Shown: positions 1 to 64,000 of the stretch, one piece after another
Numbering within the stretch: position 1 is the first letter of the stretch
Layout: each line of letters begins with the position of its first letter
Source: a virus
Lineage: Duplodnaviria; Caudoviricetes
Strand: one strand, 5' to 3'
IMG/VR virus record: IMGVR_UViG_3300014205_000003
Coordinates: 96,001 to 160,000 of that record
Length of the DNA stretch: 64,000 bases
Notes under the pieces: generated by a model
Databases searched by the model: none
What the model was told of the DNA's origin: nothing
The model's input: only the letters and a program-made list of their open reading frames with translations
Made by a program: the position numbers and the translations under genes

Positions 1-1404
1 GCCCTCATTCTCAAGAAGACTGCGTGGAAGCCTAAAGTTGGCGATACGTGTTATCGCGTTTCTGTCAGCGGTGAGGTGCAGAAGCACTACGATTTTAACA
101 GTGATGGTCATGTTGATGAATATGTCTGGGCAACCAATCAACTGTTCTCTACAGAGGAGTTTGCAATGGAAGCTGGACGCAGAATTCAGAAACTTCTTCG
201 TGACTACAAACGTGAAATAGGAGAAATCTAAACAATGTGCACATCTACGAAAACCGAATTGACCTTGAAGTGTACTCTCGAGATTCCCAATGGCTATGAA
301 GCTGTTGAGCTTCGACGAGCGTCTACCAGTGATGTATGGCTTTCTCAGGATGAAAGGCACTGTCTCGTTCGCACTAATCTTGCTTCTAACATTCCTGTAG
401 TGATTCTGAAGAAGCTTGCGTGGAAACCTGCGTTGAGAGAGACTTACTACTTTGTCACTCGTCAAGGTTTGGTAGATTCGACAACCTACGAGAATCAGAT
501 CTATGACCGCGAGTGTATTGAGCTAGGTAACGCCTTTAAAACGAAGATACAGGCTACCGAAGCGAGTAACCGCGTGAATGCTGTTCTTCAACAATATCAG
601 AAGGAGCTTGCCAATGTCTAAGACTCTTGCTTTCAAAGGTAAAATTGACGTAGAGCTTACAATTCCAGATGGCTGGATGATTCTTGCTATTCGTACTCCT
701 AAGCAGGGTGAGTACTATTTGAACTTTAACGACTCTATTGATGATCTCTGTGTCTGCATGAACGAAGACTTATTGGGTTCGCAGAAACGGATTATCCTTG
801 AGAAGGTTCGCTGGGTTCCTGCTGAAAAGAATCAAGATTACTACTTCGTAAACGGTGACGGAGAGGTGAAGTGCACTAATTATACAGGTGCACCATATGA
901 TGCTAGGGCGATCACTTTTGGTAACTGCTTCAAAACTAAAGAGCAAGCAGAAGCAGCGGCTAGAGTTATCAAGAAAGCTCTTGAGAAATTTCACATGGAG
1001 AACATTTGATGTGTAACAATAAGACATCCAAAGTGAGTGGAACTGTTCCTTTTGAAGATCTTCAGCTGGAGGACGGCTGGGAGTTTGTATGTGTCCGCAG
1101 TCCTAAGGTCGGAGAAACTGTTTATGTCCACCCCGGTCGTCACAAAGAGATTAACAATCCTTCAAAAGACTTGTACCTCATTATCAAGAAGTCTGCGTGG
1201 AAGCCTGCAAAAGGCGATACGTGTTATCGAGTATTTGCAAGTGGTGAAGTGAACAGTTATGACAACTTTGGACAAAATCAGTCGATTGACGCGTGTGTGT
1301 GGGCAACAAATCAGCTTTTCAATACAAGAGAAGCTGCCACTGAAGCTGGACGCAGGATTCAGGCACTTCTTCGTGCATATAAGAAAGAGATCGGAGAGAT
1401 TTAA
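1..1404 (+). CDS. Tandem array of four paralogous hypothetical proteins with a WKP...YY.V motif (1..231 partial, 235..621, 614..1009, 1006..1404)
   Basis: Shared motifs WKPKVGDTCYRV / WKPALRETYYFV / WVPAEKNQDYYFV / WKPAKGDTCYRV and a C-terminal 'F.T.E.A..A' helix; overlapping stop/start codons. Confidence 0.8.
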
Positions 1405-2018
1405 TGGACAAGTCTAAATTCATCTTCCACGACAGTTATATGAATGTTGATGGAGGTCGCGAAGAGTACACAGATCAGAAAGGCCGTGAGATCTCTATCG
1501 ACATTACTCAAGATCCCTATGCCAACTCTCCACTGGTTGAAGACGACTGCTTAGGCAAGATCTTCAGCTTTGGACGGAAGCATGGAAACTTCCTTCCGAT
1601 GGAAGCGACCAACATTGAGGATGCTTGCGTAGAGCTTGACAAGCGCTTCGGAAAGAATCGCTGGAACTTTCTTTCCTACTATCAACACGACGGCTGTATG
1701 TGGTTTCCTACAGGTTCTCCAGCACCAGCTGGTGTAGAGTTCCAGTGGGATGGAAGGCGTATTGCAGGAGTCTGGGTAGCTGACTATCAGCACTGGGAAA
1801 AAATTCGTCGATGGAAGCCTCTTAAGCGATCTGACGAGATCAGCAAGACGGCTGCTCTCGCCTGCAAGCTCTATACAGCTTGGTGCAACGGCGAAGTGTA
1901 TAACATTGAGATGGAGATTGGCAATCAGAGCACGAACATGCAAGCATATGGTGTAGAAGAGGCAGTTCAGCAGATCAATGACTTTTTAGAGGAAGAAGGA
2001 GTTACTGTTCTGCTGTAA
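1404..2018 (+). CDS. Hypothetical phage protein
   Basis: 204-aa ORF translationally coupled to the upstream gene. Confidence 0.75.
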   Translation: MDKSKFIFHDSYMNVDGGREEYTDQKGREISIDITQDPYANSPLVEDDCLGKIFSFGRKHGNFLPMEATNIEDACVELDKRFGKNRWNFLSYYQHDGCMWFPTGSPAPAGVEFQWDGRRIAGVWVADYQHWEKIRRWKPLKRSDEISKTAALACKLYTAWCNGEVYNIEMEIGNQSTNMQAYGVEEAVQQINDFLEEEGVTVLL

Positions 2019-2026
2019 AACAAAAT

Positions 2027-2061
2027 TCCTGAGACTGTTCTGATTGTAGAGCAGTCTCGGG
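2027..2061 (+). terminator. Intergenic ~14-bp stem-loop (terminator or processing hairpin)
   Basis: CCTGAGACTGTTCT-gattgt-AGAGCAGTCTCGGG inverted repeat with G-U pairs on the + strand. Confidence 0.55.
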
Positions 2062-2082
2062 ACAACTCTTTAGGAGCTTTTA

Positions 2083-2583
2083 GTGGTTATCTACGACGAA
2101 AGTATCTTTACCTATTGGAAGAGATTTCCAGTAGAGAATTACAAGGATCAATTTTTGAGAGATTTGCCTAGCTTACACAAACTTCCTACAGATATTTTTC
2201 TTGAGGCTCCTCAGAACCCTAATTTTTCGTGCGGATTTGTAGATCTTGTTCCTGCTTTGCTTCCTTTTCTTGTAGGCGCTTCAACATCTGGCAGAGTGTT
2301 TGTATGGGGACACTTTCCATACACTGCAAGTGTCGACACTACGTGGAATGCAACACCTGTCTGCGGAAGCTTTGTTCGTGGCGAAAAACTGGCTGCTTGG
2401 GGTAGATGTTTTTATCGTCATGGATTTGAGAAGCTGCTTAATTATTGTATTGGTAATGATCGTAGCGATGTCTTCTGCATACCTTTGCCGATAGCGAGAA
2501 AAACTCTGCGTTTATGCAAAGAGTTGTTCTCTCCACAATTGCTGGATGTTGTTGGAGCACTAAAAACAATCAACAATCTTTAG
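2083..2583 (+). CDS. Hypothetical protein, C-terminal 'I.NL' family
   Basis: GTG start after AGGAG; N-terminus VIYDESIF shared with the next gene; ends LKTINNL. Confidence 0.8.
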   Translation: MVIYDESIFTYWKRFPVENYKDQFLRDLPSLHKLPTDIFLEAPQNPNFSCGFVDLVPALLPFLVGASTSGRVFVWGHFPYTASVDTTWNATPVCGSFVRGEKLAAWGRCFYRHGFEKLLNYCIGNDRSDVFCIPLPIARKTLRLCKELFSPQLLDVVGALKTINNL

Positions 2584-2591
2584 GAGTTTTA

Positions 2592-3089
2592 GTGGTTATC
2601 TACGACGAGAGTATCTTTATCTATTGGAACAGATTTACAGAAGGTTACGAAGAGATGTTCTTGAAAGAGCTTCCAGAACTTAACGAGCTTTCTGCAGATC
2701 TGTTCATAGAAGCTCCTCGCGTTGACAAGTTTCCTATTCCTTTCTGTGAGAATGAGTCGTTGACTCCTTTTCTTGTAGGTGTGTCCTCATCGAATCGTCT
2801 GTTCATTTGGGGACACAACGAAAAGATAACATCACCGTATAGTCATTTTTGGCATGTTGAGAGTGTCAGTACGTCCGCACCGGAACATTCAAGATTGGAT
2901 AAATGGTCTGTCCGCGAGAACTTGAGTGGCTTTACGCAACTCTTCGACTTTGGTCTAGGGGGTTGTCGTCCTGACTGCTTTGACTTGACACGAGAAAACA
3001 CGCTCGCATCTCTCAAGGCCTGCAAATCTCTATTCTCTCCACATCTTCTAGACACAATCAAAACCTTAAACGTTATCAGAGAGCTCTAA
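2592..3089 (+). CDS. Hypothetical protein, paralog of 2083..2583
   Basis: GTG at 2592 after AGGAG; VIYDESIF...LFSP.LLD...LNVIREL. Confidence 0.8.
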   Translation: MVIYDESIFIYWNRFTEGYEEMFLKELPELNELSADLFIEAPRVDKFPIPFCENESLTPFLVGVSSSNRLFIWGHNEKITSPYSHFWHVESVSTSAPEHSRLDKWSVRENLSGFTQLFDFGLGGCRPDCFDLTRENTLASLKACKSLFSPHLLDTIKTLNVIREL

Positions 3090-3099
3090 GGAACTCTAA

Positions 3100-4218
3100 A
3101 TGATCGCATCTATTGCAGACTCACACATCGGTAAGTGTATTCGTAAAGGCATCGCAGAACTCGAGAAAGATGGAGCAGAAGCTCTTGGTCGAATGCTGGA
3201 TGCTATTCTAGTTAAAGCTCACGGCGAGCCTGTTCATCTCTTGGTTGCAGGAGACTCTGCAGATACTGTCTCTATCGACGGAGCAGGCATCCAAGGTCTA
3301 GTCAATCAGCTCAATGCTTTCGTAGACAAAGGAAACACTGTCTACTACATCCAAGGCAATCACGACAAGCAACGCTCCTCCATGCACTCTAAGCCAATCC
3401 TGGATAGTGTGCACAACAGTGTATATCTTCACAACAATCGAGTAGTCGTAGAAGGTAAAGTTATCAGAGGCCTTGACTATACGCCTCCTGAGAGTCTGAA
3501 GGAAGCTCTCAAGACCAAAGATGTCTCTTGCGATATTCTTGTCCTCCATGCAGCCTTCGAAGAAATCCTTCCATTTGCCAACGCGTTTGACTTGTCCTTT
3601 GAGGATGTTCCCAGTACTGTAGGAACGGTCATTGCAGGCGACATTCACACAGCTCGTAAATTGCAGTTGGTCGCTGGAGAGAATCGCTTCTTTGTGTCTC
3701 CTGGTGGCGTGCACAGCTGTGCAGTTGACCAGAAAGGTCCCTTTGGCTTCTGGACACTTGTGAAGGATGATTGGATCTTCACAGCTTGTCCTACAAGGGA
3801 GATTGTGGAAAGTGATTTGACTGAGATGGAAACTGTTGAGAGTCTTGGTGCGTTTATTCAACAACTTACCGACACTGCAAGAGCTCTTCCCAATCAAGCA
3901 AACTTGAAGCCTATTCTCAATCTCAAGTGGGACAGGAGTCGCTCTGATCTGTTCGACAAGTGTGTTGAAGTCTTGCAGAGTACTTATGTGATACTTGAGG
4001 AAGCGTATACCAGTAATGGAAAGGCTTTGGATGTCAAGGAGCTTCAGAGAGCTATGACAGACTTCAAAGCTACTACGATGGATGTGGCACTTCCGTTTGT
4101 GTGTGATGCGGCTCAGACGCCTCAAGTGTACAAGTTGCTTGAGCAGTGTTTAACAACTAAAGAGGCTCTTCCAGTTGTGGAGGGATTCATCAACATGGCA
4201 AAGGCAGGAACAATATGA
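3100..4218 (+). CDS. sbcD: SbcD/Mre11-like metallophosphoesterase nuclease
   Basis: Motifs IADSHIG, VAGDSAD, IQGNHD, AGDIH; near an SbcC gene. Confidence 0.85.
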   Translation: MIASIADSHIGKCIRKGIAELEKDGAEALGRMLDAILVKAHGEPVHLLVAGDSADTVSIDGAGIQGLVNQLNAFVDKGNTVYYIQGNHDKQRSSMHSKPILDSVHNSVYLHNNRVVVEGKVIRGLDYTPPESLKEALKTKDVSCDILVLHAAFEEILPFANAFDLSFEDVPSTVGTVIAGDIHTARKLQLVAGENRFFVSPGGVHSCAVDQKGPFGFWTLVKDDWIFTACPTREIVESDLTEMETVESLGAFIQQLTDTARALPNQANLKPILNLKWDRSRSDLFDKCVEVLQSTYVILEEAYTSNGKALDVKELQRAMTDFKATTMDVALPFVCDAAQTPQVYKLLEQCLTTKEALPVVEGFINMAKAGTI

Positions 4219-5157
4219 AAAACATGTTCAACGTCGAATGCGTGATTATGCAAAAGGATGGAGTAATTACTGAGCCTGCGGGTCTGGCTTGGGAAGAAAT
4301 CTACGAAGGTTTTGTTGCAGGTCCTTTTGAGTCTGACTGGCCGTACTATTTGTTTATCACTGTAACAGATATGCAGGATGCTTGTGGTGAGCCCGGATAC
4401 ATGGTTGAGATTCAAGCAGCTTCTCCTAAGGCTGCTGGAATGAAAAACCTGAAAAGTGCTGTAGAGAGTTGTGGAGAAGAGAACACAAACATCAAGAAGC
4501 TTACTCAGGTACAGCGTGCAGAACTGTTGAAGCAATATGGGATATCTGCGCATCTGTGGATCAAGTGGGACAAGTCTGCAAAAGACCCTGACAAGCTTGT
4601 GGAAGAAGCTAAGAAGGAAGCTACAGCAATTCCTATGATGTTCGGGTTCTACATGGATCGAGTTCAGAATCGAATTGGAAACACTGGTTGGGACTTCATC
4701 AAAGGGGATATTGGGTTCAAATGAAGTATAAAGTCGAAGTGATAGCAGATTCTTCTGGCAAGTGGGCAGGCAACGGTCTTACTTTTGACACTAAAGCAGA
4801 AGCTGAAGAGTACGCTAAGGATTTGATGTTCCGCTGGATACTTGTACGTGAATGGCGAGTCGTTGAAGTTCCCCCTAAAAAGGAAACTGTATGATTAGTG
4901 AAAAAACTCCTGTTGTATACAGGCTTGGCTACGAGCGCTGCGAGAATCATAAGGACGCGATGTGCTACTACAACACGAACAAGCACTCTCAGTGTCCGTT
5001 CTGTGCGGCTCAGACTATTATCAATCCTGACTTGGACAAGACAGGTGCTAAGAGTTTTGTGAAGAAGGCTATACGCTCTAAACGAAAGCACGATGATGGT
5101 CCGTATTTTGATGGTCTTTCAAAAGATATTGACTTTGACTCTGAGGAACTTGTCTGA
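4215..5157 (+). CDS. Three hypothetical proteins (4215..4724, 4721..4894, 4891..5157)
   Basis: Coupled ATGA overlaps; the last has CxxC motifs. Confidence 0.7.
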
Positions 5158-5312
5158 TGAACACACTTATCAAAGACCCTGTAGACATTAAGTGCTTGGA
5201 CATCTCAACAGCTCACATTACAGCTACAGACTCAAAGCTTCTGGAACAAGCCTGTGAAGAGGACAACCCAAGTCTGTCCGTATACGATTATAGTTACCAA
5301 CTAAGGAGCTAG
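5157..5312 (+). pseudogene. 5' fragment of a small protein (LDISTAHIT motif, DUF5983-like), truncated by TnpB cassette 1
   Basis: MNTLIKDPVDIKCLDISTAHITATDSKLLEQACEEDNPSLSVYDY then runs into the element end (AGTTACC) and stops; no 3' half on the other side. Confidence 0.6.
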
Positions 5313-5400
5313 TTGATTTGTCACGGAAGGGGGACTATAAGCTCCCCTCATCAGAATGTTTTTGGCTGCATTGAAGTCGGCATCCATCGTCACTCCACAA
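5290..5400 (-). ncRNA. Putative omegaRNA scaffold overlapping the tnpB 3' end; guide predicted to begin ~AATCGTATACGGACAGAC
   Basis: Hairpins GGGG-AGCTTATAGT-CCCC and CAACTA-GCTCCT-TAGTTG conserved in cassette 2; the 5' limit of the RNA is not determined. Confidence 0.55.
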
Positions 5401-6368
5401 GCAGTACAACAGAATGACTCTCCCTTTCGGGACAGTTTGTCTACCGCTCCGCACAAGCTACATGTCTGTGAAGAGTAAGCAGAGAAGACTTTCGTGTATC
5501 TAATGCCTTTTTCTTCACTGACTAGCTGAAGCCGACTCAAAACTTTTGAGTAGCTCCAGCGTTGCAACTTGTTCATGAATTGCTTGCTAATCTTGCCTTT
5601 AGAACCCTTCTTAACGTCTTTCAAATCTTCTACTACAAGCTCTTGAATATTGCGCAAGTCGAGAAGGTTTACCGATTGGTTGATCTTCTGATCCCGCTCT
5701 GTGAGAGCTTTCTTGAAGGCTTTAGACCCTTGTTTCTTCCTAGCTATTTTCTTGTAGACCTGTTCCATACCTACGTCGTAAATTTGCTTATCAGAAGAAG
5801 CAAGAAGTTTCTTATATCCGCAGTCAAGCCCTATAGAAGCTCCAGTAGCAGGGCTAGGAGATTCTTTCTCGAAAAAGATGTCAAGATACCACTTGCCATT
5901 TACTTTACGCAAGCAAGAAGACTTCTTAAGAGTCCAACCGTTCTGACTGAATTTAAGAAACTGCTTGTGACGTTTTGAAGGAATCTTAAGTACAATGTGG
6001 TTGCCAAGAGAGACCAATTTTATCCAAAAGTCAAAGGTGTTGTGTTCTGTATAGAATGTGCAGATTTTTTGATTTAGGCCAAACGTCTTTTGCGTGATCT
6101 TCGGCTTTGATGCTTTCTTCGTCTTGTTCTTTCTGGCTCTTGTTTTTTGAAGAATGCCAAAAGCTTGAACGAATAAACATCGACGTAAATCACAGCCTAG
6201 CCGAGTTTGAATCTTAGGAAGCTTGTCAAACTGTCTTGCGGAAGGATCGTTCCAAAAGTGATCTACGTAGAGCTGGAGAACCTTCAAAGCTTCGTTACCT
6301 ACAGTGTCGAGCTTCTGGAGCTTTCCAGTATTTGCAAAATTCAAGGACATTTGAACGGAACGAATCAC
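5301..6368 (-). CDS. tnpB: TnpB RNA-guided endonuclease
   Basis: RuvC motifs IGLDCG, VVEDL, DADFNAAKNI and Zn finger CSLCG...CTACG; all three catalytic acids intact. Confidence 0.92.
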   Translation of the reverse strand: MIRSVQMSLNFANTGKLQKLDTVGNEALKVLQLYVDHFWNDPSARQFDKLPKIQTRLGCDLRRCLFVQAFGILQKTRARKNKTKKASKPKITQKTFGLNQKICTFYTEHNTFDFWIKLVSLGNHIVLKIPSKRHKQFLKFSQNGWTLKKSSCLRKVNGKWYLDIFFEKESPSPATGASIGLDCGYKKLLASSDKQIYDVGMEQVYKKIARKKQGSKAFKKALTERDQKINQSVNLLDLRNIQELVVEDLKDVKKGSKGKISKQFMNKLQRWSYSKVLSRLQLVSEEKGIRYTKVFSAYSSQTCSLCGAVDKLSRKGESFCCTACGVTMDADFNAAKNILMRGAYSPPSVTNQLAP

Positions 6369-6532
6369 TTAGGAGCTTCTCCTGTAACGCGCTTAATAGA
6401 CTCGACAGAAATCTTACGTTGGTTTGACGGAGTCAAGTAACCCTTAAGCTTCCCTTCGTCGAACCAGCGACGAATTGAGTCTGGATGAACTCCCATCATC
6501 TTCGCAGCTTTACTAACAGATGTGTATTCCAT
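6365..6532 (-). CDS. 55-aa MerR/excisionase-type HTH protein (like the IS607 TnpA N-terminus, no recombinase domain)
   Basis: MEYTSVSKAAKMMGVHPDSIRRWFDEGKLKGYLTPSNQRKISVESIKRVTGEAPK*; TGA overlaps the tnpB GTG; below the ORF-track cutoff. Confidence 0.85.
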   Translation of the reverse strand: MEYTSVSKAAKMMGVHPDSIRRWFDEGKLKGYLTPSNQRKISVESIKRVTGEAPK

Positions 6533-6582
6533 TGTAACCTAGCCTTTCTATTGAATACTAATATAGCATAAGGAGCAATCAA

Positions 6583-8625
6583 GTGATTCCACTCTATTTC
6601 CGCTTAAGGAACTTCTGTCAGCAGAAGGATACCAAAGTCGACTATCGCTTCGGCATTACAGGTCTCATTGGCAACAATGGACATGGTAAATCAAACCTCA
6701 TCGATGCAGGTCAGTTCTTTGCCTGGACAGGCCAAGTCGTCAAAGACAAGAAAGAAGACTATCTGACTTGGGGACAATCCTCAGGCTCTGCTCAAGTCCA
6801 ATTCCAAGACAACAATCGAACCTACACGCTTACTCGTAATCTTCACAACGCTGGATGTACTCTCAAGTGGACATCTGCTAGTGGAGACACAGGTGAAGAG
6901 AAAGGCATCAAAGTTGTCGACAAGATCCTCGAAGAAGACATCCTTGGAATGCCCTTCGAAGTCTTTCGAGAAGCTAAGTTCTGCGCTCAGACTTCCCTGA
7001 TCGAAATTCTCAACATGACTGCTTCCAAGCGTATGGAGTACTTCCAAAAACTTGCAGGTGTTCAACGTGCTGAACAAATAAGAGGACTTCTGCAGACTAA
7101 GTCCAATGAACTTCCCAACGTTATGGATGTGTCTGCAGACATCAAGTCCATTGAGGACTCTGTAGTAGTGGCAGAAGAGACTGTCAACAACGCTGGTGTA
7201 GCTCTGAAGGCTTGGATGGCTACTTTGCCTTCTGAGGGTGCTGTAGAAGCTTTGGGACGCATCAATCAGACTCTCAAGACTACTCGAACTGTTGATGAAG
7301 TGTCAGCAGATATTGTTAAGTGCATACGTATTGTTCAAGAAAACACTCAGCGCATTAAAGACCTCAATGTAGACACTGCTCTGGTTCCAGTCGATCCTCC
7401 GACGCCGGAAGAGACTCTGGCAGCACAGCATACAGGATTCATCACCGCTAATAACAAGAAGATCGAAGATTTGACTCTTCAAGCTTCTAAGATTGCTGTC
7501 TATCAGATTCTTTCCAAGCCGGATACCAAACAAGTAGAAGACTTCCGAGAACTGTTAGGTAAGCAGCGTCCACTGTATGAAAGTGCTAAGACAGGTAAAT
7601 GTGAAACCTGTAAGCGTCCCTTTGAGTTTCAGGAAGATCCCAAAGAGATTATCAAGCGCTTCGAGGAAGCTGAGAAGGTCTTTGCGCTGGCTTCTGCAGA
7701 ACTCAAGCGTCAGCAGAGTGATTATGAGAAGAACACTCAAGACATTGTAAGAGCTTCTACTTCCAAGTCTGGCCTGACTAGGCAGGTTGCGGAATTGGAA
7801 GCAGATAACACTCGGAGACAAGCTTCCATACCCTCAGGCTTTGCTTTAGCTATCTATGAGCAGAAAGTTGCTAAGTATCAGACTTGGCAGAGTCAACAGG
7901 CTCACTTGAACAGCGTTCAGAAGCAAGTCAAGGAATATGAGAAGGCTATCCTAAGTGCACAGATGTGCGCGGAACAGCTGAAGAAGGAGCCTGAGCTTAC
8001 CAAGGAAGACGTTGAGAAGTTGACTCAGGAGAAGATTCGGATCGAAGATGCCTTGAGTCAGATCTCAAGCATTCAAACAGCTCAAGTGTCTGCTCAAGCT
8101 CTCATTCTGAGCAGTAAGTCGCAGTTGGATAGGTTGAAGAAGCAGCAAGAGCAGTTTGTGTTGTATGGAAAGATTAGAGGATGGCTTGAATCGGCTAGGA
8201 CATATCTGCACAGGGATGTTCTGCCTAAATTCGTGATGAGTCGACTTTTGACAGGTATGAACTCATGCTTGTCGTACTACTTGGCTCGCTTCAACGCTCC
8301 GTACAATGCTCGAGTGGATGAGAACTTTCAGTTCAAGGTTCAGTTCAAGACTGGCCCTGAGGTGTCTGCTTCTCGACTGTCTGGTGGCGAGTCTGTAGCG
8401 CTTGTGGTGGCGTTTCGCTTCGCATTGGCTGAACTGCTAGGGAAATCCTTTCCACTATTGGTAATGGATGAGCCTACAGCTTGGCTAGATCAGGAGAAGA
8501 AGCAGGTGATGGTTGATGTATTGAAAACGGCTAAGGGATTTGCTGAGAAGGGTTCGTATGTGTTCGTAGTTACACATGATCACATTCTGCTTCCGGCAAT
8601 GACACGCACGATAGAGGTTGAATAG
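6583..8625 (+). CDS. sbcC: SbcC/Rad50-like ATPase
   Basis: Walker A GNNGHGKS, coiled coil with CETC zinc hook, LSGGE signature, MDEPT Walker B, VTHD. Confidence 0.92.
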   Translation: MIPLYFRLRNFCQQKDTKVDYRFGITGLIGNNGHGKSNLIDAGQFFAWTGQVVKDKKEDYLTWGQSSGSAQVQFQDNNRTYTLTRNLHNAGCTLKWTSASGDTGEEKGIKVVDKILEEDILGMPFEVFREAKFCAQTSLIEILNMTASKRMEYFQKLAGVQRAEQIRGLLQTKSNELPNVMDVSADIKSIEDSVVVAEETVNNAGVALKAWMATLPSEGAVEALGRINQTLKTTRTVDEVSADIVKCIRIVQENTQRIKDLNVDTALVPVDPPTPEETLAAQHTGFITANNKKIEDLTLQASKIAVYQILSKPDTKQVEDFRELLGKQRPLYESAKTGKCETCKRPFEFQEDPKEIIKRFEEAEKVFALASAELKRQQSDYEKNTQDIVRASTSKSGLTRQVAELEADNTRRQASIPSGFALAIYEQKVAKYQTWQSQQAHLNSVQKQVKEYEKAILSAQMCAEQLKKEPELTKEDVEKLTQEKIRIEDALSQISSIQTAQVSAQALILSSKSQLDRLKKQQEQFVLYGKIRGWLESARTYLHRDVLPKFVMSRLLTGMNSCLSYYLARFNAPYNARVDENFQFKVQFKTGPEVSASRLSGGESVALVVAFRFALAELLGKSFPLLVMDEPTAWLDQEKKQVMVDVLKTAKGFAEKGSYVFVVTHDHILLPAMTRTIEVE

Positions 8626-8627
8626 GT

Positions 8628-11600
8628 ATGGAAATTGCACCAGAGGATGTAGAGGTTGTAAAGCTTCTGCATCCTCTTGTCTTTCAGGATCGAAACATTG
8701 TAGAACTTCACTGGTATTTTGGCCATATCCCTGTGCTGATTGCCGTCAACCACGAACAGAAAGTGGAAGACGGTTTTGTGTATATGGCGCTTGATGGTTG
8801 GTGGACAGACAGAACAGGGAATAAGTTGTTAACACCAGAAGAGTTTTTCTATCGAGACTTCGTAAAAGGTTTAGACCATTCCGAGACGAAAGCACAGCTG
8901 ATTGACGGTCTGCGAAAGTGTTTAGCCCCTGACGACATGTTGAGGGTTAGGGCTTTCTTGAACCTTCAACAATTGTAGGAGATTGCATGGTCTTTACGAA
9001 ACAGGACTTGAGGAGGTCAGAGCTCCTTCAGCCCTACGGTTACAATAATTTCGAGTTGAAGGCGCTGATCTGGGTCTTTGAGTTTGTTCCCTGTCTTTTG
9101 TGGAGCGACATGCCTTCTGACACACCTGTGTACAGCGCCATAGATGGGTACCAGTTGTATCCGGCAGACTTTCCAATTGAAGGTGTTAATTACAAAAAGG
9201 ACAACTGGATAGAGAAGGTTTTTCTGGATATGTGTTTTACACCTCCTAACCGCTATCCATTACCGGAATACATAAGCTTCCGATACTGTTTACAAGAGAT
9301 CGACAAAGACCGTATTGACACGTTGATACGCATACACCAACTGTAGGAGGCTTATGCCTGCTCCTGGAGACATTGAGGTTGTTACGCCTTTGGAGTTCTT
9401 AACCTGTGTAGATCCTTACGACAGCAGAATGGAGTGGAGCTTTCTACATCTGCTGTGGGTCAAGAAGAACTATCCAGTGTTTGTGTGGAGAAATCACATA
9501 CCTGATTACAACGGGTCGACAACTACGGACTACACAGATTCGAGATATGCAATGCACGGAGCAGAAGTAAAGAATCCGCTACGTGTGACAAACTTGGATG
9601 CATACACAGAAGCTTACTGGGATTGGGACAAGAAGCATGCAGAGCATGATGCCTTGCAGTATTGGCGAAACATCAAACACACTTTGCCAGCAGTAGATGT
9701 TGAGAAGCTGCTTGCCTTGGAGACAATCTGTAATTTATGATTTATCTCACACCAGATCAAGTAGTTGTACATCCTGTGAAGAAGCCGTACTATGCACCGT
9801 TTACGAATCATCAAGGTGAGCGGAGAACTTTGAGAGAAATTTATTGGCTCTTTGAGACTGTCCCTCTGTTTGCTTGGCACGGGGCACAGTCAGATGCTTT
9901 GGAAGATCTTCACTTCTCTACGCTTCATGGTTGTTACTGTGCACATCCTGCATACAGCACTTACACAGTTCAGTCTGCATATATAGAGGCGTACTGGCTG
10001 TGGGAACGCGAAGCTGATACGTATATGCGCTACTATCAAGTGTGGGAAGAGTTCAAGGATTGCTTACACGAAGAAGACGTAGAGCGAATACGAACAATTC
10101 TAGTTTTGAGGAGTCTATGATCTGTTTAACACCTGACCAAAGAGTTGAACGTCCTGTGAAGAAGCTTTATCGTGCACTTCACACTAATATGGCAGACGAG
10201 TACAGAATTCTTCAAAAGCTGATTTGGGTATGGGACTGTATGCCGTTCTTCGTCTGGACTTTGGATCAAGACACATCTTTGAAAGCTTCAAGATTCTCTA
10301 CGCTTACAGGAAGAGCTATTTCTTATCCTGCTTGGTCAGACTGCACTAAGCAGCAGTGGATCGATCTCTATTGGTACAAAGAGTCTCACGCAGACAACTA
10401 TCTGAGCAGTTATCCTGCGTGGACAGCTTTCAAGCATGTGCTGTACAAAGTTGACAGCGATCGCATCAGAACAATCCTAGTTTTGAGGAGCTTGTAATGG
10501 CATTTCCAATCTTGAAGTATCCTGTTAAACCTTACAGGGATTCCAAAGGTCGTGTTCTGCAGTATATAGAATGGCATTTTGAAACTTGTCCGCTCTTTTG
10601 CTGGATGGACCCGAAAGTTACTAAAGGCCGTAAGCCTACTCAAGTGCTCAGTTCTAGATATGATGGGGTGGATTTTACATATCATGGTCTTGCTCCGACT
10701 GAACAGGACGACGATTGGCAACGTTGGTATTGGACAACAAACATTCTTCTGGTTAGCTACGATCCTTGGACAAAGTTCAAGAAGTGCTTGCACCCTGAAG
10801 ATGTAGAGAAGATTGGAGCTTTGATAACCATTCACAACCTGTAGGAGCTTTGATGGACGAGAAGGATATTGTCAAGTACTCTACATTTCCTGTAAAAGAG
10901 TTTTCCTGCGAAGTATCTGGAAAACTGATTCGTATAGATTGGTATTTTGAAACCTGCCCGCTCGCAATTTTTACAAGAGTTTTCGGCTCTGAAGAGAGTG
11001 TAGCCTTTGACGGATGGCTATATAACAAACCCAAGCGCTACTCCTCACAGGATGATTGGATTAAACTATACTGGGACCAGATGGAAGGCGACAAAGAGAT
11101 ACTGCAAAGAACTTACAGCAAGTTCAAACACGTACTGACAAAGGAAGATCAAGAACGCTACGAAGCACTGAGGACAATCCATAACTTATGAGCTTTCCAA
11201 CTGAACCTGAAGATCGGCGAGTAGTCCTTCCTGTTATGAACTATCACAGTTTTCGAATCAGCTTGAAACACGTTCTGTTTACCTTTGAAAAACTGATATA
11301 CTGGTTTGACGTCTATCCGATCTTCTACTTCAAAGACGAAGACCTCTACACGTGCATAGACATTTGGGGATGCAACATGCCTGATCCTCATCGTACGGGG
11401 AACATCAGTGAAGAACAGTGGAAGAAGGCTTATGATCTTCCACCTTCTCTAGACGACCCTGCAATCTTTGATCAGTGGAACAAACTCTTTTCTATGCTTC
11501 CCGCAGAAGAACAAGAGCCCTTAAGAGCCCTTCAAACGATAAGGAATCTCTAAGTGTTACCTTGTACAGTTCATATCTTCAAAGAACCTGTTTATGTGAC

Positions 11601-11907
11601 ATGGGTAACAGGTGTACATGTTAAGAAACATCACTCTGCCAAGTTGCTGGAGATCTATTGGATTGATGACCATTGTCCTATGTTTCATTGGGGAGACTCA
11701 ACAGAAACTTGGGCATGGTCTAGTATTTCTGGTTGCGGCGTAAACACTGACCACGATATGGGAAGCCACACTCTTGAATACTATTGGAGACTTAATGATG
11801 ATTTTGCAGACGAGTGGGCATATCCCGTATGGACGCACTTCAAGGACTTGCTTCCTCCAGAGCAAGTAGAAAAGATCAGAGCTGTCTTATCAATAAGGAA
11901 CTTATGA
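8628..11907 (+). CDS. Tandem array of nine Trp-rich paralogous proteins of 113-128 aa (8628, 8987, 9354, 9737, 10117, 10497, 10850, 11188, 11554 starts)
   Basis: Shared 'I.W.F...P.F.W' core and C-terminal 'L..ED.E.I..L..I.NL*'; coupled stops/starts. Confidence 0.85.
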
Positions 11908-12335
11908 GCTACGCTTGTGTGGGATTAAGTAATCCCAAGAACATTCACAACATCGGATCTGTCCTGAGAGCTGCTGGTTGCTTCAAGGTTGATCTGGTAG
12001 CAATCTCTGGTATGAGATATCGTAGAGCTGGCACAGATACGATGGCAGCGTACAAGCATCTTCCTCTTCTGCAGGTAAACGATCTTCACGGCGTCATTCC
12101 CTATGATTGCATCCCTGTAGCTGTAGAACTTGTGGAACGCGCAACAAGTCTTCTATCTTATAAACATCCAGACAGAGCCTTCTACATCTTCGGAGCAGAA
12201 GACGCAACACTTGGAGAGAAGACCCTTAGTTGGTGTAGAGACGTTATCTACATTCCAACCAACGGCTGTCTGAATCTTGCCGCTTGTGTAAATGTGGTTC
12301 TCTATGATCGCTTAGCAAAGGAGTCTGTAAATTAG
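11904..12335 (+). CDS. SpoU/TrmH-family (SPOUT) RNA methyltransferase
   Basis: NPKNIHNIGSVLRAA, FGAEDATL, IPTNGCLNLAACV motifs. Confidence 0.88.
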   Translation: MSYACVGLSNPKNIHNIGSVLRAAGCFKVDLVAISGMRYRRAGTDTMAAYKHLPLLQVNDLHGVIPYDCIPVAVELVERATSLLSYKHPDRAFYIFGAEDATLGEKTLSWCRDVIYIPTNGCLNLAACVNVVLYDRLAKESVN

Positions 12336-14897
12336 TGAAAATCAAACTTACCGTCCGTCAAAATCAGTTCCTAGTCTCTCCTTGGCCTCTCTGCCTGGAG
12401 AAGGCTTGTACAGTCACCCTTACTCAGAAAAAATTCTTCTACGACCCGAAAGATCCTCGTCCTATTACCTTCACGCACATCCCTATGTATACGAAGCTTT
12501 CTGAACAAGGAGGCATCGTCTACACAGGATTCCTTCAGAGGGTCCTTAAAGCCCTTGCAAAGGAAGAACACGAAGTGGAAGTCGAAGATCAGCGCATCAA
12601 GCCTTCTGGCACGGTTCCTGAGCTTCCTGAAGGCTCTGAAGGATATCGTGCAGGACAGCGAGAGTTCATTCACGCAATCCTCAACAATCACAGCGGTATT
12701 GGACAAGCTCCTCCAGCCTTTGGAAAGTCCTTTTGCATAGGACAGATCTGTAAGGTTCTGTGCAAGGAGAAGATCTTGGTCACTACGTCTAGGAAGACTG
12801 TGGTGACGATGCTCCTGCAACGTCTCAAAGCTACACTGCCTGACAGGCGAATCAAGCTTTGTGATGGTGCAAAGCCATTTGACGAAACTTGTGATATTGT
12901 AGTGTGCTCGTCAAAATCCCTCCACAAGATTCCTACAGAGTGGCCTCAAGTTCTTCTATTCGATGAAGTGCATGGAGCTGCTGGTCCTCAGGTCTGTCGC
13001 GTACTCGGAAATATGACAAATGTCCGTTTCTACGGTTTTAGCGCAACTCCTACTGGCAGAGGGGATAACGGAGACAAACTTGTAGAAGCTTTGTTTGGTC
13101 CTGTTATTTACAAGATGAACTATGAGCAAGCTTTGGCTAATGGTAATGTCACGCAGACACAAGTCCGTATGGTGCCTATCAAAGGTGCCAATCTCGAGTT
13201 CCACGACACTACTGCAATGAATCGGTATGGCTATTGGCGAAACACACAACGCAATAAGAAGATTGCAGAGGTTGTGGAAGCGTTGCAAGCTGAAGGCTTA
13301 GAAAAGATCCTGATCCTTGTAAACACTGCAGAGCATGCCTTCCATCTGCGTTTGTTCCTTCCTAAGTTTAAGATCGTACATGCTGGGCTCTCCTTGGAGA
13401 AGTTCAACGAGTTTAAGAAGAATGGGCTTCTGACGCCTACAGATTCACCAACTGTAGATGTAGATAAACTCGCCATTGAATTCAAGGAAGCCAAAAATCT
13501 GGGAATCATAAGCACGCCTAAGTGGCGTGAGGGTTTTCGCTGGAATGCCCTTCACAGTAGTAATACTGTGTCGAAACTCTCTTAACTGCTGGGAACTCTC
13601 TACACAGAGACAATCAGCAACGAACCTGTCAACACGTCTTGTGGGTGTAGCGCTTATATTAGTAGTGTGTCTAAACAACAACTACAGGGATAGCACTACA
13701 CATGTCTGACTACACAAACAACCGAGATCTCCTATTTCACCAAGTGAAGGTAGGAGATGTCATAAACAACCGAAAAATTCTTCGCATTGTTGGAGAACCA
13801 TTTCGACTGGTAAATGGAAAACACGCGCCTGTTCCTGAAGGGTGGTCTGGCTGTATATACGGCACGTATGAAGTAAATTGCATAAAATGCGACACCACAA
13901 GTATCGTTTGCGGATTACAAATGCAGACAATCAGCTGTAAAAATGGTCCGTGTAGCAAAAGCTTTAAAGACCTGACAAATATGCGTTTTGGTCAGTTAAC
14001 AATTTTAGCTTATGTACCACATTACAACAAAACAAAAGAACGAGGTGTGAGTTGGCTTACACGCTGCGACTGCGGGCGTGAAACTGTTGTATTTGGCAGG
14101 ATTCTTGTAGATCCAAAGCGTCCTAAAACGTGTTGCAACGTTTGTGCAAGAGCGTCTAAGTCACGAAAACGGAGACTTCCTGAGAGTCTTGCAGGATGGC
14201 GAGAATACTTCAGCAAGACAAAACGGGATTCTCATAAAAAACAAAGAGCTTTCGATTTGTCTTTTGAGGAGTTTAGACGTGTTGCAAGTTTAAACTGCGC
14301 TTACTGCGGAGCCGCCCCGTGTTTGATGTATCATCACACGGAAGTTGTGAGAAATGGGATAGACCGTGTGGATAGTAAACTTGGATACACGTCAACTAAT
14401 GTTGTTGCTTGTTGTAAGATCTGTAATAGAATGAAAATGGAGCTAGACTGCCAGACGTGGTTGGAGCATGTTAGAAAAATAGCAAAACACACAGAACAGA
14501 TTCGCTCAACGACTATCCCTAACGGGAGTACACCTAAGCAGGTGGAAACAGAGAGGGTCCTTCCACAAGAAGGACTTTGATATAGTCTGATCTGCATGGT
14601 GACATGCAGCTGCAGGTGGTGCTGCGGACAGTATCTAGCGCATACTGTTGAACACATATGGTTGATTTCCCAGATTTGTCAGTAGTTGTTCGTGCTGATG
14701 GACTTACGGGGTCAATTCCGTCCATTCAGATCGGTGGTCGCAGTGCTCGTGTATTTGAAAATAAGACTCAGGCTCTTGTAATTGACTTCGAGGATCACTT
14801 TGGTCCTGACATGATGGCCAGAAGCGCCAAGCGAGTCTTGAACTATAAGACTGAAGGTTGGCAAGTTGTAACATGGAACATAGGAGATGCTGAATGA
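12335..14897 (+). CDS. UvsW-like SF2 helicase, spliced join(12335..13534,14661..14897), 478 aa
   Basis: APPAFGKS, DEVH, SATP; splicing restores motif V WREG|VDFPDL followed by motif VI QIGGRSAR. Confidence 0.9.
13535..14660 (+). mobile_element. Group I intron in the helicase gene, carrying an endonuclease ORF
   Basis: 5' exon ends in U; P1 GAGGGU/GCCCUU; core AACTGCTGGGAA, AATCAGCA, CAACGACTA, GATATAGTC; terminal G at 14660; in-frame join. Confidence 0.92.
13702..14580 (+). CDS. Intron-encoded HNH-type homing endonuclease
   Basis: DLTNMRFGQL...WLTRCDCG N-terminal motif; CAYCG...NGIDRVDSKLGYTSTNVVACCKICNRMK nuclease domain; C-terminus overlaps the intron core. Confidence 0.85.
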   Translation: MSDYTNNRDLLFHQVKVGDVINNRKILRIVGEPFRLVNGKHAPVPEGWSGCIYGTYEVNCIKCDTTSIVCGLQMQTISCKNGPCSKSFKDLTNMRFGQLTILAYVPHYNKTKERGVSWLTRCDCGRETVVFGRILVDPKRPKTCCNVCARASKSRKRRLPESLAGWREYFSKTKRDSHKKQRAFDLSFEEFRRVASLNCAYCGAAPCLMYHHTEVVRNGIDRVDSKLGYTSTNVVACCKICNRMKMELDCQTWLEHVRKIAKHTEQIRSTTIPNGSTPKQVETERVLPQEGL

Positions 14898-15803
14898 AAA
14901 CCCCTGACGAGATCTTTGCTCTGCGCAGTAATTATGCAGAAGAAGCTGTAATCGCGTTGGATGGATTCTGTGGAGGCGAACTGGAAACACTGGCTCAGAG
15001 ATTTACAACGAATCGAACATTCGTAATCTCTATCTGGACTGACGAGAAGCAGGAAAACAAACTGTACGACTATTTGACTGATCCTGCTATCGAAGAAGCC
15101 TTCAAAGAGTCATGTGCCATGTCTGAGTGGATCTTAGAGATTGTAAAGACTGAAGGTCGTTTTCGCTTAACGTTTACACCAACAAAGGATCTCACATTTT
15201 GAAAACTCCTAATCAGATGTTGTCGAAGTACAAAGCACTTGTTTATGACCAAATAGCCGTCATTGAGAAAGTAGTTACTTCTGAGTTGGAGAAGGCGATT
15301 CACTGTCATCCGTATGATACCTCTTGGATTATTAAAATTGGCAGTGAGTTGTCCTGTAACAAGGAATTAGACACTCTGAAGCTCTTGCAACAAGAACATG
15401 TCTTCAGGGCGTTTCAAGAACGTTGTAAAATCGTCAAATGGTCAATGTTCGCTACCAGTAGATGTGACGAATACATCGTCTTGCAGTTCACACCTATTGA
15501 GGAAGAAAAATGAAAACCCCTAATGAACTACTTGCTCCGCATCGAGAAGAAATGAACAAGGTTGTGCAAGCAATTGATCGAGAAGTCTCTGCAGAACTGA
15601 CAGACGAAGTCAACATGCGTCCACATGCAGACTATTGGGACGTACAACTCTCCAAGTCGAGTAATGCTATGGGTCTTCTACAGCAGTCTGTGAAGTACAA
15701 AGCCTATCAGAACTTCTGCCACACGAAGGGCTGGAGTGTGTACTGTACGAGCTCTTGTGAGGACTACATCGTGCTTCGCTTCACTCCTATTGACAAGGAA
15801 TAA
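14894..15803 (+). CDS. Three paralogous 'MKTP' hypothetical proteins (14894..15202, 15199..15513, 15510..15803)
   Basis: All start MKTP and end ...L.FTP. Confidence 0.8.
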
Positions 15804-15818
15804 CTAGAAAGTACTTAT

Positions 15819-16001
15819 ATGAACATTGTGTCTAAATTTATGGGCTGCGTCGGAACTGTCTTTACAGTCCTCTGCATAGCTCTTGGTCTCTATGTGTGCT
15901 TCTCCCTGATTGGTGTCCTCTGGCCAGTCATCATCTGGTGTGCTACAATCTTTGGCCTGTATTGCATCTGGACGTGGATAGCTGCTCACCTCAAACGCTA
16001 A
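15819..16001 (+). CDS. Small membrane protein
   Basis: 60 aa, two hydrophobic segments. Confidence 0.6.
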   Translation: MNIVSKFMGCVGTVFTVLCIALGLYVCFSLIGVLWPVIIWCATIFGLYCIWTWIAAHLKR

Positions 16002-16009
16002 GGAACTCT

Positions 16010-16531
16010 ATGAATAAGGCCTCAATCAGAGAAGCTATTGCGTACTTCACTGGAGGAGCGTTCAAGCCTTCTGGAAACTCTCAATGGACTGACTTGCAGA
16101 ATTGGATACTCCAGAAGGAACATACTCCTTGGGAGTTCTGCTACTTCATTGTTCATGCACATCCGGTGAACAAGCAAGGCAGCGGAGCTCTCAAGTTCCT
16201 CAACTGGCTTCAGAAGGACGAAGTGAAGAAGGAATTCCTTGCGTGGTGTGAACAAATGGACATGGAAGCATCCTGCATCTGCAAGTCTCAGCTGTCTCGT
16301 CTTGAGGCTCTGAACAACCTAGGTGTAAGCATGCTTCCAATACTCCTGAACGACCACGAGGATCACTCAGCTATAGTACGTATGGACTTCGCTCTCAAAC
16401 ACCTGCAAGACCCCTCAAAAGTATGTGTCAAATATGCTCCTACAGCTGACTATATTCTGAGAGGTTGTCCTATCTTCGGAGCAATCTGTCCCTCAGTCGC
16501 TGAGTATGTTGAAAGGAACCTTCCCCAGTGA
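16010..16531 (+). CDS. Hypothetical protein upstream of the replicative helicase
   Basis: ATG 16010 after AAGGA; coupled to the helicase start. Confidence 0.7.
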   Translation: MNKASIREAIAYFTGGAFKPSGNSQWTDLQNWILQKEHTPWEFCYFIVHAHPVNKQGSGALKFLNWLQKDEVKKEFLAWCEQMDMEASCICKSQLSRLEALNNLGVSMLPILLNDHEDHSAIVRMDFALKHLQDPSKVCVKYAPTADYILRGCPIFGAICPSVAEYVERNLPQ

Positions 16532-17976
16532 ATATCTCTTTGCCAGCTTCCATGGTCTCCAAGATTGAATCTGAACTGTACGACAAGCAGGAAGGTCGAC
16601 TTCGCATTCTCCTGACTCATGCCATTCGTCTGCAGACAGTCCTTGAGACTATGCTGCGGACATTCCCTACTGCAGATCCCTTCAAGGGCTATGCAGATCT
16701 TGGCGTGATCTGGGACAGCACTAAAGCCTACGGCGAACAGTATCGCAAGTGTCCTTCCGATCAGATGTTGAAAGACGACTTGCAAGGACGAACTGTCTTC
16801 AAAGGTGTCAACGTAGACTTGGCTCACGTCTTCAAAATCCTGGAAGAAGTCTTTCAAGCTGATGAACGTACGTTGAATCAGAAGTATGCGAATGATACCA
16901 TTGCAGAGATTCGTGATGATACTGCTTTAGTAGATATGCACAAAGCTCTTGTGCACAATCCAGATAATGCTAAAGCTACTCTGATCAAGATTGCGGATTC
17001 GATTCGAGTTGCTCCTGCTCAAGGTGCTAAGCTGATTCGTAATGTCTTCTCACTCGGCAGTCAAGAGATGTTGAGAACCTTGAAACGTCTGCCGTTGTAC
17101 ATAAACTTCCTAGATAGATCATTGGCAGGTGGTATGGCTATTGGAGAGACCTTAGGGTTTGTGATTCCTTCTGGTGGCGGCAAAACCACTTTGGGATTGC
17201 AGATGTGTGAGTCGAGTGTTTTGGTAAACCAGAAAGTAGCATACTTTCAGTTTGAGCAGTCGCTGGAAGGTGACTTGTTCATGCGTGTCAATGTGCTTGC
17301 CTCTGGTGTCAGCAAGAAGCTTTGGGAGAAGTACGTCCAGCACTTGGACGATCCTGTTCCGATGAAGCTTGAAGACTTCATGGATGCCGCTTCTCTGGAT
17401 CGCTTCAACAAGACTCAGCCGTTGTGGAATGCAAACTTTCTGTTCTACGACTATTCGGACAAGTCTATTCCTATTACCAGCATTAATCAGATCTTCGAAG
17501 AAGTCGAGAAGATTCGTGCAGGTGGTGAAGAAGTCACACTGGTTATTATTGACTGGTGGAATGCTCTTATCCGACGCTTGTTGAGTCATTCTGGAGATAT
17601 GAGTGATCCGAAGGTTCGAGCGTTTCGTGCAAGTGTTGCTGAGGACTTCAAGCAAGGCTGCAAGCGGCATGGAGTTCGTGGTGTAGTCTTTCAGCAGATG
17701 TCTGGTGAAGGATGCCAGAAGAGTTTGAAGATGCTTCCAAGTTCCAAGGACTCGCAAGAGGACAAGAACTTCGACAACTACTTCGACTACTGCTACGCCT
17801 TCAGTCAGATCGATCCTAAGACAGGGATTATCACTATCAAGGCAGACAAGGTTCGAAGTGTTGCTAAGAGCATATTCAAGGTGCTGATGGATGGTGAATA
17901 CTGCAAGCTCAAAGACGCTCAAGATCCTGCACATGGCATGAGCTTAGGCCCGATGATTGGCAACGTGCAAGTATGA
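16528..17976 (+). CDS. DnaB-like replicative helicase
   Basis: GGMAIGE...PSGGGKTT Walker A, FEQ, VIIDW, FQQ, K-x-R (DKVRS). Confidence 0.85.
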   Translation: MNISLPASMVSKIESELYDKQEGRLRILLTHAIRLQTVLETMLRTFPTADPFKGYADLGVIWDSTKAYGEQYRKCPSDQMLKDDLQGRTVFKGVNVDLAHVFKILEEVFQADERTLNQKYANDTIAEIRDDTALVDMHKALVHNPDNAKATLIKIADSIRVAPAQGAKLIRNVFSLGSQEMLRTLKRLPLYINFLDRSLAGGMAIGETLGFVIPSGGGKTTLGLQMCESSVLVNQKVAYFQFEQSLEGDLFMRVNVLASGVSKKLWEKYVQHLDDPVPMKLEDFMDAASLDRFNKTQPLWNANFLFYDYSDKSIPITSINQIFEEVEKIRAGGEEVTLVIIDWWNALIRRLLSHSGDMSDPKVRAFRASVAEDFKQGCKRHGVRGVVFQQMSGEGCQKSLKMLPSSKDSQEDKNFDNYFDYCYAFSQIDPKTGIITIKADKVRSVAKSIFKVLMDGEYCKLKDAQDPAHGMSLGPMIGNVQV

Positions 17977-19277
17977 AAAAAGAAAAGCTGATTGAGTTGT
18001 TGCAGAGTCTTCCAGCAGAGACTGAAGTTTTGATAATGGATAGATGTGATGTGTATTCTCCGGAAGACATTGCAGAAGGTTCTCTTCACCTGCAAGATGT
18101 CTACAGATCACAGCACAAAGGGATGAGCGGATACAGTTGGTATTTCAATCCCTGTAAGGATGCAAGAAAGAAGTCAGTAGTGATTCTTGATTGCTTCTAA
18201 AAACTCAAACGTTACTTAACAGAAAACAAAGGAACTAGGATGACAGTCAAAGAATTCAAAGAGTGGCTGAACAAGCACGGCATAGACGATAGCTACGAGA
18301 TTTGGATTGAGAGCGAAGACGCTGAAATAGAAATCATCGAGACAGACGAGCAACACCTTTCATTCAATCCCAAGAAGCATCGAGTGGTGATCTCATGACA
18401 GTCAAAGAACTTATTGAAGAATTGAAGAAGCATCCTGATACTACGGTGGTGCAGTTTGCTCATAACGAAATCACGAATGATGATGGAATGTCCTTAGCAC
18501 CTGTATATGAAGATGTTTTGCGGTTTGAAAATCGAATTCTATATCAGTACAGGCTTGCCGATGGTTACGTAACAGAGCCCGCTGAGATTAGGCGCAACAT
18601 TGCACCGAAATTTGCTACAGCCACCGAAACATGTATTTCCGTAGTTGTGCTTAGGAGTTAATATGACAGTCAAAGAAATGATTGAGCGACTTAAGAACTA
18701 TCCAGAGGACGCTGAAGTGCAGGTCGATGGCTACGACGATCTTCTACCTATGGAAGAGTGTCCTTGGGAACTCTTTCCAGACAACAACCTTCTTGTCATA
18801 CAAGCGTGGACATACAAATGACAGTCAAAGAACTGATTGAAGAACTGAAGAAGTATCCTGCAGACTTCCCTGTGAAGGTTTTTGTAGATACAGGGTTTGA
18901 CATGGCTTGGGTAGAAGTAGGAACTCTCTTCGATGGTCGCGACGTTGGAGAAAACTGTGTAAAGGTGTGTGAATGACAGTCAAAGAACTTAAGAAATGGC
19001 TCGAAGATATCCCCGATGATGCGGAGGTCTATGTACAAGATACTGAAGAGGGTGGTCTGCTCTATGTGGATAAGGATCTCCTGTACTACGACAAATCAGA
19101 CAATACGGTTGTACTATGACAGTCAAAGATTTGATTGATATGTTGGAAACAGTACCTGAAGATTACGAGATGGAATTCTTCAATTCTTGGGTGGATGATT
19201 ACACGACAAGTTACATAGACGAAGTCGCTGTATGCCCTGATCACAAGAAGAAACGTGTTAGGCTACAAACACAATGA
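17973..19277 (+). CDS. Array of seven small acidic proteins: 17973..18200 plus six MTVKE-type genes (18240..18398, 18395..18661, 18663..18821, 18818..18976, 18973..19119, 19116..19277)
   Basis: Six genes begin with the identical 14-mer ATGACAGTCAAAGA; ATGA coupling. Confidence 0.85.
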
Positions 19278-20503
19278 TCAATGAACTCCTTTTTCAAGCT
19301 CTCGTAGAAGCTGGTGTAGATCCTGAGATCGTTCGAGAGAATGACTCAGGGTCTTATAAAGTCGATACCATTCCCAGTGGCTTTCAGAAGGGTAAGAAGA
19401 AACTCGCTACAGCCTCAATGATCGACTGGGGTGAATGCATCAGCTTCAAATGTCCTATCTGCGAAGATCACACACGTCGAGCCTTCGTCTCCCACAGGTG
19501 GAATACTCGCCTCGGCAATGTTCAGTTCTCTGACAGACTCTATAAGTGTCACAACGAGGATTGTCAGAAGACTCGTGATATGTACAACTTCTTCAAAGGA
19601 CTCAAACTCCCTGAAGACTATTCCACCGTCTCTGTCAGTCAAGATCCTAAGAAGACTACTAAGGAAGTCAAGGATGCGCAGTTTCTAATCAAGACAGAAG
19701 AGCTTCCTTGGCCCTCTTACAATCTAAGTGATCCCAGAGGTCCCCAGGAGGTCGTTGACTACCTCCAAGCCCGAAATTTCGATATCACAGAGCTCGACAA
19801 GAATTTTGGAGTCCGTAGTGTTCCTGCAGGTGCTGAGTGGAAGTCTGAGACTAAGGTTACAACGTTCCCACAGCCTAGAGTACTAATTCCAGTCTTTCAG
19901 CACATGCACTTGATTGGCTGGCAAGCCAGAAGTATTGAAGCGGGTGTAAAGAAGTTCAAGTACTTGTTTCCTCCGGGTGCTCAGAAGCGTCAATGGCTCT
20001 ATAATTTCGACACAGCACTTCTCTATCCAGAGGTAATCATCTTTGAGGGTGTTACCAATGTTTGGAGAACTGGTCCAGATGCTATTGCTTGTTTTGGCAA
20101 GGGCATCAGTGCAGATCAGATGACTCTGATGAAGCTTGTATGGGGCTTCGACGGAACTGGTGTAATCTGCTTCGATGAAGATGTATACGAGAAGGACATT
20201 GACATACGATTGGCAGGACTTCTCAACTCACAGAGAGTGTTTCCCCTTGGGACAAGTGTTCTACGACTGCGAGGTGGTGATGCCGCAGTGCACACCTGTG
20301 CGCGGATTCGACAGTTGAAGCGTCTCGCACATAGTGTTGCTTCACTCGATGAAGAGGATATTCATGTGATTGACGAGGCGAATGTACCAGAACAAGAAAC
20401 AAGCTCATTGGACGCTCCTCGCTTCACTACAAAGGAATTGCCAAAGATGGTACTTTCTGCGGATGACGACGATGAGGACGACGTCTTTGGGCTGGAGGAA
20501 TAA
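19274..20503 (+). CDS. DNA primase (Zn-binding + TOPRIM)
   Basis: CPICED...CHNEDC zinc domain; GWQARS, KY, LYN, IFEGV, ICFDED. Confidence 0.85.
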   Translation: MINELLFQALVEAGVDPEIVRENDSGSYKVDTIPSGFQKGKKKLATASMIDWGECISFKCPICEDHTRRAFVSHRWNTRLGNVQFSDRLYKCHNEDCQKTRDMYNFFKGLKLPEDYSTVSVSQDPKKTTKEVKDAQFLIKTEELPWPSYNLSDPRGPQEVVDYLQARNFDITELDKNFGVRSVPAGAEWKSETKVTTFPQPRVLIPVFQHMHLIGWQARSIEAGVKKFKYLFPPGAQKRQWLYNFDTALLYPEVIIFEGVTNVWRTGPDAIACFGKGISADQMTLMKLVWGFDGTGVICFDEDVYEKDIDIRLAGLLNSQRVFPLGTSVLRLRGGDAAVHTCARIRQLKRLAHSVASLDEEDIHVIDEANVPEQETSSLDAPRFTTKELPKMVLSADDDDEDDVFGLEE

Positions 20504-20854
20504 GTGAACGTACGACCTATACAAACACTCAAAGAAGCAGTAAGTGATTTCCGACGTCTTGGTTGTACGTCCTTACCTCTTAGTCTGGACGAAATTACAC
20601 TGCTTACGAATCTTGCAGAGTCTAAGCACGTGTACAAAGTTCTCAGCGATGCGGAGAGCAAAGCTGAGACACACTGGCACTGCAATCAGACAGATGAATC
20701 TATGAACGAGTATGATAAAGCAGCTGTTGCTGAGTCTGACGCCTGCTTGAAAGAAGAGCAGAGTTATACAGAAGCGCTTGTTGCAGGATTGTTTGGAGAT
20801 GTGCAGATGGACATCATCCCGAATCAGAAACCTTACAAACTGCCGGAGGCCTAG
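20504..20854 (+). CDS. Hypothetical protein
   Basis: 116-aa ORF abutting the primase stop. Confidence 0.65.
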   Translation: MNVRPIQTLKEAVSDFRRLGCTSLPLSLDEITLLTNLAESKHVYKVLSDAESKAETHWHCNQTDESMNEYDKAAVAESDACLKEEQSYTEALVAGLFGDVQMDIIPNQKPYKLPEA

Positions 20855-21113
20855 ATGAACAATCAAGAAGCAATTGTTAAGTGTTTCGAAGCGGCTTCGT
20901 ATGCAATCATGGTTTGGGCCTTCTGCCGCTATGTAGTTGGGAGTAAGGACTGATGAAAGAGTTTGAAGTAGAAGTGCTATGTCAGATTCGAAAACGCGTT
21001 ACATGTCTATGTGAGACAGAAGAACAAGCCCGAGAGAATCCTTGGGAACACGCTGTAGATGAAAGCGAATTATATATGTATGACTGGGAAGTACGAAGCG
21101 TAAAGGAAGTAAT

Positions 21114-22676
21114 ATGAAAACTAAGGTGGGGTGTTATAACTGCGGCGTAAAAGCTATTTCTGTTCATGGCTCTGTTCCTGTTAAGTGGTGTAAACTCGAA
21201 AAGCTTGAAGAAAACGATGATACAGGTAAACAGACGTACTCTGTAAAATTCTTCTGCAGCAACGCGTGTCTGATGAACTACTGTCACTGCGTTGACAATG
21301 GAGACGAGGAATGAAGCACAAACCTGTAGATGAACAAATTCGAAACTACAAAGCTTCTGCCCGCTGTCCTATCTGTCGCAGTGAGCAAGTAGAGGAACAC
21401 AACAAGCTCCCTTACAAGAATCGGACTGTGGTGTGTATGGAGTGCATGGACTGTGACGAAGAGTGGTCTGAAGAGTTCTACATGGATGACAGTGATGTAT
21501 GAACACTTTTCACTATGCAGACTTTGAGAGTGTTTGTCCCTATTGCGAGGTAAAAGCTATTCATCTACACAATGACCCTAAGTTGTTTGGTGAAGATCTT
21601 GTTTGTCTGTATTGGCAGTGTTCTGCGTGTGAGGAGGAATGGTGTCAAAACTTTCATGCGGTACCTGACAATGATTCACAAGCCTAACCAGACAGACTTC
21701 TTCAAACGGCCTGACATGTGTCCGTACTGCGAAACCAAAGACCCGCCTACAACAGTTGTCTACAACTACCCCACAGTTGTCAAACAAGTAAAGTGCTGCA
21801 CAAAGTGCTTGAATCATTGGACAGAAGAGTATGTCCTGTGTGGGGTAATCTTTCAAGGAGATAAGGCAAAAGATGAGCTTGACAACTCAACAAATCTGTA
21901 AATGTATGCAGAATCCTAAACAGTGTCCCTATTGTGACAGTGAAGATATCGGCATAGATGACTGCGATGCAGGGTCTGACAAGAAGTGGAAGACAGACAT
22001 CTACGAATGTTATGACTGTCATGGCGTTTGGACGCTTGAGTACAAACTTGAAACAGCATATGGAAATCCATGAAACACACCCTTGAACAACTCAACGAAG
22101 CCATGAAATGCCCTAAGTGCGGAGATCTGGACTGGGACATCGATGATGAGAGCCAGAGTGAATTGACATATCTTCAGTTCTGCATCTGCAAGAAGTGCAA
22201 GACATCTTGGACAAAGACTTACCTCTTTGCCCACATAGACGAACCGCAACCCTTGGAGAACTAAATGAAAACACCAACGTTCCCTTTGACAGATGCTGAG
22301 TACCGCAGGACGCCTGGAATGTGTCCGTTCTGTGGAGGTGAAAACATTACTGGAGAGTCTGTAGATATCAACAGTTATGCCGCCTATCAGGAGATCAACT
22401 GCGCAGATTGCGAAGAAACGTGGTTCGATGTTTACGAACTTCAAGGCTACGAAAGGATTAAGCGTACAGATGAAAATGTCTAATAACCAATTGAAAAAAT
22501 GTCTTGACAATCCTTCAGAGTGTCCTTTCTGCAAAGCAAAAGACATTGTTCTGACTGACAGATTCTTTATCACTGACAGTAACAAGAGCCGAGAGTTCTT
22601 TACTTGTCCTGTCTGTAACAAGTACTGGCTCGTAGAGTTTACAGCCACGTTCGCGGAGATGTTGTATCATGATTAA
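21114..22676 (+). CDS. Array of about eight small zinc-ribbon proteins (21114, 21311, 21499, 21671, 21873, 22070, 22265, 22470 starts)
   Basis: Repeated CPxC...CxxC...W.E.Y pattern; overlapping stops/starts. Confidence 0.8.
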
Positions 22677-23048
22677 ACCTAAAGACCGCTACGACTGGAA
22701 GATTCGTATCAGCGATGGCTTTGCAGAGTATGAGTACAAGTTCTCGTCGCCCATTAGCACTTCCATCTTCTGTGTTCAGGAGGCTGTAAGGAAGCACCTC
22801 CGATGTAATCCTGTAACTGGCACATGTACGAAAGGGACATTCGCACGAATTCAACGAAAGCTGGATCGCGCCTCGAAAAGCTGAACAAGCTTCTCCAAGA
22901 AGTTCAAGCTGAAGGCAAAGGCGACTACATCGCTGTAGAGCCCGAAACCTTGAAAGCTCTCCTTACTACTGCAGACAACGCTGTACAAGAGTTTGGAGAA
23001 GTCTGCGTCTGTGACTACTACAAAGCTGTTAAGTACCTAAACAGTTAA
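22669..23048 (+). CDS. Two small hypothetical proteins
   Basis: ORFs 22669..22884 and ~22824..23048. Confidence 0.5.
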
Positions 23049-23086
23049 CTAACATCAAACAAGAACATAGAAGGTAACAGAAAACA

Positions 23087-23689
23087 ATGAGTACTCTCAC
23101 CACTTCCGCTGCTTCCGAAAATACTGGCAAAATGACTCCGTTCGAGGCTGGTCGTAAAATTATTGAACAGGCTACCAGTGGATATCCCTATGCCGTTGCG
23201 ACCTACAAGGCTTTCATTGCTCAGGGAAACACTCAACAGGATCTTCATCACGCACATCCGCATGTGGCGATGTATTTCTGGAACACTATCAAACTGTTGG
23301 CTGAAAACGTCATTCCAGAACTGCTTGTTGTTGTGATGCCCACAATTGCTCGTACCATGCGGACTCTTTCTCCTAAAGAACAGATGCGAATCTTGAATGA
23401 GGGTGTAGATGTTCGCTCCTCTGATGGGTCGTGCTTGAAAGTTCGTCTTCAATCTCTGACCACGCAGCAACGGCGAATGGTTTTTGCTAAGGATCATATT
23501 CGCACTATTGCAGAACAGCGAAACTGGGTTGAGGGCGAGATCTTGAAGAGGCGTCTGGCTCCAGAAGAGAAACCTGTTATTAAACTGGCAAAGTGGGAAT
23601 ACGTTCAGGGTGGCGTAAACACTCTGGTAACTGGATTTATATCTAACAGTGATATTCTTCGCATGGCAAGACACATTCGTGGTGCGTAA
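23087..23689 (+). CDS. Hypothetical protein
   Basis: 200-aa ORF with an A-rich leader. Confidence 0.7.
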   Translation: MSTLTTSAASENTGKMTPFEAGRKIIEQATSGYPYAVATYKAFIAQGNTQQDLHHAHPHVAMYFWNTIKLLAENVIPELLVVVMPTIARTMRTLSPKEQMRILNEGVDVRSSDGSCLKVRLQSLTTQQRRMVFAKDHIRTIAEQRNWVEGEILKRRLAPEEKPVIKLAKWEYVQGGVNTLVTGFISNSDILRMARHIRGA

Positions 23690-24270
23690 TGACAGAAGAT
23701 CCTGTTGCGGACTTGTGCAACTTTGTCGAAAACTTTCACAGGAGCTTCTTCGTGACTCCCAAAGAAATTCAACACACAGAGACTCTTAACAGATTACTTG
23801 TTCTTCGAGATAAAGCAAGGTGTTCCAAAGCAGAGTTGTTTGCAGCATACAAAGCTTCAGGTATATCGAAGACAGAAGTAAAAAAGATGCCGAAGTATTC
23901 TAGTTTCTTTGGTATGCTTAAAGACCTATCTAAGCAAATCAAGACTGCTAGGGTTGCCCTATTCCTTACAAAGAAGTGGAAAGATCCAGAAGCGGCATTT
24001 GCCCATAGTGAGTACCTGCGTGCGTATCGCAACCGTCCAGAAATAAGAGAGAAAGCGCGAGAGTATCGCAGGAACTATCAAAGGGTATATAGGACTATCC
24101 CCTCACATAAGGCGAAGAAAGCAGAGTATATGCGTAAATATCAGGCGAGGCCCGAAGTAAAGGAAAGCACCCAGAGAAGTAAAGAAACGAAACGTATGAC
24201 TATGATGATGTTGAACAATGCAATTCTGCTCAATGATTTGAAGAGTGCTGAAAGTAATGTTGCTGCCTAA
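23689..24270 (+). CDS. Basic hypothetical protein with repeated 'EY.R.Y...PE' helices
   Basis: EYLRAYRNRPE, EYRRNYQRVY, EYMRKYQARPE. Confidence 0.65.
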   Translation: MTEDPVADLCNFVENFHRSFFVTPKEIQHTETLNRLLVLRDKARCSKAELFAAYKASGISKTEVKKMPKYSSFFGMLKDLSKQIKTARVALFLTKKWKDPEAAFAHSEYLRAYRNRPEIREKAREYRRNYQRVYRTIPSHKAKKAEYMRKYQARPEVKESTQRSKETKRMTMMMLNNAILLNDLKSAESNVAA

Positions 24271-24284
24271 CAGAGAAAGGAAAT

Positions 24285-24485
24285 ATGGAAACACGTAGTC
24301 AATCGGTTCAGTATGCCCTTGAACGTGCCAACTGCTCTCCTGAACGTGCTCCTATCTTCGCCGTTGAGAAGGAGACCATGAGACTCCTTCTAGAACTGGA
24401 GGAGATGGCAGACGCTCAAGGCCATGACAAGGATTGTGACTGTGCTCTCTGCAGGTTCTCGATACACATGAAGACGTTGCTGTAA
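24285..24485 (+). CDS. Hypothetical protein
   Basis: 66-aa ORF with AAAGGA RBS. Confidence 0.6.
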   Translation: METRSQSVQYALERANCSPERAPIFAVEKETMRLLLELEEMADAQGHDKDCDCALCRFSIHMKTLL

Positions 24486-24499
24486 TCAAAGAAAGGAAG

Positions 24500-27400
24500 G
24501 TGTATGTGATCAGTTCCCAAATGTCATCTCAACAAATGACCTTGGGGAACCATCTGTTCCAAGTCGAACTGTGGGATGGTGTCAAAGACCCGCTCCAAGA
24601 CACTCATCTGGTAATCGATACGGAAACTCTACCAATAGTCTTAGGTAAAGTCCCTCCTGTATCAACATTGCAGATGTACTACCCACACTCAGAATTCGTA
24701 CAGATCGTTCAAGGACCAGAAGCTATTCAACTCTACCTCAAGAGAGCTCTGGAACTAAACCCAGGATGTGAAGTGGTAGGGCACAACTTCGCCTTCGACT
24801 TCGAAGTCCTAGGAGGCAGAAGCAATGACCTGCTGATGAAAGCCGTCTCGCAGTCTCGTGCAGTATGCACAGGCATGAGATTTATGCTCAAAGTCATGTC
24901 AGAAGGAAAATGGCAAGACCATCAAAAATGGTCGCTAGATTTCTGCCTTAAAAGCTTCCACGGATTAGTGTTAGAGAAGGATCAAGAGCTTCGACTGTCC
25001 TTCAAGCCTGACGTGCCTCTCACAGATGCTCAAATACACTACGCAGCCTTAGACCCTGTAGCAACTTGGATGGTGTACGAAGCCATGCCAAACAAAATGC
25101 CTACAGAAGGCGTGCAAGTCAAAGGAGCTATCTGCTTAAACCGCATAAGTATCAATGGCTTGAGAGTCAATCGAAAGAAGCTTAAGAGCCTGCAGGAGAA
25201 GTTCGAGAAAGCTGTAAAGCTCCATGAGAACGTCTTGCATGCTTTCGGATACTTCATCAAGGTTAAGAACAACACTCAACGTCTTCAGGCAATCCTGAGA
25301 AACATTGAGTTGCGTTCTGGATTAGTGTTCCCAAGACAGACGAAGAACCCTGATAAGATATGCACAGGTGCTAAACTCGTAGCCTTGTATCCTGATAATG
25401 TTCATCCGTTCCTGTCAGCAGCTAAAGAACAAGCTCATGCTAACAAGATGCTGAGTACGTTCTTGAACGATCGATTCATTGGTGAAGATGAACGTGTTCA
25501 TCCACGAATAAACTCGATGCTTGCTACGACTAGAACAGCTATGTCAGATCCTCCTATGCAGACTATCCCTAAGGGGGACGACATTCGAGGACAGTATGAA
25601 GCGGCTCTAGGTTTCTGTCTGCTTGCATGTGACTATTGTCAGCAGGAGCTCTTAGCACTTGCAGAGAACTGTTTCATCCGATTCGGATTCTCCAAGATGA
25701 TGGAAGTTATCCAATCAGGCGTGGATATCCACAAATGGTTTGGTAAGCTGATCATGCAACAAAGCGGTGGAAACATCAATGATGGTACGGACTATAGACA
25801 ATTGGCTAGAAATACTTGGCCCCTTGCAGTGTGAACTGCATTGAAGAAGTAGGCTAATTCGGTGAACGCTTAACAGGTAATGCTGATGCCAACGCCGAGC
25901 TAAGTGGAAGACTATTCTTCCTAAACGTGTAGAGCACATATACCTGCACTCTCGATTTGAGAGGATAACATGTGCCAGACCACGAACCTCTGAAGGGCGT
26001 CGAAAGACGAAGTGGTAAGAAGTCAACGAATTTCGGTATAGACAAATAACAAACGTTAAAACAGTTTCAAACCCTTTTGTAATTTGCCTGTATATTAGTG
26101 TAGATTCTAAACAAAGGAGACTACGCTATGTTAACAGGCATTTGTGCTTATTGTAAAAAAGAGTTTAAGGCGCAAAGAAGCACGCGACGGTTCTGCTCTA
26201 GTTACTGCAAATCCACATCTGGTTTCAAAGAAAAAGCAGCAAGTATGCCTCCTCACACTTGTATAACATGTGGAACTGTGTATCAACCACAGTGGCCTAA
26301 ACAAGTAAAGTTTTGTAGTCGGAGTTGTGAAGTAACGTACTCACATGCTAATCACTGGTCCATGAAAGACAGGGTTTGTATTACATGTGAGAAGACTTTT
26401 CAATCTCTCCGAAAAGACTGTAAAGAGTGTGAAGATTGTTTTAAGGAACGAACGAGGGCTTCAGTTCTTGCTGCTAGTTTAAAGTATTTCCCTAATCGTA
26501 AACTTGGAATAGGGAGCGGTGGTGGGCAGCACTACGACCCTAGTAAAGGGGCTAGACAAGCCCCTTCTGATTCCACGTATAGACGCAGAGGCCTAGAGGC
26601 TCATGGGAAAGAATGTCAACATTGTGGATTTACGAAGTATCCAGAGATTCTTGTTGTACATCACATAGACATGGACAGGACAAACAGCAATATTGAAAAC
26701 CTTGCTGTACTCTGTCCTAATTGTCATGCGTATTTACATCGAGAACTCAAGAGACGTGTGTGGGCTGGTTACGACATGTCGAAAAATCTTTGCTCCACTG
26801 TTTTTAACGAGATTAGAAATGCCGAAGTAAAATCGCGGAATGAAGCGGGGAACTCCTATCCAACAGTAGGACAATCCGAACCGAAGGCTAGTGGGGACAC
26901 TAGTCAGGGGCAACGCATACCAGCAGAGGAAGAACTCCTATCAGCTGACACGAGGCCGCGAAACTCTTAACAGAGTTAAAAGATATGCTGGACTACAGAT
27001 ATACATAAAACTGTAGAAGCAGAGGATAACAAACCTTTGCGCTAACACAACGTTTCCTGGTGGATTGAGAGAGAAGACCTTCATTGAGTATGCTAAGACG
27101 AATTATGGCGTAACTGTTACCTTTGATCAAGCTGTAATGCTTCGTGAGTTGTGGTTGAAATCTTTCCCTGAAATGGAGTTGCATCTCCAACCAGAGAAAG
27201 ATCCTTCGCATCCTGACATGTTCATTGCCAAGAACATTCAGGGTTGGGTCAAGCCTAATACGATGTACTGTGCTGCCTGCAATGCTGCTTTCCAATCACT
27301 CGCGGCGTCTTCTACTAAGCTTGCTTTGTGGGAGTTGTACAGGAACAACATTCGTACAAACTTGGCTGTGCACGATGAGGCTATTTGCGAGCTCGAGATT

Positions 27401-27772
27401 GGCCCTAACTTGCAGAAGGAAGTTGCGCTTGTACAGGAGTGTATGATCAAGGGTATGGGACGAGTTGTGAAGCATGTTCCTATTCGTGTTGAGTCTGCGT
27501 TGATGATTCAGTGGAACAAGAAGGCTAAGCCGATCTACGGACCTGACGGAGAGACTCTTCTTATATGGACGCCTGACGTGCTTCCATTGACTAAGAAAGA
27601 TCCGAAGGTTGTGGTGAAGGTTGAGGCTTTGCTGAAGAGGCCTGTAGAGGACATGTTGAAGATGGACCCGAAGGAAGTTGCGGATCTTACTCCAGAGGGC
27701 TGGAGACCGCTGTTTAACCACAAAAATGAGGGGCTGTACGGATGGCAACCTCTTGCGTCAGCATATAACTGA
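24500..27772 (+). CDS. polA: Family A DNA polymerase, spliced join(24500..25807,26020..26037,27053..27772), ~681 aa
   Basis: Exo motifs IDTET, HNFAFD, YAALD; motif A CDYCQQEL; motif B rebuilt as RQLA|KSTNFG|FPGGL; motif C VHDE. Confidence 0.92.
25808..26019 (+). mobile_element. ORF-less group I intron (212 nt), polA intron 1
   Basis: Exon ends in U; P1 GGCU/GGCC; P10 ACUU with exon AAGU; AATTCGGTGAA / AACGCCGAGC; P7-like GCACAU/AUGUGC; terminal G. Confidence 0.85.
26038..27052 (+). mobile_element. Group I intron with HNH ORF, polA intron 2
   Basis: Exon UUCGGU pairs with GCCGAA at 26821 (ORF lies in the P1 loop); P3 CGCGG/CCGCG; P7 GCAUA/UAUGC; terminal G at 27052. Confidence 0.87.
26128..26970 (+). 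CDS. Intron-encoded HNH homing endonuclease with N-terminal zinc-finger repeats
   Basis: Repeated CxxC...FCSxxC; CQHCG...VHHIDMDRTNSNIENLAVLCPNCHAYLH. Confidence 0.9.
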   Translation: MLTGICAYCKKEFKAQRSTRRFCSSYCKSTSGFKEKAASMPPHTCITCGTVYQPQWPKQVKFCSRSCEVTYSHANHWSMKDRVCITCEKTFQSLRKDCKECEDCFKERTRASVLAASLKYFPNRKLGIGSGGGQHYDPSKGARQAPSDSTYRRRGLEAHGKECQHCGFTKYPEILVVHHIDMDRTNSNIENLAVLCPNCHAYLHRELKRRVWAGYDMSKNLCSTVFNEIRNAEVKSRNEAGNSYPTVGQSEPKASGDTSQGQRIPAEEELLSADTRPRNS

Positions 27773-27785
27773 GAAAAGATGAAGT

Positions 27786-28213
27786 ATGCAGAGCTTTGAT
27801 CAATTGCTTGTGGAAGATAGTCTTAAGTATCCTTGGTGGGTTGTTTCATTGGACAAAGAGGGCAAGGTCTTGATGGCGATGGCATATAAGACACGTGCAG
27901 AAGCTCGTACGTACATGCGGAACTGGAAAGGCATTTCTGCTCCAACTTTACACAAGCGCGTTCTTGGAACTCGAATGGAAATGCAGTTTATCAAGGAGTC
28001 AAAATGATGTGCAGAGACAAAACGTTTAATGGTCGTAAGGGCTGGTGGGTTCTGCGTGTTAAGGACGGTGAAGTGTTGAGTGCGGAAAATTTCGATACTA
28101 GGAAGTGGGCGCGTTTTGCTAAGCAGACTCGTCAGTCTGACGCTACGTCCAAAGTTAAAGACGCTACTTATGTGATTGTCAGGAATTTCGTATGCGGTGG
28201 AGACTGCGGGTGA
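27786..28213 (+). CDS. Two 'WW...TR..AR' family hypothetical proteins (27786..28007, 28004..28213)
   Basis: PWWVV...YKTRAEAR; GWWVL...FDTRKWAR. Confidence 0.7.
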
Positions 28214-31200
28214 GATACGTTGTAGGCATTACGCAGAGATTAACACGCTATCACGAGATTGTAGTAGAAGCAAAGAACATGCGAGAAGCTTCTGAAAAAG
28301 CTTTCTCTGCCGCTGAGGATTACGAACACTGGGACGAATGTGACGAAGCAGATCATGATTATCTGGTCGATTCAATAAACAAAGAAACAAAGGACACCGA
28401 CTAATGCAGTACACCCTCATCAACGCTGACACTAATGTTAAGCTCGTCGTCAAAACCCTCAAGGGCTTTACCGTAGAGACTAAGTATGTTGCAGACGGAA
28501 CGAAGCTGGATGCCTTCGTGTATCTTCGTGCTGAAAGTGGCGATCGCTACTTCCTCGACTGCAAGAATGCTTCCAGTGGCTTCTTGGTTCGTAAGAACGA
28601 GAGTTATGTCGTCTACTGCGAGTCTCTCACGACTATCTGCAGTGGTCGTCAGTTCGCTGTGGAGATGCTCAAGGCTTACGCAGACTTGTATGCAGACTCT
28701 GTCAAGAAGTTGATTGCTCTGGATGTGGACGACGAGAAGTTCTTCAAGGCTGAAGCAGACTCCTTGAATCAGTGTGAGAAGTTCAACAACGTGATGAAAG
28801 AGACTGCTAAGCGGTCGCACAAGAAAGGTGGGAAGTAACATGACTTTGAAAAGCACTTGGGACAGACTTCTGCGAAAGTTCAACAAGCCGTCTTCAGATG
28901 CTCGTCGGATTGAAGTTCCTGAGGCCAATGTGGACGCTCTGCTGAGTCTATGGGACAAACACAAAGTTCAAGGGTCTATAAAGAACGCGTTGGAGTTGGA
29001 TAAGTACGCTTTTCAGATCTGTCCAGCGATGACGGAGTGGGGTGGAGATGCCGACTGGAATCTACATGTCGGTAATGGTAAGTTGTGGATTGTGGAAGAT
29101 GTCTGAGAAAGAGTTGACAGAGCTTCTTTACAGGTGTCATCCGTTTTTGATTCATTCTCTTTGTACTATTCCAAAGGACAACAGAGAATACAAAGATGCG
29201 GTGGCACTTGTTGAAGAAGTGAATACTGTTCTTTACGGTGATATTGACAAACTCCTTACAAAACACTCAAACAACAAGGAACAAAGCAAATGACAACAGA
29301 AACCAAAGTGGAAGAGAAACCTGTGGAAGCTAAGACGGAGCCCGTTAAGGTTAAGCGTGAACCTATGAAGGGCTTGAAGGCTTTGCGTGCTGTTAGTGAC
29401 AAGAAGCCGTCTTTTGTCTGTGAGAACTGCAAGTGTGTTCGCTACAGTAAGTGTGGCTGCAAGAAGAACCAGTAAGATGTTGAAGTACTATGTAAAGTGT
29501 AGAGGGGAAACCGTATCTGACGCTAGAGTTATTCCTTCGTACTTGAAAATAGGCAACAGCCTTTGTACATGTCCTCCAATCTATGCTAGAGCGGCAGCTG
29601 AGCACTTTGACAGCTACGACGACGTTCGTGGTGTCATATCATGGCCTCTCAACTTCACAATTGTGGATGAAGAGGAGAAGGAGTGGACGATTCGCGTCGA
29701 CAAGATTACAGAACCTATCTATGTGGTTATGGAGACCGAGGAATAATGCTTAAGTACTACATCAAAGAGTATGGTAATGGACCTGAGGATGCTCAAGAGC
29801 TTCCTTCAGGTGTCTGGAACTGTGATACAGATTGTGCTGAGGACTTTGCAGAAGCTGCCGCAGCTTATGATCACGATCACCATGATGGCTGGGAATGTAC
29901 TTGGCCTATTGTCTATACTGTTGTCTACGACGACGGTACAGAAGTAGATCTTGAGGTAGAGCGAGAGTTTGATCCTATCTTTTCTGCGTGTGAGGTACAT
30001 CGTGCAAAAGACTAAAGTCGTCATCTACGTAGCTGGAGGAGTCGTTCAGGAAGTTCTGTCAAACGATCCAGAGATTGAGATCGTACTGATGGACCAAGAC
30101 AACTGGGACGAAGATCCAGACAGTGTTGGACTGTTTGACGAAGCCTATGCAGTTGCTGTCAAAGATACAGACTGTGTGCCCTTCTGATGAAACCCTCAAC
30201 TGTTCGCAGATCTTTGGAGCTTCAAGGTCTTGGCAAAACTTTGGAGCTCGCAAAGGTCGTGGAAGTAAGTAAAACACAAGGTCGAATGTTTCTGTACATT
30301 GAGGAGATTGAAGGAACAGACACTTGGCGTCTGACATACGACAAGAGACTTATTCCAGAGATCCGAGACTTACAGAGCATTCGAATAGTACGAGAGGATG
30401 TCTGAATGACGAAAAAACGAAAGAGTGTTGATGTAACTACGTTGCTTGAAAATCTGGAATGGCAACTAAAACGAAACGAAGACATGTTGAAGAAAGTTGT
30501 AGAAGAGCATAGTTATGGTGCAGCTAATTATCGCGATGGGATAATCACAGGATTGCACATAGCTATCTCAGAACTTCAGAGTGTTGCACATGTCTAATGT
30601 AAGCGGAGCACTGCCATGTCCTACACAAATCTAAGTAGCGTTGACTGTCATACGAAGAAGCGACGAACCTGTGAGTGGTGTGGAGAAGTAATCTTTGCAG
30701 GAGCCTGCTGTCACAGGATAACAGGTGTCTTTGATTGGGAAATGGTTAGTCAGTATCTTCATCCAGAGTGTTATGCTGTTCTCCAACTTCACAATTTTGA
30801 TCCCTACGAAGATGACTACGAACCGTCTGGCTACTACAGGGGATTTGACGTAAATACAGAACAATGTACCAAAGAGGAGATGCTCCTTGGCTAAACAAAC
30901 AGTAGTAAATGTGAAAGAGTTGCTTGAGTCGTTAGAAGCGACTGAGAGGGTGTGGGAAACTCGTCTTAAGGAAATTATAGCAGAAAGAGATTACGGCAAA
31001 GCACATTTTCGAGATGGGATGCTGTCAGGATTGAAAACTGCTATAGAGCAAATCAAGGAACAAGCTAGTGGTTACTAAACGAAAGGATAAGAAGAATGCC
31101 TAAGTATCGTGCGTGGATGCCTAAAACTGTGCTGGTTGAAGCTATTCTGGATTTTGACGAACCTCTGAAGCCTGGAAAGAAGGGTGATCACAAACGTCTT

Positions 31201-31341
31201 GTAGCCGCTTTCCGAGACGAAGGTGAATGTCTTGCAGTGCTTTGCAGTGACTGCGAAGAGCATATAATGTTCGAGCCAGATGATCTCGAATATACTAAGG
31301 TTGAAGATACAGAAATTGAAATCACGAAGATCAGTGACTAG
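28210..31341 (+). CDS. Run of about 13 small hypothetical proteins, including an MLKYY pair (29477..29746, 29746..30015) and a pair at 30406..30597 and 30887..31078
   Basis: Contiguous coupled + strand ORFs with internal paralogy. Confidence 0.65.
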
Positions 31342-31449
31342 CCCTGATATTTTGTGATATTCGGTGCTACATTAGAAGTCACTCAACGACACTTGAACAT
31401 CCTCAAATGTCACTCAAACAAACTGCTAGAAACGAAGGAAAACACTGCT

Positions 31450-32751
31450 ATGGCTTCCCGTCCAATGAAATCTGCCTACACTAACGAAACCTCCGGTACT
31501 ACTGTCGTCTATCCTGCTCTGGTGAAATCCACAGGCTATGAATGGATTCCTGCTAAGCTCTCCAGCTATCAGTCCGTTACTCGCCTGCGCTTCCTCCCAA
31601 GCTTCGATGAACGCGGTCAAGAACTGGATGCTCTCGTTCCAGACGGCAACAAAGAGAATCCCGATACCTGTCTTGGCGATGCCTTCATTAAGGAAGAAGT
31701 CTTTGCTTCCTACAAGAACGGCGTTCAAGCTCTTACCATTACCAGCTTGAATCCTCTTGATCGTAAGGGAAATCCCATCCCTATGACCAATCGTACAGTT
31801 GCCAACAATATCGTTGGTGCTTATAATTGGCAGTGCGCTACGTCTGAACTGCGTACGCAGAAGGGCTACGAAGCTACCGCTCCTGACAACTGGGTTCAGC
31901 TCTTCCGCAAGAAGGTTACCAACAACAATAAGCCGAAGAGTGCTCTGCTTACTCGTTGTCTTGCTATTCAGGTTGACGGACAGTGCCGCTACGATCAGCA
32001 GAAGAACATCAGTCCGTACTTGGGCGTCTTTCAGATTCCTGCAAGTGCCTTGGCTTCCTTCTATGAGAATCTGCTGAAGCGTCGTGATCCTAAAGTTGGG
32101 TTTGTTCCCAGCAATATGGTCGCTCAGGCTGACATGTTCAGCTGTCGCAGTGGTTATTCAATTGAGCTCAGTAAGACTCTGAAGAAGGGTCAGGATGGTA
32201 AGGACAGTGCTGTCTATACGCTGACTGCCTTTGAGCCTACGCCACTGCCTGTGGATCAGGTTCTGCAGATGTATCAGCCGTGGGACAAGTTGATTGTCTA
32301 TCCGACTATCGAAGATCAGATCGAGTTCTTCGTTGACTTACTTGGGCCTGAAGCTGTCGACTTCGGTTTGCGTGAGAGTCCCTTTGCGTCGTACATTCCT
32401 GCAGCGATTCAGGGAGCAGCTAAGGGGATTGTGCGCGAACAGTTGAAGTGGGATCAGGTCAAGGCTCTTCCTGTGAAGCAGTCCCCCAATGTTCACATGC
32501 CCACTCCTCCTGCCACTCCTCAGCAACCTGCTCCTGCGAAGGACAACATTGATTATGGGACTGCTCCTGCTCAGACTCAGGCAGCTCCTGCAATCAGTAT
32601 GCCTACGGCACGTCCTCCTGCGATGAAGGTTAGTGCTCCTACTGGAGATGAGCCTGACGAAGAGACTCCAGAGGCTCCTCCGAGTGCCAACGACTTCTCG
32701 AATCGTCTTGCCGGTATGGCAGGACAGTTCAAGTTGCCGACTAGCAAGTAA
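31450..32751 (+). CDS. Putative ssDNA-binding/recombination protein with a Pro/Ala-rich acidic tail
   Basis: LRFLP motif reminiscent of gp32-type SSBs; low-complexity C-terminus; located before recA; function inferred. Confidence 0.45.
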   Translation: MASRPMKSAYTNETSGTTVVYPALVKSTGYEWIPAKLSSYQSVTRLRFLPSFDERGQELDALVPDGNKENPDTCLGDAFIKEEVFASYKNGVQALTITSLNPLDRKGNPIPMTNRTVANNIVGAYNWQCATSELRTQKGYEATAPDNWVQLFRKKVTNNNKPKSALLTRCLAIQVDGQCRYDQQKNISPYLGVFQIPASALASFYENLLKRRDPKVGFVPSNMVAQADMFSCRSGYSIELSKTLKKGQDGKDSAVYTLTAFEPTPLPVDQVLQMYQPWDKLIVYPTIEDQIEFFVDLLGPEAVDFGLRESPFASYIPAAIQGAAKGIVREQLKWDQVKALPVKQSPNVHMPTPPATPQQPAPAKDNIDYGTAPAQTQAAPAISMPTARPPAMKVSAPTGDEPDEETPEAPPSANDFSNRLAGMAGQFKLPTSK

Positions 32752-32764
32752 GTAGTTCCTCCTG

Positions 32765-32803
32765 TCCCTAGGATTGCTCAGAAGTTCTGAGTGGTCCTAG
32801 GGA
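32765..32803 (+). terminator. Long intergenic stem-loop (terminator or processing site)
   Basis: TCCCTAGGATTGCTCAGA-agt-TCTGAGTGGTCCTAGGGA followed by TTCCTTT. Confidence 0.65.
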
Positions 32804-32850
32804 TTCCTTTCAAACGCACATCTGTGCACTTTACCAGAAGGATTCTGTAG

Positions 32851-33358
32851 ATGAGTCGTGCTTACAACATGCGTATCGTTGTTAATGCTTTTAATGCAGA
32901 CAAAAAAGCTGACATTAAGCAAGCAGTTGAAGCTGAGTGGGATATTGACGAGTGGGGTGTAGACGATTTATCAGACATTGAAGGCTATGGAGAATCTTCC
33001 TTGTGCGGTGGCGAAACTGAAGATGAGTTCTCTGTGAGGATTATGCAAGCTATTTGGAAAGCCAACGATGCGTACTGCAACGTTGAGGTCTATGCCACAG
33101 ACTTAGAGACATCAGCTGACGGTTATTACGGCGATCCAGAAGACTATGAAGCGTGGATAAATGCCAAAACAAAGTAACGACACTTGGTATTATGGCTCAG
33201 GTAAGTACAGGGTTCTCTGTGACATCTGCAAAGCACCTGTGAGTGATCGTCTTACAGATATGCGAGAACACTTGGTGGATAAGCATTTCCTGTCTGTGGA
33301 TGACATGGATGATAAAGACATTATTGATAGTTTCTCAGACAACAAAAAAGGTGAATAA
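32851..33358 (+). CDS. Two hypothetical proteins (32851..33177 acidic; 33161..33358 C2H2-like)
   Basis: ORF track; CDIC...HLVDKH. Confidence 0.65.
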
Positions 33359-33360
33359 TT

Positions 33361-34653
33361 ATGGCACGTACTCGCAATCCTGACGCTCCTGTTAAAGAGA
33401 AACCTGTCAAGACAGACTGCTTCCAAGATCAGCTCTTCGACGCAGCTGTCAAGCAGTTCGGAAGTGCTGTCTCAGGCTGGGACGACTTCCTGAAAAGTAC
33501 TTACGGTGTTCCTATCCATAACAATCTGCCCCTGCAGTACCTTGTGGGTGTTGATGTCATTCCTCTTGGTCGTATGATCAACGTTGTAGGTCCTTGGGGT
33601 GTGACTAAGAGTTCCTTCAGCTGGTACTTGGCAACTCTCTTCATGCGCTTCAGTGGCATGGTGATGTTTCTTGACTCTGAAGGCAAGTCGAATGAATCGC
33701 AGACTCGTGCAATGGTTTCTACCTATCTCGAGATGGAAAAGATGCACAACAAGTGGTTCCATCACGACAAAGCTACAACCCTTGATCAGCTGCTCGACTT
33801 CAACGTTTGGTACATCAAGCAGGTCTCTGAGATGGGTGGTAAGGCTATCAATACGCCTATCATGCTCTTGAACGACTCCCTTGGCGCTATCACCAGTGAA
33901 GAAGCTGTTGAAGGTCGTATGAACGATGAAGACATTAAGGGCTTCTCCGCTGCACGTAATGCTTCTAAGCTGAAGGAAGATATCCAAGTCTTTGCAAGTG
34001 TTCTTAGGAATACACCTATTACTGGTTTGTACATCAACCATCAGAAGAAGGTTGTTGATCAGAATGGTGGACGAGCTTCTTATCTGCCTGCTTTGAAGTC
34101 TGAAACTGGCGGCGAGCATCAGCGCTTCCAGTACACTTGGATTCTTGAACTGAATCAGATTCGTACCGACAAAGGTATTGAGAATCAGATTCCAGTCTTC
34201 AAGATTACTACCAAGAAGAATGCGACTGGTCCTAAGCGCGACAAGGGCATTGAAGTGCCCTACGAACGCTTGTGGAGGGGTGAACAGGTAGAAGGCAATG
34301 AGTTGCTCTGGTATGATTGGAATGCGTCTCTGGCGATGCTTCTGACAGATGATAAGATCATGGACTTGGCTGAAGTGGCTAAGGTCTTTGACATTACCTG
34401 TAAGGGTAATCGCTATTCCAGTAAGGAGCTTGGTTTGGATAAGGTGATGGATCGTGAGATGGGAGCGGCGATCCATGCCAATCCAGAACTCGTAAAACGT
34501 CTGCAGGATACTGTTTTGCAGATTCGCAGGAAACCTACATATGGAAAACTCATCGACGGCATCGATCGCGGCAATCCTGGAGTCGAACTTCTTGCAGCAC
34601 CAGCAGGAAGCGATGGGCAAGAAATGTCAGGAAGCCCGGAACAAGCTCCTTAA
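33361..34653 (+). CDS. recA: RecA/UvsX-like recombinase
   Basis: IPLGRMINVVGPWGVTKS, FLDSE, LNDSLGA, YINHQK, ETGG. Confidence 0.85.
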   Translation: MARTRNPDAPVKEKPVKTDCFQDQLFDAAVKQFGSAVSGWDDFLKSTYGVPIHNNLPLQYLVGVDVIPLGRMINVVGPWGVTKSSFSWYLATLFMRFSGMVMFLDSEGKSNESQTRAMVSTYLEMEKMHNKWFHHDKATTLDQLLDFNVWYIKQVSEMGGKAINTPIMLLNDSLGAITSEEAVEGRMNDEDIKGFSAARNASKLKEDIQVFASVLRNTPITGLYINHQKKVVDQNGGRASYLPALKSETGGEHQRFQYTWILELNQIRTDKGIENQIPVFKITTKKNATGPKRDKGIEVPYERLWRGEQVEGNELLWYDWNASLAMLLTDDKIMDLAEVAKVFDITCKGNRYSSKELGLDKVMDREMGAAIHANPELVKRLQDTVLQIRRKPTYGKLIDGIDRGNPGVELLAAPAGSDGQEMSGSPEQAP

Positions 34654-35131
34654 GAAAGTCTACTTGAGGATCTGTCCGTTCTTTGAAGTAACACAGCAGG
34701 ACGTCTACAATCTTTGGAACAATGAGTATGACGATCCTGCTACGTTACTCAAGGATTACTGCAAGAACACAAGTGTCTTAGGTCGACTGGAAGTTTGCAC
34801 AGATACGTTTACATTAGCTGAATTCTTTCACACGAAGTTCCCAAAGTCCGACTTGGGTAAGAAGTTAATTGAAAGACATAAAGAGAGTTCGGGTAGTGTT
34901 ACAGCTATTCGGATAACGGGTCTAGGACTTTGGTACTTGACTGGAAAGAATCCTGTACAGACTATTGCAGGATGTCCTTATTTGTATTTGCCTTTGTTGG
35001 AATCAGCAAACAATCTGGCTAGAAGTTATTACGCATATCCTGAGAGAGCTTTCCTGTCGATGTTCAAGACTGCCAACATTGACTTGAGCTCTATGAAGGA
35101 ACCTAAAGATGACACGGAGTATTATCGATGA
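34613..35131 (+). CDS. Hypothetical protein
   Basis: ORF overlapping the recA 3' end. Confidence 0.65.
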   Translation: MGKKCQEARNKLLKKVYLRICPFFEVTQQDVYNLWNNEYDDPATLLKDYCKNTSVLGRLEVCTDTFTLAEFFHTKFPKSDLGKKLIERHKESSGSVTAIRITGLGLWYLTGKNPVQTIAGCPYLYLPLLESANNLARSYYAYPERAFLSMFKTANIDLSSMKEPKDDTEYYR

Positions 35132-35676
35132 TTGATCTTGTAAAACTTCATCTAGGTTGTGGGAAGGTTATCCTTCCGGGCTTTGTAAACATGGATGCTA
35201 GACAGTTGGAAGGTGTAGACATTGTAACAGATGTCTTCACCTTGCCTACTGTTGAGAAGAACTCTGTAGACTTGATCTACGCATCTCATATCTTTGAGCA
35301 TGTTCCTCGACCAGACACGAAGAAGGTACTTACACGTTGGTATGATGTGCTGAAGCCTGGTGGAACTTTACGTCTGGCAGTTCCCAACTTCTTAGCAATT
35401 GTAGAGCAGTACAATGAGAAGAGTAACTTGAAAGAGTTGTTAGGATTGCTGTATGGACGTCAGGACTATCCCGGAAACGCACACATGTGCACTTATGACA
35501 TGTGGACTTTGCATGATCTGTTAGTGGAAGTAGGCTTTCCTCATCCGAGGAGATACGACTGGCATGACACAGAGCACGCAGATGTGGATGATTGTTCGCA
35601 AAGTTTTCTCCCGCATCTTGATAAGATCTACGGAAGACTGATGTCCCTAAACATGGAAGCAAGGAAACCTAAATGA
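35128..35676 (+). CDS. Class I SAM-dependent methyltransferase
   Basis: KLHLGCG, SHIFEH, VLKPGG.L..AVP. Confidence 0.85.
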   Translation: MIDLVKLHLGCGKVILPGFVNMDARQLEGVDIVTDVFTLPTVEKNSVDLIYASHIFEHVPRPDTKKVLTRWYDVLKPGGTLRLAVPNFLAIVEQYNEKSNLKELLGLLYGRQDYPGNAHMCTYDMWTLHDLLVEVGFPHPRRYDWHDTEHADVDDCSQSFLPHLDKIYGRLMSLNMEARKPK

Positions 35677-35851
35677 AAAGTAGGATTGAAGTGCTTGAAG
35701 GTGTTTTGAAGATTGATGAACATGATTATATGGGTGGTGCGTCTGTCAACAAGTACTGTCTGTCAGATCTGTTTGAAGACCACAACGGCAAACGCATTCG
35801 TGTCACTGTACAAGTACTCGACGAAGAAGAACAAGAAAAGGATTGGGAAAC

Positions 35852-36355
35852 ATGATCTACATCGGAATAGACAACGGAGTCTCTGGAAGTATTGGAATTG
35901 TTGCCGATGACGGCACAGTTCTCCACTTCGGCCCAACGCCTGTCAAAGAGTACTTGAACTATGTGAAGAAAGTCGCTCACATCAATCGACTCGATCGTCC
36001 TGTCTTCAAGGACTTGCTTGCCAAGTACAGTTCGGTTGCTGGACAAGTGCGTATAGGCATTGAACGTCCTATGGTGAATCCTATGCGATTTGCCGCTACT
36101 ATCAGTGCTGTCCGAATGCTTGAGGCAATGGAAGGTGTGTTGGAAGACATGCAGCTTCCGGTGACCAAGTATGTAGACTCTAAGGAATGGCAGAAGAAAC
36201 TGCTTCCAGAGGGCATTAAGGGCAGTGAAGACTTGAAGAGGGCATCTATGGAGGTAGGCACTCGTATGTGGCCTGCTCAAGCCCTTGCTATCAAGAAGCA
36301 GAAGGATGCAGACGGGCTAATGATTGCAGAGCACCTTAGGAGGATTCGAGTGTGA
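35852..36355 (+). CDS. RuvC-like Holliday junction resolvase
   Basis: YIGIDNGVSG, IGIERP, WQK, DADGLMIA. Confidence 0.8.
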   Translation: MIYIGIDNGVSGSIGIVADDGTVLHFGPTPVKEYLNYVKKVAHINRLDRPVFKDLLAKYSSVAGQVRIGIERPMVNPMRFAATISAVRMLEAMEGVLEDMQLPVTKYVDSKEWQKKLLPEGIKGSEDLKRASMEVGTRMWPAQALAIKKQKDADGLMIAEHLRRIRV

Positions 36356-38344
36356 ATAGCGCTAAAGGAATGTCCATTACGATCTGGCATCCTGTAGATG
36401 GCTACTGGCATCAACTAATCCAGATCAGTAAAGGTAACACTCGCGAGTACTACACCAACGGTGTGCTAGAGCGCGTAGAGACTCTTAATCCTGACGGTAG
36501 TTTGAAGAAGTCTGTTGTTAAAGTCAAACCTGAAAACAAAGTAACCAAAAACAAAAAGAAAGACTCATCAAATGGCTAAGAAGAAAACCGAAGAGGTTTC
36601 AATCATCCCCCAGGAACGTGTTGAGATTATGTTCGACGCAGCTGTGGAAACGTTTCTCCCTCACACTGCAGTTGAGATGACTGCAGCGCTTCCTACAGAT
36701 CGTGCTGGCTGTATGAAGCTCCTGATCTGCAACAGTGTCTCTGCTTGTCGCTACAACAGTATGCGCAAGTGGCACATTGGTCGCATCATCAGTGAACTCG
36801 ATGCCCGTGGTGAAGAGAAGGTGATGGAAGAAGCCGCTAAGCTTACTGGCTATAAGACTCGTGAGCTTCAGCACAGCATCAAGCTGTATAAGGACTATCC
36901 GAATGTCTTGGATGTCATCAACCTTGCCTCTGTGGGCTTGGAGATGATTCAGTTCAAGCAGCTTGGAACTATTCGTAATCCAGAGTCGCGCAAGCAGCTG
37001 ACTGAGAAAGTCCTTGAGGGCAAGCTCAGCAAAGATGATTTGGCTAAGTCTGTGGACTCAGTCGTAGCTAAAGAAAAAGCTGCGAAGAAGTCTGAGAAAG
37101 ATGCCGAAGCTGATCCTGATGCTCCTCCTGCAGAAGAGGAAGTTCCGAAGCCCAACTACAAGAGCTTGTATGCTCGCACCGAAGAGCTGATGCTTCTGTT
37201 CATCAAGAACCTGCAGAACTACGAGAAAGAGCACACGGACATGTTGGAGTGGATCGGTGACCCTCAGCGTGTTCCTGCAGAAGAGTTCGATGCTGCTATG
37301 GCGATCTTCGAGGACAAGGTTGAGAAGCCGATGGAGAAGGCTCTGAAGGAACTCAACGCTACTGTCAAAGTGCTGAAGACGAAGGCTGATGAACAGGTTG
37401 AGCGTGGAAAGGTTGCTACAGCAGCGGCTAAGAAAGGGTAAGTACAGATGATAAAAGGACGTGCTTGGTTCTCTGCAGATGATCCTATCTGTCCTGGTGG
37501 AGTAGCTTCTTACGTGAAGACGAACAGTCTTGTCTATCAAGACTTGATTGAAGCTAATCTGTTAGGTGTCAAGTGGGGTTTTACAGAACTGCAGCAAGCT
37601 TGGGACGTCCTTGCGGAGTACACGAAGGATACTGCTCACAATGCGGTATCCTCGTGGCTCTGCAACTTTACAGGACGTGAGCTCTTACAAGAAGATCTGC
37701 AGAACCTAGCGGATACGTTTACAGGATGGCTTCCAGAGTTCTCTCAAGGATACACATTCAACAAGTGGACTGGTGGATGTGGTGTGTGGGCTTTTCTGCA
37801 CATCACTGACTGCAAGCTCTATCCAGACTTCGAACGACGTTACCAGATCACTACAAAGGTTATGAGCGGTCCTGCTTCAGGTCTTATTACACATCAGCAA
37901 ATCTCTCGCAAGTTCTCTTACAGAATGCTTCATCTGCTTGGACTTCCTTATCCTCCGTATGGTGAGGAAGGAATCGATCCTCTGAATCTTGGTGACTTGT
38001 GGATGATTGCTTGGCTGGTTCCTACTCCTAAGGGAATCTCAGTAGACAACATCTCTGCAAGTCCTACGATCAAGAAGCACAACGTCAATATTGTAGAGAG
38101 GCGTAAGGGTAAGTGTACTGGACCTGCGCGAATAGCTACTGGATGCACAGTGTTGTGTCCTGTCGGACGAAAGCTCTGTAGTTGTAGTACACATACGCAG
38201 GATTATCCAATTGCCAACTGCAAGAATGTAGTAACTCCTCACAGGGGCTACATAGCAAATGAAGGATGGTGTTCTAAATGCTTGAGAGAAGGCAGATTCC
38301 TATCCAAGAAGGATGTGTACAATGATCGCGGTGCCGGGAGGTAA
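36352..38344 (+). CDS. Three hypothetical proteins (36352..36579, 36572..37441 helical, 37448..38344 with a Cys-rich C-terminus)
   Basis: Long coupled ORFs. Confidence 0.7.
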
Positions 38345-38765
38345 CTTCTTAGCAGAGAGTACATCTGGTGGGAAGTATTGGATATACGATAAGATTGATT
38401 TGCAGTACAAAGCTCTTAACGTCTCTGGTAACATTATTAAGGATGTCGTTGTAGAGGAGTTTCCATTCTTCTTTGTGTCTCCTGCAGACTGGAAGACGAT
38501 CTCTGGTTGTACTGCGTTCTTGTTTGATAGTCTTACAGGATCAGACTTATACAGCGGATACCTAGAACTCAAAGGTAGTCTACACCTTAGTGAAATCTAC
38601 GTTCGTCACAAGATTCTAGGATGTGAAGGTGATGGTCCTGTTCCTTGGGGGGACTTCCTGTCGAAGATCTTCAAGTACAAGGAGCAGCACGGAGGTTGGT
38701 CTCCTAGCGCTACAGAGCAGCAGATCAACTACTTTACGGTTTTGAAAACAGTGTCTAATCTCTAA
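38313..38765 (+). CDS. Hypothetical protein ending VLKTVSNL ('I.NL' tag family candidate)
   Basis: C-terminus matches the 8628..11907 array; start codon uncertain. Confidence 0.6.
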   Translation: MCTMIAVPGGNFLAESTSGGKYWIYDKIDLQYKALNVSGNIIKDVVVEEFPFFFVSPADWKTISGCTAFLFDSLTGSDLYSGYLELKGSLHLSEIYVRHKILGCEGDGPVPWGDFLSKIFKYKEQHGGWSPSATEQQINYFTVLKTVSNL

Positions 38766-38776
38766 AAGGAACTTCT

Positions 38777-41700
38777 GTGTCTGAAACAACGATTGTGTGG
38801 AAAGCTCCTAGGCCTATTGGAAGTAACGGAATGGAACTTCCAGCGGGTTCTGGCATTCCCGTAATGAGGCCGCGTTTGAAAAGCAAATGCTATCGCAGAG
38901 ATATGATTGCGCTTTTGGAGGAGGTTCAGGATGATCTGGCAAGGGCTTTATGTTCTTCTAGTTTCTGTGATGGCCCTATGCGTCCTGGACACATGTGCCC
39001 TAAATGTCAAGCAATACGAAAAGTCGGAACAGTTCTTGCAACATTGAAATCACAACTGTAAGGAAAACAAGTATGACTCAAACAATCGGTGAACTCGCAA
39101 ACAAACCCAAGACGATCTTCGGTGTCTCCAAAGGTGAACAAGAGTTCGTCTTCATGCGTGACTTCTACAATCTCTTGGACATCCTGCAGAAGACTGCCTT
39201 GACTACTTCTTGGCTTGCCATTGAAGAAGATCACAAGGACAAGCAGGACGAACTCGACAAGGCCAACAAGTACTTGACGAAGGTTGGAGCTGTTGGTAAG
39301 TCGATCTTTGCCTTGGGCTCTTCGAAGCGTCCAGAAGCTTGTCATGCTCTTCGAGACTTGATGGTGGAAGCTGAAGCAGATCCAATAAAGGCTAAGTGCT
39401 TTGGTACATATGCTGTAGCGTTCCTGCAGGCAACTCTGAGTATGCCTTTGCTGATTCCAGAGTTTGGTAAGGCTTTGAGTGACAATCTGGATGACGATGT
39501 CCGCATGCACTCAATGTTGCTTACAGGGCTCGAGCAGCTTGGGGATGATGACCGTCGAAAGATGGTAAGTGCTTTGACAGCTTGCGGAGTGTTCAGCAGC
39601 AGTTTCAATGTAACAGCTATCAAGCGGACGCTTCCTGCAGATGTGAAGAAGCTGATGGAAGACTTGGATGGTAAGAAAGACGAACCTAGTGTTTGAGAAA
39701 GCTCCTCCCTATAAAGGAAAAGTTACGCTGTACTCTCAAGACTGCTGTCACGTTATCCAAACGTTTGAGGTTGGTGAGGCGCAATACTACAACGCGTTTG
39801 GGAATTGTGCATTCTTCAAGGATCTGGCCCTTCACCCTATTATGGAAACAAGTCTTCCGTTCACCCTTGAGGAAGATGCTGACCAGCACGGCTATCGAGG
39901 TATGGGTTATATCGATTACTCCACAGAAGCTCCTAAGGGTGAGGTGAAGATCTTACGTAATGATGGAACAATTCTACTACAGTGTATACACTTAGGTTGT
40001 CACCAGCACTACGGCTTGTGGGAGATTCACAAGGAAGATGGAAGTGTCATCAGAACAAATATGGGAGTGATTCTTACTCCTCTCAAGAAAGACAAAGATG
40101 AAACCTAAACCTGTTGCAGGTCAGCAGATCTTCAACTTGCCTTGCGGCAATGTTGCCAGAGGCCTGAAAGACGAAGACCGAAAGCTTGTTCCCTTTACTG
40201 TCACAAAGGTAGGCAACAAGTACTTCTGGGCAACTGACAGCCGTTTCGTACAGATCGTAGACGGCAAACCACAATGTGGTTGCAGAACTACCAAGTTTGA
40301 CATCCAGACTTGGTACGAGGTCTCTGAATACAGTCCGTGTCACCAGCTCTACGAAACTGAACAGTTGTGGAAAGATGATCAAGAGCGTTCAAGACTCTGG
40401 ACGAAGATCAAAGACCTAACAGATTACTACACCTGTAAGTCTTCTTGTTACTCGCTGGAGACACTTCGTGCAGTTGTAGATCTATTGATCACTGACAGAC
40501 AGAAAGAACAACAAAATGCTTCTGCTTAATCGCATATGCTCTATCCTTGACAAGCAGCCAGCTAATACTGTCTTTGCGCAGTGGGATGGCGCCGTCTACA
40601 AGGATGAAGATGAGCTTGTTCGCTATGATAAGTTCTTCCTCATGATCGTCAGGAAGCTGAAAGGCAAGTACATCTTTCAGAAGATTCCTGCATGCTTGGG
40701 TAAGCTTCCAAATAATGAAGCGTATATCCATTACACAGATGTACCGCTGGTACGTGTATTGAATGGTAAGCGCAAAGACAAGTGTTATGCTGCCGATGGC
40801 TCGTTCATGGAAGACGAGAAGACTGAAGTAGCAGGAATCTGGAAAGAGCTTGAGTACGGACAGAAGGGTTGGTTCTTCTCTAGGAAGTACGCTCCTGACC
40901 TCTATTATCTTGACATCATCGAAGGAATTGAGACTGAAGGGTATGTTCCGTGGAAAGTACCTACTTGGTACATCACAGGCAAGGACACTCCAGAATTCGA
41001 GTTGTTTGTTAGAAAAAGTGCTTCTGTTTTTCTAAATCGATTCCGTCGAGATAATGAGAATGCTTGGCAGACATTCAGTCGAGTAAAAGCATCGTTGAGT
41101 GTAGATGCTGGTACAGACAGTTATGGAAATGCTCGAATCGGCTATCCCTTCAGTTTGGTGTATGGGCGTGGAGTGAAGGCTGCAGATCCTATATCTTGCG
41201 GCTTCTGGATGAAGAGTACAGTTGCAGAGATGACTCGAGAGTTGCCTGCGATGCACATAACACTGGAGGAGGATAAGTGAGTAAAGCTGAATTGGAAAAG
41301 CAAGTGAAACTGATGGACGCGATTCTGGAGAACTACGAAGGTCGCATCAGTACATTGGAAGTCTTGAACGCTGATCTGACTCGACGTGTTGAAGATCTTT
41401 CAATTGACGTGGAAGAGCTTCGTGTGGTTAATCAGAAAACAACAACAACTAAGAGGGCTTGGTAAATGGAATCACTTGAAAAGAAGGTAGAGCTTCTGCA
41501 AGAGATGATTGTTCGACTTCACGAACAAGATATGCAGTTGGTGCGAGATCTTGGAAAAGCCATTAAGAACCAAAGTGTTCTAGCTCAACAAGTAAATGAC
41601 CTTGCAGGTATGTGCACACAACTTGCTATGCATATGAGGAAAGACTAATGCCTTTCACACAGCAAAACATTCCTGCAGAGTTGTTCTTGTCCTACAAAGG

Positions 41701-42607
41701 TGTGGAGATCTACCACAACTACAAGGACGACGATATGGATAATGGTCCGATGACGTATTGGTATGTCTTTGACGAAAATCACAACAGTATTCACGCCTTT
41801 GATATTCGAGAGATTCCAGGCTTTGTTGATTATGTGTATCCTAAGGATCCTGTTAAAGACTTCTCAAAGGAATACGCAAAGCACAGGAATCACCTGAAGA
41901 AGTTCTTCAGGACGGTGATCGACTCTGGAAGGCTTCAAGAATTCAAGAAGAAACACGAGCAAGGTGAAGAATGAATGCTTGTAGAGATCACGATAACTGT
42001 ATTGTTGTCTACGAAGCTTACACATGTCCTGTTTGTGTAATGCAGGATGAGCTGGATGCTAGGATTACACAGTTGGAACAAGAGAACGACTCTTTGCGTT
42101 TAGATAATGAAAGACTCAAAGATCAAATCTCCGACATGTCCGATCAGATCAAAGCACTGGAGTAACTATGAAAATCTGTAACAATCATTGGACACCTGAC
42201 GGACAACGCTTTGAAGTTCACTACCCAGATCATCAGTGGGTAGTCTGTCCTGTATGCTCTAGCACTGATGCAGAGCGTATAGACGATCTTGAAGATGCCC
42301 TTTCAGAGGCTGATCTGAAGTATATAGATCTGCAGGATGCTTTCGACGACTACAAGGAAAGGTACCCATGAGTGAAAAGTTTGTTTGTTCCGACTGTGGA
42401 TCACCCACAGACTACGGTTATTACAAAGGCGAGTTCCTTGTATCGCCTTGCGAGGTCTGTAAAAAAGCTGCTGAGGTTTTGCTTACTGCGAAACTAGAAA
42501 CACTTCGTCAACAGTTAACTATTCACACCGACAGTCTTTTACACACGATCTTGCAAATTACGAAAGACAAAAACTCATTGTTACCAGAAAGTAAAAACCC
42601 TGTATGA
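38777..42607 (+). CDS. Run of about 11 hypothetical proteins (38777, 39073, 39668, 40098, 40516, 41277, 41466, 41648, 41971, 42168, 42368 starts), several coiled-coil or CxxC
   Basis: Contiguous + strand ORFs. Confidence 0.65.
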
Positions 42608-43230
42608 ACGTTTCACAGTGGTTCAGGTCTAACGGAGTATCTCTGAAGGATGCTGGAATCATCACTCTTGCCTCTGAAAGTTATGCCCTCAACAGCAATC
42701 CTCTGTCCATTACAACTTGTGACTTCGGTGACAACAAGACGCTGAAGACAATGTTCATTGATGGTGGTGATCCTTCCAAAGGAAACACCTTCCACAACAT
42801 TGAGAGTCGTGTCTACTATCAAGAGAAGATCGGCATACCAAATGCCATGGAACAAGTGGAAAACTGGTTTAAAGCTCATCCCATTGTCTTTACATACTCT
42901 GTATCCAGATTCACTCGTCCCTTCCTGCTGAAGATCACTCCTAACGTCCACAAGTATGCGATGATGGACATCGTCAGCATGTACAAGTGCTTGGACAGTG
43001 GATGTCTGAGTGAAGCGTTGTCAGACTCGAAAACCTTTTCGGATTTGATCAATGCTTGTGACAACAGTGGAGAGAAAAGTGGTAAAGGGTTTGCCATTGC
43101 AGATCTGATTGGCAGAACGTCGTTCTCTCTACGTGCAGGATCATTTGCGAGTCAGGGACAGGTTCCTGGATATCTGATGAGAACGTTTGAAGTGTCTGCA
43201 CTCCTCAACCACATACTATTGATGGATTAG
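42604..43230 (+). CDS. Hypothetical protein, possibly a degenerate DnaQ-like exonuclease fold
   Basis: FHNI and YSVSRFTRPFL resemble DEDDh spacing but the acidic residues are missing. Confidence 0.35.
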   Translation: MNVSQWFRSNGVSLKDAGIITLASESYALNSNPLSITTCDFGDNKTLKTMFIDGGDPSKGNTFHNIESRVYYQEKIGIPNAMEQVENWFKAHPIVFTYSVSRFTRPFLLKITPNVHKYAMMDIVSMYKCLDSGCLSEALSDSKTFSDLINACDNSGEKSGKGFAIADLIGRTSFSLRAGSFASQGQVPGYLMRTFEVSALLNHILLMD

Positions 43231-43428
43231 CATGAACAAGACAGAGATCCTTCTTGTGCGTGAAGCTATGGAAGAACTTACCAACATGCCTTGTGGAGCT
43301 ATTGGCGCGGTTGGTCCAACGCTGTATGAGCTGGATGACTATGCAGAGAAGCACGGTCAGCCTATTGAAAACGACGCAATGTATCACTGCACTCAACGCG
43401 CTTGGCGACTTCTAGAAAGGGTTTTGCC

Positions 43429-43632
43429 ATGAACAAAAACGGTTACGATTACTACGTCAAACGTACTGGAGGCTTTCAAGCGCCTCTTACAGAACATCAG
43501 GAAACAGCACTTCGTCTTCACAACGGTCAGCTGACACATACTGCGCTTGCACGTTTCAAAGCTCCTCCTTATGGTCCTTGCCCATGCAACTCCGGTTTGA
43601 AGTTTCGCTTCTGCTGCATGAAGAAAGTCTGA
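43429..43632 (+). CDS. SEC-C motif protein
   Basis: CPCNSGLKFRFCC. Confidence 0.8.
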   Translation: MNKNGYDYYVKRTGGFQAPLTEHQETALRLHNGQLTHTALARFKAPPYGPCPCNSGLKFRFCCMKKV

Positions 43633-43884
43633 CAATGATACAGCAGATGACAATGTTTGAAGCCTCGCTGAGAGCTCATGAACTTATGTGGAAGCAGATA
43701 GATGAACACAGTCTCGGAGAGGTTGTTACTCAGTTGAGTAATTTTTACGAGTGTGCTAAACATGTAATTCCAGAAGTTCCGTTTCTTTATGAAGCTGCTA
43801 AAGAATTGCAGGCTTTTAAAGGACATGCGGACTCATGTAATTGTGATACGTGTACCACTATTCGAGAAATGGAGAAACTCGTAA

Positions 43885-44199
43885 ATGTCACCTAAGAAAA
43901 CCACATTTACCTTTTCGCTGTACGGTCAGCCTGTCAAGGTAGACTTCTCAGATCCTAAGGACTGGAGTGACGATGCAATGGGACGAGCCAACTCTAGGAA
44001 TTGGCTGATCTCAATTGCAGACAACCTCACACCAGCTGTTGAGATCAACGTGCTTCTGCACGAGATGATTCATATGATCTGTGACACACAAGACGTCAAG
44101 ATTAACGAACAAGCTGTGACAGTTGTCGCTAATGGTCTGTTGGATATCTTCAACAACAATCCAGAGATGCTGGGTAAAGTGTTCGGAGAACCTAAGTGA
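43885..44199 (+). CDS. HExxH zinc metallopeptidase-like protein (ImmA/IrrE-like)
   Basis: VLLHEMIH...E. Confidence 0.7.
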   Translation: MSPKKTTFTFSLYGQPVKVDFSDPKDWSDDAMGRANSRNWLISIADNLTPAVEINVLLHEMIHMICDTQDVKINEQAVTVVANGLLDIFNNNPEMLGKVFGEPK

Positions 44200-44390
44200 A
44201 ACTAATGTCAGACCATGACCACAAGCACTGGTTTGTGATTATTTTGGATTCTCAGAAGAGTAGGTGTACCAATGTACAAACATGCACTACGCGTAGTGAA
44301 GCTCGACGCCGTATCAAATACAACAAAGAGTTTGGTATTAAGTCTTACATGTCTCGCAACATTGTCGTTGAGTTCACACAAGACAATTGA
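44196..44390 (+). CDS. 'WW...TR..AR' family protein
   Basis: HWFVI...TTRSEAR. Confidence 0.6.
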   Translation: MKLMSDHDHKHWFVIILDSQKSRCTNVQTCTTRSEARRRIKYNKEFGIKSYMSRNIVVEFTQDN

Positions 44391-44418
44391 ACGCACAGAT
44401 GTGCACAAAGGAGATTAG

Positions 44419-45864
44419 ATGACTTTCCCCGTTGATATGAGGACGTTTCTCGCCACCAAAGTGAAAGACCTAGACAATGCGATGTGGCTCCTTCCGAAGG
44501 AAGTGCGCTATCAAACTGTCTATCTTCAATCATCTGCAGTGGACGATGATACTCCGTGCTTAATGGTTCTCGCCACAAGACAACACCCCAATCCAGCCTT
44601 CTCCAGCGAAATCGTATATCTCTGGAGTCGTATGGACGCTTGTGCACCGTCTGGCAATCAGTGCATTGGAGTTGTCTACAGTGACTTGAATGCCTTGCTG
44701 TACAAACATCCGACAGCTTCTGCCAGACTTGACTTGATTGCTGATCCGAAGACTGCTGCAGATGCTCTCCCGAAGGGATCACTTGCAGTAACCTTCACAG
44801 ATGACACGGAAGCCCATGAAGTGCCTGTTGTGCTTAGGAGTCAGCCTTTCCTCCTAGAGGACCGGGAATGGACCTTTAAAGCGGATCTGCAGGGCAAGGG
44901 CTGGACTGCTGTGCTGTGTGTAGACTCTGAGGACAACACAGCTCAATTAGCCGTAAGTGGAGTATCTGTTACCGTTGGTAAGTATGCAGGTAATCGTATG
45001 GCACGTACGCGACTTCCCCAGCTGGATCGTGCCAGTGTCAACGAGTTCTTGAATCACATAGGGCTCAGCAGTATCACTGAAGATCCCTTTGCCAAGATGA
45101 ATCCTGCGGCGAAGGCTCCGCATGTTCCGATGACTCTGACAGCAGCATTGAAGAACATTCCAGTTGAAGGCGAAACTATTGGAAGCGGTGAAGGTAAGAC
45201 AAGTACAGAGATTCATCTTCCTGTGGTACTTGTAGATCAAGTAGTTGTTCAGGGTAAGGATATCTCAACAGCTAAGGTCAAGTTCACGTCTCCTGAAACA
45301 GTTACGATTACAAACACTGCAATCGTTATGGCTAAGCCAGAAAACAACGTCAGTCTTCCTATGCTGACTCCCGAAGCAATCATCAACAACACCCAAAAAG
45401 GAAATTTTGATATGAACAAGAAAACTACTGAAAACACTCCCGCTACTACTGAAACTACTGTCGTCGCTACCACTGCTCCTTCAACTCCTGCTGAAACTAC
45501 TCCTTCTACTGAACCTACAACTCCCCCCACTGACATTAAGCCCAAACGCATCAAACGCACTGCAGAACAAATGCTCGCTGACTCAATCAAAGAAGCCCAG
45601 GAACTGCTGACAGCAAACGGATTTGAAGTAAAGAAGATCGAGGAAAAAGCAAATGAGAATACCAGTAATCAGCCTCCTAAAGCTAAGCAGCTCGTTGAGT
45701 ACCTTAGTGATCTGCGCACAAATCGCGCTGACGGCGATCGAATCTTGGCAAGCATGGAAGCGAGCATCAAAGAACAGCTGACCGCTCCTGCAGTCTCTGT
45801 TGAAGCTCTGAAGGACATTCAGAGTGCTGTCGCAATCCTCAACCACATCGCAAAGGCAGAATAA
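44419..45864 (+). CDS. Large hypothetical protein with a Thr/Pro-rich linker
   Basis: 481 aa; AAAGGAG RBS. Confidence 0.75.
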   Translation: MTFPVDMRTFLATKVKDLDNAMWLLPKEVRYQTVYLQSSAVDDDTPCLMVLATRQHPNPAFSSEIVYLWSRMDACAPSGNQCIGVVYSDLNALLYKHPTASARLDLIADPKTAADALPKGSLAVTFTDDTEAHEVPVVLRSQPFLLEDREWTFKADLQGKGWTAVLCVDSEDNTAQLAVSGVSVTVGKYAGNRMARTRLPQLDRASVNEFLNHIGLSSITEDPFAKMNPAAKAPHVPMTLTAALKNIPVEGETIGSGEGKTSTEIHLPVVLVDQVVVQGKDISTAKVKFTSPETVTITNTAIVMAKPENNVSLPMLTPEAIINNTQKGNFDMNKKTTENTPATTETTVVATTAPSTPAETTPSTEPTTPPTDIKPKRIKRTAEQMLADSIKEAQELLTANGFEVKKIEEKANENTSNQPPKAKQLVEYLSDLRTNRADGDRILASMEASIKEQLTAPAVSVEALKDIQSAVAILNHIAKAE

Positions 45865-45866
45865 GT

Positions 45867-46327
45867 ATGAAACCAAACTTCTCAAAGATGTTCAATGGCT
45901 GGTGGATCGTTGAACACGGTAAAACTGACAGCAATAAGTATCCTGAGATTGTGTATCAGGTTCATGGGCCTTTCAGTACTCGTGAAGACGCTCGCAAAGA
46001 AGCTAAAGTCGTGAGAGATGAGGATCTCAGTAACTTCTCTTACGGTGCTTACTACACTGTTGTCAACGACTTGATTATTGAAGGGTGGCGATAATGCGTA
46101 TACTTGATTTGGAAAGTCCTAAAGGTTTTCCTTGGTGGATTGTTCAGTACTCAGAAGGGCAATTCCTCGAAACAGTCCACGGTCCTTACAAGACGCGAGA
46201 AGCTGCACGTGAAGAGTTGAATAGTTGTAAATCAGATGACGGGGAGTTCGTCTATACAGAAGACGGCGAAGAGAAGAAGTGTCAGTGGGCAATTATCAAA
46301 GATCTCTTCTTAACCTCAAAGGTGTGA
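45867..46327 (+). CDS. Two 'WW...HGPY.TR..AR' family proteins (45867..46094, 46094..46327)
   Basis: GWWIV...HGPFSTREDAR; PWWIV...HGPYKTREAAR. Confidence 0.75.
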
Positions 46328-46328
46328 T

Positions 46329-46397
46329 ATGAAAGATGAACGCTGGATTATTGCAGTAAGCAATCCGAAAAACAAGTGGTGGATAGTTACCAACTAG
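46329..46397 (+). pseudogene. 5' fragment of a WW-family gene truncated by TnpB cassette 2
   Basis: MKDERWIIAVSNPKNKWWIV-TN*, broken at the element end. Confidence 0.65.
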
Positions 46398-46405
46398 ATA
46401 GCTAG

Positions 46406-47461
46406 TCAGTTTGTCACGGAAGGGGGACTATAGGCTCCCCTCTGTCGGATGTTGATGGCCGCATTGAAGTCTGCATCCATCTTCATTCCACACGCGGTAC
46501 AACAGAATGACTCTCCCTTTCGGGACAGTTTGTCTACCGCTCCGCACAAGCTACATGTCTGCGAAGTAAAGGCAGGATTAATCCTCGTAAGGGTTAGTCC
46601 TGCTTCTTCACAAACCATCTGAAGTTTGTCCAAAACTTTTGGATAGCTCCAGCGTTGTAACTTGTTGTTAAATTGCTTGCTAATCTCGCCTTTAGAACCC
46701 TTCTTCACATCCTTGAGATCTTCGACTACAAGTTCTTGAATGTTAGTAAGATCAATCAGCTTTACAGACTGATTGATCTTTTGGTCACGTTCCTTCAATG
46801 CTCTTTTAAATGCTTTAGATCCTTGTTTCTTCCTAGCGATTTTCTCATAGACATTTTCCATGCCTACGTCGTAGGTTTTCTGATCGGAAGAAGCAAGGAG
46901 TTTCTTGTATCCACAATCAAGGCCTAAGAATGTTCCCTTCGATGTACTGGGAGTATCTTTCTCGAAGAATACATCCAAGTACCACTTCCCATTGACTTTA
47001 CGTAAGCAAGAGGACTTCTTAAGAAGCCAGCCGTGCTGACTGAACTTGAGAAATTGCTTGTGCTTACATGAAGGGATCTTAAGATTTATCTTGTTTCCTA
47101 GACAAAAGAGTTTAATCCAGAAGTCGAAAGAATTCTGCTTAGTAGAGAAAGTACAGATAAGTTCCGTGAGATTAAAAGTTTTTTGTTTGAGTACAGGCTT
47201 AGATGCTTTCTTTACTTTGTTCTTTCGAGCTCGTAGTTTCTTAAGTACGTCAAAGGCTTGAATGAAAAGACATCTTTGAAGGCGAGCGGCGAGCCACGTT
47301 GGAATTGGAGGAAGTTGATCGAACTTTGTAGCAGAAGGATCTTTCCAGAAGTGCTCTACGTAGAGATTAAGTACTCTCAGGGCTTCCACACTGAAAGTAT
47401 CAAGCTTTTGGAGCTTCCCGGCGTTTGCAAAGTTCAACGACATTTGTACTCTACGAATCAC
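46406..47461 (-). CDS. tnpB: TnpB RNA-guided endonuclease (close paralog of 5301..6368)
   Basis: LGLDCG, VVEDL, DADFNAAINI, Zn finger. Confidence 0.92.
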   Translation of the reverse strand: MIRRVQMSLNFANAGKLQKLDTFSVEALRVLNLYVEHFWKDPSATKFDQLPPIPTWLAARLQRCLFIQAFDVLKKLRARKNKVKKASKPVLKQKTFNLTELICTFSTKQNSFDFWIKLFCLGNKINLKIPSCKHKQFLKFSQHGWLLKKSSCLRKVNGKWYLDVFFEKDTPSTSKGTFLGLDCGYKKLLASSDQKTYDVGMENVYEKIARKKQGSKAFKRALKERDQKINQSVKLIDLTNIQELVVEDLKDVKKGSKGEISKQFNNKLQRWSYPKVLDKLQMVCEEAGLTLTRINPAFTSQTCSLCGAVDKLSRKGESFCCTACGMKMDADFNAAINIRQRGAYSPPSVTN

Positions 47462-47628
47462 TTAGAAGATTCTCCTGCAAGAATGCTTTGGATAGATTCT
47501 ACAGAAATCTTACGTTGCTTAGAAGGTGTCTTATACCCTTTAAGCTTCCCTTCATCAAACCATCTACGTATGGAGTCAGGATGTACTCCCATCATCTTAG
47601 CTGCTTTAGTTAACGAGATATATTCCAT
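47458..47628 (-). CDS. 56-aa MerR/excisionase-type HTH protein
   Basis: MEYISLTKAAKMMGVHPDSIRRWFDEGKLKGYKTPSKQRKISVESIQSILAGESSK*; TGA overlaps the tnpB GTG. Confidence 0.85.
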   Translation of the reverse strand: MEYISLTKAAKMMGVHPDSIRRWFDEGKLKGYKTPSKQRKISVESIQSILAGESSK

Positions 47629-47677
47629 TTTGCTGTTCCTTTCTCATTAATACTAATATAGCATAAGGATTTTTATT

Positions 47678-48202
47678 ATGGGAACTAAATGTGCGATGTG
47701 CTGTGAGTCTGCTCCTTCGGACAAGTGGTGGGTTCTTCTGTCTTTCAAGCCTAAGAAAATGCCTCGTTACCCGTACTTTGATAGCATTCATGGTCCTTAT
47801 CCAACACGTAAGGAAGCACGAGTAGCTGCAAAGAAGATTAGAGAGAACAGCAGTGAGAGTTCAATCAAACTCTCTTACTCTGTTGGAAGAAATCTAGTCA
47901 TATCCTGTGTCTTCTAACCAATGAAAGTACGAGGATTAATGCAGAATTACTATCTGGAACATCCTGACAAACTCCCTTGGTGGGTCATCTGCTATAAGAA
48001 CTATGAAGCCGAGAATAAAGACCTACATGATGGGGACTTTTTCAAGGACGCTCAACTGTATAGACTCCATGGTCCTTACATGTCTCGATCGGCAGCGAGA
48101 TCCTACCTTGAGATTTTGAAAAATAATGACATTTACGATTTTGGTGAGATCGGTCTTCGTTGGAAGATTGTAAAAGATCTCTGCGTATCCTGTAATCCCT
48201 AA
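47678..48202 (+). CDS. Two 'WW...HGPY' family proteins (47678..47917, 47921..48202)
   Basis: KWWVL...HGPYPTRKEAR; PWWVI...HGPYMSRSAAR. Confidence 0.75.
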
Positions 48203-48450
48203 AACCAATGAAAGTACGAGGGCTGAAGAGGTTGTAAAAGATCTCCTCAGCCCTCTCAACCCAACATGGAAATTTGGCTCACTGCAACAGACAAATTAGT
48301 GACTATGTTTAAAGGTGCAAGTCCTCGAAAAATCAACGGAGAGTACAGGAGTTTTAAACCGCCCTGCTTTGAGATCTCCCTTGAGGATCTGAAAAACAAA
48401 TCACCTCGTCATGTTCACCTTGACGAACCAGAAGAAGCACCTAAGAAACA

Positions 48451-50715
48451 GTGAAAGACAAAACGATGGCTCCTAAGAACATCCCAGTCCTGACACCCGC
48501 AGAACTCTCCGACAAGATCTTTGAAGGAAAGTACAAACACTCTAAAGATACTAATCGGGACGATATGTTCCGACGTAATGCTAAAGCCGCAGCCGCTGTA
48601 CGGCAGCTAGAAGGTACTGCAGAGGAACTGGAAGAATCCTTCTTTCAACTGATGAAAAAGGAACTCTTCTTTCCAGCAGGTCGTATCCTATCGAACTTAG
48701 GTACTGGGCGGCAACAGGTTACAACATTTAACTGCGCAATTGCAAACACCATCCCGGATAGCATGGAAGGTATCTTTGACGTCTTGAAGATGGGTGCCTT
48801 GACACAGAAAGCCGGAGCCGGTATCGGCTATGACTTCTCTACGATTCGGCCAAAGAATCAACTGGTTAAAGGTGTAGAGAGCAAAGCGTCTGGTCCTATC
48901 AGCTTCATGAAAGTCTTTGACAGCGCTTGTCAGAGTATTATGAGTGCTGGCCTGAGACGTGGCGCAAACATCGCCATCCTTCGAATCGATCATCCAGACA
49001 TCGAAGAGTTTATCACAGCTAAGTCCTCTGCAGGTGTACTGGAGATGTTCAATCTCTCCTGCGGTTTAACTGACGAATTTTTAAAAGCTGTGGAAGAGAA
49101 CAAGACGTTCGATCTGAGGTTCGGAGGAGAAGTCTACAGCACAGTAAAAGCTCGAGACCTCTGGGACAAACTGATCAAGAACAATTACGACTATGCAGAA
49201 CCTGGAGTGCTCTTTCTTGATACCGTAAATCGAAATAATTCACTTTACTATTGTGAGACTATTTCCTGCTGTAATCCTTGTGGCGAAATAGTTGGACCTC
49301 CCTATGGCGTTTGTCTGCTCGGTTCGATGATTCTTCCCTCGTTCGTAAACAAATATAAAACGTTTGACTGTTCTAGGTTTTACAGTGCTGTAAGACTAGC
49401 TACCCATTTCCTCGACAATGTCATTGACATCTCTAAGTTCCCTATTAAGGAACAAGAGAAAGAGGCTAAGAACAAACGCCGAATGGGTCTCGGTGTTACA
49501 GGCTTTGCAGATGCTCTTATCAAGATGGAAATTCCTTACAATTCCCCAGAAGCCGTTAGATTTGCCTCGGAAGTAGCTAAACAATTGGCCAACGCTGCGT
49601 ACGGTGCTTCTTCAGATCTTGCTGGGAAGTTTGGTTCGTTTCCTGCATACGTCGCTGAGAAACATAAGGAGAGCGTTCCTTACAAAACCCTTGCGTTAGA
49701 GTTCCCTGATACTGCGAATAACATCGAGCGTAAAGGTCTTCGAAACAGTCACTTGATTAGTATCGCTCCTACAGGAACTATCTCGCTACTGGCCTCGAAC
49801 ATCTCTAGTGGAATTGAGCCTATCTTCGCTTACGACTACACTCGTAAATTTCGTACAGCTGATGGTGAAGAACTGTTCAAGGTCTACGACAAGGTGTACT
49901 ATGAGTGGCTTCAGGCTAATCCTGACAAGAAGCGTCCTGCGTACATGGTGTCGGTGGATGATCTGACTCCTGATGATCATTTGAATGTTCAAGCGGCGTT
50001 TCAGAAGTGGGTGTGCTCGTCAATCTCCAAGACGATCAACTGTCCTGCAGATATCAAGTACGATGAGTTTTCTAAGATCTATATGAAGGCATGGAAGATG
50101 TCGCTCAAGGGGGCAACGTGCTACCACCCCTCTGGTAAGTTGAAGGCTGTCTTGGTAAAAGACACTCCTGAGAAGCCTGTAGAAACTCTTCCTATTGTGT
50201 CTGACGCTGTTCCAGAACGCCCTGATCAGCTTACGGGTGTGACGTACAAGCTGAAAGACGGTCAAGGTGTGTCGTACTACATAACCATCAACGATCTCGT
50301 GGAGGGCTCCCAAACCAGGCCTTTCGAAATCTTCTGCAGTAGCAAGAACCTTGCTGCCGCTGCAACACTCGCTACGATGACTAGGCTCCTTTCCACCATC
50401 TTTAGGCGTGAGAAGGATATCTCATTCATTGTCAATGAGTTGTCGCAGATTTCAGATCCGTCTGGGGGCTATTGGAGTAATGGTGTGTTCTACTGCAGTC
50501 TCCAAGCACACATCGCCGCATGTATCGACGCTCACGTCCAGGCCCTCTCTAAGAAGGGTGTGTTCAAGGGTAAGCATGTGAAGGACAAGACAGTTACTCC
50601 AGAGTCTGAGAAGAAGGGTAAGGTAACAGATCCTTGTCCTCTGTGCGGCAAGCAATTGATCCGTAAGGAAAATTGTCTGGCTTGCTCGGAGTGTACGTGG
50701 TCCCGTTGCCAATAG
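48451..50715 (+). CDS. nrdJ: Class II (adenosylcobalamin-dependent) ribonucleotide reductase with C-terminal TSCPD-like and Zn-ribbon domains
   Basis: PAGRIL, FNC, RRGAN, AEPG, NPCGE, CLLGS, IAPTGT, SISKTIN; no adjacent beta subunit. Confidence 0.9.
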   Translation: MKDKTMAPKNIPVLTPAELSDKIFEGKYKHSKDTNRDDMFRRNAKAAAAVRQLEGTAEELEESFFQLMKKELFFPAGRILSNLGTGRQQVTTFNCAIANTIPDSMEGIFDVLKMGALTQKAGAGIGYDFSTIRPKNQLVKGVESKASGPISFMKVFDSACQSIMSAGLRRGANIAILRIDHPDIEEFITAKSSAGVLEMFNLSCGLTDEFLKAVEENKTFDLRFGGEVYSTVKARDLWDKLIKNNYDYAEPGVLFLDTVNRNNSLYYCETISCCNPCGEIVGPPYGVCLLGSMILPSFVNKYKTFDCSRFYSAVRLATHFLDNVIDISKFPIKEQEKEAKNKRRMGLGVTGFADALIKMEIPYNSPEAVRFASEVAKQLANAAYGASSDLAGKFGSFPAYVAEKHKESVPYKTLALEFPDTANNIERKGLRNSHLISIAPTGTISLLASNISSGIEPIFAYDYTRKFRTADGEELFKVYDKVYYEWLQANPDKKRPAYMVSVDDLTPDDHLNVQAAFQKWVCSSISKTINCPADIKYDEFSKIYMKAWKMSLKGATCYHPSGKLKAVLVKDTPEKPVETLPIVSDAVPERPDQLTGVTYKLKDGQGVSYYITINDLVEGSQTRPFEIFCSSKNLAAAATLATMTRLLSTIFRREKDISFIVNELSQISDPSGGYWSNGVFYCSLQAHIAACIDAHVQALSKKGVFKGKHVKDKTVTPESEKKGKVTDPCPLCGKQLIRKENCLACSECTWSRCQ

Positions 50716-50718
50716 TTC

Positions 50719-50967
50719 ATGAAGCAGTACAAACACTCTGAGTATTGTTCTTACGTTCTGCATCACCTTGCCTGTGATTGTGGTGCAGATCGCAGGACAT
50801 GGAAAGAGTGGTTAGCTAAGGGGCTGCATGTGAAGAAGGGCGAACACGCTGTAGAGACGACTACTACAGGTCAAGCTCTCTTTACACACAGTCAGGTTAC
50901 AAGCAATGAATCAACTATTCAGCGAGGTCGCTGGTGGTTGGATGATAGTGTAAATTGTCATTGGTAA
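50719..50967 (+). CDS. Hypothetical protein
   Basis: TWKEWLAKGLHVKKGEHA...LFTHSQV motif. Confidence 0.65.
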   Translation: MKQYKHSEYCSYVLHHLACDCGADRRTWKEWLAKGLHVKKGEHAVETTTTGQALFTHSQVTSNESTIQRGRWWLDDSVNCHW

Positions 50968-50974
50968 AGTTCTT

Positions 50975-51288
50975 CGTCAGCAGGGATCATATTGGCATCG
51001 AAGGGGTTGTGGTGTTTCGCTAAGAGCTTGCTGACGGTCGAGGTGCTCGAAATCTCTCTTAGCGAATTCCTTTCCAGGTGTGCCCCAGTTCTCCCGCACT
51101 CTTAAGAAACGATCCCAGGGAGAACAACTTACTATTTAGTCTTGTCAGAGGGTTGACCATTGGCGCGGAGGTCACGTGCGTGTTGTAGCAGATGTTCCTC
51201 TGACAGTGTGGTACGATTCGCTCTGCTACAGCTCCTAACAGATAGCCAAGACTCCTCCTACCTGTACCGTAACGTGCTTAGAGGAGTC
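50975..51288 (+). ncRNA. Tandem pair of structured, pseudoknotted RNAs (50975..51125 and 51143..51288), unassigned
   Basis: Each unit has two crossing 9-11 bp helices plus a terminal 8-bp hairpin; different sequence but the same topology; G-U pairs favour the + strand. Confidence 0.65.
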
Positions 51289-51322
51289 ACCTTTCTTTCC
51301 CTATCAGCAAATAAGGAATCTC

Positions 51323-51862
51323 ATGTCCGTTTCAAGTATGCCTGAGTACAAATCTCTCTTTGATCTATCTCAGCAGTCAATCTCCTCAAAGTGCACATCT
51401 GTGCACTCTCTCCCCACAACCTTCAAGAAAGTTCTCTGGGCTCCGCACAGCTGGAACCTTGACTTAGGTGGTGGTCAGTACGAAGATGCTTCTATCTATC
51501 TGCAGAAACGTTTTGTATCCAACTTTGTATATGATCCGTTTAACAGGTCGGATGAACACAACGAACGCATTCGAGCATACATCATAAGTAGTTCGTTTGA
51601 TACAGTAACATGTTGTAATGTTTTGAACGTTATTAAGGAAGCAAAGATTCGACATACAGTCATAGAACAGGCGTACAAAGCATTGAAGCTCGGAGGGGTA
51701 GCCTACTTTCAGATCTATGAGGGAGACCGCTCTCAGAGGCAAGGAAAGACTTCTAAGGGCTATCAGTTGAACTGGTGGACGTCTTCTTATGTATCAGAAA
51801 TCACTAAGGTCTTTCACGGACTATGTAATGAGTACGCTAATACTCTAGTAGTAAGGAAATAA
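51323..51862 (+). CDS. Class I SAM-dependent methyltransferase
   Basis: NLDLGGG, VYDPFNR, DTVTCCNVLNVI, AYFQIYEGD. Confidence 0.8.
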   Translation: MSVSSMPEYKSLFDLSQQSISSKCTSVHSLPTTFKKVLWAPHSWNLDLGGGQYEDASIYLQKRFVSNFVYDPFNRSDEHNERIRAYIISSSFDTVTCCNVLNVIKEAKIRHTVIEQAYKALKLGGVAYFQIYEGDRSQRQGKTSKGYQLNWWTSSYVSEITKVFHGLCNEYANTLVVRK

Positions 51863-51932
51863 CCTAGGTAGGTATTTTATCTTGTTGCTAATCCTATGCT
51901 ATATTAGTATTCAATAGAAAGGCTAGGTTATA

Positions 51933-52100
51933 ATGGAATACACATCCGTTAGTAAGGCCGCTAAGATGATGGGAGTTCATCCAGACTCAATACGCCGGTG
52001 GTTCGACGAAGGGAAACTTAAAGGATACTTGACTCCGTCAAATCAACGTAAGATCTCTGTTGAGTCAATTAAGGTTCTTACAGGAGAATCTCCTAAGTGA
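51933..52100 (+). CDS. 55-aa MerR/excisionase-type HTH protein
   Basis: 52 of 55 residues identical to 6365..6532; TGA overlaps the tnpB GTG. Confidence 0.85.
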   Translation: MEYTSVSKAAKMMGVHPDSIRRWFDEGKLKGYLTPSNQRKISVESIKVLTGESPK

Positions 52101-53410
52101 TAAGAACGACTCGTCACAAACTAACTGATAGTAACGCCCTGAAGCAACAAAGGTTACTTTATGTTTTGACTGAGAGTAAGAACGTTGCACAAACGTACTT
52201 AGACTATTTGTGGACGTATGGTTGTACTTGGCAAACTAAAGATAGTTTGGGCGCTGGTATCCTACACACCCTAGACATATCAAGGAATCTTTTTGAACAT
52301 CCGTCTATGCTGTCAAACGTAGATTTAGAAAACAGCATTCAGGGATTCTCATCGGCCTTATCGGCGCGTCTGAAGAAGTGTATACTTACTCAAGTCTTAG
52401 GGATAGTTGGAGCATCTATAGAGAAGCAGAAGAAGCGTTTGTGGCAGCTTAACAAAAGCATAACAGAAGGAAAGTCTTGCAAGCAACTGCTCAAGAAAAT
52501 CGGACAGAATGCTCCTGTTAAACCAGATCTTTCTAACTTCTCATTAGAACTAAACACACTTTGTGTTGACCTCCGACGTTTACAAAACTCGCCGTTCGAC
52601 TATTTTGTGCAACTTAAATGCTTGGGAAAAGGTATTCCTTCCATTCGTCTTCCCATTAAGTTGCACAGAGCTGATAGGAAGTTTCAATCCTGGAGAATGC
52701 TTACCAGTTTTCTGATTTCAGAGAACGAAATACAGATACGATATGAAAAAGAGACACCGCCAAAGCTTGAACAGGGCTCGGTAGTAGGTGCCGATCAAGG
52801 TTTGAAAACAACCATAACCTTCTCTACAGGCTCTATCACTCCAGCAACAGACCCTCACGGTCATTCCCTAGAAGACGTCACTCATAAATTGTCTAGACGA
52901 CGCAAAGGCTCCAAGGGCTTTAAAAGAGCTCAAGACCATCGAAAGAACTTAATCAACTTTCAGATCAAACAACTGAACTTAACTGGCATCAAACAAATCA
53001 ATCTAGAGAAGGTCTGGAACATTGGTTACAAGACTCGTAAAAGTCGATACTTGTCGCATTGGTGTAATACACTCATCCGAGACAGACTGATCCAAGCTGG
53101 AGAAGAACAAGGGGTCCTTGTGAAACTTCAGCCATCAGTCTACAGAAGTCAGAGATGCAGTGCATGTGGGTTGGTACGAAAAGCCAATCGAAAAGGAAAG
53201 GAGTACAAATGCCTTTGTGGCTTTCATCTAGATGCAGATCTGAATGCTAGTCTCAATCATGTAGTTGAACTCCCTGAGATTTCGTTTGACTTTCGTAAGT
53301 TGAATCTAAACAGAAAGGGTTTCTATTGGAAACCTGAAGGTCTGTTTGATTTAACTGGTAGGGAGTTTGCAGTCCCCTATTCCTCACAAGAAACTGACTC
53401 TAAGTTGTAA
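52097..53410 (+). CDS. tnpB: TnpB-family RNA-guided endonuclease (divergent)
   Basis: VVGADQG, INLEKV, SQRCSACG...CLCG, DADLNASLN. Confidence 0.88.
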   Translation: MIRTTRHKLTDSNALKQQRLLYVLTESKNVAQTYLDYLWTYGCTWQTKDSLGAGILHTLDISRNLFEHPSMLSNVDLENSIQGFSSALSARLKKCILTQVLGIVGASIEKQKKRLWQLNKSITEGKSCKQLLKKIGQNAPVKPDLSNFSLELNTLCVDLRRLQNSPFDYFVQLKCLGKGIPSIRLPIKLHRADRKFQSWRMLTSFLISENEIQIRYEKETPPKLEQGSVVGADQGLKTTITFSTGSITPATDPHGHSLEDVTHKLSRRRKGSKGFKRAQDHRKNLINFQIKQLNLTGIKQINLEKVWNIGYKTRKSRYLSHWCNTLIRDRLIQAGEEQGVLVKLQPSVYRSQRCSACGLVRKANRKGKEYKCLCGFHLDADLNASLNHVVELPEISFDFRKLNLNRKGFYWKPEGLFDLTGREFAVPYSSQETDSKL

Positions 53411-53430
53411 ATGCTTAGATTTCAGTAACT

Positions 53431-53709
53431 GTCAAAGCAGGAACTGATACTGTCACATGCTGCAACGTATTGAATGTGATAAAAGAGCCTGACGTGCGTC
53501 GAAAGGTCATAGAACAGGCCTACAAGGCTTTGAAGATGCGTGGGGTAGCGTACTTCCAGATCTACGAGGGAGACGTCTCCAGCAGGCCCTGCAAGACCAC
53601 CAAAGGTTTCCAGATGAACTGCAGAGCTAGTAGCTACATTCGCGAGTTCCATGACGTGTTTCATGGCTGTGTTAATCAATACTCAAATATTCTAGTAATG
53701 AGGAAATAA
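53431..53709 (+). pseudogene. Orphan 3' half of a diverged allele of the 51323..51862 methyltransferase
   Basis: VKAGTDTVTCCNVLNVIKE...IEQAYKALK...VAYFQIYEGD...NILVMRK* aligns with the C-terminal half of the intact gene; begins at the element right end. Confidence 0.88.
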
Positions 53710-53711
53710 GT

Positions 53712-54566
53712 ATGACAGTTGCAAAGATTTACCCAAACAACGATTCTGCTTGTCCTGTCTGTAAAGGTCCGACAGTCCTTACAGAACTTACATGTCGGCA
53801 CAAGAAAGCGCTCACATTTGTTCTAAGCTGTAAGAATCACAAGTATTGCTACGAGTGTTCTAGCTCGAGTGTCTCTACACTTGCTAGTGCGCTCTCAGCG
53901 ACATACAGCGCTATGAATACACCTCCTCGTATGCAGACTGGATTTCCTACGTGCCCTCGCTGTGGTAAACAGTTTATTGAGGTTACGCATGACAGCAACA
54001 ACTACGACTTCAAGTGTCCAGAGTGCAACTTGTGGAAGATGGCTCCTACATATGCAGAACTCGAACTGCAGTTGGAAGAGATAGACGCCGATTGTAAGGA
54101 TTACGACAAGTCTATGGGACGGGCTAACAACATACGAGTCCAGAACGTGGTGAAAGAGAACGAGGAGCGATTCAACAACATGCCAACGAATTCTACAGAA
54201 CTCTCCGACGAGGAGAAAGAGAAGCTCCTTAAGGAAATGAAAGAGACAGGTAAGGGAATCAAATTCGATCAGGAAAAGCTTAAGTACTCCCTCCTACCTT
54301 GGGATGCTGTTAAAGAGGTTGTGAAAGTACTGATGATTGGTGCACGCAAGTACTCAGCTTCAAATTGGGTAGTGGTTCCCGGAGCCTCTGGAGGCACTGG
54401 TCGATACGCTAACGCGGCTATGCGACACCTTGTTTCCTATATGTCAGGAGAGAAGAATGACCCAGAGACAAAACTGTCACATTTAGCGCATTGTGCGTGC
54501 TGCATTCTTTTTCTGCTTGCTTATGATCTTAGAGGCATTGTATCTAAACCAGAGGAATCCAAGTAA
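53712..54566 (+). CDS. Zn-ribbon + DUF5664-like dATP/dGTP diphosphohydrolase domain protein
   Basis: KFDQEK..YSLLP...GARKY...NW...AAMRHL...DPETKLSHLAH. Confidence 0.75.
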   Translation: MTVAKIYPNNDSACPVCKGPTVLTELTCRHKKALTFVLSCKNHKYCYECSSSSVSTLASALSATYSAMNTPPRMQTGFPTCPRCGKQFIEVTHDSNNYDFKCPECNLWKMAPTYAELELQLEEIDADCKDYDKSMGRANNIRVQNVVKENEERFNNMPTNSTELSDEEKEKLLKEMKETGKGIKFDQEKLKYSLLPWDAVKEVVKVLMIGARKYSASNWVVVPGASGGTGRYANAAMRHLVSYMSGEKNDPETKLSHLAHCACCILFLLAYDLRGIVSKPEESK

Positions 54567-54567
54567 C

Positions 54568-55689
54568 ATGTACAAAGAATTCCCCGCTCTGTTCAAGAAA
54601 ACGTCAACAGGTGCCCTTCAGACCTGGAAAATCTGTGTCGACTACGACAAAATCATCACCTTCTTTGGTCAGGTCGGTGGCGCAATTCAAGAGACTGCTC
54701 CTACGATCTGTCAAGGGAAGAATCTGGGTAAAGCCAATTCTACTACAGGAGAGACTCAAGCTCTCTTGGAAGCTGAAGCACAGTGGACGAAGAAGCTGAA
54801 GAAAGATTATGTCAAGACTCCTGAAGAAGCTATGGCAGGCAAGTCCAGTGAGTTGATCGAAGGCGGAATCCTTCCGATGCTTGCTCACAAGTTCAGCGAA
54901 CAAGGACACAAGATTAAATATCCATGTGCATGTCAGGGTAAGCTTGACGGCCATAGATGTATTGCTGTTATTGACGAGAATGGTAAGTGTACTTTGTGGA
55001 GTCGTACTCGTAAGCAGATCTTCAGTGCTCCTCACATCGTTGCAGAGATTGAGAAGAAAGCTTTAAAGAGCTACGTGCTGGACGGGGAGTTATATAACAG
55101 TCGATATAACGACAGGTTTGAAGAGCTTACTAGTTTGATTCGTCAGGAAGTTCCTTCCCCTAACTGTACAGAGATTGAATATCACATCTACGATTATCCG
55201 ATAGCGGATAAGACCTTTGAAGTGCGTAATCAGTTATTGCGCACTTGGTTCATGTGGCCTGAGGCAAATTCTCATCTGGTTTACGTTGAGACTCTCAAGG
55301 TCAACGACGAAGACGAGCTGATGCTTGCCTTCAACAAGTTCCTTGCAGACGGTTACGAAGGTGCTATTGCACGCAATGTCGATGGCATGTATGTCAATAA
55401 GCGTTCGTATGATCTGCAGAAGATCAAAGAGTTCGACGACGCAGAGTTCAAGATTGTAGGAGTTGAAGAAGGTAAGGGTAAGCTTGCAGGTCATGGGATC
55501 TTCGTTTGTGTGACTGACGAAGGTCAGACGTTCAACGCTAAGATGAAGGGTTCTACAGAGGCTCTGAAGGACTACTTGGAGCATCCTGAGAAGTATATCG
55601 GAAAGCTGTTAACGGTACAGCATCAGGGTAAGTCTGCTAGTAAAATTCCCAGGTTTCCTGTAGCTCTTCACATTCGTCAAGATGTTTAA
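54568..55689 (+). CDS. ATP-dependent DNA ligase
   Basis: PMLAH, KLDGHR, LDGELY, YEGAIAR, KRS..LQKIK, PRFP. Confidence 0.92.
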   Translation: MYKEFPALFKKTSTGALQTWKICVDYDKIITFFGQVGGAIQETAPTICQGKNLGKANSTTGETQALLEAEAQWTKKLKKDYVKTPEEAMAGKSSELIEGGILPMLAHKFSEQGHKIKYPCACQGKLDGHRCIAVIDENGKCTLWSRTRKQIFSAPHIVAEIEKKALKSYVLDGELYNSRYNDRFEELTSLIRQEVPSPNCTEIEYHIYDYPIADKTFEVRNQLLRTWFMWPEANSHLVYVETLKVNDEDELMLAFNKFLADGYEGAIARNVDGMYVNKRSYDLQKIKEFDDAEFKIVGVEEGKGKLAGHGIFVCVTDEGQTFNAKMKGSTEALKDYLEHPEKYIGKLLTVQHQGKSASKIPRFPVALHIRQDV

Positions 55690-55705
55690 CTGAAAGGACT
55701 TACAC

Positions 55706-56599
55706 ATGTCTTATATGCACGTGGACAACCTTTATAAGAACCAGACCGTTATGCTTTTCAAGCAGTGTTACGCTATGGAGAAGATTCATGGCACATCTGC
55801 TCACATCTCTTGGAAGGCTGGTAAAGTCTCCTTCTTTGCAGGAGGAGCTTCTCACTTAGCATTCGTAAAGCTCTTCAACATTGAAGATTTGACTGCAAAG
55901 TTCACAGAGTTCTTTGGTATCGAGAAAGACGTTACGATCTTTGGTGAAGCTTATGGTGGGAGTATGCAGGCTATGTCAGCCACATACGGAAAGGTTCTGA
56001 AGTTCGTGGCTTTTGAGATCGGTGTTGGAGAACATTGTTTTCTCAATGTAAAAGACGCTCACGAACTTGTCTTGAAGATGGGACTTGAGTTTGTAGACTA
56101 CGCAATCATCGACTGTACAGTTGAAGCTCTTGACAGAGAGATGATGAGAGATTCAGTTCAAGCTGTAAGGAATGGTTGTGGAGAAGGGCATAAGCGTGAA
56201 GGAGTTGTTCTCCGTCCGCTTGTGGAAATGCGAACCAGCAATGGTGCGAGAGTTATCTCGAAGCACAAGAGAGCTGACTTCCAACCTGAACGCAAAAATC
56301 AACCTTCTCTTGCAGATCCTGAGAAGCAAGCAGTTTTGACAGAGGCTTCAGAGATTGCGGATGAGTGGGTTACTCCTGGACGACTGGAACATGTCTTGGA
56401 TAAACTGTTTGTCAACAATACGGCACCTGACATCACGCGTATGAAGGATGTGCTTGCAGCAATGGTTGAGGATGTTGTACGAGAAGCTGAGAGTGAGATT
56501 GTAGACAGTAAAGAAGTGCGTTCAGCTATTTCACGTAAGACTGCACAACTGTTCAAATCGAAACTTGAACACAGCTTGAAGGACACAGGAACTGTATGA
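55706..56599 (+). CDS. RNA ligase (Rnl2-like nucleotidyltransferase)
   Basis: MEKIHGT, IFGEAYG, FVAFEI, REGVVLRP, ISKHK. Confidence 0.8.
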   Translation: MSYMHVDNLYKNQTVMLFKQCYAMEKIHGTSAHISWKAGKVSFFAGGASHLAFVKLFNIEDLTAKFTEFFGIEKDVTIFGEAYGGSMQAMSATYGKVLKFVAFEIGVGEHCFLNVKDAHELVLKMGLEFVDYAIIDCTVEALDREMMRDSVQAVRNGCGEGHKREGVVLRPLVEMRTSNGARVISKHKRADFQPERKNQPSLADPEKQAVLTEASEIADEWVTPGRLEHVLDKLFVNNTAPDITRMKDVLAAMVEDVVREAESEIVDSKEVRSAISRKTAQLFKSKLEHSLKDTGTV

Positions 56600-58660
56600 A
56601 GACGTACATCTTTCGCAAGATGTTTACGGACTTGTACTACATGGTGGATGCTCGGGGCATTCCGCACACTACAGGGAACATTGAGATGGCTCTTGTGTTC
56701 CCCAGCGATGTATACAAGGAGCCTTCTGCTAGTGAGTACCTTCAGGAAGATGTTCCTTGTCTGCGAGAGCTGATTGAAAAAGAGTTGTCTCCGATGAATG
56801 AGAGTATGAGGTACAAGTGGAATCACATTTGGGGATCTAAGTGGCTTACAGAACCGGAAGCTGATGAAGTCTCCTTTGAGACAGCTCTGCAGTGTGTTGA
56901 ATACGCCTTGCAGGATAATCTGGAAGTAGTCTTAGAGAAGAATGATGATTCCGGCGAGATGATGTGGCATGTCGTTGTACATGACAGTGAAAAGTACAAA
57001 GATCCGTTCACCTCAGGCTTCTGGATGTGTTCGTATCTGACTAAGAAGGAAGCTGTCAGTGTCTGTGATGTCATGAAGTGGAAGATTATGAAATGAGCAA
57101 ACTCAAACACAGTGAAGACGACTATCCAGCTTGGATCTGTATGAGTTGTGGATGGAAGCTGGGCAAAGCGCCTAGTGAGAAAGCTATTTGTACATTTCAC
57201 AACGGTACGTGTGATGTGTGTAAGACTGAGTGTGCTGTAACAGAACCTAGGGACTTCGGTCACCTTAAGAACAATTGGAGAGAACTGAAGAATGCGTAAA
57301 GACTTGAAGGCGTACCGAATGGTTGCAAACGCTCTTGCGCGTAGTGAAGATACTTGCGTGGCAGCGGAAGCTATTCGAGAGTTGCTGGAAGAGCTGCACA
57401 AGGAGTACATGTTTGTTGATGCCTTGAAGCGGACTGTAGAAGCTCGTATTGACTGCTACCACAAGAGCGTGGCTCTTAAACAACTCTTGGACGAACATGA
57501 CTAACTACAACAAGTACCATCAGCTGATTGATCAAGGCCGATTGGGGTATGTTACGCCAGATGATCTCACAGCGGCTTGTTCCCAGCTCCTCGAGCAGTT
57601 GATCAAAGCTGAGAACTGCCTTGTCTCAATTGGCAAGTACTGTCAAGACGATATGCCTCCAGATAGTGACGATGCTCGTAATATTCTGCGGAGGGTGGAC
57701 ACGTATGACTGACTACAAAGAGTATCAAGCAGCTCTTGACGATTACTTGGAAGATGAATTTGTAAGTGCTCGAAACGTTCTGAGCAAATATGTAGATCTT
57801 CTTGACCAGTTGAAGTATGCGGAGAAGACGCTTGCAGACATTCGTGAGTATATCGAAAATGATGTGCGTAATGGTGACAGTCTAACTGCTTACGACATTC
57901 TGCAGAAGATCAAAACATATGAACAATGATATAGCTCAAGCAATTACAGACGCTTCCTTTATTGCTGACGCTCTATCCAAGAATCATATGTCCAGCAGCG
58001 GCGACCAAATTCGAATACTGGTTACTGAGGTGCAAAGACTTCAGAAATGCTCAGAAGTACTTATAGACACGATCCACATTCTCTCCGACAGACTAGAAAG
58101 TGCTGAGAAGACACTTGCAGACATCAAGCAGGATTGTGAGAGTTGTGCAGAGTGCGATGACGTAGATCTCATTGTAGAATCCGTTCCTAAAAGGATACAG
58201 GCGTATGAAGAAAACCAAAAGCAAAAAGTCTGACAAGTGGATCTTGGAAGTTACTACAGAGCAAGCTTACTTGATTCAGCAAGCTGTCGAGCACATGGCG
58301 AGAATCCTTGCAGGTCAGCTCTCTGAAGTTCGAAGTGCTGTAGTTTTTCGTCCAAGGAAAGTAGAGAATGTGGAAGAACTCGCAGACTATCCAGACAACG
58401 AGAAGATTGACAAAGCTCTGCACGACTTGAAAGCTTCTCTCTTTCCAGAGCTTCATCCCAATGCTTCCTATGGAGTAGGCTCTAAAGAGTGTCATCCAGA
58501 CTGTCACAGATATTGGGACTTGTATCAGATAATTCGCAGACCTCTGTTTCTGGATCGCACTAAAGATACTGCAAAAGAGGATTCATATAGTGTTCTTGGC
58601 AACTCATTCATGCAAACCTCTGACCTTCCTCCAGCTCTCTTCAAGAAACTTGAACAATAA
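56596..58660 (+). CDS. Run of seven hypothetical proteins, including related helical ORFs at 57497, 57705 and 57919 (AEKTLADI motif)
   Basis: Contiguous coupled ORFs. Confidence 0.65.
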
Positions 58661-58701
58661 CTGTACTTGATTCAATAACAGCAACCTAAAGGATAACACA
58701 C

Positions 58702-60937
58702 ATGCTACTCAACGCGGCTCGTACTACTGTTTGGAACTGGGACAATGTCACTTCTTCACTCTGCCCTGACTGCGGCGAAAAGCTTATGGCTCGTCGCTGT
58801 GAAGACAAGATCTGGCACTGGGCTCATTACCCTCTCCCTAAAGGTGCAACCCCTCGTGCATGTCATGCAGAAGAGACTGCTTGGCGCTTGCAGTGGAAGT
58901 TTGCACAGATGTGCAATGATGGCTGGGAGATCGAGAAGCGTGTAGAGCTTGAAGGTAAGATTACTGTTTTGGATGCTTACAATGCTGAACAGAATCAAGT
59001 AACTATCTTCGTTCACAGCACTTCACCTAAGTCCCTCGAACGATTCGAACGTCTCAAGCGCAGTTCCTACAACTGCTACTGGATCAACTAAGGTCCCTTT
59101 GTCTGGTAACAGGCATTGAAAAGAAAGTGAATTGCTGGGACACCTAAAGTGCACATCTGTGCGCCATGGCAATCAGCAGCCGACCTCTTAATAGACCCTA
59201 GTGGCCTCTAAGAGAAGGTTCAACGACTAGTCCGTAAGGACGTAGGGTCAAGCGGCCCGAAGCACTCTCTCCTGAGCAATTAGGAGAATGATATAGCCTT
59301 TGCCACAGTGAAAATTGTGGGAGTCCTGATTAACCATCAGCAAACCGGCAGTACTTAGCGAGTACTGTTGAAAACAACTATACGAAGTAGAAATTTCGTT
59401 TTGTTTCTCAAGTAGTTTACAAATTCTGATTTGATGTATTATAATAATCCATATGCAGCGTTCACATAAAATTCGATTAGATCCTACAGTCAAGCAAGAA
59501 GTCGCAATGCGACAAGCTGCTGGAACTGCGAGATTTACTTGGAATTACGCGCTGGCTATGTGGAAAAAGCAATACGACGATTTTAAGCTAGGGCTGGCGA
59601 CTAAACCAGATGTCTACAGTATCTCCAGACGTTGGACACAAGAAAAACCAGATTGGGCTCGAGAAGTTGCATGCGGTCTTCAGAACCGTGCAATTATGAC
59701 TCTCGGAAAAGCTATGATCAGTTTTTGGAACGGGAAGACAAATTTCCCGAAATTCCATAAGAAGTCTGACAAGTCTTCTTTCTATGTGGCTAATAGTCAT
59801 GGTTATATCAAAGATGGCCGGATACACATTACGAATGTTGGAAAAGTAAAACTAGCAGAAGCTCCCCGTTTTGAGGGGCGAACGCTGTGTTATACTGTTT
59901 CTCATTCTGCAGGTAAATGGTTTGTGTCTGTTCAAGTAGAATTGACAGAACCTATTGTACCTAATCCGTCCTTGTCTGTAGTTGGTGTAGACGTCGGGAT
60001 TAAGAACATTGCAGTTGCAAGCGATGGCACTTCGTTGCCAAATCCTCATTTTCTTATCAAGCAACAACGACAGTTGAAATACTATCAACGTCAATTAGCG
60101 CGACAAGTAAAAGGATCAAATCGCCGCAATGCAACGAAAACCCGTATTGCAAAGATCCATCAGAAGATTGTAAATCAACGTCAGGACTGTGTCCACAAGT
60201 TCACTACAGCTCTTGCCAAAAACCACGGCACTGCAGTGATCGAAACACTGGACATCGAGAGTATGAAAAGTTCAGACAAGGTCTGGATGAATCGTGCTCT
60301 CCAAGACACCTGCATGCGCGAGGTCCACAGGCAACTGGAGTACAAGATGAGGGAGCTCGTAAAAGCTCCTAAGTTCTTCCCCAGCTCCAAGACCTGCTCG
60401 TCATGTGGAGATGTCAAAGAGTCCTTGCCACCCTCTATTAGGGTGTACAGATGTCAGTGTGGCTTAGAGATCGACCGCGATCTCAACGCTGCACTGAACT
60501 TGAGAAACAGGAGTTGGGTAACAACTTCTACATGCGTGGAGACCTCTAAAGGGTCTACGAAGCGCAAAACGAAACTCGTTGCCGCTAGGTAACGAACCTC
60601 GTATTACAGCTATGACGGAAAGGCCCTTGGCTCTGCTCGTACACGTCGATGCATGTGGGATGATACGTTGAAGAAGTACATGTTGTATCAACGCATGTTG
60701 AAGCCTGCTGCTATGGGTCTCTACAAGGCTACAGGAGGCGCTGTACATCGCTATGAGGGTCTGTACCACTGTAAGGACGTGAATCCCTATTATGGCTATG
60801 GAAAGGTTCGTGACATTACTCGTTGGACAGCGTTGGAAGGTCCGTTGACGCAGAAGGCTTTGGAGAACTTCCACAGTGCTCTGAGTCTGATGAACTTCCT
60901 TCGCAGGGATGATGAAAAGCCGCAGGTGAGTCCTTGA
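58702..60937 (+). CDS. CoiA-like putative nuclease, spliced join(58702..59084,60610..60937), 236 aa
   Basis: CPDCG...WHWAH...C..EETAW N-terminus; splicing gives YNCYWI|YDGKALGS in frame. Confidence 0.75.
59085..60609 (+). mobile_element. Group I intron carrying tnpB (IStron-like, no tnpA)
   Basis: P1 GGAU|C/GGUCC with U-G at the splice site; core GAATTGCTGGGA, AATCAGCAG, CAACGACTA, GATATAGCC; terminal G 60609; in-frame exon join. Confidence 0.88.
59453..60592 (+). CDS. tnpB: TnpB (IS605 OrfB type with N-terminal HTH)
   Basis: HKIRLDP...AGTARFTWN; VGVDVG, VIETL, SSKTCSSCG, DRDLNAALNL. Confidence 0.93.
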   Translation: MQRSHKIRLDPTVKQEVAMRQAAGTARFTWNYALAMWKKQYDDFKLGLATKPDVYSISRRWTQEKPDWAREVACGLQNRAIMTLGKAMISFWNGKTNFPKFHKKSDKSSFYVANSHGYIKDGRIHITNVGKVKLAEAPRFEGRTLCYTVSHSAGKWFVSVQVELTEPIVPNPSLSVVGVDVGIKNIAVASDGTSLPNPHFLIKQQRQLKYYQRQLARQVKGSNRRNATKTRIAKIHQKIVNQRQDCVHKFTTALAKNHGTAVIETLDIESMKSSDKVWMNRALQDTCMREVHRQLEYKMRELVKAPKFFPSSKTCSSCGDVKESLPPSIRVYRCQCGLEIDRDLNAALNLRNRSWVTTSTCVETSKGSTKRKTKLVAAR

Positions 60938-61518
60938 GTCTTAGGGTCATTTGCGGGTGTGAGTCGAGTGGTGTTGTTCGCGAGGCCTTTAGGAAGCTTG
61001 GACACAATGCTTGGTCGTGTGACTTGCTTCCCGCAGATGACAACAGTGAATATCACTTTCAGTGTGATATCAGAGACATCATAGGGCGTAATTGGGATCT
61101 CGCTGTCCTGCATCCTCCTTGTACGCATCTTTGTGTCTCAGGAGCTCGCTGGTTCAAGAACAAGAAAGTTGAACAGGAAGAGGCTTTGGAGTTTGTCAGA
61201 TATCTGATGAACGTTCCGATTCCTCACACCTGTATTGAGAATCCTGTAGGGATCCTTTCTACACGAATCTGTAAACCTACTCAGTACATTCAGCCCTACG
61301 AATACGGATGTGGGGAGACTAAGAAGACAGGGCTCTGGCTAAAGAACCTTACTCCTCTAGTTCCTACAGACATTGTAGAAGGTCGTTCTAACAGGATTCA
61401 CATGATGCCTCCAGGTCCTACTCGCTGGAAAGAACGAAGTCGTACGTATCCCGGTATTGCTAAAGCTATGGCAGAACAGTTCTCACACTACATACTTAAC
61501 CAAAGGAAAACACCATGA
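60934..61518 (+). CDS. Short phage DNA cytosine methyltransferase-like protein
   Basis: CESSGVVR, WSCDL, HPPCT, IENP, KKTGLW. Confidence 0.8.
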   Translation: MSLRVICGCESSGVVREAFRKLGHNAWSCDLLPADDNSEYHFQCDIRDIIGRNWDLAVLHPPCTHLCVSGARWFKNKKVEQEEALEFVRYLMNVPIPHTCIENPVGILSTRICKPTQYIQPYEYGCGETKKTGLWLKNLTPLVPTDIVEGRSNRIHMMPPGPTRWKERSRTYPGIAKAMAEQFSHYILNQRKTP

Positions 61519-62988
61519 CAGACTTCAAAACGCAAATCACTGACATCTCGAAAGTCCTGCAGTACGAACTGGATTGTGTCAGCAACGGTATTAGCAATAT
61601 GCAGAAAGCTATCAACGAATTGAAAGCTCTTGCAGAAGCTGTGGAACCTATAGAAGTTGTTCCAGAGCCTCTCAACAGTATGGTGGATGCTGCGTTCAAA
61701 GCGTCTACATATAACGAAGCTGAAGAAGAGAGTAAGAACGTTAAGCTGTTTAATGAGATTGTTCAGACAATCCAGAGTATTCCTGAAAACATTGCAGATC
61801 TTCCGTGGTCTAACGATCCTTGTGAATGTAATCACTGTACCTGTGAACATCCTGAGCCTGTTGTAGTAAAGACTCCTCGTCCTAAGAATCCTGTGCTTGG
61901 AGATGCGGGTCCCTATCGCTTGCATCTTGCAGGTACTTTGCAGGATGATGTAGCGTTTGCTCGAGTTGCGATACGTTTGCGTAAATGTGACAAAGCTGAT
62001 CGATATGTTTCATCCATGTATCTATCTCAAGCTCGTCTGTCAGAGTGTGTTGAAATGCATTTGAAAGTTCTCAATGACATCAATGGCTTGTCTACAGATG
62101 GAACCTTGAAGTTCCTGAAGCTGGAATTTGTATGCTCTGATCCGGGTATTGCGGTGATTACGAAGTACTACTATTACCGTGAGTACGACGTATCTGGTGC
62201 TTGGCTTAAGAATGTTATCAATAGTCTTGTTCTAGGTAACAAAGGAAATACGTCAGTTGTTGAGTATATGCAGAACGGCATTGTTGAAGGTACTTCTCTC
62301 ATCATTGCCAACGATCCAGACACTCAGCAAGCAACTATTGATGCTGTACTGAATTTCCTGAAAGTTACTGAAAAACAAGTTACTGAAGTTGAAATTCCAG
62401 AGAGTCGTTTGGCAGAGCCCCAGATCGATACTCTTCGTCGAATTCTGGAATATGCAAATGGTTACGGCGCAACTAAACAATTGAAGAATAAGGTGGCTTA
62501 ACATGGGTAGCAATCCAGATCGTAAACTGTCAGAGATGGATCAGCTGATCATGAAAGTTCAGATGATCCAGAACGTTGATCAGCAGACTCCTAAGGAACT
62601 CTCAGAACTTCTTACAGACATCGACCAAGCTCAAGACGCTCTGAAGACCCTGAGAGATGAAATCAAGACAAGAGTGATTGTAGAGAAACTGAACCTGCCA
62701 CATTGGAAGATTGTCAGCTTCTTCGAGAAACAGACCTTTAAGGGGCCTAAGGAGGCTCTTGCGTGTCTAGACCTTCTGAAGACCTGTTACAAGGCTTCTG
62801 ACACCATTCTAATGCAAACGGACGCGGTTGTAGTGAGTGTTGCCAAATGCCGAGACTACATCAAAGACGTCTTGGTGAGTCAGGGAGTTTCCGAGGACAT
62901 GGCGTTGGATGATGCAAAAGGTGTCATTGCAGACTGGTTGACGAAACCTGTGGAAAACTTCAAACTGCAGAAACGAAAACCTCAGTGA
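61515..62988 (+). CDS. Two hypothetical proteins (61515..62501, 62503..62988)
   Basis: Long + strand ORFs. Confidence 0.7.
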
Positions 62989-63443
62989 GTTTTTGAGGGG
63001 TCAAATCCTCCCCCTGGCAACCCCCTCGAAATTTGGGGACCCTATTAAAAAAGGGGTCCCTCCAAGCTTTTGAGTGATTTAGGTCAATTTTTAAAGGTCC
63101 AAAAAACCTATCAAAAACAGACCTAAAAATCAACAGCCTGATCACTCGCGTTGCTCGTGCTTTGCCGTCGGCAGGAAGAGTGAAACCTGTCGTTCCCTCG
63201 TAGTCGCTGCGCTCCTACTCAAAGGGGAACTCCTGGTTTTTGTTTTTAGAAAGGCGACTGGTATGATAAATCTTGACAGGAGCTATGTTTAGTTGACCTT
63301 CAGAACCAGTTAGTCTTCTAAGTCGACTAGGAGTTCCCCTCATCCTCTCAAACGCCTCTAAACACCCTTTAAATGTGTTCTGCCAATAGTGCAGACTGTC
63401 TAACCTCCAAAGGAAACTCACATGTACAAGACAGATATCAATA
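62989..63443. other. Non-coding region with homopolymer tracts, inverted repeats and promoter-like elements (candidate origin or control region)
   Basis: GGGACCC-tattaaaaaag-GGGTCCC; GATTTAGGTC...GACCTAAAAATC; A/T tracts; TTGACA near 63273. Confidence 0.4.
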
Positions 63444-63869
63444 ATGGACTTTCCGGCTAACTCTCACGATGAACATCTCAACAAAGTTCTTCGACAACTA
63501 GACTCTGCAGAAGTCTTACTTGAAGAGTGGATTTCGTATGCCTTAGTCTTTGTAAAATACGATGACTATTTACTACAGGGTAAAAGGTTATCAAAGTACT
63601 CAGGTATGAATAGTCAGATTGCTAAAAGTTACTTGCAGTCTGCTCCTCGTTTAGTAGAGGTTCAAGACGTTTGCTGGATGATCAATCCATCAGCTGAACA
63701 TAAGGAACTGAAAGAGCGACTGAAGAAACTTATGGGATCTTTGCAGTATGCAATTCTTGCAGGCGTGTTCACTACAGAAGCTCAGCTCTTAGAGATCAGC
63801 TGCTGGGGAACAATGCCTAGAAGGGAGCTTGATGTCCGTTGCAATGAAATCGTCCTCTCCAACTTGTGA
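63444..63869 (+). CDS. Hypothetical protein ending EIVLSNL
   Basis: 141-aa ORF; C-terminus resembles the 'I.NL' family. Confidence 0.65.
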   Translation: MDFPANSHDEHLNKVLRQLDSAEVLLEEWISYALVFVKYDDYLLQGKRLSKYSGMNSQIAKSYLQSAPRLVEVQDVCWMINPSAEHKELKERLKKLMGSLQYAILAGVFTTEAQLLEISCWGTMPRRELDVRCNEIVLSNL

Positions 63870-64000
63870 TGGTATCTGTACAGGTGTTTCTTATGATGTA
63901 GAGAGTGGTTACTTAAAGCTAAGGGCAGATTTTATTTTACCTGCGAATACTGAGATGCATTCTCTAACAGACATTCATCTGGTTTTAGGACGTGTAGTGG

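Follow-up and report, generated by a model that had tools for sequence, protein, structure and literature searches.

What keeps one short palindrome at many places in a large phage genome, inside genes as well as between them, and what reads it? The window, a 64,000-nt stretch of the complete 188,069-bp genome of an uncultured phage from a landfill metagenome, holds nine exact copies of GCACA-NN-TGTGC, all of them where an earlier note on this DNA had placed them (cores starting at 3711, 7957, 20290, 32816, 35479, 44393, 51393, 58903 and 59151). As 16-bp sites, these copies are:

3709–3724, unstranded: copy in the gene resembling sbcD (Metallophos), read as VHSCA; limited to the core, flanks weak
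7955–7970, + strand: copy in the SbcC-like gene, read as SAQMCAE; 3' extension GCGCGGAA
20288–20303, + strand: copy in the primase-like gene, read as VHTCAR; extension GCGCGGAT
32814–32829, unstranded: intergenic copy, with the stop of a 465-aa gene 65 nt upstream and the next start 24 nt downstream
35477–35492, unstranded: copy in the SAM-methyltransferase gene, read as NAHMCT
44391–44406, unstranded: intergenic copy adjoining a TGA stop, 14 nt before the ATG of a 481-aa gene
51391–51406, unstranded: copy in the methyltransferase-like gene, read as KCTSVH; alone among the 16-mers in being fully symmetric, GTGCACA-TC-TGTGCAC
58901–58916, unstranded: copy in the CoiA_N-like exon, read as FAQMCN; flanks weak (TT..AA)
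59149–59164, + strand: copy in a group I intron (RF00028 match), within the terminal loop of a helix

The dispersed palindrome is real. Dinucleotide shuffles of the window gave 0.13 copies on average and never more than 2 (observed, 9), and the whole genome contains 28 exact copies, compared with 0.17–0.29 expected under Markov models of orders 1–6. To respect the encoded proteins, we also shuffled synonymous codons in all ORFs, which yielded 1.29 copies on average and at most 5; the ORFs in fact hold 16. The palindrome is enriched over both kinds of null, and the comparison on which the earlier note had staked it therefore leaves it standing. Genome-wide, GCACA-NN-TGTGC is by far the highest-ranking 5-N-5 palindrome and also the top 12–16-mer. 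It is strict as well: a PWM scan left a score gap below the 28 exact copies, the core being all-or-none, and one-mismatch copies, represented in the window by the one already pointed out at 38987 and a second at 56543, are no commoner than chance.

The sites are spread along the entire chromosome, as had been proposed, at one copy per ~7 kb across the 188-kb genome, and more evenly than random placement would leave them (P about 0.001), with a spacing CV of 0.58 (0.95 for random placement, P = 0.0014) and a largest inter-site gap of 14 kb (26 kb for random placement, P = 0.001). Their extended pattern is (A-rich)-RY-GCACA-NN-TGTGC-RY-(T-rich), with arms that are invariant in sequence and never covary. 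The idea that the flanks extend the symmetry survives in part: the R–Y positions are real, but the flanks are mostly not symmetric, the two halves being unlike at 22 of the 28 sites, with GTGCACA on one side and RCGCACA on the other (binomial P = 0.004). Among the 56 half-sites, 28 are TGCAC (T-type) and 28 are CGCAC; Watson-Crick pairing at the flanking position occurs at only 6 of 28 sites and is disfavoured, and the central dinucleotide is biased to TC/GA (19 of 28 copies).

About half of the copies occupy the short stretch that separates a stop codon from the ribosome site following it. These intergenic copies lie 0–25 nt past the stop codon, with an A-run before the palindrome and a T-run after it, and they occur in both orientations; several have 27–29 identical bases in common. 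The remaining copies are in genes, in frames 0, 1 and 2, together with the one in the group I intron loop. We confirmed the translations VHSCA, SAQMCA and KCTSVH, and the use of all three frames, with the codon-shuffle excess in ORFs, bears out the view that selection acts on the DNA rather than on the protein. In all eight coding copies with a GCGCGGAA-type extension, the extension follows the core on its 3' side along the + strand. The intron (59075–59320) matches RF00028 with 44.4 bits and an E of 3e-10, short of the gathering score of 50, and the terminal loop holding its copy is extended by 8 inserted nt compared with the Rfam model; as a single case, this is consistent with resident elements acquiring the site. 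None of the ~15 promoter-like TATATTAG elements checked contains a palindrome copy, and at genome copy 20364 a TTGACA begins 5 nt downstream. The earlier note had set the motif apart from a classical operator, a distinction that may be too sharp: about half of the copies are beside ribosome-binding sites and one is beside this promoter-like TTGACA, so a KorB-like or operator-like regulatory role may apply.

Conservation was examined in L010, the only close relative (61–66% identical), which keeps the core at three of four orthologous positions. The sbcD-like copy (3709–3724) is kept in L010 (286), but within a conserved protein stretch. The SbcC-like copy (7955–7970) persists there (2421) as an island, ILSAQxC, in a coiled coil that has otherwise diverged with no indel, and another conserved copy is intergenic, directly past the orthologous stop codon and amid diverged flanking DNA. 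The primase copy (20288–20303) is absent from L010, where a 7-aa patch reads THTRERV rather than VHTCARI between conserved flanks, again with no indel. All three L010 sites are T-type. In the distant relative L210, the gap matching 32814–32829 holds an ordinary hairpin that lacks GCACA-NN-TGTGC, and no repeated palindrome was found in 14 kb of L210.

A dimeric binder, as suggested before, remains in our judgement the most economical reader of such a palindrome. We found one protein with a predicted ParB-type fold, and no canonical ParB, the CTPase domain being absent:

36572–37441, + strand: P0125, candidate reader, a 289-aa all-helical protein (predicted fold and homodimer)

The AlphaFold2 model of P0125 (pLDDT 91.4) comprises short helices or disorder in residues 1–57, a region at about residues 58–170 that resembles the DNA-binding domain of ParB, Noc and KorB, and long helices in residues 196–288 that make up the predicted homodimer interface. 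With VIA-align, the best 15 matches are all Noc, ParB, Spo0J or KorB DNA-binding domains at Z 7.1–9.7, although for helical folds a Z below about 13 may reflect a common arrangement; the rmsd is 2.6–3.9 Å over 95–104 residues, except for 6s6h_B (5.1 Å over 119 residues). The best 14 Foldseek matches all belong to the ParB family, and the top ESM Atlas cluster is 'DUF1016/ParB HTH' (score 0.96). In sequence, a six-frame HTH_ParB match to P0125 has an E of 0.004 and 14.7 bits, under the cut-off of 22.6, and was not recovered in the per-protein Pfam scan. The homodimer model scored 0.80 (best of 3 controls, 0.00), a mark reached by 20 of 30 proteins solved as one-chain pairs and 1 of 23 solved single-chain, and across runs the contacts agree by at least 89% with a partner pLDDT of at least 82. 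A six-frame search of the whole genome gave no candidate for the CTPase domain ParB_N (PF02195), and among 283 ORFs we found no other DNA-binding family besides the HTH_17 ORFs of TnpB cassettes and a sigma factor. No ParA-type ATPase (PF01656 or PF13614) stood among the families listed.

Our leading, if tentative, interpretation is that the array consists of double-stranded DNA docking sites for a protein with two-fold symmetry, the likeliest being P0125. A P0125 homodimer, each subunit bearing a ParB/Noc/KorB-type helix-turn-helix and no CTPase domain, would dock on each site, much as KorB does on OB, Noc on NBS and ParB on parS, and from these positions it would mark the phage chromosome, organise it or regulate it globally; at the many sites that follow a stop codon and precede a ribosome-binding site, it might roadblock or insulate transcription. 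The segregation, condensation, packaging and self-marking roles put forward in the earlier note are likewise conjectural. The assignment of P0125 as reader is drawn from models, and its fold is the sole link between the protein and the palindrome. Several observations stand against it. L210 encodes a P0125 homologue (31% identical) yet has no repeated palindrome in the 14 kb searched, and an unrelated phage, G061, has nearly the same palindrome and no detectable P0125 homologue. A homodimer also leaves unexplained both the unlike halves at most sites and the uniform 3' placement of the extension in the eight coding copies, and the bias at the centre also counts against this interpretation.

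Other accounts of the motif start from the same features. The setting of the intergenic copies, just past stop codons and between an A-run and a T-run, and the long identities among several of them would suit an RNA or single-stranded DNA hairpin (one that weakly terminates or attenuates transcription, stabilises mRNA ends or is a site of processing) or a REP-like short mobile palindrome spread by copying, but the T-run is missing from the coding copies, the sbcC and primase copies show no indel relative to L010 that would mark an insertion, and a selfish element is not expected to space evenly. One orientation folds at −6 to −11 kcal/mol and is then followed by UUUUCU; against this, 8 of the 13 intergenic copies are oriented such that the transcript (+ strand) retains no more than a 4-bp stem, at −5.1 kcal/mol. 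The unlike halves pair G·U on one strand only, the coding copies favour the mRNA-pairing orientation by 9:1 (Fisher P = 0.03), the intron copy makes a loop-extending hairpin, and a Phage_ProQ_C-like protein is encoded (window 40098–40529), all in keeping with a folded transcript, but the invariant arms without covariation and the disfavoured pairing at the flank are not, and we consider a hairpin or REP-like element improbable. As RNA the palindrome forms weak hairpins (−5 to −11 kcal/mol), and about 10 strong ordinary terminators of varied sequence (−17 to −25 kcal/mol) are present elsewhere in the genome. We rejected an intrinsic terminator: most copies fold at −5 to −9 kcal/mol, and neither the coding copies nor the 4-bp intergenic stems fit one. 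Even less probable, in our view, is that the motif is the site of a nickase, homing-type endonuclease, recombinase or DNA-modifying enzyme acting at regular points of the chromosome, like the fixed nicks of T5-like phages. Ten core bases that are all-or-none, with no one-mismatch excess, are more typical of enzyme sites than of operators, and serine recombinase crossover sites have a layout like these 10-bp arms round a biased 2-bp centre, but the genome search revealed no domain of a resolvase or a tyrosine recombinase. The genome has HNH and endonuclease VII genes along with several of methyltransferase fold; the methyltransferases have small-molecule-type folds, and no candidate enzyme is tied to the site.

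A host protein is a further candidate reader. G061, a 77-kb siphovirus-like contig, carries 10 copies of GTGCACACGTGTGCAC, nearly the same palindrome, and has no detectable protein in common with the 188-kb phage, and neither a P0125 homologue nor a ParB domain was detected in the 74% of the G061 genome searched. Because G061 carries these copies without a common protein, a host reader explains them more easily, and one G061 site adjoins a TTGACA −35 box. The T-type half-sites, TGCAC-ANNT-GTGCA, fit TGCNC-N4-GNGCA, the putative LexA box of F. succinogenes (reportedly described by Mazon et al. in 2004) and other FCB-group bacteria, which may not be the box of this phage's host. On this basis the sites could be host LexA (SOS) boxes of the Fibrobacter/FCB type, with host LexA coating and silencing the incoming phage genome until DNA damage, or with the replicating phage titrating LexA and so turning on host SOS genes. 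The three T-type sites of L010 and the landfill origin of the sample agree with such a host, but the lexA genes examined (from the phylum of G002 and the class of G003) go with other boxes, 28 of the 56 half-sites have C where the LexA consensus has T, and the sites do not overlie promoters but follow stop codons or lie within genes, with no copy in any of the promoter-like elements. No integrase, repressor, LexA, HTH_3/XRE-type or S24 gene was found in the phage genome, and titration does not need even spacing; on balance, we think LexA boxes unlikely. It is likewise rather unlikely that unrelated phages of one host group each wrote an evenly spaced lattice of the host LexA operator, and equally so that LexA serves in it as a genome-wide silencer released by DNA damage or the phage as a LexA sponge. 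The examples of such a lattice would be the 188-kb phage, which has its own RNA polymerase and no lysogeny genes, and G061.

Dispersed strict palindromes have already been described in a few phages (for example Cluster O), with no function assigned. This phage adds a statistically even array, imposed strongly enough to alter protein sequence and the loop of an intron, its conservation across about 35–40% protein divergence, and a concrete candidate reader, a predicted dimer with the ParB DNA-binding domain only. Should P0125 be the reader, large virulent phages would possess a relative of the KorB and Noc systems, without the CTP clamp, for marking their chromosomes or controlling them globally; should it be host LexA, a phage without lysogeny genes would be coupled to the SOS response in a new way. 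With either reader, the palindrome would provide a sequence tag for assigning uncultured phages to a host or lineage.

Among known systems, the array resembles KorB-OB of the IncP plasmid RK2, Noc-NBS and ParB-parS, in which 13–16-bp palindromes are scattered, also inside genes, and are read by a dimer with an HTH DNA-binding domain of the type predicted for P0125. KorB, Noc and ParB have an N-terminal CTPase (ParB_N) that makes sliding clamps, whereas P0125 has none; the palindrome is unrelated in sequence to parS, NBS or OB, and the replicon here is a phage without sign of lysogeny. The putative FCB LexA box, 14 bp long and palindromic, agrees in its specified bases with TGCAC-ANNT-GTGCA and would fit all three L010 sites and half of the half-sites here. 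An SOS regulon has a few dozen boxes overlapping promoters in a genome of several Mb, whereas here 0.19 Mb holds 28 sites, most of which follow stop codons or lie within genes. Dozens of dispersed copies are also seen in the L5 gp71 stoperators of Cluster A mycobacteriophages and the inverted repeats of the Streptomyces phage phiC31, each the site of one repressor and located mainly in the short spaces between genes. A stoperator lacks symmetry and is aligned with the direction of transcription, whereas the core here is palindromic and the intergenic copies point both ways; the stoperator and phiC31 phages are temperate with a known repressor, whereas no integrase, XRE-type (HTH_3) or S24 repressor was found here, and we rejected an L5-type stoperator on these grounds. 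In Cluster O mycobacteriophages, 70-kb Mycobacterium siphoviruses, a 17-bp dyad repeat, TGTTCGG-NNN-CCGAACA, has >30 strict copies (about 14 in the short spaces between genes, and about 10 each within genes and close to gene starts) that are denser at one genome end, with an asymmetric centre that follows no clear orientation rule, and a dimeric regulator was proposed (Cresawn et al. 2015, PMC4351075). Like the phage studied here, they carry tens of strict copies of one dyad, phage-wide, in intergenic and coding DNA, but our array differs in sequence and spacer, is significantly even along the 188 kb, has mostly unlike halves and comes with a candidate reader of predicted ParB fold.

The GCACA-NN-TGTGC palindromes form a genuine array that is evenly spread, conserved and selected at the level of DNA. 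The palindrome occurs nine times in the window, each copy where the earlier note had placed it, compared with an average of 0.13 in dinucleotide shuffles, and 28 times in the whole genome, against 0.17–0.29 expected from Markov chains of orders 1–6. ORFs hold 16 copies, compared with a mean of 1.29 and a maximum of 5 when synonymous codons were shuffled within every ORF. These nulls bear out the enrichment proposed earlier and rule out chance, codon usage or amino-acid composition as the origin of the motif, which is the commonest 5-N-5 palindrome of the genome, four-fold ahead, and the source of its most frequent 12- to 16-mers. In a position-weight scan, the 28 exact cores were followed by a wide score gap; the one-mismatch copy reported at 38987 is present, but such copies are no commoner than chance. 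The sites are also more even than random (coefficient of variation of the gaps 0.58 vs. 0.95, P = 0.0014), with a largest gap of 14 kb against 26 kb expected (P = 0.001), and strand polarity along the genome, from hand-counted runs of site orientations, showed no significant departure (9 runs vs. about 11.6 expected).

The full unit spans ~22 bp and comprises an A-run, R-Y, GCACA, two central bases, TGTGC, R-Y and a T-run. The R-Y flanks pointed out in the earlier note are present but mostly do not extend the symmetry. At 22 of the 28 sites the two halves are unlike, GTGCACA being paired with RCGCACA (P = 0.004), and 19 of 28 have TC or GA at the centre, neither being a feature of a simple symmetric site. 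About 13 copies are intergenic; these occur in both orientations, start 0–25 nt past a stop codon, end 14–38 nt before the next start and usually sit directly ahead of the ribosome-binding site. Eight coding copies carry GCGCGGAA or a close variant in place of the T-run, always on the + strand and 3' of the core. Seven of these are in + strand ORFs and occupy frames 0, 1 and 2, in agreement with the original observation that all three frames are used, and the eighth (genome 88827) is in a crudely called minus-strand ORF; the remaining coding copies have the core with weaker flanks. The copy at 59151 does lie in an intron loop: it is within a group I intron (RF00028, 44.4 bits, E 3e-10, just below the gathering score) and fills a terminal loop 8 nt longer than in the model. 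Outside the window, at genome 6866–7026, two same-orientation copies flank a 149-nt spacer with internal inverted repeats (TGCAAACT...AGTTTGCA and TGCAAA-GAAG-TTTGCA) and no ORF; the spacer could be a small RNA gene or control region.

Conservation was assessed in the one close relative found, represented by two Logan contigs, L010 and L105, from a single run (SRR24319152, also the source of L210). SbcC in L010 is 66% identical, and the core is kept at the orthologous sbcD and sbcC positions, the latter giving a conserved island, ILSAQxC, within an otherwise diverged coiled coil. In L105, whose exonuclease is 61% identical, an intergenic copy still follows the orthologous stop codon directly, in DNA that is otherwise diverged. 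The primase site is missing from L010, where a 7-residue patch reads THTRERV instead of VHTCARI between conserved flanks, with 14 base changes in 24 nt (window 20275–20310 vs. L010 8785–8820); the absence of an indel indicates that sites arise by substitution under selection, not insertion. The results support the earlier note's argument that selection acts on the DNA. The distant relative L210 (31–56% identity, syntenic with window 24–50 kb) has neither a copy nor any other repeated palindrome in the 14 kb examined. No close relative turned up in the phage collection by megablast or tblastn, nor anything related in IMG/VR with an 18-mer, a degenerate 22-mer or SbcC as query; the 22-mer had 0 matches among JGI metagenomes, and a search for homologues of a 418-aa gene bracketed by two copies found none. 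The 22-mer pattern gave 92 scattered single matches in GTDB genomes, terminator-like in character, and no genome with a family of the extended motif.

The record is complete (CheckV completeness 100%, direct terminal repeats), a single contig of 188,069 bp with a G+C content of 45.7%, of which the window is bases 96001–160000; a landfill metagenome, the probable source, is the only sequencing run found to contain the phage, and no RNA run is listed for it. Genome 1–62 and 188008–188069 repeat each other, with the same hairpin-forming sequence at either contig end, consistent with an assembly that is terminally redundant or circularly closed; the records also include a 188,015-bp version. Nearly all genes are on the + strand, and they include multisubunit RNA polymerase subunits of the jumbo-phage kind and, in the window, SbcCD-like, RecA-like, class II ribonucleotide reductase and family A DNA polymerase genes. 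Several TnpB cassettes are present, each with a 55-aa HTH_17/MerR-like ORF; the ESM Atlas neighbours of TnpB are viral and so give no clue to the host. Phage ORFs match at least eight glycosyltransferase families, a set that may serve DNA or virion modification. The genome also encodes a dATP/dGTP diphosphohydrolase N-domain protein (MazZ-like) and an HD-domain protein, and an Adenylsucc_synt search did not find PurZ. Rfam and tRNA scans found one tRNA-Gly and nothing at the palindrome sites. Two further proteins had family matches, the sigma-70 protein being unexpected alongside a phage multisubunit RNA polymerase.

Further phage proteins matched in family searches
Window 40098–40529: Phage_ProQ_C-like protein (E 1.8e-15)
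Genome 84507–85223: sigma-70 region 3 protein, sigma-70-like (E 1.5e-6)

Several identities for the motif were rejected. As a phage terminator it would form weak RNA hairpins (−5 to −11 kcal/mol), and most intergenic copies are oriented so that the transcript keeps only four base pairs; conventional strong terminators number about ten in the genome and vary in sequence. A structure-only element is contradicted by arms that never covary and by Watson-Crick pairing at the flanking position that is rarer than chance. Nor is the palindrome the promoter-like element gcTATATTAGta, whose roughly 15 occurrences, TnpB cassettes included, have zero overlaps with it.

Occurrences of the promoter-like element gcTATATTAGta
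Genome 10464, 44845, 51729, 51756, 56304, 63875, 80864, 109655, 122091, 147900: + strand
Genome 143660, 102565, 89279, 51657: − strand
Window 13655, 26091, 51900 (+ strand) and 6565, 47660 (− strand): those in the window, in window positions

This element is almost confined to intergenic DNA, including the HTH-TnpB cassette promoters, is often preceded by a TTGACA-like box at a distance of about 17 nt and is similar to the AT-rich early promoters of phiKZ-like phages. A second repeat family, with 5–9 copies genome-wide (e.g., ACAATGCTACTGTC and GCCAACAACAATGCTAC), is unrelated to the palindrome and may belong to TnpB element ends.

The most economical mechanism, and a probable one, is the docking of a two-fold symmetric DNA-binding protein, much as the earlier note had proposed for a dimeric protein acting genome-wide. 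Among 283 ORFs, Pfam scans detected no DNA-binding family other than HTH_17 in the cassette ORFs and that of the sigma factor. We rejected the HTH_17 proteins as readers because the cassettes contain no site and no other evidence connects these proteins with the palindrome; the site-keeping contigs of the relative, which are part of its genome, show no TnpB cassette. A six-frame HTH_ParB search gave a single weak match (E 0.004, 14.7 bits), in the ORF of P0125, a 289-aa protein (window 36572–37441, + strand) that adjoins a 'DUF1016/ParB HTH' cluster in the ESM Atlas, has mostly ParB or Spo0J structural neighbours and has 43 homologue clusters. AlphaFold2 with an alignment of these homologues gave a confident all-helical model (pLDDT 91.4, pTM 0.67), for which Foldseek ranked ParB, Noc, SopB, Spo0J and VirB first, at weak E-values throughout. 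In VIA-align, the top 15 rows, which cover model residues 58–170, were all Noc, ParB, Spo0J or KorB DNA-binding domains (rmsd 2.6–3.9 Å over about 100 residues, one row 5.1 Å over 119 residues) at Z 7.1–9.7; for helical proteins, Z below about 13 can reflect a common arrangement. The P0125 homodimer model passed, scoring 0.80 compared with 0.00 for the best of 3 controls, a mark that 20 of 30 proteins solved as one-chain pairs attained, as did 1 of 23 solved as single chains; its runs showed at least 89% contact agreement and partner pLDDT of at least 82, with the predicted interface along the long C-terminal helices. On the earlier note's question of a ParB or HTH gene, there is a weak match and a ParB-family fold in the model, but the ParB_N CTPase domain was absent from the phage genome in a family search, as were Phage_integrase, Resolvase, Adenylsucc_synt and DUF1016_N. 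With its putative ParB DNA-binding domain and coiled coil, P0125 is the best single candidate reader, if a tentative one; a search for a homologue together with a lattice found no lattice in the 14 kb of L210.

We rank P0125 ahead of host LexA, an unlikely reader. The LexA box of Fibrobacter succinogenes, which Mazon et al. are said to have described in 2004, is reportedly TGCNC-N4-GNGCA. The T-type core TGCAC-ANNT-GTGCA would fit this box. Against LexA stand the positions of the sites, their C-type halves (CGCAC in place of TGCAC) and the lack of a lysogeny module, a six-frame search of the phage having found no integrase, resolvase, XRE-type repressor (HTH_3), LexA (LexA_DNA_bind) or Peptidase_S24. 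Boxes upstream of lexA differ from the palindrome in both groups examined: TTCG-N7-TTCG-like direct repeats in the phylum of G002 (loci L107–L120) and GTTCACTAT...ATAGTGAAC palindromes in the class of G003 (loci L121–L140), each probably the LexA box of its group. When IMG/VR was scanned for AAGTGCACANNTGTGC, 65 single matches at chance level came up, from which G061 (IMGVR_UViG_3300034152_000419) stands apart. This contig (76.8 kb, G+C 49.6%, 74% complete), whose gene content suggests a siphovirus, has 10 copies of the perfect palindrome GTGCACACGTGTGCAC spread along its length.

Copies of GTGCACACGTGTGCAC in G061
3892, 11928, 13444, 18038, 26068, 28875, 38336, 44978, 68457, 74332

About six or seven are intergenic; one directly adjoins a TTGACA box, and another separates a stop codon from a ribosome-binding site. 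G061 has no detectable protein in common with the phage and no ParB_N or HTH_ParB match in the 74% of its genome searched, which weakens P0125 as a universal reader and favours a host-encoded one; the likeness may also be a coincidence among many phage lineages with palindrome arrays, since G061 was chosen by the motif itself. In a 14-kb high-GC viral fragment, G064 (locus L195), GCACA-NN-TGTGC occurs at 1827, 2083 and 2104, two of these copies forming an inverted pair with 9 bp between them. Two ParB_N genes (3856–4134 and 4773–5012) follow about 2 kb downstream, and the copies look like a parS-like cluster that uses the same arms.

Neither P0125 nor LexA explains why the halves are unlike, why the centre is biased or why coding copies have a polar extension. 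These features keep strand-specific explanations in play beside the docking of a symmetric protein, namely a hairpin in RNA or ssDNA, or the site of an enzyme. The closest published parallel to the array is the 17-bp repeat of Cluster O mycobacteriophages, whose function is likewise unassigned (PMC4351075).

Follow-up and report, generated by a model that had tools for sequence, protein, structure and literature searches.

A pair of independent, self-splicing group I ribozymes from different lineages, lying 18 nt apart, is predicted in the pre-mRNA of the family-A DNA polymerase gene (polA) of the window, the 64,000-nucleotide stretch of phage DNA that was analyzed, and we place the probability of this reading at roughly 85%. 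Because the two introns cut polA 18 bases apart, six codons of the nucleotide-binding core would sit alone on a tiny exon. With both introns out, the transcript would encode ...RQLA-KSTNFG-FPGGL... within a polymerase of 681 residues, counted from the GTG at 24500. The features are as follows.

24500..25807, plus strand: polA exon 1, 3'-5' exonuclease domain and polymerase domain up to ...DYRQLA (Pfam DNA_pol_A_exo1 and DNA_pol_A, homologues)
25808..26019, plus strand: intron 1, a predicted compact, ORF-less group I intron of 212 nt (hand fold, covariance model R1, covariation, RF00028 on relatives)
26020..26037, plus strand: predicted micro-exon of 18 nt encoding KSTNFG, the core of PolA motif B (intron-less homologues, L001, Klenow alignment)
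26038..27052, plus strand: intron 2, a predicted group I intron of 1015 nt with an ORF in its P1 loop (22-sequence alignment A1, exon covariation of P1 and P10)
26128..26970, plus strand: HNH endonuclease gene (280 aa) inside intron 2 (Pfam HNH and HNH_3; PHROG 1271 HNH endonuclease, 3.8e-19)
27053..27772, plus strand: polA exon 3, from FPGGL... to the stop, with motif C (Pfam DNA_pol_A positions 295-380, homologues)

The polymerase frame stops after ...DYRQLA (gac tat aga caa ttg gct, ending at 25807), beyond which the exon 1 frame reaches a stop after nine codons, and picks up again at FPGGL (ttt cct ggt gga ttg, starting at 27053). Between these points, 26020-26037 (AAGTCAACGAATTTCGGT) translates as K S T N F G. 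A T precedes both 5' splice sites (25807 and 26037), the final base of both intervening sequences is a G (26019 and 27052), and a stop codon follows soon after the 5' splice site in intron 1 and in intron 2.

A search of 5.8 billion proteins yielded few relatives of this polymerase. With blastn, the region had no match among isolated phages at the default cut-off and short core matches only at E<=1; loci related to exon 1 were sought in viral contigs and none were found. Intron-less homologues carry RQLAKVPNFGLPGGLG (P0005), RQLAKAANFGFPGGLG (P0006) and LGKTANFGLPGGMG (P0003) at the micro-exon site, and as they have six residues there, exactly six, K-x-x-N-F-G, are absent between RQLA and FPGG in the window. 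In the closest relative (P0002/L001, 78% identity), RQLAKSANFG is unbroken (its last six codons being aaa tca gct aat ttc ggt) and the interruption occurs only after NFG. Since the L001 exon is continuous through RQLAKSANFG, the 18 nt of the window represent homologous exon sequence and the preceding 212 nt an insertion. A homologue's RQLAKAANFGFPGG aligns with Klenow RRSAKAINFGLIYG (KAINFG), and by this alignment the micro-exon is predicted to carry what we take, in Klenow numbering, to be the equivalents of Lys758 and Phe762.

An earlier note on this DNA had described the frame break after RQLA, the resumption at FPGGL and a KSTNFG exon bracketed by an intron-terminal G and a 5' splice-site U, and had placed the catalytic Lys and the 762-equivalent Phe on that exon. 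Its coordinates and letters are correct (G26019, T26037), the six residues match the gap relative to the intron-less homologues, and the homologue-Klenow alignment agrees on both catalytic positions. Gene callers do miss the exon, as it had remarked, with the exon 1 product listed as a protein of its own (P0001, 437 aa). A 9-mer, TATAGACAA, present at both 25793 and 26037, was set aside as a repeat within chance expectation by our own estimate.

The hand fold of intron 1 comprises these elements, all on the plus strand.

25814-25817: P10 strand (ACUU), partner micro-exon AAGU at 26020-26023
25818-25821: guide (GGCC), partner exon GGCU at 25804-25807, giving a P1 of only 4 bp
25825-25840: P2, with a GUGA loop
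25849-25853 / 25943-25947: P3
25859-25864 / 25893-25898: P4
25868-25889: P5
25899-25928: P6
25934-25939 / 25970-25975: P7 (GCACAU/AUGUGC)
25949-25963: P8
25964-25969: J8/7 (6 nt)
25979-26016: P9 three-way junction (GAAA loop)
26019: terminal G

All pairs of this model are standard, and its nested version has a free energy of -54.2 against an MFE of -62.8 kcal/mol. U25807 and G25818 form the splice-site wobble within GGCU/GGCC, and P1 and P10 together make eight contiguous pairs with the ligated exons. In the proposed mechanism, the GGCC guide would pair with exon GGCU to place the U.G wobble at the splice site, P10 (ACUU/AAGU) would line up the micro-exon, and the usual terminal G would end the intron. 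A first hand model, with ACCAC/GUGGU as P7, no P9 and a 2-nt J8/7, was replaced, covariation backing GCACAU/AUGUGC. An alternative 8-bp P1 with GGCUAAUU (25852-25859) was also rejected; that stretch is P3/J3/4/P4, and the pairing comes with no P10.

Covariation was assessed with a covariance model, R1, built from the intron 1 sequence alone, and with true relatives that were gathered by scanning viral contigs with two 16-mers from intron 1. R1 scored the relatives at 30-78 bits (L078 77.7, L064 71.5, L061 55.1, and others) and gave about 36 bits on IA2-type introns from related loci. In a 15-sequence alignment carrying the intron 1 fold with its P3/P7 pseudoknot (A6), the fold was 94.8% paired compared to 32-41% with partners slid, and 46 of the 57 pairs had double (compensatory) changes, counts that lean to the model because A6 was fitted to it. 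P3 is the exception, as it is absent from the search model R1 and its counts are therefore not model-fitted; it was 89.6% paired, with four of its five pairs doubly changed. P7 occurs in A6 as GCACAU/AUGUGC, GACUAU/AUAGUC, GAACAU/AUGUUC and GAUCAU/AUGAUC, and P1 covaries with the exon, U.G being the most frequent splice-site pair. In MAFFT alignments, intron 1 is misaligned in its 3' half.

Rfam RF00028 yielded no match to intron 1, not even when short slices were searched at E<=10. R2, a model of the 3' halves of the IA2-type upstream introns, scored intron 1 at only 4.6 bits, below significance. On the R1-aligned relatives, RF00028 scored 66.3 (L067), 55.5 (L064), 50.9 (L063) and 26.7 bits (L078), the first three exceeding its gathering score; an RF00028 match serves as a detection criterion for group I and not as a defining property. 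P7.1 and P7.2 are absent from intron 1. Given the covariation and the RF00028 scores of its relatives, intron 1 is placed, as a diverged member, in a compact group I family that has neither P7.1 nor P7.2.

Among the relatives of intron 1, the closest (L078, 215-287 and 2262-2333) resides near tRNA genes on a 135-kb viral contig. A 328-aa ORF not recognizable as PolA lies downstream of it, and its 5' exon also ends ...RQLA / UUGGCU.

The silence of RF00028, the R2 score of only 4.6 bits, the short P1 and the missing P7.1/P7.2 would also be expected of a decayed, splicing-dead insertion, in which case polA would be a pseudogene or removal of intron 1 would depend on a protein or on its neighbor. 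We consider this unlikely, as the window copy keeps every helix of the family intact, its P7 and P3 differ from those of relatives by compensatory changes, and the insertion falls exactly between codons with a U before it and a G at its end. A natural relative at a PolA site, that of L037, also does without P7.1/P7.2. In addition, the complete 188-kb phage genome, which has terminal repeats, contains one PolA gene, the interrupted one, and no PolB, leaving it as the sole DNA polymerase gene found (family A or B). From this sole gene in a complete genome, together with the intact folds, we infer that both introns splice.

Intron 2 was modeled with the following elements, again on the plus strand.

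26030-26037 (AUUUCGGU, exon) / 26821-26828 (GCCGAAGU, guide): P1, 8 bp, with U26037.G26821
26816-26819: P10 strand (GAAA), partner UUUC at 27053-27056
26833-26838 / 26956-26961: P3
26846-26849 / 26875-26878: P4
26854-26858 / 26867-26871: P5
26881-26908: P6
26915-26919 / 26984-26988: P7
26921-26947: P7.1
26962-26977: P8
26978-26983: J8/7
26993-27016: P9
27019-27040: P9.1
27052: terminal G

P2 is absent, and the guide lies 784 nt 3' of the splice site, just 5' of P3. Here the guide would pair with the last 8 nt of the micro-exon, looping the HNH gene out of P1, and P10 (GAAA/UUUC) would align exon 3. The 3' 190 nt fold far more stably than shuffles (z = -4.9), and this part has hairpins in common with L002 through compensatory changes. 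A 23-base conserved pattern identified 41 loci (3 viral and 38 metagenomic), most of them in PolA right after N-F-G and followed by F/L/Y-P-G-G. RNAalifold on A1 recovered P3, P4, P6, P7.1, P8, P9 and P9.1; with P7 added as a pseudoknot, the 48 pairs were 95.6% paired compared to 32-37% with partners slid, 33 of them had changed on both sides, and none of 500 shuffles reached the observed values. In some members of this N-F-G family, P7 is the textbook GACUA/UAGUC. Across the family, P1 and the exon covary (UUUCGGU/GCCGAAG, CGUCGGU/GCCGACG, CGACGGU/GCCGUCG, UUUUGGU/GCCAAAG), as does P10 across loci (GGCAA/UUGCC, GGGAA/UUCCC, GGAUA/UAUCC). As the P1 loop of ORF-less members measures 9-11 nt, the HNH gene of the window sits in the P1 loop. 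ACCGAAG (26880-26886), which is part of P4'/P6 and would give U-A at the splice site, was rejected as the guide in favor of GCCGAAG at 26821, since the latter gives U.G and covaries.

RF00028 yielded no match to intron 2 in the window, even at E<=10 on slices, and gave only marginal, correctly placed matches to its N-F-G relatives (L023 21.7 and L026 22.1 bits); the large group I family of which intron 2 is a member is barely detected by this Rfam model. Subgroup IA2 calls for P2, P7.1 and P7.2 together; intron 1 has P2 without the other two, intron 2 lacks P2 and shows a single P7.1-like hairpin, and neither was filed as IA2.

Several further observations were made on this family. In L008 (2890-2900), the exon ends ...GACUUCGGC, which would give C-G with the guide G compared to a near-universal U.G. 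The window has about 36 extra nt at the 5' end of intron 2 (26038-26074); the L002 intron begins directly with UUUUGUAAAUUGCC, a conserved stretch which matches window 26075-26088, and that of L001 begins UUUUG too. Short matches with about 84% identity to the N-F-G P4'-P6-J6/7 core occur in unannotated gaps of two cultured phages, Bacillus phage vB_BpuM-BpSp (L086, 79272-79320, upstream of gyrase A) and Listeria phage LIS04 (L087, 32140-32183, beside intein/terminase pieces), and may be unannotated introns.

The earlier note's reading of the region as two tandem group I introns rather than one is upheld by separate cores, each with P1, P10, P3-P9, a terminal G and covariation in relatives. 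It had proposed a covariance-model search for two group I cores; R1 did find relatives of intron 1, and both folds covary. It was also right that both introns have their own P1/P10 pairings, but it overstated their use of nearly the whole micro-exon, as the P10 of intron 1 takes 4 nt (26020-26023) and the P1 of intron 2 takes 8 nt (26030-26037), without overlap, for 12 of the 18 nt.

Removal of 25808-27052 as one unit, by exon skipping or as a composite intron, would give a product without KSTNFG, and skipping is documented for Twort orf142 and Coxiella 23S rRNA (both cited in PMC10136302) and for the phage SIOphi terminase (PMC11878797). For this polA it is highly improbable, given that the 18 nt are conserved exon sequence when compared to L001, their residues align to the Klenow motif, each of two complete cores has its own guide, and the product would miss a motif present in all intron-less homologues. 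Exon skipping could occur as a minor side product.

Homologues of the HNH protein reside inside the same intron in L002, L008 and L031, and with its HNH domain and intron location it is a candidate homing endonuclease. Over its final 150 nt the HNH gene runs into the ribozyme, beginning at the guide sequence and reaching the P8 loop. A Shine-Dalgarno-like AAAGGAG (26105-26111) precedes the gene, no convincing sigma-70-type promoter was found for it, and a comparison with I-HmuI-type enzymes among solved structures gave no sequence match to the protein. We infer that the HNH enzyme would drive homing of intron 2, carrying intron 1 along by co-conversion, and such hitch-hiking of intron 1 on its neighbor's HNH is a reasonable proposal. 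The two introns are separable, since only intron 2 is present in the closest relative. The ribozyme segments that are most conserved (window 26821-26970; L002, L008) also code for the C-terminal ~50 residues of the HNH protein, and the shared peptide EPKAxGDxSQGQ may be no more than conserved RNA translated.

Split phage genes with inserted endonuclease genes exist, and polA might likewise be split by a free-standing HNH gene into separate polypeptides with no RNA splicing; the listing of P0001 (437 aa) as its own protein, a separate 231-aa last-exon ORF in L002 and a 235-aa window ORF from a TTG at 27065 would all fit. Such an arrangement would leave KSTNFG untranslated, however, as it has no start codon and lies between stop codons, and it would not call for the conserved, covarying ribozyme structure around the ORF or for an exon 3 that is in frame directly after the terminal G, so that we give it hardly any credence.

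A pair of adjacent group I introns, as predicted for the window, also appears in related loci. In around twenty PolA loci of the N-F-G family the upstream exon is continuous through R..AK..NFG, and in five other metagenomic phage contigs a second intron lies just upstream, at two other positions.

Window: intron between RQLA and KSTNFG, micro-exon of 18 nt
L031, L052: intron between AKA and ANFG, micro-exon of 12 nt
L034, L037, L039: intron between AK(M/A)A and NFG, micro-exon of 9 nt

The upstream introns in all these loci follow GGCU and have a GGCC guide, with P10 strands that suit their differing 3' exons. Apart from that of L037, those in the other contigs are IA2-like with P7.1/P7.2, and the window's is of the compact family. 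In L039, where neither intron contains an ORF, bases 1-6 of the micro-exon are required for the upstream P10 and bases 4-9 for the downstream P1, which puts these pairings in competition; as both want the same exon bases, the 9-nt cases would need a fixed splicing order or cooperation. We are evenly divided on whether PolA motif B is a hotspot at which unrelated group I lineages repeatedly stack by the N-F-G intron, with three upstream positions, exons of 18, 12 and 9 nt, and a downstream intron from a large family that current RNA libraries miss.

The PolA gene of L034 (5338-8946) seemingly has three introns, at motif A (about 7133-7384), after AKMA (IA2-type, 7606 onward) and the ORF-less N-F-G intron (8068-8313); another IA2-type intron lies in a different gene of this contig (3695-3933). 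Elsewhere in the window, 59075-59320 holds a canonical IA2-type group I core, which R2 scores at 91.9 bits and RF00028 at 44.4 bits, slightly below its gathering score. RF00028 also matches 13525-13704 (14.8 bits) and 14314-14609 (24.5 bits; R2 41.8 bits), flanking a 292-aa ORF (13702-14580) in a helicase-like gene (12335-13585, continuing around 14658), and 13525-14609 is probably one ORF-bearing group I intron.

Phage and bacterial genes with a very short exon between group I introns are known from Staphylococcus phage Twort, where orf142 has three introns with a 23-nt exon between introns 2 and 3, and from Coxiella burnetii 23S rRNA, where a 34-nt exon lies between IB2 and IA3 introns; as cited in PMC10136302, both show exon skipping. 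Compared to these, the exon is 18 nt in the window and 9-12 nt in its relatives, the intron lineages are unrelated, the splicing is predicted, and the exon is the nucleotide-binding core of a DNA polymerase. At 18, 12 and 9 nt, these exons are below the lengths of the published phage and bacterial examples that were found (Twort 23, Coxiella 34). A 'small exon' has also been seen in phiNIT1 (PMC11878797). In fungal cox1 and other organelle genes, mini-exons of a few bases lie between self-splicing introns (PMC10352661) and are invisible to ORF callers, as here; those genes are mitochondrial and their introns often maturase-helped, whereas this is a phage gene.

The DNA polymerase genes of SPO1, Bastille (I-BasI) and Pf-WMP3 (I-PfoP3I) are interrupted by group I introns that carry HNH (nicking) endonucleases, and Bastillevirinae polymerase genes can have two or three introns (PMC3428280, PMC11878797). 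As in these phages, with sites compared by motif, a conserved motif of a family-A (or related) polymerase is cut by an HNH-bearing group I intron, but intron 2 belongs to a family barely seen by RF00028, lacks P2, and has its ORF in the P1 loop, running 150 nt into the core. The crAss-like 'Zeta' phages are intron-rich with genomes of 145-192 kb (PMC7886860); this phage resembles them in genome size (188 kb) and in having core genes with many group I introns, and the OL.. and OD.. accession prefixes of some related contigs are similar to those of the cMAGs in that study. Because introns were found in that study through endonuclease domains, ORF-less introns and micro-exons would be missed there.

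The arrangement is thus a tighter, DNA-polymerase version of a known one and reflects a known habit of mobile introns, and its added interest is in unrelated introns that stack recurrently at a single motif and in a large intron family that RF00028 barely detects. As that model hardly sees the N-F-G family, with its 41 exact-motif loci and its traces in cultured phages of Bacillus and Listeria, the intron content of large phages is probably under-counted. For annotation, ORF callers present an essential polymerase as two stubs with its catalytic residues lost, and the same holds in at least five related metagenomic phages. Mechanistically, the guide pairings of two ribozymes would have to be accommodated on the same 9-18 nt of exon, and these loci offer a natural system for asking whether splicing of neighboring group I introns is independent, follows a set order or involves exon skipping.

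Follow-up and report, generated by a model that had tools for sequence, protein, structure and literature searches.

A candidate RNA-guided homing unit in a phage genome: a tnpB cassette that lacks a transposase and lies between a broken gene and an intact, guide-mismatched homolog

How does a tnpB cassette come to lie between the broken front end of one phage gene and an intact member of the same gene family? The window in which this question arises, meaning the whole stretch of DNA that we analysed, comprises 64,000 nucleotides (bases 96001-160000) from a phage record that is complete, has terminal repeats and is 188,069 bp long. The locus, cassette 2 of this window, lies among small genes of a family that we call the WW family and has the following parts:

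46329..46382, plus strand: orphan 5' end of a WW-family gene, 18 codons, MKDERWIIAVSNPKNKWW (WW-family HMM, 13.1 bits)
46383..46602, minus strand: right end and predicted omegaRNA scaffold, overlapping the tnpB 3' end; a hairpin, then GGTAACTAT
46406..47461, minus strand: tnpB, 351 aa (Pfam Cas12f1-like_TNB, PF07282, 8e-19; PDB matches to TnpB and Cas12f)
47458..47628, minus strand: HTH protein, 56 aa (HTH_17, 3.7e-8, and MerR)
47629..47669, no strand assigned: conserved left end, 91% identical to that of cassette 1 (6543-6574) and 89% to that of cassette 3
47678..47917, plus strand: intact WW-family gene D, 79 aa; its codons 1-18 are 47678-47731, MGTKCAMCCESAPSDKWW

The phage genome contains eight tnpB genes, four of which (T1-T4) form one subfamily with 76-79% protein identity. 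T1 is the tnpB of cassette 2 and the subject of this study, T4 (5301-6368) is that of cassette 1, and T2 and T3 lie outside the window. The other four are more distant and include the tnpB of cassette 3 (52097-53410).

At the right side of the cassette, the orphan reading frame starts 1 nt past the stop codon of the preceding paralog, as other array members do, and its gene-derived part ends at the Trp-Trp codons (46382). A sequence-only reading of this locus had placed the cut after ...NKWWIV. We agree that the gene is broken, but the cut falls after WW, and the codons that follow ('IV TN stop') come from the element end ATAGTTACC, which is common to two sister copies. We assign 'IV' to the element because the same right end, which begins at 46383 and reads ATAGTTACCAAC, abuts unrelated flanks in cassette 1 (T4, at 5290) and in T3. 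Using a six-frame HMM search with the family profile, we found no 3' remainder of the orphan gene near the left end, in line with the earlier claim that this part is absent from the other side; the same search recovered four intact members, the 18-codon orphan and a few weaker, distant matches elsewhere in the genome.

At the left side, the sequence shared with cassettes 1 and 3 stops at 47669 (...GCATAAGGA), and the ATG of gene D (47678) follows 8 nt past this conserved end. The plus strand of the left end carries AAGGA, positioned as the ribosome site of gene D, so that the earlier description of an intact family member fused to a left-end ribosome site was correct. We observed that the front end of gene D and the orphan have equal length (18 codons) and the same terminal 11 nt, and that joining 46382 to 47732 yields an uninterrupted 79-codon family gene. 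Clean insertion into one gene was ruled out, as the flanks joined at the conserved ends give only a 20-codon open reading frame; the locus does not show the clean split of IS200/IS605 or IS607 transposition, as had been noted before.

The predicted guide, CCACCACTTGTTTTTCGGAT..., is the reverse complement of the orphan, read downwards from 46382. The 11-mer ACAAGTGGTGG, which in TnpB orientation corresponds to guide positions 1-11, has exactly two occurrences in the window (46372-46382 and 47721-47731); by chance, about 0.03 would be expected for any one exact 11-mer over the 128 kb of both strands. Read in the orientation used by TnpB, gene D matches the predicted guide at positions 1-11 and at 14/20 positions overall, with all 6 mismatches past base 11. 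We could therefore confirm that the guide matches the neighbouring gene over its first 11 nt only (47721-47731), and no other match in the 188-kb genome extends over 10 or more leading guide bases. The invariant Trp-Trp codons of the family account for 6/11 of the shared bases, and only ACAAG exceeds family conservation. From the mismatch, which predicts resistance, gene D looks like a guide-resistant substitute or allele. The suggestion of the sequence-only reading that the guide is tuned to spare the element's own genome inverts this relationship: any sequence beside the right end becomes the guide, and it is the neighbouring gene that differs.

Two sequences were weighed as the TAM: ACTAT, which reverses the Ile-Val codons found after WW in other members of the family, and TGCTAT of the left end. 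Both were rejected as unproven; the left flanks of an autonomous relative are of three kinds (…CCAG, …CCCT and …ATGC) and share no motif. The bases 5' of the resident copy in gene D are AGAAC, which is unlike the right end and also unlike the AATAT found 5' of recoded copies at two loci of other phages, L021 and L026.

The right end from which such a guide would be read shows conservation of its own. One right-end hairpin has compensatory changes in 7/7 pairs in an alignment with relatives, and the terminal AACTAT is common to T1, T3, T4 and about 10 IMG/VR relatives; T2 has CGTACTAT. Among the four paralogs, pairwise dN/dS is ~0.1 and dS is saturated, except over the last 65 tnpB codons, where dS falls to 0.37-0.58. 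This low dS is, as judged from the alignments, the signature of an overlapping structured RNA. We found no Rfam match for the right end or the omegaRNA, and 46200-47800 remained empty even at E=1, which includes the group I intron families that would mark an IStron; at gathering thresholds no Rfam family was found anywhere in the window, 59085-60609 included. In a separate observation, the right end of T3 reads TAATGCGTAACTAT (L003:2560-2600, genome 55084-55124) and contains an ATG that starts the downstream gene (MRNY|LPSNSS...). The T3 element end thus supplies a start codon coupled to the tnpB stop, and an HTH gene is absent from T3.

Is the nuclease of cassette 2 still active? The RuvC residues D182, E247 and D331 of T1 TnpB and its four zinc-finger cysteines are intact and occupy invariant columns of the alignment. 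A dead or domesticated relic, in which nothing is cut or in which TnpB serves as a guide-directed regulator of the WW genes, would agree with the lack of a transposase, the lack of a known target and the position of an 11-nt seed match inside the neighbouring gene. It is hard to reconcile with the intact D-E-D and zinc-finger residues, with the strong purifying selection on the protein or with the synonymous constraint on the RNA end. Known TnpB-derived regulators lack the nuclease residues (bioRxiv 10.1101/2023.11.30.569447), and this mark of TldR-type domestication, the loss of RuvC residues, is absent from T1. We consider a relic very improbable. As dS is saturated and dN/dS is ~0.1, the four subfamily copies are, on this measure, old and under selection, with no recent intragenomic transposition; the saturation of dS among these sister copies is more in keeping with independent acquisition, or with a long residence, than with recent jumps inside the genome.

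The HTH gene, whose stop overlaps the GTG start of tnpB, encodes a protein whose alignment to residues 11-65 of a 208-aa TnpA preceding a related tnpB (E 9e-7) spans the whole protein. By this homology, the HTH protein is the N-terminal DNA-binding domain of an IS607-type serine-recombinase TnpA whose catalytic domain is absent. Because the alignment with the TnpA N-terminus runs over the full length of the HTH protein, we classify cassette 2, from its sequence, as an IS607 derivative without the catalytic half of the transposase. Neither the Resolvase domain of serine recombinases (PF00239) nor the Y1 HUH transposase domain that would mark an IS200/IS605 element (PF01797) was found in searches of the whole 188-kb genome. 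In relatives, the gene that accompanies tnpB encodes a ribbon-helix-helix protein, an HTH alone or a complete TnpA. The left end carries, on its minus strand, an extended -10-like element, TGCTATATT, for HTH-tnpB, within a promoter-like site with TG (47684-47655). The left-end motif recurs in cassettes 1 and 3, and as TGCTATATTA(G/C) it is also present in T2 and at locus L066, described below. Arc in IS605, an element for which small repressors of this kind are documented (bioRxiv 10.64898/2026.09.24.754181), offers an analogy by which the HTH protein probably represses the cassette promoter.

The shared 11 nt and the uninterrupted join could instead point to gene-end replacement in the style of an integrase, in which the 54-nt substitute front end would be cargo, an IS607 TnpA acting in trans would recombine at an 11-nt core and TnpB would only guard the insertion. 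One copy of the repeat does abut the right end exactly and the other lies at the corresponding codon of gene D, the join of 46382 to 47732 restores a family gene, and full TnpA genes accompany related tnpB genes. One such relative is autonomous: five JGI metagenome contigs (L068-L072) carry a 1689-nt element, 100% identical in all five, that encodes a 189-aa Resolvase TnpA and a TnpB 56% identical to that of T1. Its right flank is the same in the four contigs that extend past the right end, and it has three different left flanks; either its left end is a boundary of genetic exchange or the contigs are assembly chimeras. These three left flanks share no core with the right end, TnpA is absent from the 188-kb genome, and IS607 recombinases act on a core of 2 nt without generating duplications (PMC10690162). 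This makes an integrase-style origin improbable.

In an alternative history of ordinary insertion and deletion, the cassette, then still served by a transposase in cis or in trans, would have entered an array member behind its WW codons, and the 3' part of that gene would later have been deleted as far as the next paralog. The 11-nt identity would then be mere family conservation without significance for homing, in keeping with the share of the Trp codons in it (6/11). The WW genes are arranged in tandem, with at least five units in the array, and the copy number differs from that of a relative phage, L065, which has one gene. Moreover, the array contains a relic that has no cassette nearby (48203-48270), an internal deletion of a further WW-family paralog in which 19 nt are identical to the start region of the gene at 47921 (MKVRGL) and six initial codons, E-like, run out of frame into a sequence resembling the 3' end of that gene (..VVKDLLSPLNP). 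As this relic has no cassette, deletions occur in the array without TnpB. Cassette 1, too, has lost the 3' part of a gene, and there no substitute is present. Against this history, the deletion would need an endpoint no more than 8 nt from the following start codon and would have to take the stop codon of the lost gene with it, and the left end would by luck have to contain a ribosome site; the same would have to be repeated at cassette 1. The equal lengths of the orphan and the front end of gene D, and the ACAAG that they share beyond the Trp codons, are likewise not expected from it. We regard insertion and deletion as unlikely, though as a serious competitor.

Cassette 1 (window 5157-6590, right end 5290) is a sister of cassette 2. 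Its right flank is a 47-codon orphan fragment with a weak DUF5983 match; the 3' part of this orphan was found nowhere in the genome, and no intact homolog of it lies on the opposite side. In its left end, AAGGAG lies about 7-8 nt before the GTG of an SbcC/Rad50-like gene, and joining the flanks just outside TGCTAT places the fragment in frame with this gene. The HTH and left-end modules of cassettes 1 (6364-6570) and 3 (51895-52101) have 90% DNA identity, although the TnpB proteins of the two cassettes belong to different subfamilies, with that of cassette 3 about 35% identical to that of T1; this suggests module exchange or gene conversion between cassettes 1 and 3. As an observation on the window itself, another tandem paralog array, of 6 small genes with spacings of 143-268 nt, lies at 18240-19158, and all 6 genes start with ATGACAGTCAAAGA (MTVKE...).

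The pairing of a displaced gene fragment with an intact, guide-mismatched homolog recurs at cassette 3. Past its right end lie 93 orphan codons that are 63-64% identical to the 3' part of an intact methyltransferase gene on the left side. Over the 14 codons of the predicted target (DTVTCCNVLNVIKE motif), we observed 0 residue differences and 11 synonymous-site differences. The right end of cassette 3 has two candidates, AACTGT at 53432 or GGAACTGAT at 53448, and the intact methyltransferase mismatches the guide under either. In a survey of 37 IMG/VR loci with TnpB relatives at 36-58% identity, the same design was present at two, L026 and L021, which belong to two unrelated phages. At L026, the right flank duplicates 99 nt from the 3' end of the upstream tail-tube-like gene, and over the first 40 nt of this copy the mismatches fall at third codon positions; L021 shows the same arrangement at the 3' end of regA. 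In both loci the left copy has an intact reading frame, and nearly all its differences from the guide are confined to third codon positions. Because the target genes at L021 and L026 are single-copy, tandem paralogy cannot explain them, and insertion followed by deletion leaves the recoded duplicates at these loci and the methyltransferase case unexplained.

We compared the right with the left flank of these cassettes at the protein level, in a test in which unrelated controls score 30-53. The scores were 165 for cassette 3, 158 for L026, 55 for L021 and 37 for cassette 2, for which the maximum of its own eight controls was 32; cassette 2 is the weakest case because its orphan has only 18 codons. 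Flank duplication was found in only about 4 of about 35 surveyed cassettes. The layout thus recurs as a minority pattern and is no general property of these elements.

We searched several collections for alleles free of the cassette. An element-free ortholog with a full-length MKDERW gene was found in none of INPHARED, IMG/VR, the JGI metagenomes and a set of 5.8 billion proteins. INPHARED blastn gave only distant RNR matches, scans of IMG/VR and JGI metagenomes with the neighbouring RNR gave a best identity of 51%, a degenerate DNA pattern for AVSNPKNKWW matched nothing in IMG/VR, and a word search returned no homolog of gene D. Among 1.8 billion representatives, the WW profile found only the four members of this phage, the one of its relative and three bacterial repeat proteins; the corresponding IMG/VR search with the cassette 3 TnpB and methyltransferase profile found nothing. 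As no guide-sensitive allele was present in any collection searched and no cassette-free ortholog was found, the predicted target is hypothetical. In a side observation, the WW profile also matches the secreted bacterial proteins P0246-P0248, in which a W(Y/F)VV...SGPY.T.(D/E)EAARA module is repeated three or four times; each phage WW gene may represent one copy of this small domain.

The phage has hardly any relatives in the databases. The nearest one, Logan contig L065 (RNR 76% identical, same gene order), lacks a cassette and carries only one WW-family gene. In the part that begins at WW, this gene is 39% identical to gene D versus 20-29% to the other paralogs, and of the 12 residues before WW it shares 3/12 with the orphan and 0/12 with the front end of gene D. 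Because of these similarities of front end and body, the comparison weakly favours a native gene that had the orphan as its front end and the body of gene D, with the present front end of D as a substitute. The closest outside match of the TnpB itself is at locus L066 (3827-5110), with 64% identity. There, a 40-aa ribbon-helix-helix gene replaces the HTH gene, the right flank starts with CCACCA like that of T1 and encodes FPHWW when read from the other strand, and the next gene follows the right end after only about 22 nt. This resemblance suggested a WW target shared with L066, which was not accepted and may be a coincidence: the WW profile finds no family gene there, and the fragment has no start codon.

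From these data we propose, with a probability of roughly 55%, that cassette 2 is an RNA-guided intronless-homing unit. Allele replacement during homing, which the sequence-only reading had offered for this locus, is favoured because the methyltransferase cassette shows the layout again, as do two unrelated phages that have a recoded intact copy; what the reading's comparison with element-free relatives called for, an ortholog of the cassette 2 locus, was not found in the collections named above. The unit would be made up of a promoter, the HTH gene left over from TnpA, tnpB and the omegaRNA, and would be unable to transpose on its own. The cassette promoter would drive the HTH gene and tnpB, with the HTH protein as a probable autorepressor, and the 3' part of the transcript would be processed to an omegaRNA that reads out of the right end into the stranded orphan. 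TnpB would in this way be programmed against alleles that still carry the orphan sequence next to a TAM. Gene D, with a different front end of the same length and a ribosome site from the cassette left end, would be spared while its function is kept. When a co-infecting relative carries a sensitive allele, its genome would be cut by TnpB, and repair from the cassette-bearing genome would copy the cassette together with the resistant gene, resulting in co-conversion and allele replacement. Gene D would be either a chimera of a foreign front end and a native body or a whole foreign allele.

More tentatively, and with rather less than even confidence, we suggest that phages harbour travelling units of three parts: a guide-resistant substitute, a nuclease with its regulator and a displaced fragment that serves as the guide. 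If such units exist, each would be an allele-specific, RNA-programmed gene drive between co-infecting phages, in which the cost of insertion is solved by gene-end replacement and not by splicing. The known role of TnpB is to guard IS605 and IS607 transposons, and its life after the loss of the transposase is, to our knowledge, mostly conjecture. If the layout works as proposed, it would show a route from an RNA-guided nuclease to a self-sufficient viral homing element, it would explain orphan gene fragments and mosaic boundaries beside phage tnpB genes, and it would be a natural combination of nuclease, guide and recoded rescue, the logic of engineered cleave-and-rescue gene drives.

We found no description of a TnpB layout of this kind in the literature, and cassette 2 resembles several known systems in part. 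IS607 elements are recognized by a GG core dinucleotide, a G-rich TAM and a scarless split of the target. Cassette 2 is like them in that its HTH protein is homologous to the TnpA N-domain, its putative omegaRNA overlaps the tnpB 3' end and its guide would come from the right flank. TnpB relatives at 40-56% identity adjoin full serine-recombinase TnpA genes, and the TnpB falls into the same broad clade as that of IS607 elements such as the C. botulinum IStron (PMC10690162). Unlike IS607 elements, cassette 2 has no recombinase domain, no RAGATH-18 or other Rfam match and no autonomous transposition; its end is AACTAT and not GG, and its target gene is not cleanly split.

The T-even free-standing homing endonucleases (SegF, SegB, SegG and Mob) are likewise encoded by nuclease genes that lie between phage genes (PMC13565253). 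In intronless homing, the resident allele is resistant by sequence, a co-infecting relative is cleaved and flanking markers are co-converted (PMC13565253). At cassette 2 the neighbouring resident allele is mismatched, hence predicted to be resistant, and spread would be expected through cleavage during co-infection. Unlike in Seg and Mob, specificity would lie in a guide RNA from a retained fragment of the sensitive allele and not in protein-DNA contacts; as the guide would be copied from it, the orphan would be a functional part of the element.

Spread of TnpB independent of TnpA has been described for IStrons that keep TnpB after loss of TnpA and for an IS605 gene drive in plasmids (PMC11870625), and cassette 2 would share with these systems the copying driven by TnpB without transposase activity. 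Those elements interrupt their site or splice out, and, unlike cassette 2, none has been described with a resistant substitute of the displaced segment. Splicing limits the cost of insertion in IStrons (PMC10690162), and gene-end replacement would be an alternative. In this last respect cassette 2 is like integrative elements with attP in tRNA genes, in which the new gene end comes from the element side and the old end remains as a stub. It differs from them in enzyme class and recognition mechanism, and in that the stub at cassette 2 would double as the guide.

Follow-up and report, generated by a model that had tools for sequence, protein, structure and literature searches.

Tandem double-pseudoknot RNA folds lying between ribonucleotide reductase and methyltransferase genes point to a new and very rare phage RNA family

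What kind of element occupies a phage intergenic gap of 355 nt (50968-51322) that contains no credible gene? We examined this gap within the window, the whole 64,000-nucleotide stretch analysed, which covers positions 96001-160000 of a virus record that is 188,069 bp long and carries direct terminal repeats. Nearly all genes of the window lie on the + strand, and so do all neighbours of the gap:

48451-50715, +, upstream: nrdJ, B12-dependent ribonucleotide reductase
50719-50967, +, upstream, after nrdJ: ORF82, a small open reading frame of 82 codons
51323-51862, +, downstream: MTase, a class I SAM-dependent methyltransferase of 179 aa

We found that the gap holds two tandem copies of a ~150-nt RNA fold, each with four helices and two pseudoknots. 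The six stems on which the original prediction was built are all present where it had placed them. Together with the second pseudoknot (PK2), the strands of the two units are:

50974-50984, +: unit 1, P1 5' arm; pairs with 51027-51037 in 11 pairs, including 2 G-U (duplex -16.8 kcal/mol)
51003-51010, +: unit 1, PK2 5' strand in L1, GGGGUUGU; pairs with 51109-51116
51016-51026, +: unit 1, P2 5' arm; pairs with 51056-51066 in 11 Watson-Crick pairs and directly abuts the P1 3' arm
51027-51037, +: unit 1, P1 3' arm
51056-51066, +: unit 1, P2 3' arm
51088-51125, +: unit 1, P3 hairpin; arms 51088-95/51118-25, 8 bp, 22-nt loop, with 51109-51116 as PK2 3' strand
51142-51152, +: unit 2, P1 5' arm; pairs with 51196-51206 in 9 Watson-Crick and 2 terminal G-U pairs
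51170-51177, +: unit 2, PK2 5' strand in L1, GGUCACGU, within the motif GGTCACGTGC; pairs with 51272-51279
51182-51192, +: unit 2, P2 5' arm; pairs with 51222-51232
51196-51206, +: unit 2, P1 3' arm
51222-51232, +: unit 2, P2 3' arm
51250-51288, +: unit 2, P3 hairpin; arms 51250-57/51281-88, 8 bp, 23-nt loop, with 51272-51279 as PK2 3' strand

In each unit the strands run in the order P1, PK2, P2, P1', P2', P3, PK2', P3', and the arm-to-arm spacings in units 1 and 2 are 46 and 45 nt for P1, 29 and 29 nt for P2, and 22 and 23 nt for P3. The P1 loop contains the 5' arm of P2, which sits right beside the P1 3' arm at a distance of 0 or 3 nt, so that P1 and P2 cross; with only 0-3 nt between their arms, the two can stack into a helix of ~22 bp. 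Five pairs are G-U (50974-51037, 50983-51028, 51142-51206, 51152-51196 and 51183-51231) and become A-C mismatches if the other strand is read, which fits transcription along with the surrounding + strand genes. P1 of unit 1 starts 6-7 nt past the ORF82 stop codon.

Architecture and a few short motifs are all that units 1 and 2 share. GTCAG/CTGAC, ATTGGC and GRAGG, reported earlier as common to the two, do occur in both, and the second and third stems, described as different in sequence, indeed have arms that differ completely between the copies. Aligned locally, the two score 18, vs 15.8 +/- 2 in shuffles, so that overall they are not significantly alike. By eye, GRAGG can also pair with pyrimidines 3' of P2, and ATTGGC with GCC(AA); we do not claim these extra pairings of 3-5 bp because they are short and not all kept in the related phage described below. 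A descriptor of the three-stem arrangement, with generous spacing and Watson-Crick stems of at least 7/7/7 bp, matched only the two adjacent unit sites on either strand of the whole 188-kb genome, and matched nothing in five dinucleotide-preserving shuffles of that genome.

A protein search with nrdJ identified a phage relative, the 6-kb Logan contig L112, whose nrdJ is 76% identical. Its layout is nrdJ, a 182-nt gap with one unit, and an MTase homolog, without ORF82. The ~420 nt comprising ORF82 and unit 1 (50719-51141) are present here and absent in L112 (compare 5669-5676 there), reflecting an insertion or a deletion. The helices of the L112 unit, and the window tail that shares a stretch with L112, are:

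L112 5677-89/5733-45: P1, 13 bp (vs 11 in the window units)
L112 5722-32/5757-67: P2, 11 bp; its 5' arm also abuts the P1 3' arm
L112 5783-90/5814-21: P3, 8 bp, 23-nt loop
L112 5709-16/5805-12: PK2
Window 51289-51322, +: 34-nt tail from the end of unit 2 to the MTase ATG, with a GCAAnTAArGAA stretch common to L112

All three L112 helices P1-P3 are unlike those of both window units in sequence. Since a copy at the same place has entirely different helix sequences, we regard the fold as real. The original prediction had claimed a genuine ~150-nt fold, present twice, and had proposed a search for covarying homologs; the syntenic L112 homolog, with fully compensated stems at the same nrdJ-MTase position, bears the claim out. 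P1 of L112 starts 8 nt past the nrdJ stop codon, and the last helix lies 34 nt (unit 2) or 29 nt (L112) from the MTase ATG, the stretch before the ATG being partly common. Two loop motifs, GGTCACGTGC in L1 and TACCGTAACGTG in the P3 loop, are identical in unit 2 and L112 (motifs of 10 and 12 nt), and unit 1 has neither. The shared motif sits in different reading frames of the local small open reading frames and yields no conserved peptide, so we consider it non-coding.

Support for the fold comes from three sequences (units 1 and 2 and the L112 unit) from two phages. Derived solely from unit 2 and given just the pairs of P2 and P3, a covariance model recovered both other copies, with 50.7 bits for the L112 unit (E 7e-15) and 17.4 bits for unit 1 (E 8e-5); after these the best match stood at E 0.39. 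Run over the complete genome and over five IMG/VR records related through nrdJ, it found no further copies. Pairs were counted on the model-based alignment (A6) because MAFFT alignments of the units were structurally inconsistent. P2 and P3 together form standard pairs in 54/54 cells, and 15 of their 18 pairs have changed on both sides. None of 500 shuffles reached these values, and sliding the partners by 1-3 columns left 33-44% of cells paired. P1 has no single register in this alignment and was counted by script instead, which found every position paired in all three sequences, with a conserved outer G-U-C/G-A-C and a variable inner part.

PK2 joins the 3' part of L1 with the eight bases preceding the last A of the P3 loop. 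Its register is the same in all three sequences, 4-5 nt ahead of the P2 5' arm and with a single A left between it and the P3 3' arm, and alignment columns 30-37 pair with 137-144 in 23/24 cells, with 3 pairs changed on both sides. The original prediction had spoken of multiple pseudoknots. The second pseudoknot is supported, with a partner in unit 1 other than the one proposed: the loop GAUCCC had been assigned to GGGATC at 50983-88, and its conserved-register partner is 51003-10 instead. The P3-loop complementarities listed at the time all exist, but they are 4-6 nt long, as expected by chance, and only ACGTG/CACGT lies within the conserved-register PK2; L112 has lost the other listed loop (L3) pairings. 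Among the unpaired bases, few are the same in all three sequences; the invariant bases include GUC...GAC-R-GU at the base of P1, and G-AACG plus the final A in the P3 loop. The element is a double-pseudoknot fold, conserved through compensatory changes and found at a conserved position.

No described family accounted for this fold in our searches. The original prediction had recognised no tRNA, tmRNA, riboswitch or known small ribozyme here, and Rfam and ARAGORN agree: no Rfam 15 family occurs in the window at gathering thresholds, the sole match over 50800-51450 at E up to 10 is a chance lncRNA on the other strand, and ARAGORN finds no tRNA or tmRNA in the whole window. A blastn search against 50,697 phage records gave no match. 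Scans for the pattern GTCAG..ATTGGC..GARG..CTGAC returned 8 matches in IMG/VR, 47 in JGI metagenomes and 39 in GTDB genomes, all of them chance; most are coding (NusA KH domains and HEAT repeats, for example), and none has P2 or P3. A pattern drawn from the motifs common to unit 2 and L112 found nothing in IMG/VR. MTase-family homologs elsewhere have no leader of this kind: either the preceding gene runs right up to the MTase, or the MTase domain forms part of a large fusion protein. A three-stem match beside an MTase homolog in two further contigs (L020/L021) was rejected as AT-rich low-complexity sequence. Judged from sequence, the tandem pair and the L112 copy form a new and very rare family of pseudoknotted phage intercistronic RNA. 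That the fold is something more unusual is a moderate possibility.

The predicted MTase structure (pLDDT 91) resembles only class I methyltransferases of a generic kind (Trm9, METTL6 and small-molecule enzymes among them), and therefore offers no clue to the role of the RNA. ORF82 found no homolog but itself in a search of 5.8 billion proteins and none in IMG/VR, with weak matches only to ArdC-N and small PHROG families. On the 3' side the order is MTase, a helix-turn-helix (HTH) gene and tnpB (52097-53410, +). The HTH gene preceding this tnpB encodes 55 aa of the MerR/excisionase type. The window contains three tnpB genes, two of which lie less than 6 kb apart on opposite strands (46406-47461, -, and 52097-53410, +). 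Directly 3' of the tnpB cassette, at 53431-53706, is the orphan 3' half of a second MTase allele, 64% identical to MTase residues 83-174 as numbered in the 174-aa gene-caller form P0001, which starts 5 codons into the 51323 open reading frame. No matching 5' half was found in 50700-53800, and the idea that the RNA region is itself a decayed MTase 5' half was rejected, no such remnant being present. Further along, the protein at 53712-54566 has a dATP/dGTP diphosphohydrolase N-terminal domain and adjoins a DNA ligase gene, which hints at a modified-nucleotide pathway in the phage.

A separate repeated motif, AAGTGCACATCTGTGCG, mostly with A before it and a run of T after it, occurs in 12 copies in the genome: at 51388-51406 and 59146-59163 in the window and at ten places elsewhere. 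It is able to form a 6-bp hairpin with a 4-nt loop. Ribosome-binding sites lie just downstream of most copies, and one copy falls within a group I-like intron match. Another sits inside the 5' part of the MTase open reading frame, and L112 keeps this copy almost base for base (5869-5887), while the surrounding MTase protein is, by eye, only ~55-60% identical to its L112 homolog. AAGTGCACATCTGTGCG might serve the phage as a promoter, a terminator or a signal for processing.

As to function, we tentatively favour an element that acts in cis on the nrdJ-MTase polycistronic transcript. We rank this role first because the place between the upstream stop and the MTase ATG is kept, P1 starting 6-8 nt past the stop and the last helix ending 29-34 nt before the ATG in the two phages, and because the pre-ATG stretch is partly shared. 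Transcription, cis action and function of the element are what we infer. Each unit would be transcribed from the + strand, within the polycistronic message, as a four-helix RNA of ~150 nt. In it P1 (11 bp) and P2 (11 bp) cross as an H-type pseudoknot, P3 (8 bp) with its loop of 22-23 nt follows, and eight bases of that loop pair back to the 3' part of L1, so that PK2 closes the molecule as a double pseudoknot. The units could then set the processing, stability (by nuclease protection) or translation of the MTase message, and a ribosome that reaches the upstream stop would unwind P1, possibly coupling MTase control to termination there. Several findings weigh against a cis role, however: neither a promoter-like nor a canonical terminator-like site flanks the RNA region, other phages of the MTase family have no leader, no consistent pairing between the units and the MTase ribosome-binding site was found, and the fold is drawn from only three sequences in two phages.

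The ribozyme and the decoy named in the original prediction, and a leader sensing SAM, are guesses. Instead of acting in cis, the units might be stable stand-alone RNAs, perhaps two paralogs, cut from the operon transcript and acting in trans as a shape-based decoy or scaffold for a host or phage protein, a reading that ranks second and is possible but doubtful. The stacked P1-P2 helix of ~22 bp would then mimic double-stranded RNA, by analogy with small RNAs that viruses make in pairs, adenovirus VA RNA I/II for example. Helix lengths are fixed (11, 11 and 8 bp) and helix sequences free, and the compact two-pseudoknot fold has few invariant unpaired bases, a combination that fits shape recognition and counts against a shared small-molecule pocket. 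The divergence of the tandem copies, and an MTase family that does not generally need the element, also speak for action in trans. Against it stand the absence of a promoter or terminator of the units' own, the lack of any complementary target of at least 11 nt elsewhere in the genome, and a conserved position relative to the MTase start codon. We think it unlikely that the units represent a new class of catalytic or sensing RNA, whether self-cleaving ribozyme, riboswitch or exoribonuclease-blocking knot, that would cut or protect the polycistronic message with PK2 as its active or binding core. A new self-cleaving ribozyme or RNA-processing element in particular, cutting the transcript between nrdJ/ORF82 and MTase, seems distinctly unlikely: tandem copies are common among phage ribozymes, and the double pseudoknot, the intergenic phage setting, the repeated units and the few invariant positions of the P1 base and the P3 loop would all suit one, but Rfam has no ribozyme family that matches even at E up to 10, the units have long, perfect helices, units 1 and 2 agree at few unpaired bases, and the helix order is unlike the HDV-like order. 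Some riboswitches are known in tandem, and a tandem riboswitch sensing SAM/SAH, a nucleotide or cobalamin and controlling the MTase would suit the SAM-dependent enzyme downstream, the B12-dependent reductase upstream and the identical 10- and 12-nt loop motifs of unit 2 and L112. We nonetheless regard it as improbable. Unit 1 has neither of those motifs, and ATTGGC and GTCAG are not conserved in L112, which weakens the idea of a ligand pocket common to the copies. Nothing like an expression platform can be seen, there being no terminator after P3 and no conserved masking of the ribosome-binding site, no Rfam riboswitch matches, and the leader is absent elsewhere in the MTase family.

The remaining explanations look beyond the RNA as such or to the gene before it. 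A single-stranded DNA element (a recombination, transposition or replication site), or duplex protein-binding repeats, linked to the TnpB cassette would agree with the cassette and broken MTase copy lying 0.6-2.4 kb downstream and with the insertion or deletion of ORF82 and unit 1 relative to L112. Such an element is very improbable. Transposon ends are not known to contain crossing helices or a pairing such as PK2, neither unit resembles the 3' end of any of the three resident tnpB genes, base composition and GC skew in the region are unremarkable, and the G-U pairs favour a transcribed strand; a sequence-specific DNA-binding protein is unlikely because the arm sequences differ completely between the copies. 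Least probable of all is a recoding signal, in which a pseudoknot 6-8 nt past the stop would drive readthrough or frameshifting of the upstream gene. P1 does start 6-7 nt past the ORF82 stop and 8 nt past the L112 nrdJ stop, and beyond its stop ORF82 could be read on through another 45 codons; despite this spacing, recoding is unlikely because the L112 nrdJ frame closes after 5 codons. Nor, by reading, does an X XXY YYZ slippery heptamer stand just before the ORF82 or L112 nrdJ stop, and no open reading frame precedes unit 2.

Complex RNA folds with compensatory changes in every helix that match no described family are uncommon, and such folds have earlier proved to be ribozymes, riboswitches or protein decoys. 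At ~150 nt each unit is small enough for direct bench testing, and the four helices, with a handful of invariant bases, can already be defined from two diverged natural copies and one ortholog. The pair also marks a variable spot beside cassettes for an RNA-guided nuclease (TnpB), in a phage with almost no sequenced relatives. Its present value is limited by its having been found in only two phage genomes.

Several known systems resemble the units in part. The type III antitoxin ToxI consists of near-identical repeats of ~36-45 nt with an endoribonuclease toxin downstream, and is not matched here: the units are ~168 nt apart and not significantly alike, and the downstream gene is a class I methyltransferase. 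The omega RNA (reRNA) of TnpB is, like the units, a structured RNA of ~150 nt with a pseudoknot, but the units lie 0.8 kb 5' of the nearest tnpB (52097-53410) with the MTase between, not at a tnpB 3' end, they are unlike the 3' regions of the three resident tnpB genes, where omega RNAs would be expected, and L112 keeps its unit in the nrdJ-MTase gap.

The core of a group I intron (P3-P7 pseudoknot, P8, P9) has the same order as the units, 5' A, 5' B, 3' A, 3' B and a hairpin. Known group I introns are ~200 nt or more, longer than a unit of ~150 nt, and the Rfam model Intron_gpI has no match at the units at E up to 10. Unlike such an intron, the units have an L1 of 29-32 nt that looks too short for a P4-P6 domain, and a perfect 11-bp P2 without a bulged G-binding site. 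Neither do they interrupt a gene: ORF82 has its own stop and the MTase its own ATG, the MTase aligns to free-standing homologs from residue 3, and the L112 unit sits between two complete gene ends. Elsewhere in the same genome, Rfam reports group I matches below the 50-bit gathering threshold at 59075-59320 (44.4 bits, E 5e-8), just upstream of a third tnpB-sized open reading frame (59453-60592), and at 14314-14609 (24.5 bits, E 0.04).

Compact double-pseudoknot RNAs such as the HDV-like and glmS ribozymes and the SAM-II/SAM-V and preQ1-III riboswitches are similar in having two pseudoknots, an intergenic position and tandem copies. The units differ from these in having no Rfam match, long helices and a small invariant core, and from the HDV-like fold in strand order. 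H-type pseudoknots also occur in phage and bacterial mRNA leaders, as in the T4 gene 32 leader and ribosomal-protein operators. With these the units have in common crossing helices, an intercistronic or leader position near a start codon, and covarying stems. They bear no known sequence relationship to these leaders, and differ further in that their helices are much longer (11 + 11 bp) and are joined by a third hairpin and a second pseudoknot.

Follow-up and report, generated by a model that had tools for sequence, protein, structure and literature searches.

Organization of the Locus

The window, the whole 64,000-nucleotide stretch of DNA that was analysed, is part of a complete 188-kb phage genome. 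All features of the locus are on the + strand. Gene A (51323-51862) is an intact open reading frame coding for a 179-amino acid SAM-methyltransferase-like protein, and has no match to the guide described below. A gap of about 15-30 bp separates it from the cassette, which begins with a left module (51877-51932) defined by alignments with other cassettes and composed of a promoter-like sequence, TGCTATATT, of the extended -10 type and a ribosome-binding site; a consensus promoter scan did not call TGCTATATT. The following gene (51933-52100) codes for a 55-amino acid helix-turn-helix (HTH) protein that corresponds to a stand-alone N-terminal DNA-binding domain of an IS607 transposase. The HTH stop codon and the start codon of tnpB (52097-53410, 437 amino acids) overlap, an arrangement kept in five cassettes. 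The right end of the element and the 3′ portion of the predicted omega-RNA scaffold lie within positions 53359-53432, a region that includes a conserved hairpin (53359-53379) with stem covariation, a second hairpin (53399-53419), and the terminal motif GTAACTGT (53425-53432), which is conserved in the family. The first 20 nucleotides past the right end, CAAAGCAGGAACTGATACTG (53433-53452), are the predicted guide and target. They are also the first nucleotides of B3′ (53433-53709), an orphan fragment whose homology to gene A shows that it comprises the 3′ codons (~88-179) of a second, diverged methyltransferase gene, B. A gene with a dATP/dGTP diphosphohydrolase-like domain (53712-54566) begins 2 nucleotides past the B3′ stop codon. 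The initial annotation had described this succession of gene A, HTH, TnpB, and B3′, and every part of it was found in place. A TnpB cassette with an intact methyltransferase copy on one side and a broken copy on the other is a real and unusual arrangement.

The TnpB protein matches the Pfam family Cas12f1-like_TNB (1e-11). A comparison of 27 family members showed that the residues of the RuvC D-E-D triad (D233, E304, and D379/D381) and the zinc-binding cysteines (C354, C357, C372, and C374) are invariant, and the TnpB residues align with the catalytic motifs in solved structures of Cas12f/TnpB. With the triad and the cysteines conserved and the reading frame open, the enzyme is predicted to be catalytically intact, as had been proposed. 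Its closest relative, with 60% identity, is encoded directly downstream of a 189-amino acid open reading frame of the Resolvase family.

Origin of the Cassette

About half of the 78 phage loci of the family have an open reading frame of 185-200 amino acids directly upstream of tnpB. All four that were scanned are serine recombinases (Resolvase), one of them a full IS607 TnpA; the one at locus L021 matched the IS607 transposase model of NCBIfam with 180 bits. Two other loci, L015 and L018, have a ribbon-helix-helix gene at the place of the HTH gene. The HTH protein described here matches positions 2-46 of the 187 of the NCBIfam IS607 transposase model (E 1.8e-6), as well as Pfam HTH_17/MerR and a PHROG annotated as transposase, and it has four paralogues upstream of other tnpB genes of the same genome. 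The genome carries eight TnpB genes, four of which code for proteins that are only 73-79% identical. The lack of TnpA noticed at first in the window was borne out across the complete 188-kb genome, where no transposase (serine or Y1) and no Resolvase domain was found. A similar situation was found in another phage contig (289 kb), which includes five TnpB genes and no Resolvase. Judged by its sequence, the cassette is a degenerate IS607-family element that retains a putative promoter, the N-terminal HTH of TnpA, an intact TnpB, and a predicted omega-RNA, and has lost both the catalytic domain of the transposase and a left terminus of the canonical type.

The left module is common to this and three other cassettes. 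The promoter-HTH module is 90% identical at the nucleotide level to that of a cassette at window positions 6364-6570(-), while the TnpB proteins of these two cassettes share only 27% amino acid identity. The likeness among cassettes stops before gene A. In native relatives, the left terminus (ACAGTT...) repeats the right-end motif in reverse complement, and no terminus of this type was found in the cassettes of this genome; a GTAT located at 51872-51875 could be due to chance. Replacement of the left side has also occurred elsewhere in the family: loci L030 and L032 share the right flank, their likeness begins exactly at the tnpB start codon, and one has TnpA where the other has unrelated DNA. 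These comparisons indicate that the left side of the cassette is recombinant.

Right End, Guide, and Predicted Target

Since related elements terminate in AACTGT or AACTCT, the right end was placed at 53432, with the guide starting at 53433. The family comparison therefore backs the initial annotation, which had located this end at about 53431. Family copies found in different contexts diverge directly past GTAACTGT, and the right junction is a canonical insertion junction inside methyltransferase copy B, at about codon 88. The omega-RNA comparison covered the 3′ part of the scaffold, where the stem of the 53359-53379 hairpin shows compensatory changes in 19 family members (columns 132-135/147-150). 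Searches of Rfam at the gathering or relaxed thresholds gave no match to an omega-RNA family.

The target-adjacent motif (TAM) was deduced from only seven flanks. In native pairs, the left flank ends in GTGT, GTCT, or GTAT where the right end reads CTGT, CTCT, or CTAT. This relation between a GTNT flank and a CTNT right end parallels that of the C. botulinum IS607 element, in which the TAM is TGGG and the scaffold ends in UCGG (PMC10690162). The predicted target is then GTGT followed by CAAAGCAGG... The guide 20-mer occurs once in the genome, and the sole other site with five or fewer mismatches has five of them and no motif. Gene A matches the guide at 8 of 20 positions, differs from it at 11 of the 12 TAM-proximal ones, and reads GTAG at the place of the predicted GTGT. 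These features agree with the earlier remark that the guide does not match the intact gene. The element's own right end is CTGT rather than GTGT. With a unique guide, 12 of 20 positions mismatched in gene A, and CTGT at the right end, the carrier genome is predicted to be resistant in silico.

The Two Methyltransferase Copies

Gene A matches Pfam Methyltransf_23/12 weakly, under the cut-off. A search of a set of 5.8 billion proteins identified 120 homologues, all with 51% identity or less, some of them named SAM-dependent methyltransferase. The open frame that includes B3′ (53419-53709) aligns to residues 88-179 of A with 64% amino acid identity (E 2e-43) and abuts the right end of the element, in accordance with the proposal that it is the 3′ half of a diverged allele. 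A and B are mutually the nearest known relatives, with 64% identity versus 53% or less to all others. The B coding sequence reaches the right junction, and the B3′ residues KAGTDTVTCC agree with the family consensus GGADTATC up to that point. No remnant of the 5′ half of B was found in the whole genome. At the nucleotide level B3′ and A share 64.5% identity, with 28, 17, and 54 differences at the first, second, and third codon positions. Purifying selection on B, together with the lack of stop codons or frameshifts in B3′, indicates that the truncation was recent. The last codons of B3′ carry the ribosome-binding site of the next gene, AGGAAA, 2 nucleotides ahead of its start codon.

The G+C content at third codon positions (GC3) is 0.41 in the 3′ half of A, 0.41 in the cassette, and 0.49 in the 5′ half of A, a difference that is within noise. 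The tandem RNA elements upstream of gene A have no detectable common sequence and consequently give no information on when a duplication may have taken place. The methyltransferase homologues are single-copy in all eight genomic contexts that were read, which argues weakly against an old tandem pair.

Similar Arrangements and Search for Relatives

A comparable layout was found at L071, a locus in an unrelated phage contig, where an orphan fragment starts at the right end itself and the left side carries an intact diverged copy, 83% identical at the nucleotide level. The cassette at window positions 46406-47670 is a weaker form, in which an 18-codon orphan start adjoins the right end and the intact neighbour matches just the first 11 guide bases, without the motif. 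When the 2-kb left flanks of all eight cassettes of the genome were compared with the first 300 nucleotides of their right flanks, homology was detected only at the locus described here and at 46406-47670. Among the 78 family loci, the truncated-copy layout was present at one (L071), and loci L065 and L088 have diverged homologues on both flanks, which is about the chance expectation from tandem paralogues. Repeated accidents are a less parsimonious explanation than one mechanism generating the layout, and this counts against an origin by ordinary rearrangement.

Neither an element-free nor an element-bearing relative of the locus was found in IMG/VR, the JGI metagenomes, or the 5.8-billion-protein set. 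A related locus was not revealed by a blastn comparison with 50,697 phage records, by scanning IMG/VR for the methyltransferase, for the reductase next to it, and for gene Y of L071, by protein searches with A and with the downstream gene, or by the genomic surroundings of the two best homologues of the methyltransferase. The best match in the JGI metagenome scan with the neighbouring reductase had 51% amino acid identity and was not syntenic. A 186-kb contig that includes locus L113 was considered as a possible relative and rejected on inspection. A guide-sensitive B-type allele was not found in the collections searched.

Interpretation

The explanation that we favour, at roughly even chances, is that a degenerate IS607 cassette had its left side rebuilt by recombination and may spread by transposase-independent homing. 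The arrangement could have originated by unequal crossing-over between two copies of the cassette present in different lineages, one just downstream of A and the other inside B. Alternatively, an insertion in the second member of a tandem pair could have been followed by a deletion on the left side. TnpB and the flank-derived guide would then cut uninterrupted B-type alleles of co-infecting relatives, and the recombination system of the phage would copy the cassette into the cut genome, a process that would amount to 'non-restorative homing', as it is called in a review (PMC13565253). Gene A would keep the methyltransferase function in the carrier genome and would escape cutting because it has neither a match to the guide nor the predicted motif. 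Its 'rescue' role would be an outcome of rearrangement and selection, and gene A need not be cargo. The repair proteins that the initial annotation had assigned to this step, RecA, SbcCD, and UvsW, were partly recovered: genes for SbcC/Rad50-like, Mre11-like, and DEAD-helicase proteins were found, and a search with PF00154 gave no RecA. As far as sequences can tell, a drive is a plausible mechanism.

A rather unlikely alternative, although the strongest competitor, is a drive with a linked immune allele. In it, the mobile unit would be gene A, or its 3′ half, plus the cassette; a sensitive B-type allele would be cut, and repair would bring in, along with the cassette, a diverged and guide-resistant version of the gene segment that it displaces, as in a natural cleave-and-rescue element. 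The in silico immunity of A (12/20 mismatches and GTAG for GTGT), the orphan at the right end with an intact copy to the left both here and at L071, and the orphan start at 46406-47670 with its partly mismatched and motif-free neighbour are consistent with such a drive, as are the close relationship of A and B (64% versus ≤53%) and the Rad50/Mre11-type recombination genes of the phage. The GC3 of the 3′ half of A is closer to that of the cassette than to that of the 5′ half, within noise, but neither this value nor the nearest-neighbour ranking of the two halves is informative on chimerism. Against the linked immune allele, movement of the unit was seen in no second genome, the likeness among cassettes stops before A, and there is no known way in which an entire diverged gene would come to be attached to the left end in the first place. 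Moreover, the truncated-copy layout occurs at just one of the 78 family loci, with L065 and L088 at about chance. Since the left part of the cassette is recombinant, an ordinary origin is at least as likely as a drive with rescue. The interpretation first given to this DNA, homing with recoded rescue, is in our opinion possible but unproven: its anatomy, its guide, the missing TnpA, and the in silico immunity stand, and the notion that A moves along with the cassette as its recoded rescue is not supported.

It is less probable still that the cassettes are weapons, kept for cleaving the genomes of competitors or for another phage function, with no copying into the target and with flanking gene copies that are incidental. 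Eight diverged TnpB genes remain intact in one transposase-less genome, and the limited identity among four of them (73-79%) suggests that they are old and maintained; furthermore, an intron endonuclease that serves inter-phage competition is known, as cited in the same review (PMC13565253). Nevertheless, a guide drawn from whatever adjoins the right end is a signature of homing logic, and the divergence between A and B would block gene conversion only across the methyltransferase gene, leaving other flanks able to recombine. That the locus is an inert relic, a decaying insertion with B3′ a pseudogene kept only for the ribosome-binding site of the next gene, is very unlikely: the lost transposase and left terminus, the lack of an Rfam omega-RNA match, and the AGGAAA at the end of B3′ would fit, but tnpB is open over 437 codons with complete catalytic and zinc-binding residues, the hairpins of the scaffold are preserved, as is the terminal motif, and the overlap of HTH and tnpB is conserved in five cassettes.

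If the intact gene A forms part of the mobile unit, the locus would show how a selfish nuclease could invade a useful gene without cost to the carrier. The locus yields concrete predictions, namely the motif GTGT, a 20-nucleotide guide, and an allele expected to be resistant.

Comparison with Known Systems

TnpB maintains its transposon at a site by cleaving the empty form of that site. IS607 elements such as the C. botulinum IStron have a TnpB of the same family as the one described here, whose relatives carry the IS607 transposase; in both cases the guide comes from the right flank, the right end equals the target motif except for one position, and cutting of the empty site triggers recombinational copying, which is proposed in our case (PMC10690162). 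Unlike those elements, the cassette has no recombinase domain anywhere in its genome, keeps only the HTH, as a gene of its own, lacks the left terminus, and has a large phage of the lytic type as host replicon. The motif is GTNT-like instead of the G-rich TGGG of the IStron, and there is no group I intron. A small DNA-binding protein, Arc, was described in IS605 TnpB elements (preprint 10.64898/2026.09.24.754181), where, as here, a small DNA-binding gene is located upstream of tnpB and there is no active transposase. Unlike Arc, the protein found here is a MerR-type HTH derived from the transposase itself, a candidate repressor or end-binding protein.

The T-even endonucleases SegF, SegG, and MobE, responsible for intronless homing and localized marker exclusion, are also encoded between phage genes, with many diverged copies per genome. 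Their carriers owe their resistance to a neighbouring gene that differs in sequence, as is the case here in silico, and spread is expected through double-strand-break repair in co-infection. The differences are that recognition at this locus would depend on a guide RNA and a short motif rather than on the protein, that the target is set automatically by the flank, and that part of the target gene remains as a truncated copy. The eight TnpB genes without a transposase in this genome, and the five in the other phage, suggest RNA-guided counterparts of the Seg/Mob homing endonucleases. We regard it as a tentative and rather doubtful generalization that the transposase-less IS607-derived TnpB cassettes of large phages are RNA-guided free-standing homing endonucleases, some of them linked to a diverged copy, resistant in guide match and motif, of the gene segment that they interrupt. 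These would act as natural cleave-and-rescue drives, passing from phage to phage in co-infection and leaving the target gene functional.

Synthetic cleave-and-rescue drives (ClvR, or toxin-antidote) combine a guided nuclease with a closely linked version of its target gene that has been recoded so that it is not cleaved; they are engineered and aimed at an essential gene. Should the intact copy belong to the mobile unit, the locus would be the natural equivalent of such a drive, but the linkage of A to the cassette may be accidental. To our knowledge, there is no demonstrated case of TnpA-independent TnpB spread in phages or for IS607 derivatives. Intense recombination during co-infection makes phages an obvious natural arena for transposase-free spread. 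Homing driven by TnpB without the transposase is recognised as a mechanism (PMC11870625; reviewed in PMC13565253). In plasmid populations, the TnpB of IS605 without TnpA biases inheritance by cutting element-free copies, into which the element is then copied (PMC11870625). That case concerns IS605 on plasmids, where the element interrupts nothing that is rescued, whereas the cassette described here is an IS607 derivative carried by a phage.

Organization of the locus

The virus record of which the window represents bases 96001–160000 is complete (188,069 bp, with direct terminal repeats). Gene A (51323–51862), which is intact and codes for 179 amino acids with weak but consistent SAM-methyltransferase signatures, is followed by a gene for a 55-amino-acid HTH protein (51933–52100), the stop codon of which overlaps the GTG start of tnpB (52097–53410, 437 amino acids). 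The cassette is followed by B3′, the orphan 3′ part of a diverged copy (B) of the methyltransferase gene; the product of its open frame (53419–53709) is 64% identical to residues 88–179 of A (E 2e-43). Since the four components were located at these coordinates, the initial annotation, which had described an intact methyltransferase gene, an HTH gene, tnpB, and a diverged 3′ half, was correct, with every part found in place. The start of the next gene lies 2 nt past the stop of the B3′ frame, and the AGGAAA preceding that start is within the last codons of B3′. On the left, the stretch between the reductase gene and A (50975–51288) contains neither a convincing ORF nor an internal sequence repeat.

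The 120 homologues of A, found in phage-like contigs, all share 51% identity or less with it. Among known sequences, A is closest to B and B to A; outside this pair, the top match to either one reaches 59% identity across the shared part and 51% overall. The 3′ half of A and B3′ share 64.5% nucleotide identity, with 28, 17, and 54 differences at codon positions 1, 2, and 3, respectively, and the 93 codons of B3′ are free of stops and frameshifts. The codon-position bias and the uninterrupted frame indicate that B worked as a gene for nearly all the time since the A/B split and that its truncation was recent. No trace of its 5′ half was found anywhere in the genome. The B3′ residues KAGTDTVTCC align with the family consensus GGADTATC as far as the right end, indicating that the right junction is a clean insertion junction within a methyltransferase gene.

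The nuclease and its predicted guide and target motif

TnpB residues D233, E304, and D379/D381 and four cysteines are invariant across 27 aligned family members, and a profile built from this alignment matches solved Cas12f and TnpB structures over the RuvC-II/III and zinc-ribbon region. A hairpin (53359–53379) within the final 75 nt of the element has a stem that shows compensatory substitutions in 19 relatives, with one pair seen as GC, UA, CG, AU, and GU. A second, variable hairpin (53399–53419) is followed by the terminal motif GTAACTGT; no match to any Rfam family was obtained. The right-end motifs of relatives are AACTGT, AACTCT, or GACTAT, and copies of the same element at different sites diverge directly past the terminal motif, which places the element end at 53432 and the guide start at 53433. 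The guide initially predicted (CAAAGCAGGAACTGATACTG, from 53433) agrees with this right end, and the 20-mer occurs only once in the genome.

Three pairs of native elements have left flanks ending in GTGT, GTCT, or GTAT/GTAC, with CTGT, CTCT, and CTAT as the matching right ends. The third base covaries between left flank and right end, as expected if the recombinase requires matching core nucleotides, and the fourth-from-last position carries G in the left flank and C within the element, a difference that mirrors that of the C. botulinum IS607 element, in which a TGGG TAM and a UCGG scaffold end prevent self-cleavage (PMC10690162). From the native pairs, seven flanks only, and this parallel, the target motif of the cassette is predicted to be GTGT, located 5′ of the target. 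A has GTAG at the motif position and, when aligned, mismatches the guide at 12 of 20 positions, 11 of them among the first 12, in accordance with the earlier observation that the guide does not match the resident intact gene.

Derivation from IS607 elements

The nearest TnpB (60% identity) is encoded in a T4-like contig directly behind a 189-amino-acid Resolvase-family ORF. An ORF of 185–200 amino acids overlaps the tnpB start in about half of the 78 IMG/VR loci of the family; a Resolvase domain was present in all four that were scanned, one of which matched the IS607 transposase at full score. The 55-amino-acid HTH protein matches positions 2–46 of the IS607 transposase model and is thus the DNA-binding domain of the transposase surviving as its own gene. 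HTH genes of this type accompany five of the eight TnpB genes in the complete phage genome. The absence of TnpA initially noted for the window holds for the complete genome, in which neither a serine nor a Y1 transposase was found. A clean case of multi-copy TnpB without transposase in a jumbo phage is a 289,811-bp IMG/VR phage contig with five TnpB genes and no Resolvase gene; its TnpB-only elements L019, L020, L022, and L025 (about 1.5 kb) are 84–90% identical and located in different contexts. At two other loci (L015:2355-2504 and L018:2274-2495), a small ribbon-helix-helix (NikA-like) gene replaces TnpA or HTH upstream of tnpB. The eighth TnpB of the phage (59453–60592, plus strand) is distant, of the IS605 OrfB type with an N-terminal HTH_OrfB domain, and lacks the upstream HTH gene.

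Similarity among cassettes starts about 40–55 nt upstream of the HTH start codon, stopping short of A, and the shared stretch consists of the TGCTATATT promoter-like box and a ribosome-binding site. This module and the HTH gene are 90% identical to those of another cassette (6364–6570), with similarity ending at the HTH/tnpB junction; the two TnpBs share only 27% identity. The left terminus of native relatives is the reverse complement of their own right-end motif, and the local cassettes have no such terminus. Two related phage contigs (L030 and L032) have tnpB, the right end, and the right flank in common and are unrelated from the tnpB start codon leftward, with a full IS607 TnpA in one and unrelated genes in the other. 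Taken together, the module swap, the missing terminus, and this pair indicate that these elements repeatedly have their left part replaced. The HTH-tnpB cassette at 5301–6575 (minus strand) is located between an Mre11-like gene (3100–4218) and a Rad50/SbcC-like gene (6583–8625) and thereby splits the recombination-nuclease operon of the phage.

Origin of the layout

If two lineages each carried a cassette copy, one just downstream of A and the other inside B, a crossover inside these copies or at their edge could have generated exactly the order A, hybrid cassette, B3′, and selection would keep this product because a genome whose gene was broken thereby regains an intact one. The same product could result if two gene copies lay in tandem, the element inserted into the second, and DNA adjacent on the left was then deleted; the homologues are single-copy in all eight contexts read, which argues weakly against old tandem copies. 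The initial proposal, that A or its 3′ half was cargo copied along with the cassette in a gene drive with rescue, predicts the same present-day sequence as the other two routes. Tests for chimerism of A gave results within noise, and the phage has no sampled relatives. The probability of an ordinary origin by recombination is no lower than that of a drive with rescue. Outside the window, at genome positions 77529–80804, residues 1–172 of a 914-amino-acid ORF recur at 64.5% identity in an adjoining ORF of 173 amino acids, a partial diverged tandem copy without TnpB between the two ORFs.

Left and right flanks were compared for all eight local cassettes and the 78 family loci. In this genome, flank homology was found only at the A/B3′ cassette and at a second HTH-tnpB cassette (46406–47670; 46329–47700, minus strand), located inside an array of four small paralogues with a common WW...HGPY.TR motif. 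Its right end adjoins an 18-codon orphan gene start (MKDERW...KWW); read in the frame of this orphan, the final 6 nt of the right end encode I-V, which the paralogues also have. Immediately past the left end, an intact gene matches the guide at the first 11 bases only and lacks the motif. At L071, an unrelated contig, the right end adjoins a gene fragment of 34 codons with 45 nt of its upstream DNA, and an intact copy, 83% identical over the same stretch, lies on the left. At L065 and L088, the two flanks carry diverged homologues of a single gene, which are apparently tandem paralogues. Three near-element matches in 78 loci are about the chance yield from tandem paralogues; despite this count, it is noteworthy that two or three independent loci show the precise pattern of a right-end fragment paired with an intact left-hand copy.

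Probable function and comparison with known systems

In IS605 and IS607 elements, TnpB cuts the element-free site using a flank-derived guide and repair proceeds from the element-bearing copy (PMC10690162). Such cutting and copying works without transposase in plasmid populations (PMC11870625), and homing by TnpB without transposase was proposed for co-infecting phages (PMC13565253). The phage carries Rad50-like and Mre11-like genes and a DEAD-box helicase gene; for the RecA named initially, no Pfam match was detected in the phage. On the strength of these precedents and recombination genes, the cassette is most likely an RNA-guided homing nuclease directed against B-type alleles of relatives: TnpB would cut them using the flank-derived guide, the element-bearing copy would template repair, and A would be immune. 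For this reading we infer the activity, the motif, the sensitive alleles, and the co-transfer of A. A gene drive with rescue is an attractive and plausible mechanism, though less probable than not. The anatomy is real, and the locus represents an unusual form of a known system. Four of the local TnpB copies share only 73–79% protein identity and are thus old and maintained, much like the Seg/Mob genes of T4, which are likewise many.

Follow-up and report, generated by a model that had tools for sequence, protein, structure and literature searches.

A group I intron carrying tnpB, without tnpA, splits a CoiA-like gene of a large phage and has the anatomy of a group A IStron

A CoiA-like gene in the genome of a large phage is split by a 1,525-nt element in which a group I ribozyme core is followed by an intact tnpB gene and by an omegaRNA-like 3' end, and whose limits can be placed to the nucleotide by comparison with an intronless homolog. 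The three RNA modules of the element are conserved and covary in related loci, the nuclease has kept its catalytic residues, and the phage genome has no TnpA. We consider it probable, with room left for other readings, that the phage harbours here a TnpA-less IStron of the group A (IS200/IS605) type. In this reading the RNA of the element would splice and would also be made into an omegaRNA, and TnpB would recognise a TAM, cleave the intronless allele and thereby promote homing.

The stretch of DNA that was analysed (the window, 64,000 nt) corresponds to bases 96001-160000 of a 188,069-bp IMG/VR virus record, which has direct terminal repeats and is rated complete. The DNA source that best matches the window is a landfill metagenome. 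All coordinates are window positions on the plus strand. The intervening sequence occupies positions 59085-60609. Exon 1 of the CoiA-like gene (58702-59084) comprises 127 codons and the first two bases of an Ile codon, and contains the Pfam domain CoiA_N (30.3 bits; cut-off 26.3). The open reading frame with this match (58702-59091) ends four codons past TGGAT, and the frame is open again from 60610. Exon 2 (60610-60937) completes the Ile codon with its third base and continues with 108 codons and a stop codon.

The splice junction was deduced from P0001, an uninterrupted 239-aa homolog encoded by a related phage (locus L009, a Logan contig). Exon 1 is 76% identical to P0001 residues 1-127, and exon 2 is 55% identical to residues 129-233 from its first residue on. 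Residue 128 of P0001, an Ile, corresponds to the codon split into AT and C, with no gap between the two alignments. Since P0001 aligns gap-free to both exons, splicing would join TGGAT to CTATGAC and restore W-I-Y-D-G, in agreement with the original prediction, which had placed the intron in a CoiA-like gene at this junction. The same comparison with an intronless homolog sets the limits of the element at exactly 59085-60609. In the L009 DNA, the two sides of the empty site read TTCTGGAT and CTACGACGGAAA, while the joined exons of the window would read TACTGGAT and CTATGACGGAAA. The boundaries conform to group I rules: a U precedes the element, which begins with C and ends with G, and another C follows. 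The two termini reported beforehand could be read directly in the sequence, namely a 5' exon ending in TGGAT and a terminal G60609 lying 17 nt past the TAA stop of tnpB. Both exons are open and in phase, and match the uninterrupted homolog throughout.

In L009, the gene preceding the empty allele is 66% identical to the upstream gene of the window, indicating synteny on this side; on the downstream side, the neighbour genes of the two loci differ. The same 3' junction is spanned by contigs of two other studies, one of which is a freshwater-sediment run, at 93-95% identity to the window. Among the contigs of four runs there was no joint that skips the element, contigs being uninformative on rare intronless variants. 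An IMG/VR search with the joined exon sequence gave a single match (L201), which was rejected as a chance similarity to an unrelated 1,230-aa protein.

The 5' part of the element (59085-59394) is an IA2-like group I ribozyme core, running from P1 to P9.2 and including a P7.1/P7.2-type insert. The Rfam model RF00028 aligned end to end with positions 59075-59320 at 44.4 bits (E 1.4e-9), below its curated gathering score of 50. Run at the gathering threshold, Rfam returned zero matches in the window; a whole-window scan at E <= 0.01 found the intron alone, and in a permissive scan of 58900-60800 no other family scored credibly at the 3' end. The cores of two relatives exceed the gathering score (L018 with 59.2 bits and L020 with 71.7 bits), and an nhmmer profile of the family scores 283 bits on the window core. 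In the Rfam alignment P1, P2, P3-P8, the P7.1/P7.2-type insert and P9 can be assigned, with hairpins P9.1 and P9.2 beyond it, to about 59375; in the P1 hairpin (UGGAUC/GGUCC), U59084 is paired to G59093. An alignment of 16 family cores contains compensatory changes in 45 of the 61 predicted pairs, and the helices that covary are P2, P4-P6, P7, P7.1, P8, P9, P9.1 and P9.2. The P7 of the window has one A-C mismatch, common to one relative. The group I core that had been proposed for the 5' end of the element is thus present, with an Rfam score under the threshold and with covariation in most of its pairs.

Directly after the core, a segment at 59380-59388 is complementary to one at 60596-60604, which adjoins the terminal TTACAG. 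The pairing of these segments (ATACGAAGT with ACCTCGTAT), proposed earlier as a means of looping out the open reading frame, is present with 8 of 9 positions matched and would place the core next to the distal 3' splice site. The helix recurs in 54 family loci, in which the segment directly 3' of P9.2 pairs with the 6-10 nt before ACAG. Many compensating sequences are found among them, for example ACACGAAUCA/UGAUUCGUGU, CAUGGUCUCA/UGAGAUCAUG and CUUGGUCUUG/CAAGAUCAAG. Strands of the same locus score 7.1 on average, compared to 5.65 (sd 1.09) for strands drawn from different loci. This compensatory variation supports, on comparative grounds, the distal end as the probable functional 3' splice site. 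The 3' terminus itself, ...TCRTG(T)(T/G)ACAG, is conserved in more than 50 loci with unrelated 3' flanks.

The tnpB gene (59453-60592) encodes an ISDra2-like protein of 379 aa. Three Pfam domains score above their cut-offs: HTH_OrfB_IS605 (54.6 bits), OrfB_IS605 (99.8 bits) and the zinc-ribbon domain Cas12f1-like_TNB (54.8 bits). The protein matches ISDra2 TnpB (8EXA, 8H1J) over its full length with E 1e-43. The RuvC residues D180, E264 and D343 and the zinc-finger residues C315, C318, C334 and C336 are invariant among the aligned relatives and line up with the ISDra2 motifs, the second zinc-finger Cys pair being CxC, not CxxC. The gene had been described as intact, and with a full-length match and all of these residues conserved it can be considered so. 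A promoter scan revealed a candidate internal sigma-70-type promoter at 59416-59445 (TTTACA, 18 nt, TATAAT; 11 of 12 matches), the end of which is 8 nt from the tnpB ATG. A TTGACA/TATAAT pair is also found upstream of tnpB in L010, L016, L017, L018 and L019. Given this placement, shared by five relatives, tnpB is probably transcribed independently of the host gene, and the transcript would be almost leaderless here.

A search of the complete 188-kb genome for Y1 TnpA (PF01797) gave zero matches, while the control genomes were positive. The distance from the intron core to the start of tnpB is 59 nt in the window and mostly about 60-150 nt in the 54 family loci measured, and such a short gap leaves no room for tnpA in the relatives. 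The element had been called an IStron-type chimera without TnpA, and this description holds for the phage as well as, judged by the room available, for the related loci measured. It is single-copy in the phage genome, which contains five other TnpB-like genes; these are 31-36% identical over partial matches and are not associated with an intron.

At the opposite end of the element, fold and covariation define an omegaRNA-like scaffold (60509-60609) that lies almost wholly in the 3' coding region of tnpB and ends in ACAG. The last 160 nt of the element fold with z = -5.1 relative to shuffles. The scaffold fold is common to L010 and L018, with compensatory changes in 15 of 43 pairs despite the coding sequence, and across 20 family members 16 of the 17 consensus pairs contain compensatory changes. 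Conserved in these 20 members are a hairpin whose loop is of the GGUCA type, a variable hairpin enclosed by a GCCUG...CAGG(C) stem, a GAAGCAGGAAG box, another variable hairpin in terminal position and the closing sequence TCRTG(..)ACAG. In most members the scaffold reaches 40-90 nt beyond the tnpB stop; in the subgroup formed by the window, L010, L018 and L022, the open reading frame stops 12-17 nt short of the element end. The position and behaviour of the scaffold agree with those of the omegaRNA scaffolds of IS605 elements and IStrons (10.1101/2023.11.20.567912), and we infer that it may be a guide-RNA (omegaRNA) scaffold. From the same IS605 and IStron biology (10.1101/2023.11.20.567912), the first 16 nt of exon 2 (60610-60625), directly 3' of the element end and unique in the genome, would represent the guide segment and, in an empty site, its target. 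The sole empty allele found, that of L009, has mismatches to the predicted guide at position 4 and positions 13-16 and may therefore not be cleavable. No intronless allele with a matching guide target was found.

The 5' flank TGGAT (59080-59084) constitutes the exon strand of P1 and is a candidate TAM. The original prediction had noted that it is one base from the TTGAT motif of several IS605-type TnpBs. The flank is indeed TGGAT, but the argument drawn from it is weak, since the flanks of relatives vary and the TAM and P1 are confounded. Among clear family members, the only cases surveyed given that automated calling of P1 and the 5' splice site is noisy for distant members, the 5' flanks are TGGAT (three times), AGGAT, CAGGT, GAGGT, TGAAT and AGAAT, and share a loose purine-rich pattern, NRRRT. 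Pairing with the internal guide sequence of its element is also demanded of every flank, and a TAM is therefore inseparable from P1 by sequence. For L018, the 5' splice site is placed at 240 (after CAGGT) and not at 231 (after CGGAT), based on P1 pairing, a parallel in L025 and the spacing of polymerase motifs.

The closest TnpBs, in a search of 1.8 billion representatives, are at most 53% identical to that of the window, with one partial match at 60%. Scans of IMG/VR for close relatives with exon 1 and with TnpB alone gave none, and an alignment query was needed to find relatives; it recovered 80 metagenome and 19 viral loci with 30-69% identity. They originate from landfill, rumen and gut samples and from phage contigs of about 160-195 kb, several of which have three or four copies. 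An intron-core profile detected the core directly upstream of tnpB in at least 72 of these 99 related loci. The layout of the window element is repeated on the contigs of L010 (in a different gene), L016, L018 and L019, and in L018 the complete element lies within a DNA polymerase A gene. The relatives occupy many different genes with unrelated flanks, which speaks for mobility, as in group A IStrons. In bacterial and archaeal genomes, searched with one genome per species, tnpB relatives are at most 42% identical apart from L121, and are mostly cyanobacterial IS605 copies without an intron. Just 2 of 80 bacterial-genome loci have the intron: L121 (55% identical), which is identical to the contig of the metagenome locus L025 and has been assigned to a bacterial bin, and L122, a 116-kb contig binned to Lysinibacter with two intron copies. 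In GenBank phages the tnpB matches are at most 36% identical, and a megablast of the locus against these phages gave no match.

Association with the intron is clustered on the TnpB tree (12 changes over the 141 rows in which its presence or absence could be judged) and does not form a single clean clade. The tree was made with FastTree and has long branches, and we therefore draw no conclusion on single or multiple origins. It had also been suggested that the core resembles that of the helicase-gene intron in the same genome, which carries an HNH open reading frame. The resemblance stands as regards the architecture, which is the same, and P9.2 and the tail, which are very similar. It is limited by the match of the helicase intron to the family profile, which covers the 3' half only (31 bits), and by an ORF-less intron of another phage (L020) that is much closer to the element. 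A modular fusion of a phage intron and TnpB, in either direction, is plausible.

The layout of the element agrees with what has been published on IStrons (PMC4227781; 10.1101/2023.11.20.567912; PMC13565253), and its anatomy is compatible with the following course of events. In the CoiA-like transcript, the 5' IA2-like ribozyme would fold, and the long-range helix would loop out the 1.2-kb tnpB module. Splicing after U59084 and after G60609, joining the former to C60610 and releasing an intron that begins with C59085, would then give a CoiA-like protein of 236 aa. The internal promoter would separately drive tnpB, and this transcript would continue through the 3' scaffold into exon 2, yielding an omegaRNA with the first ~16 nt of exon 2 as guide. 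After cleavage of an intronless allele, recombinational repair off an intron-bearing genome would copy the element in. With a conserved, intact and separately promoted nuclease and its scaffold in a transposase-free phage lineage, RNA-guided homing appears to be the most economical account. If so, the 3' exon would be both splice acceptor and guide, and every new insertion would automatically retarget the nuclease. It is tempting to go one step further and to see here a phage-restricted IStron lineage that lost its transposase and in which TnpB-omegaRNA serves a group I intron as programmable homing endonuclease, a proposal that we put forward tentatively and to which we give somewhat less than an even chance. 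A transposase-less homing lineage, if real, would account for the dozens of copies in different essential genes of phages of ~160-195 kb.

Several observations go against the favoured reading of the element as a TnpA-less, group-A-type IStron with RNA-guided homing. One set concerns the signatures: the RF00028 score of 44.4 against 50, the mismatch in P7, the departure of TGGAT and ACAG from the known ends, and a TAM that cannot be called. The other concerns spread: the mismatches between the empty allele and the guide, the single copy, and the arrival of relatives in different genes without a transposase, for which the reading does not account.

The latter set is relevant to the possibility, unlikely in our view while deserving of attention, that TnpB does not drive the spread of what is otherwise the same element. 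The element would be vertically inherited, with TnpB-omegaRNA guarding it against loss or being a decaying remnant, and rare new sites would be reached by reverse splicing or with a Y1 TnpA provided in trans by a host IS200/IS605 element. A phage without TnpA whose relatives are in many genes speaks for this, homing alone being unable to explain it, as do the single copy, the occupation of the same site in relatives from other studies, and the mismatches to the guide in the only empty allele found. However, the TnpB residues, the promoter and the scaffold are kept across a family with 40-55% identity, which argues for selection on nuclease function, and subterminal hairpins for recognition by TnpA are putative at most.

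We find it improbable that TnpB-omegaRNA is mainly a weapon against competitors, acting by marker exclusion, with intron transfer as a by-product. The CoiA-like gene of co-infecting intronless relatives would be cut, which would bias the inheritance of the flanking region or kill the competitor. The anatomy would be the same as for homing, the concept has been described for protein homing endonucleases (PMC13565253), and the five intron-less TnpB-like genes in the genome give the impression that RNA-guided nucleases are used more widely by this phage. Yet the target is restricted to one site, and homing predicts the same data. Finally, the idea that distal splicing does not occur, leaving the CoiA-like gene divided or inactive, with splicing at an early G close to 59384 or at no site at all and with tnpB as a lodged IS-derived gene, is very hard to sustain: the helicase intron and L020 do have their 3' splice site ~13-17 nt past P9.2, the counterpart of which is G59384 here, and the Rfam score is under threshold, but use of G59384 would bring a stop after ~10 codons, this G belongs to the conserved long-range helix, in which covariation shows that use of the distal end is under selection, the element terminates exactly at the family-wide ACAG, and the exons are open, in phase and matched throughout.

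IStrons are, to our knowledge, unique in that a single transcript faces the choice of being a ribozyme or a guide RNA, and we know of experimental work to date on clostridial elements only, with a transposase or derived from such elements. The TnpA-less phage element described here could serve as a test case for the question of whether TnpB suffices by itself as the homing endonuclease of an intron when phages co-infect a cell: its boundaries are exact, an empty allele exists in a related phage, and at least 70 relatives provide covariation for every RNA module. It also indicates that an omegaRNA-like scaffold can sit almost entirely in coding sequence, which is of relevance for finding compact guide RNAs.

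Among the known systems, the group A IStrons are the natural reference; CdISt1 of Clostridioides difficile is reportedly one of them, described by Braun in 2000. According to Tourasse et al. (PMC4227781), a group A IStron combines an IA2 intron with an IS200/IS605 element, is inserted after TTGAT, ATTAT or TTTAT and ends in TCAG, while group B IStrons are of the IS607 type. TnpB-only IStrons exist, and group B IStrons occur in the C. botulinum phages c-st and D-1873 (PMC4227781), so that the earlier statement that IStrons are known from Firmicutes chromosomes was incomplete. A group B element was found to splice, its TnpB to cleave, and its ribozyme and guide RNA to compete (Zedaveinyte et al., 10.1101/2023.11.20.567912). 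Intron homing as a possible means of spread for IStrons without TnpA has been put forward, as an idea, in a 2026 review (PMC13565253). In the literature we found no paper on a phage-borne, TnpA-less, ISDra2-type IStron family. The IStron is thus a known class, of which TnpB-only forms and representatives from C. botulinum phages have been recorded, and the window element differs from it in its termini.

With the group A IStrons (CdISt1 and the CdiIStrons of Clostridioides difficile, FnISt1) the window element shares a 5'-terminal IA2-type intron that is followed by an ISDra2-like IS200/IS605 TnpB. It also shares ends that coincide with the splice sites, a T as last exon base, an end in ...CAG without target duplication, and a structured RNA 3' end abutting the flank that would be the guide. 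It differs from them in having no Y1 TnpA, which, judged by the room available, is true also of the related loci measured, in having TGGAT in place of TTGAT/ATTAT/TTTAT and ACAG in place of TCAG, and in residing in a large lytic-type phage genome and not in a Firmicute chromosome. Moreover, its tnpB extends to within 17 nt of the end, and the scaffold is almost entirely coding. The group B IStrons (BcISt1, CboIStron, CbISt3/CbISt4) are likewise chimeras of intron, TnpB and omegaRNA, found in phages; their TnpB cuts the empty site, and on a single transcript splicing competes with the omegaRNA function (10.1101/2023.11.20.567912). They are, however, IS607-type elements with a serine TnpA, GG-ending targets, the TAM TGGG and a CGG terminus, whereas the window TnpB is of the IS605/ISDra2 type and the element has other ends. 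ISDra2 resembles the element in its full-length TnpB similarity, catalytic and zinc-finger residues, a scaffold overlapping the tnpB 3' end and a 5-nt motif 5' of the target; it differs in having TnpA, LE/RE hairpins, no intron and the TAM TTGAT. Finally, the td, nrdB and sunY introns of T4 and the Twort introns are also IA2-like ribozymes in phage protein genes with a peripheral nuclease gene. In contrast to these, the nuclease of the window element is of the RNA-guided type and is placed after P9.2, beside the 3' splice site, and its specificity would come from the sequence of the 3' exon.

In the window, the tnpB carried by the IStron (the group I intron-tnpB element splitting the CoiA-like gene) has its ATG 8 nt past the end of the internal promoter's -10 box, and a Shine-Dalgarno sequence is absent before this ATG (59445-59455). 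The predicted arrangement suggests that the tnpB mRNA is leaderless or near-leaderless. The tnpB genes of two relatives, L017 and L019, start in the same way, with a -10 box near the ATG and without a Shine-Dalgarno sequence. Unlike the window, L010 (an element in a different gene) and L018 (a complete element inside a DNA polymerase A gene) have a tnpB with a short leader carrying a GAGG motif. The intron core of L018 scores above the Rfam threshold. For its tnpB (615-1754) the gene caller returned only the C-terminal 169 aa; because the same frame is open over 603-1751, giving a near full-length TnpB with 55% identity to that of the window, the truncated prediction seems to be an error of the gene caller and not the result of a frameshift.

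The closest TnpB, P0002, is carried by four Logan contigs (L010-L013), all of which start at the identical base, in the intron core near P3, and position 1 of the L016 contig also lies inside the intron. The assembly breaks in the intron probably result from several coexisting intron copies, or from coexisting intron-plus and intron-minus variants, in those samples. Family introns were found in pairs, spaced within 2-3.5 kb on one contig, in L019 (1-214 and 1711-1938), L108 (622-936 and 3544-3854) and L122 (2140-2431 and 5652-5904). Therefore, the phages behind these three loci can harbor densely packed intron copies.

A second group I intron interrupts an SF2 helicase gene of the same genome (window about 13535-14660), with an inferred splice junction REG|VDFPD. 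It scores 24.5 bits with RF00028 and 31 bits with the family profile (built from the intron core), the latter in the 3' half only; its P9.2 and tail are closely similar to those of the tnpB intron. Its 292-aa ORF (13702-14580), which extends into the 3' core, has Cys-rich, HNH-like motifs in its sequence and no Pfam match.

Besides the intron-borne tnpB, the phage genome encodes five more TnpB-like ORFs (351-437 aa) with a Cas12f1-like TNB domain: window 5301-6368 (-), 46406-47461 (-) and 52097-53410 (+), and G000:C1 50432-50992 (-) and 54493-55050 (+). Their matches to the intron-borne TnpB are partial, with 31-36% identity, and none of the five has the intron core nearby. Intronless tnpB genes with 45% identity were also found in L014 (3633-4778) and L015 (351-1496), where no intron accompanies tnpB and the same 3' end, GAAGCAGGAAG...AAGACAG, is present. 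Both lie within an array of tRNA genes, tmRNA and Y-RNA-like (YrlA) matches, adjoined by a DUF2828 gene, and appear to represent a free-standing TnpB within an RNA-gene cluster.
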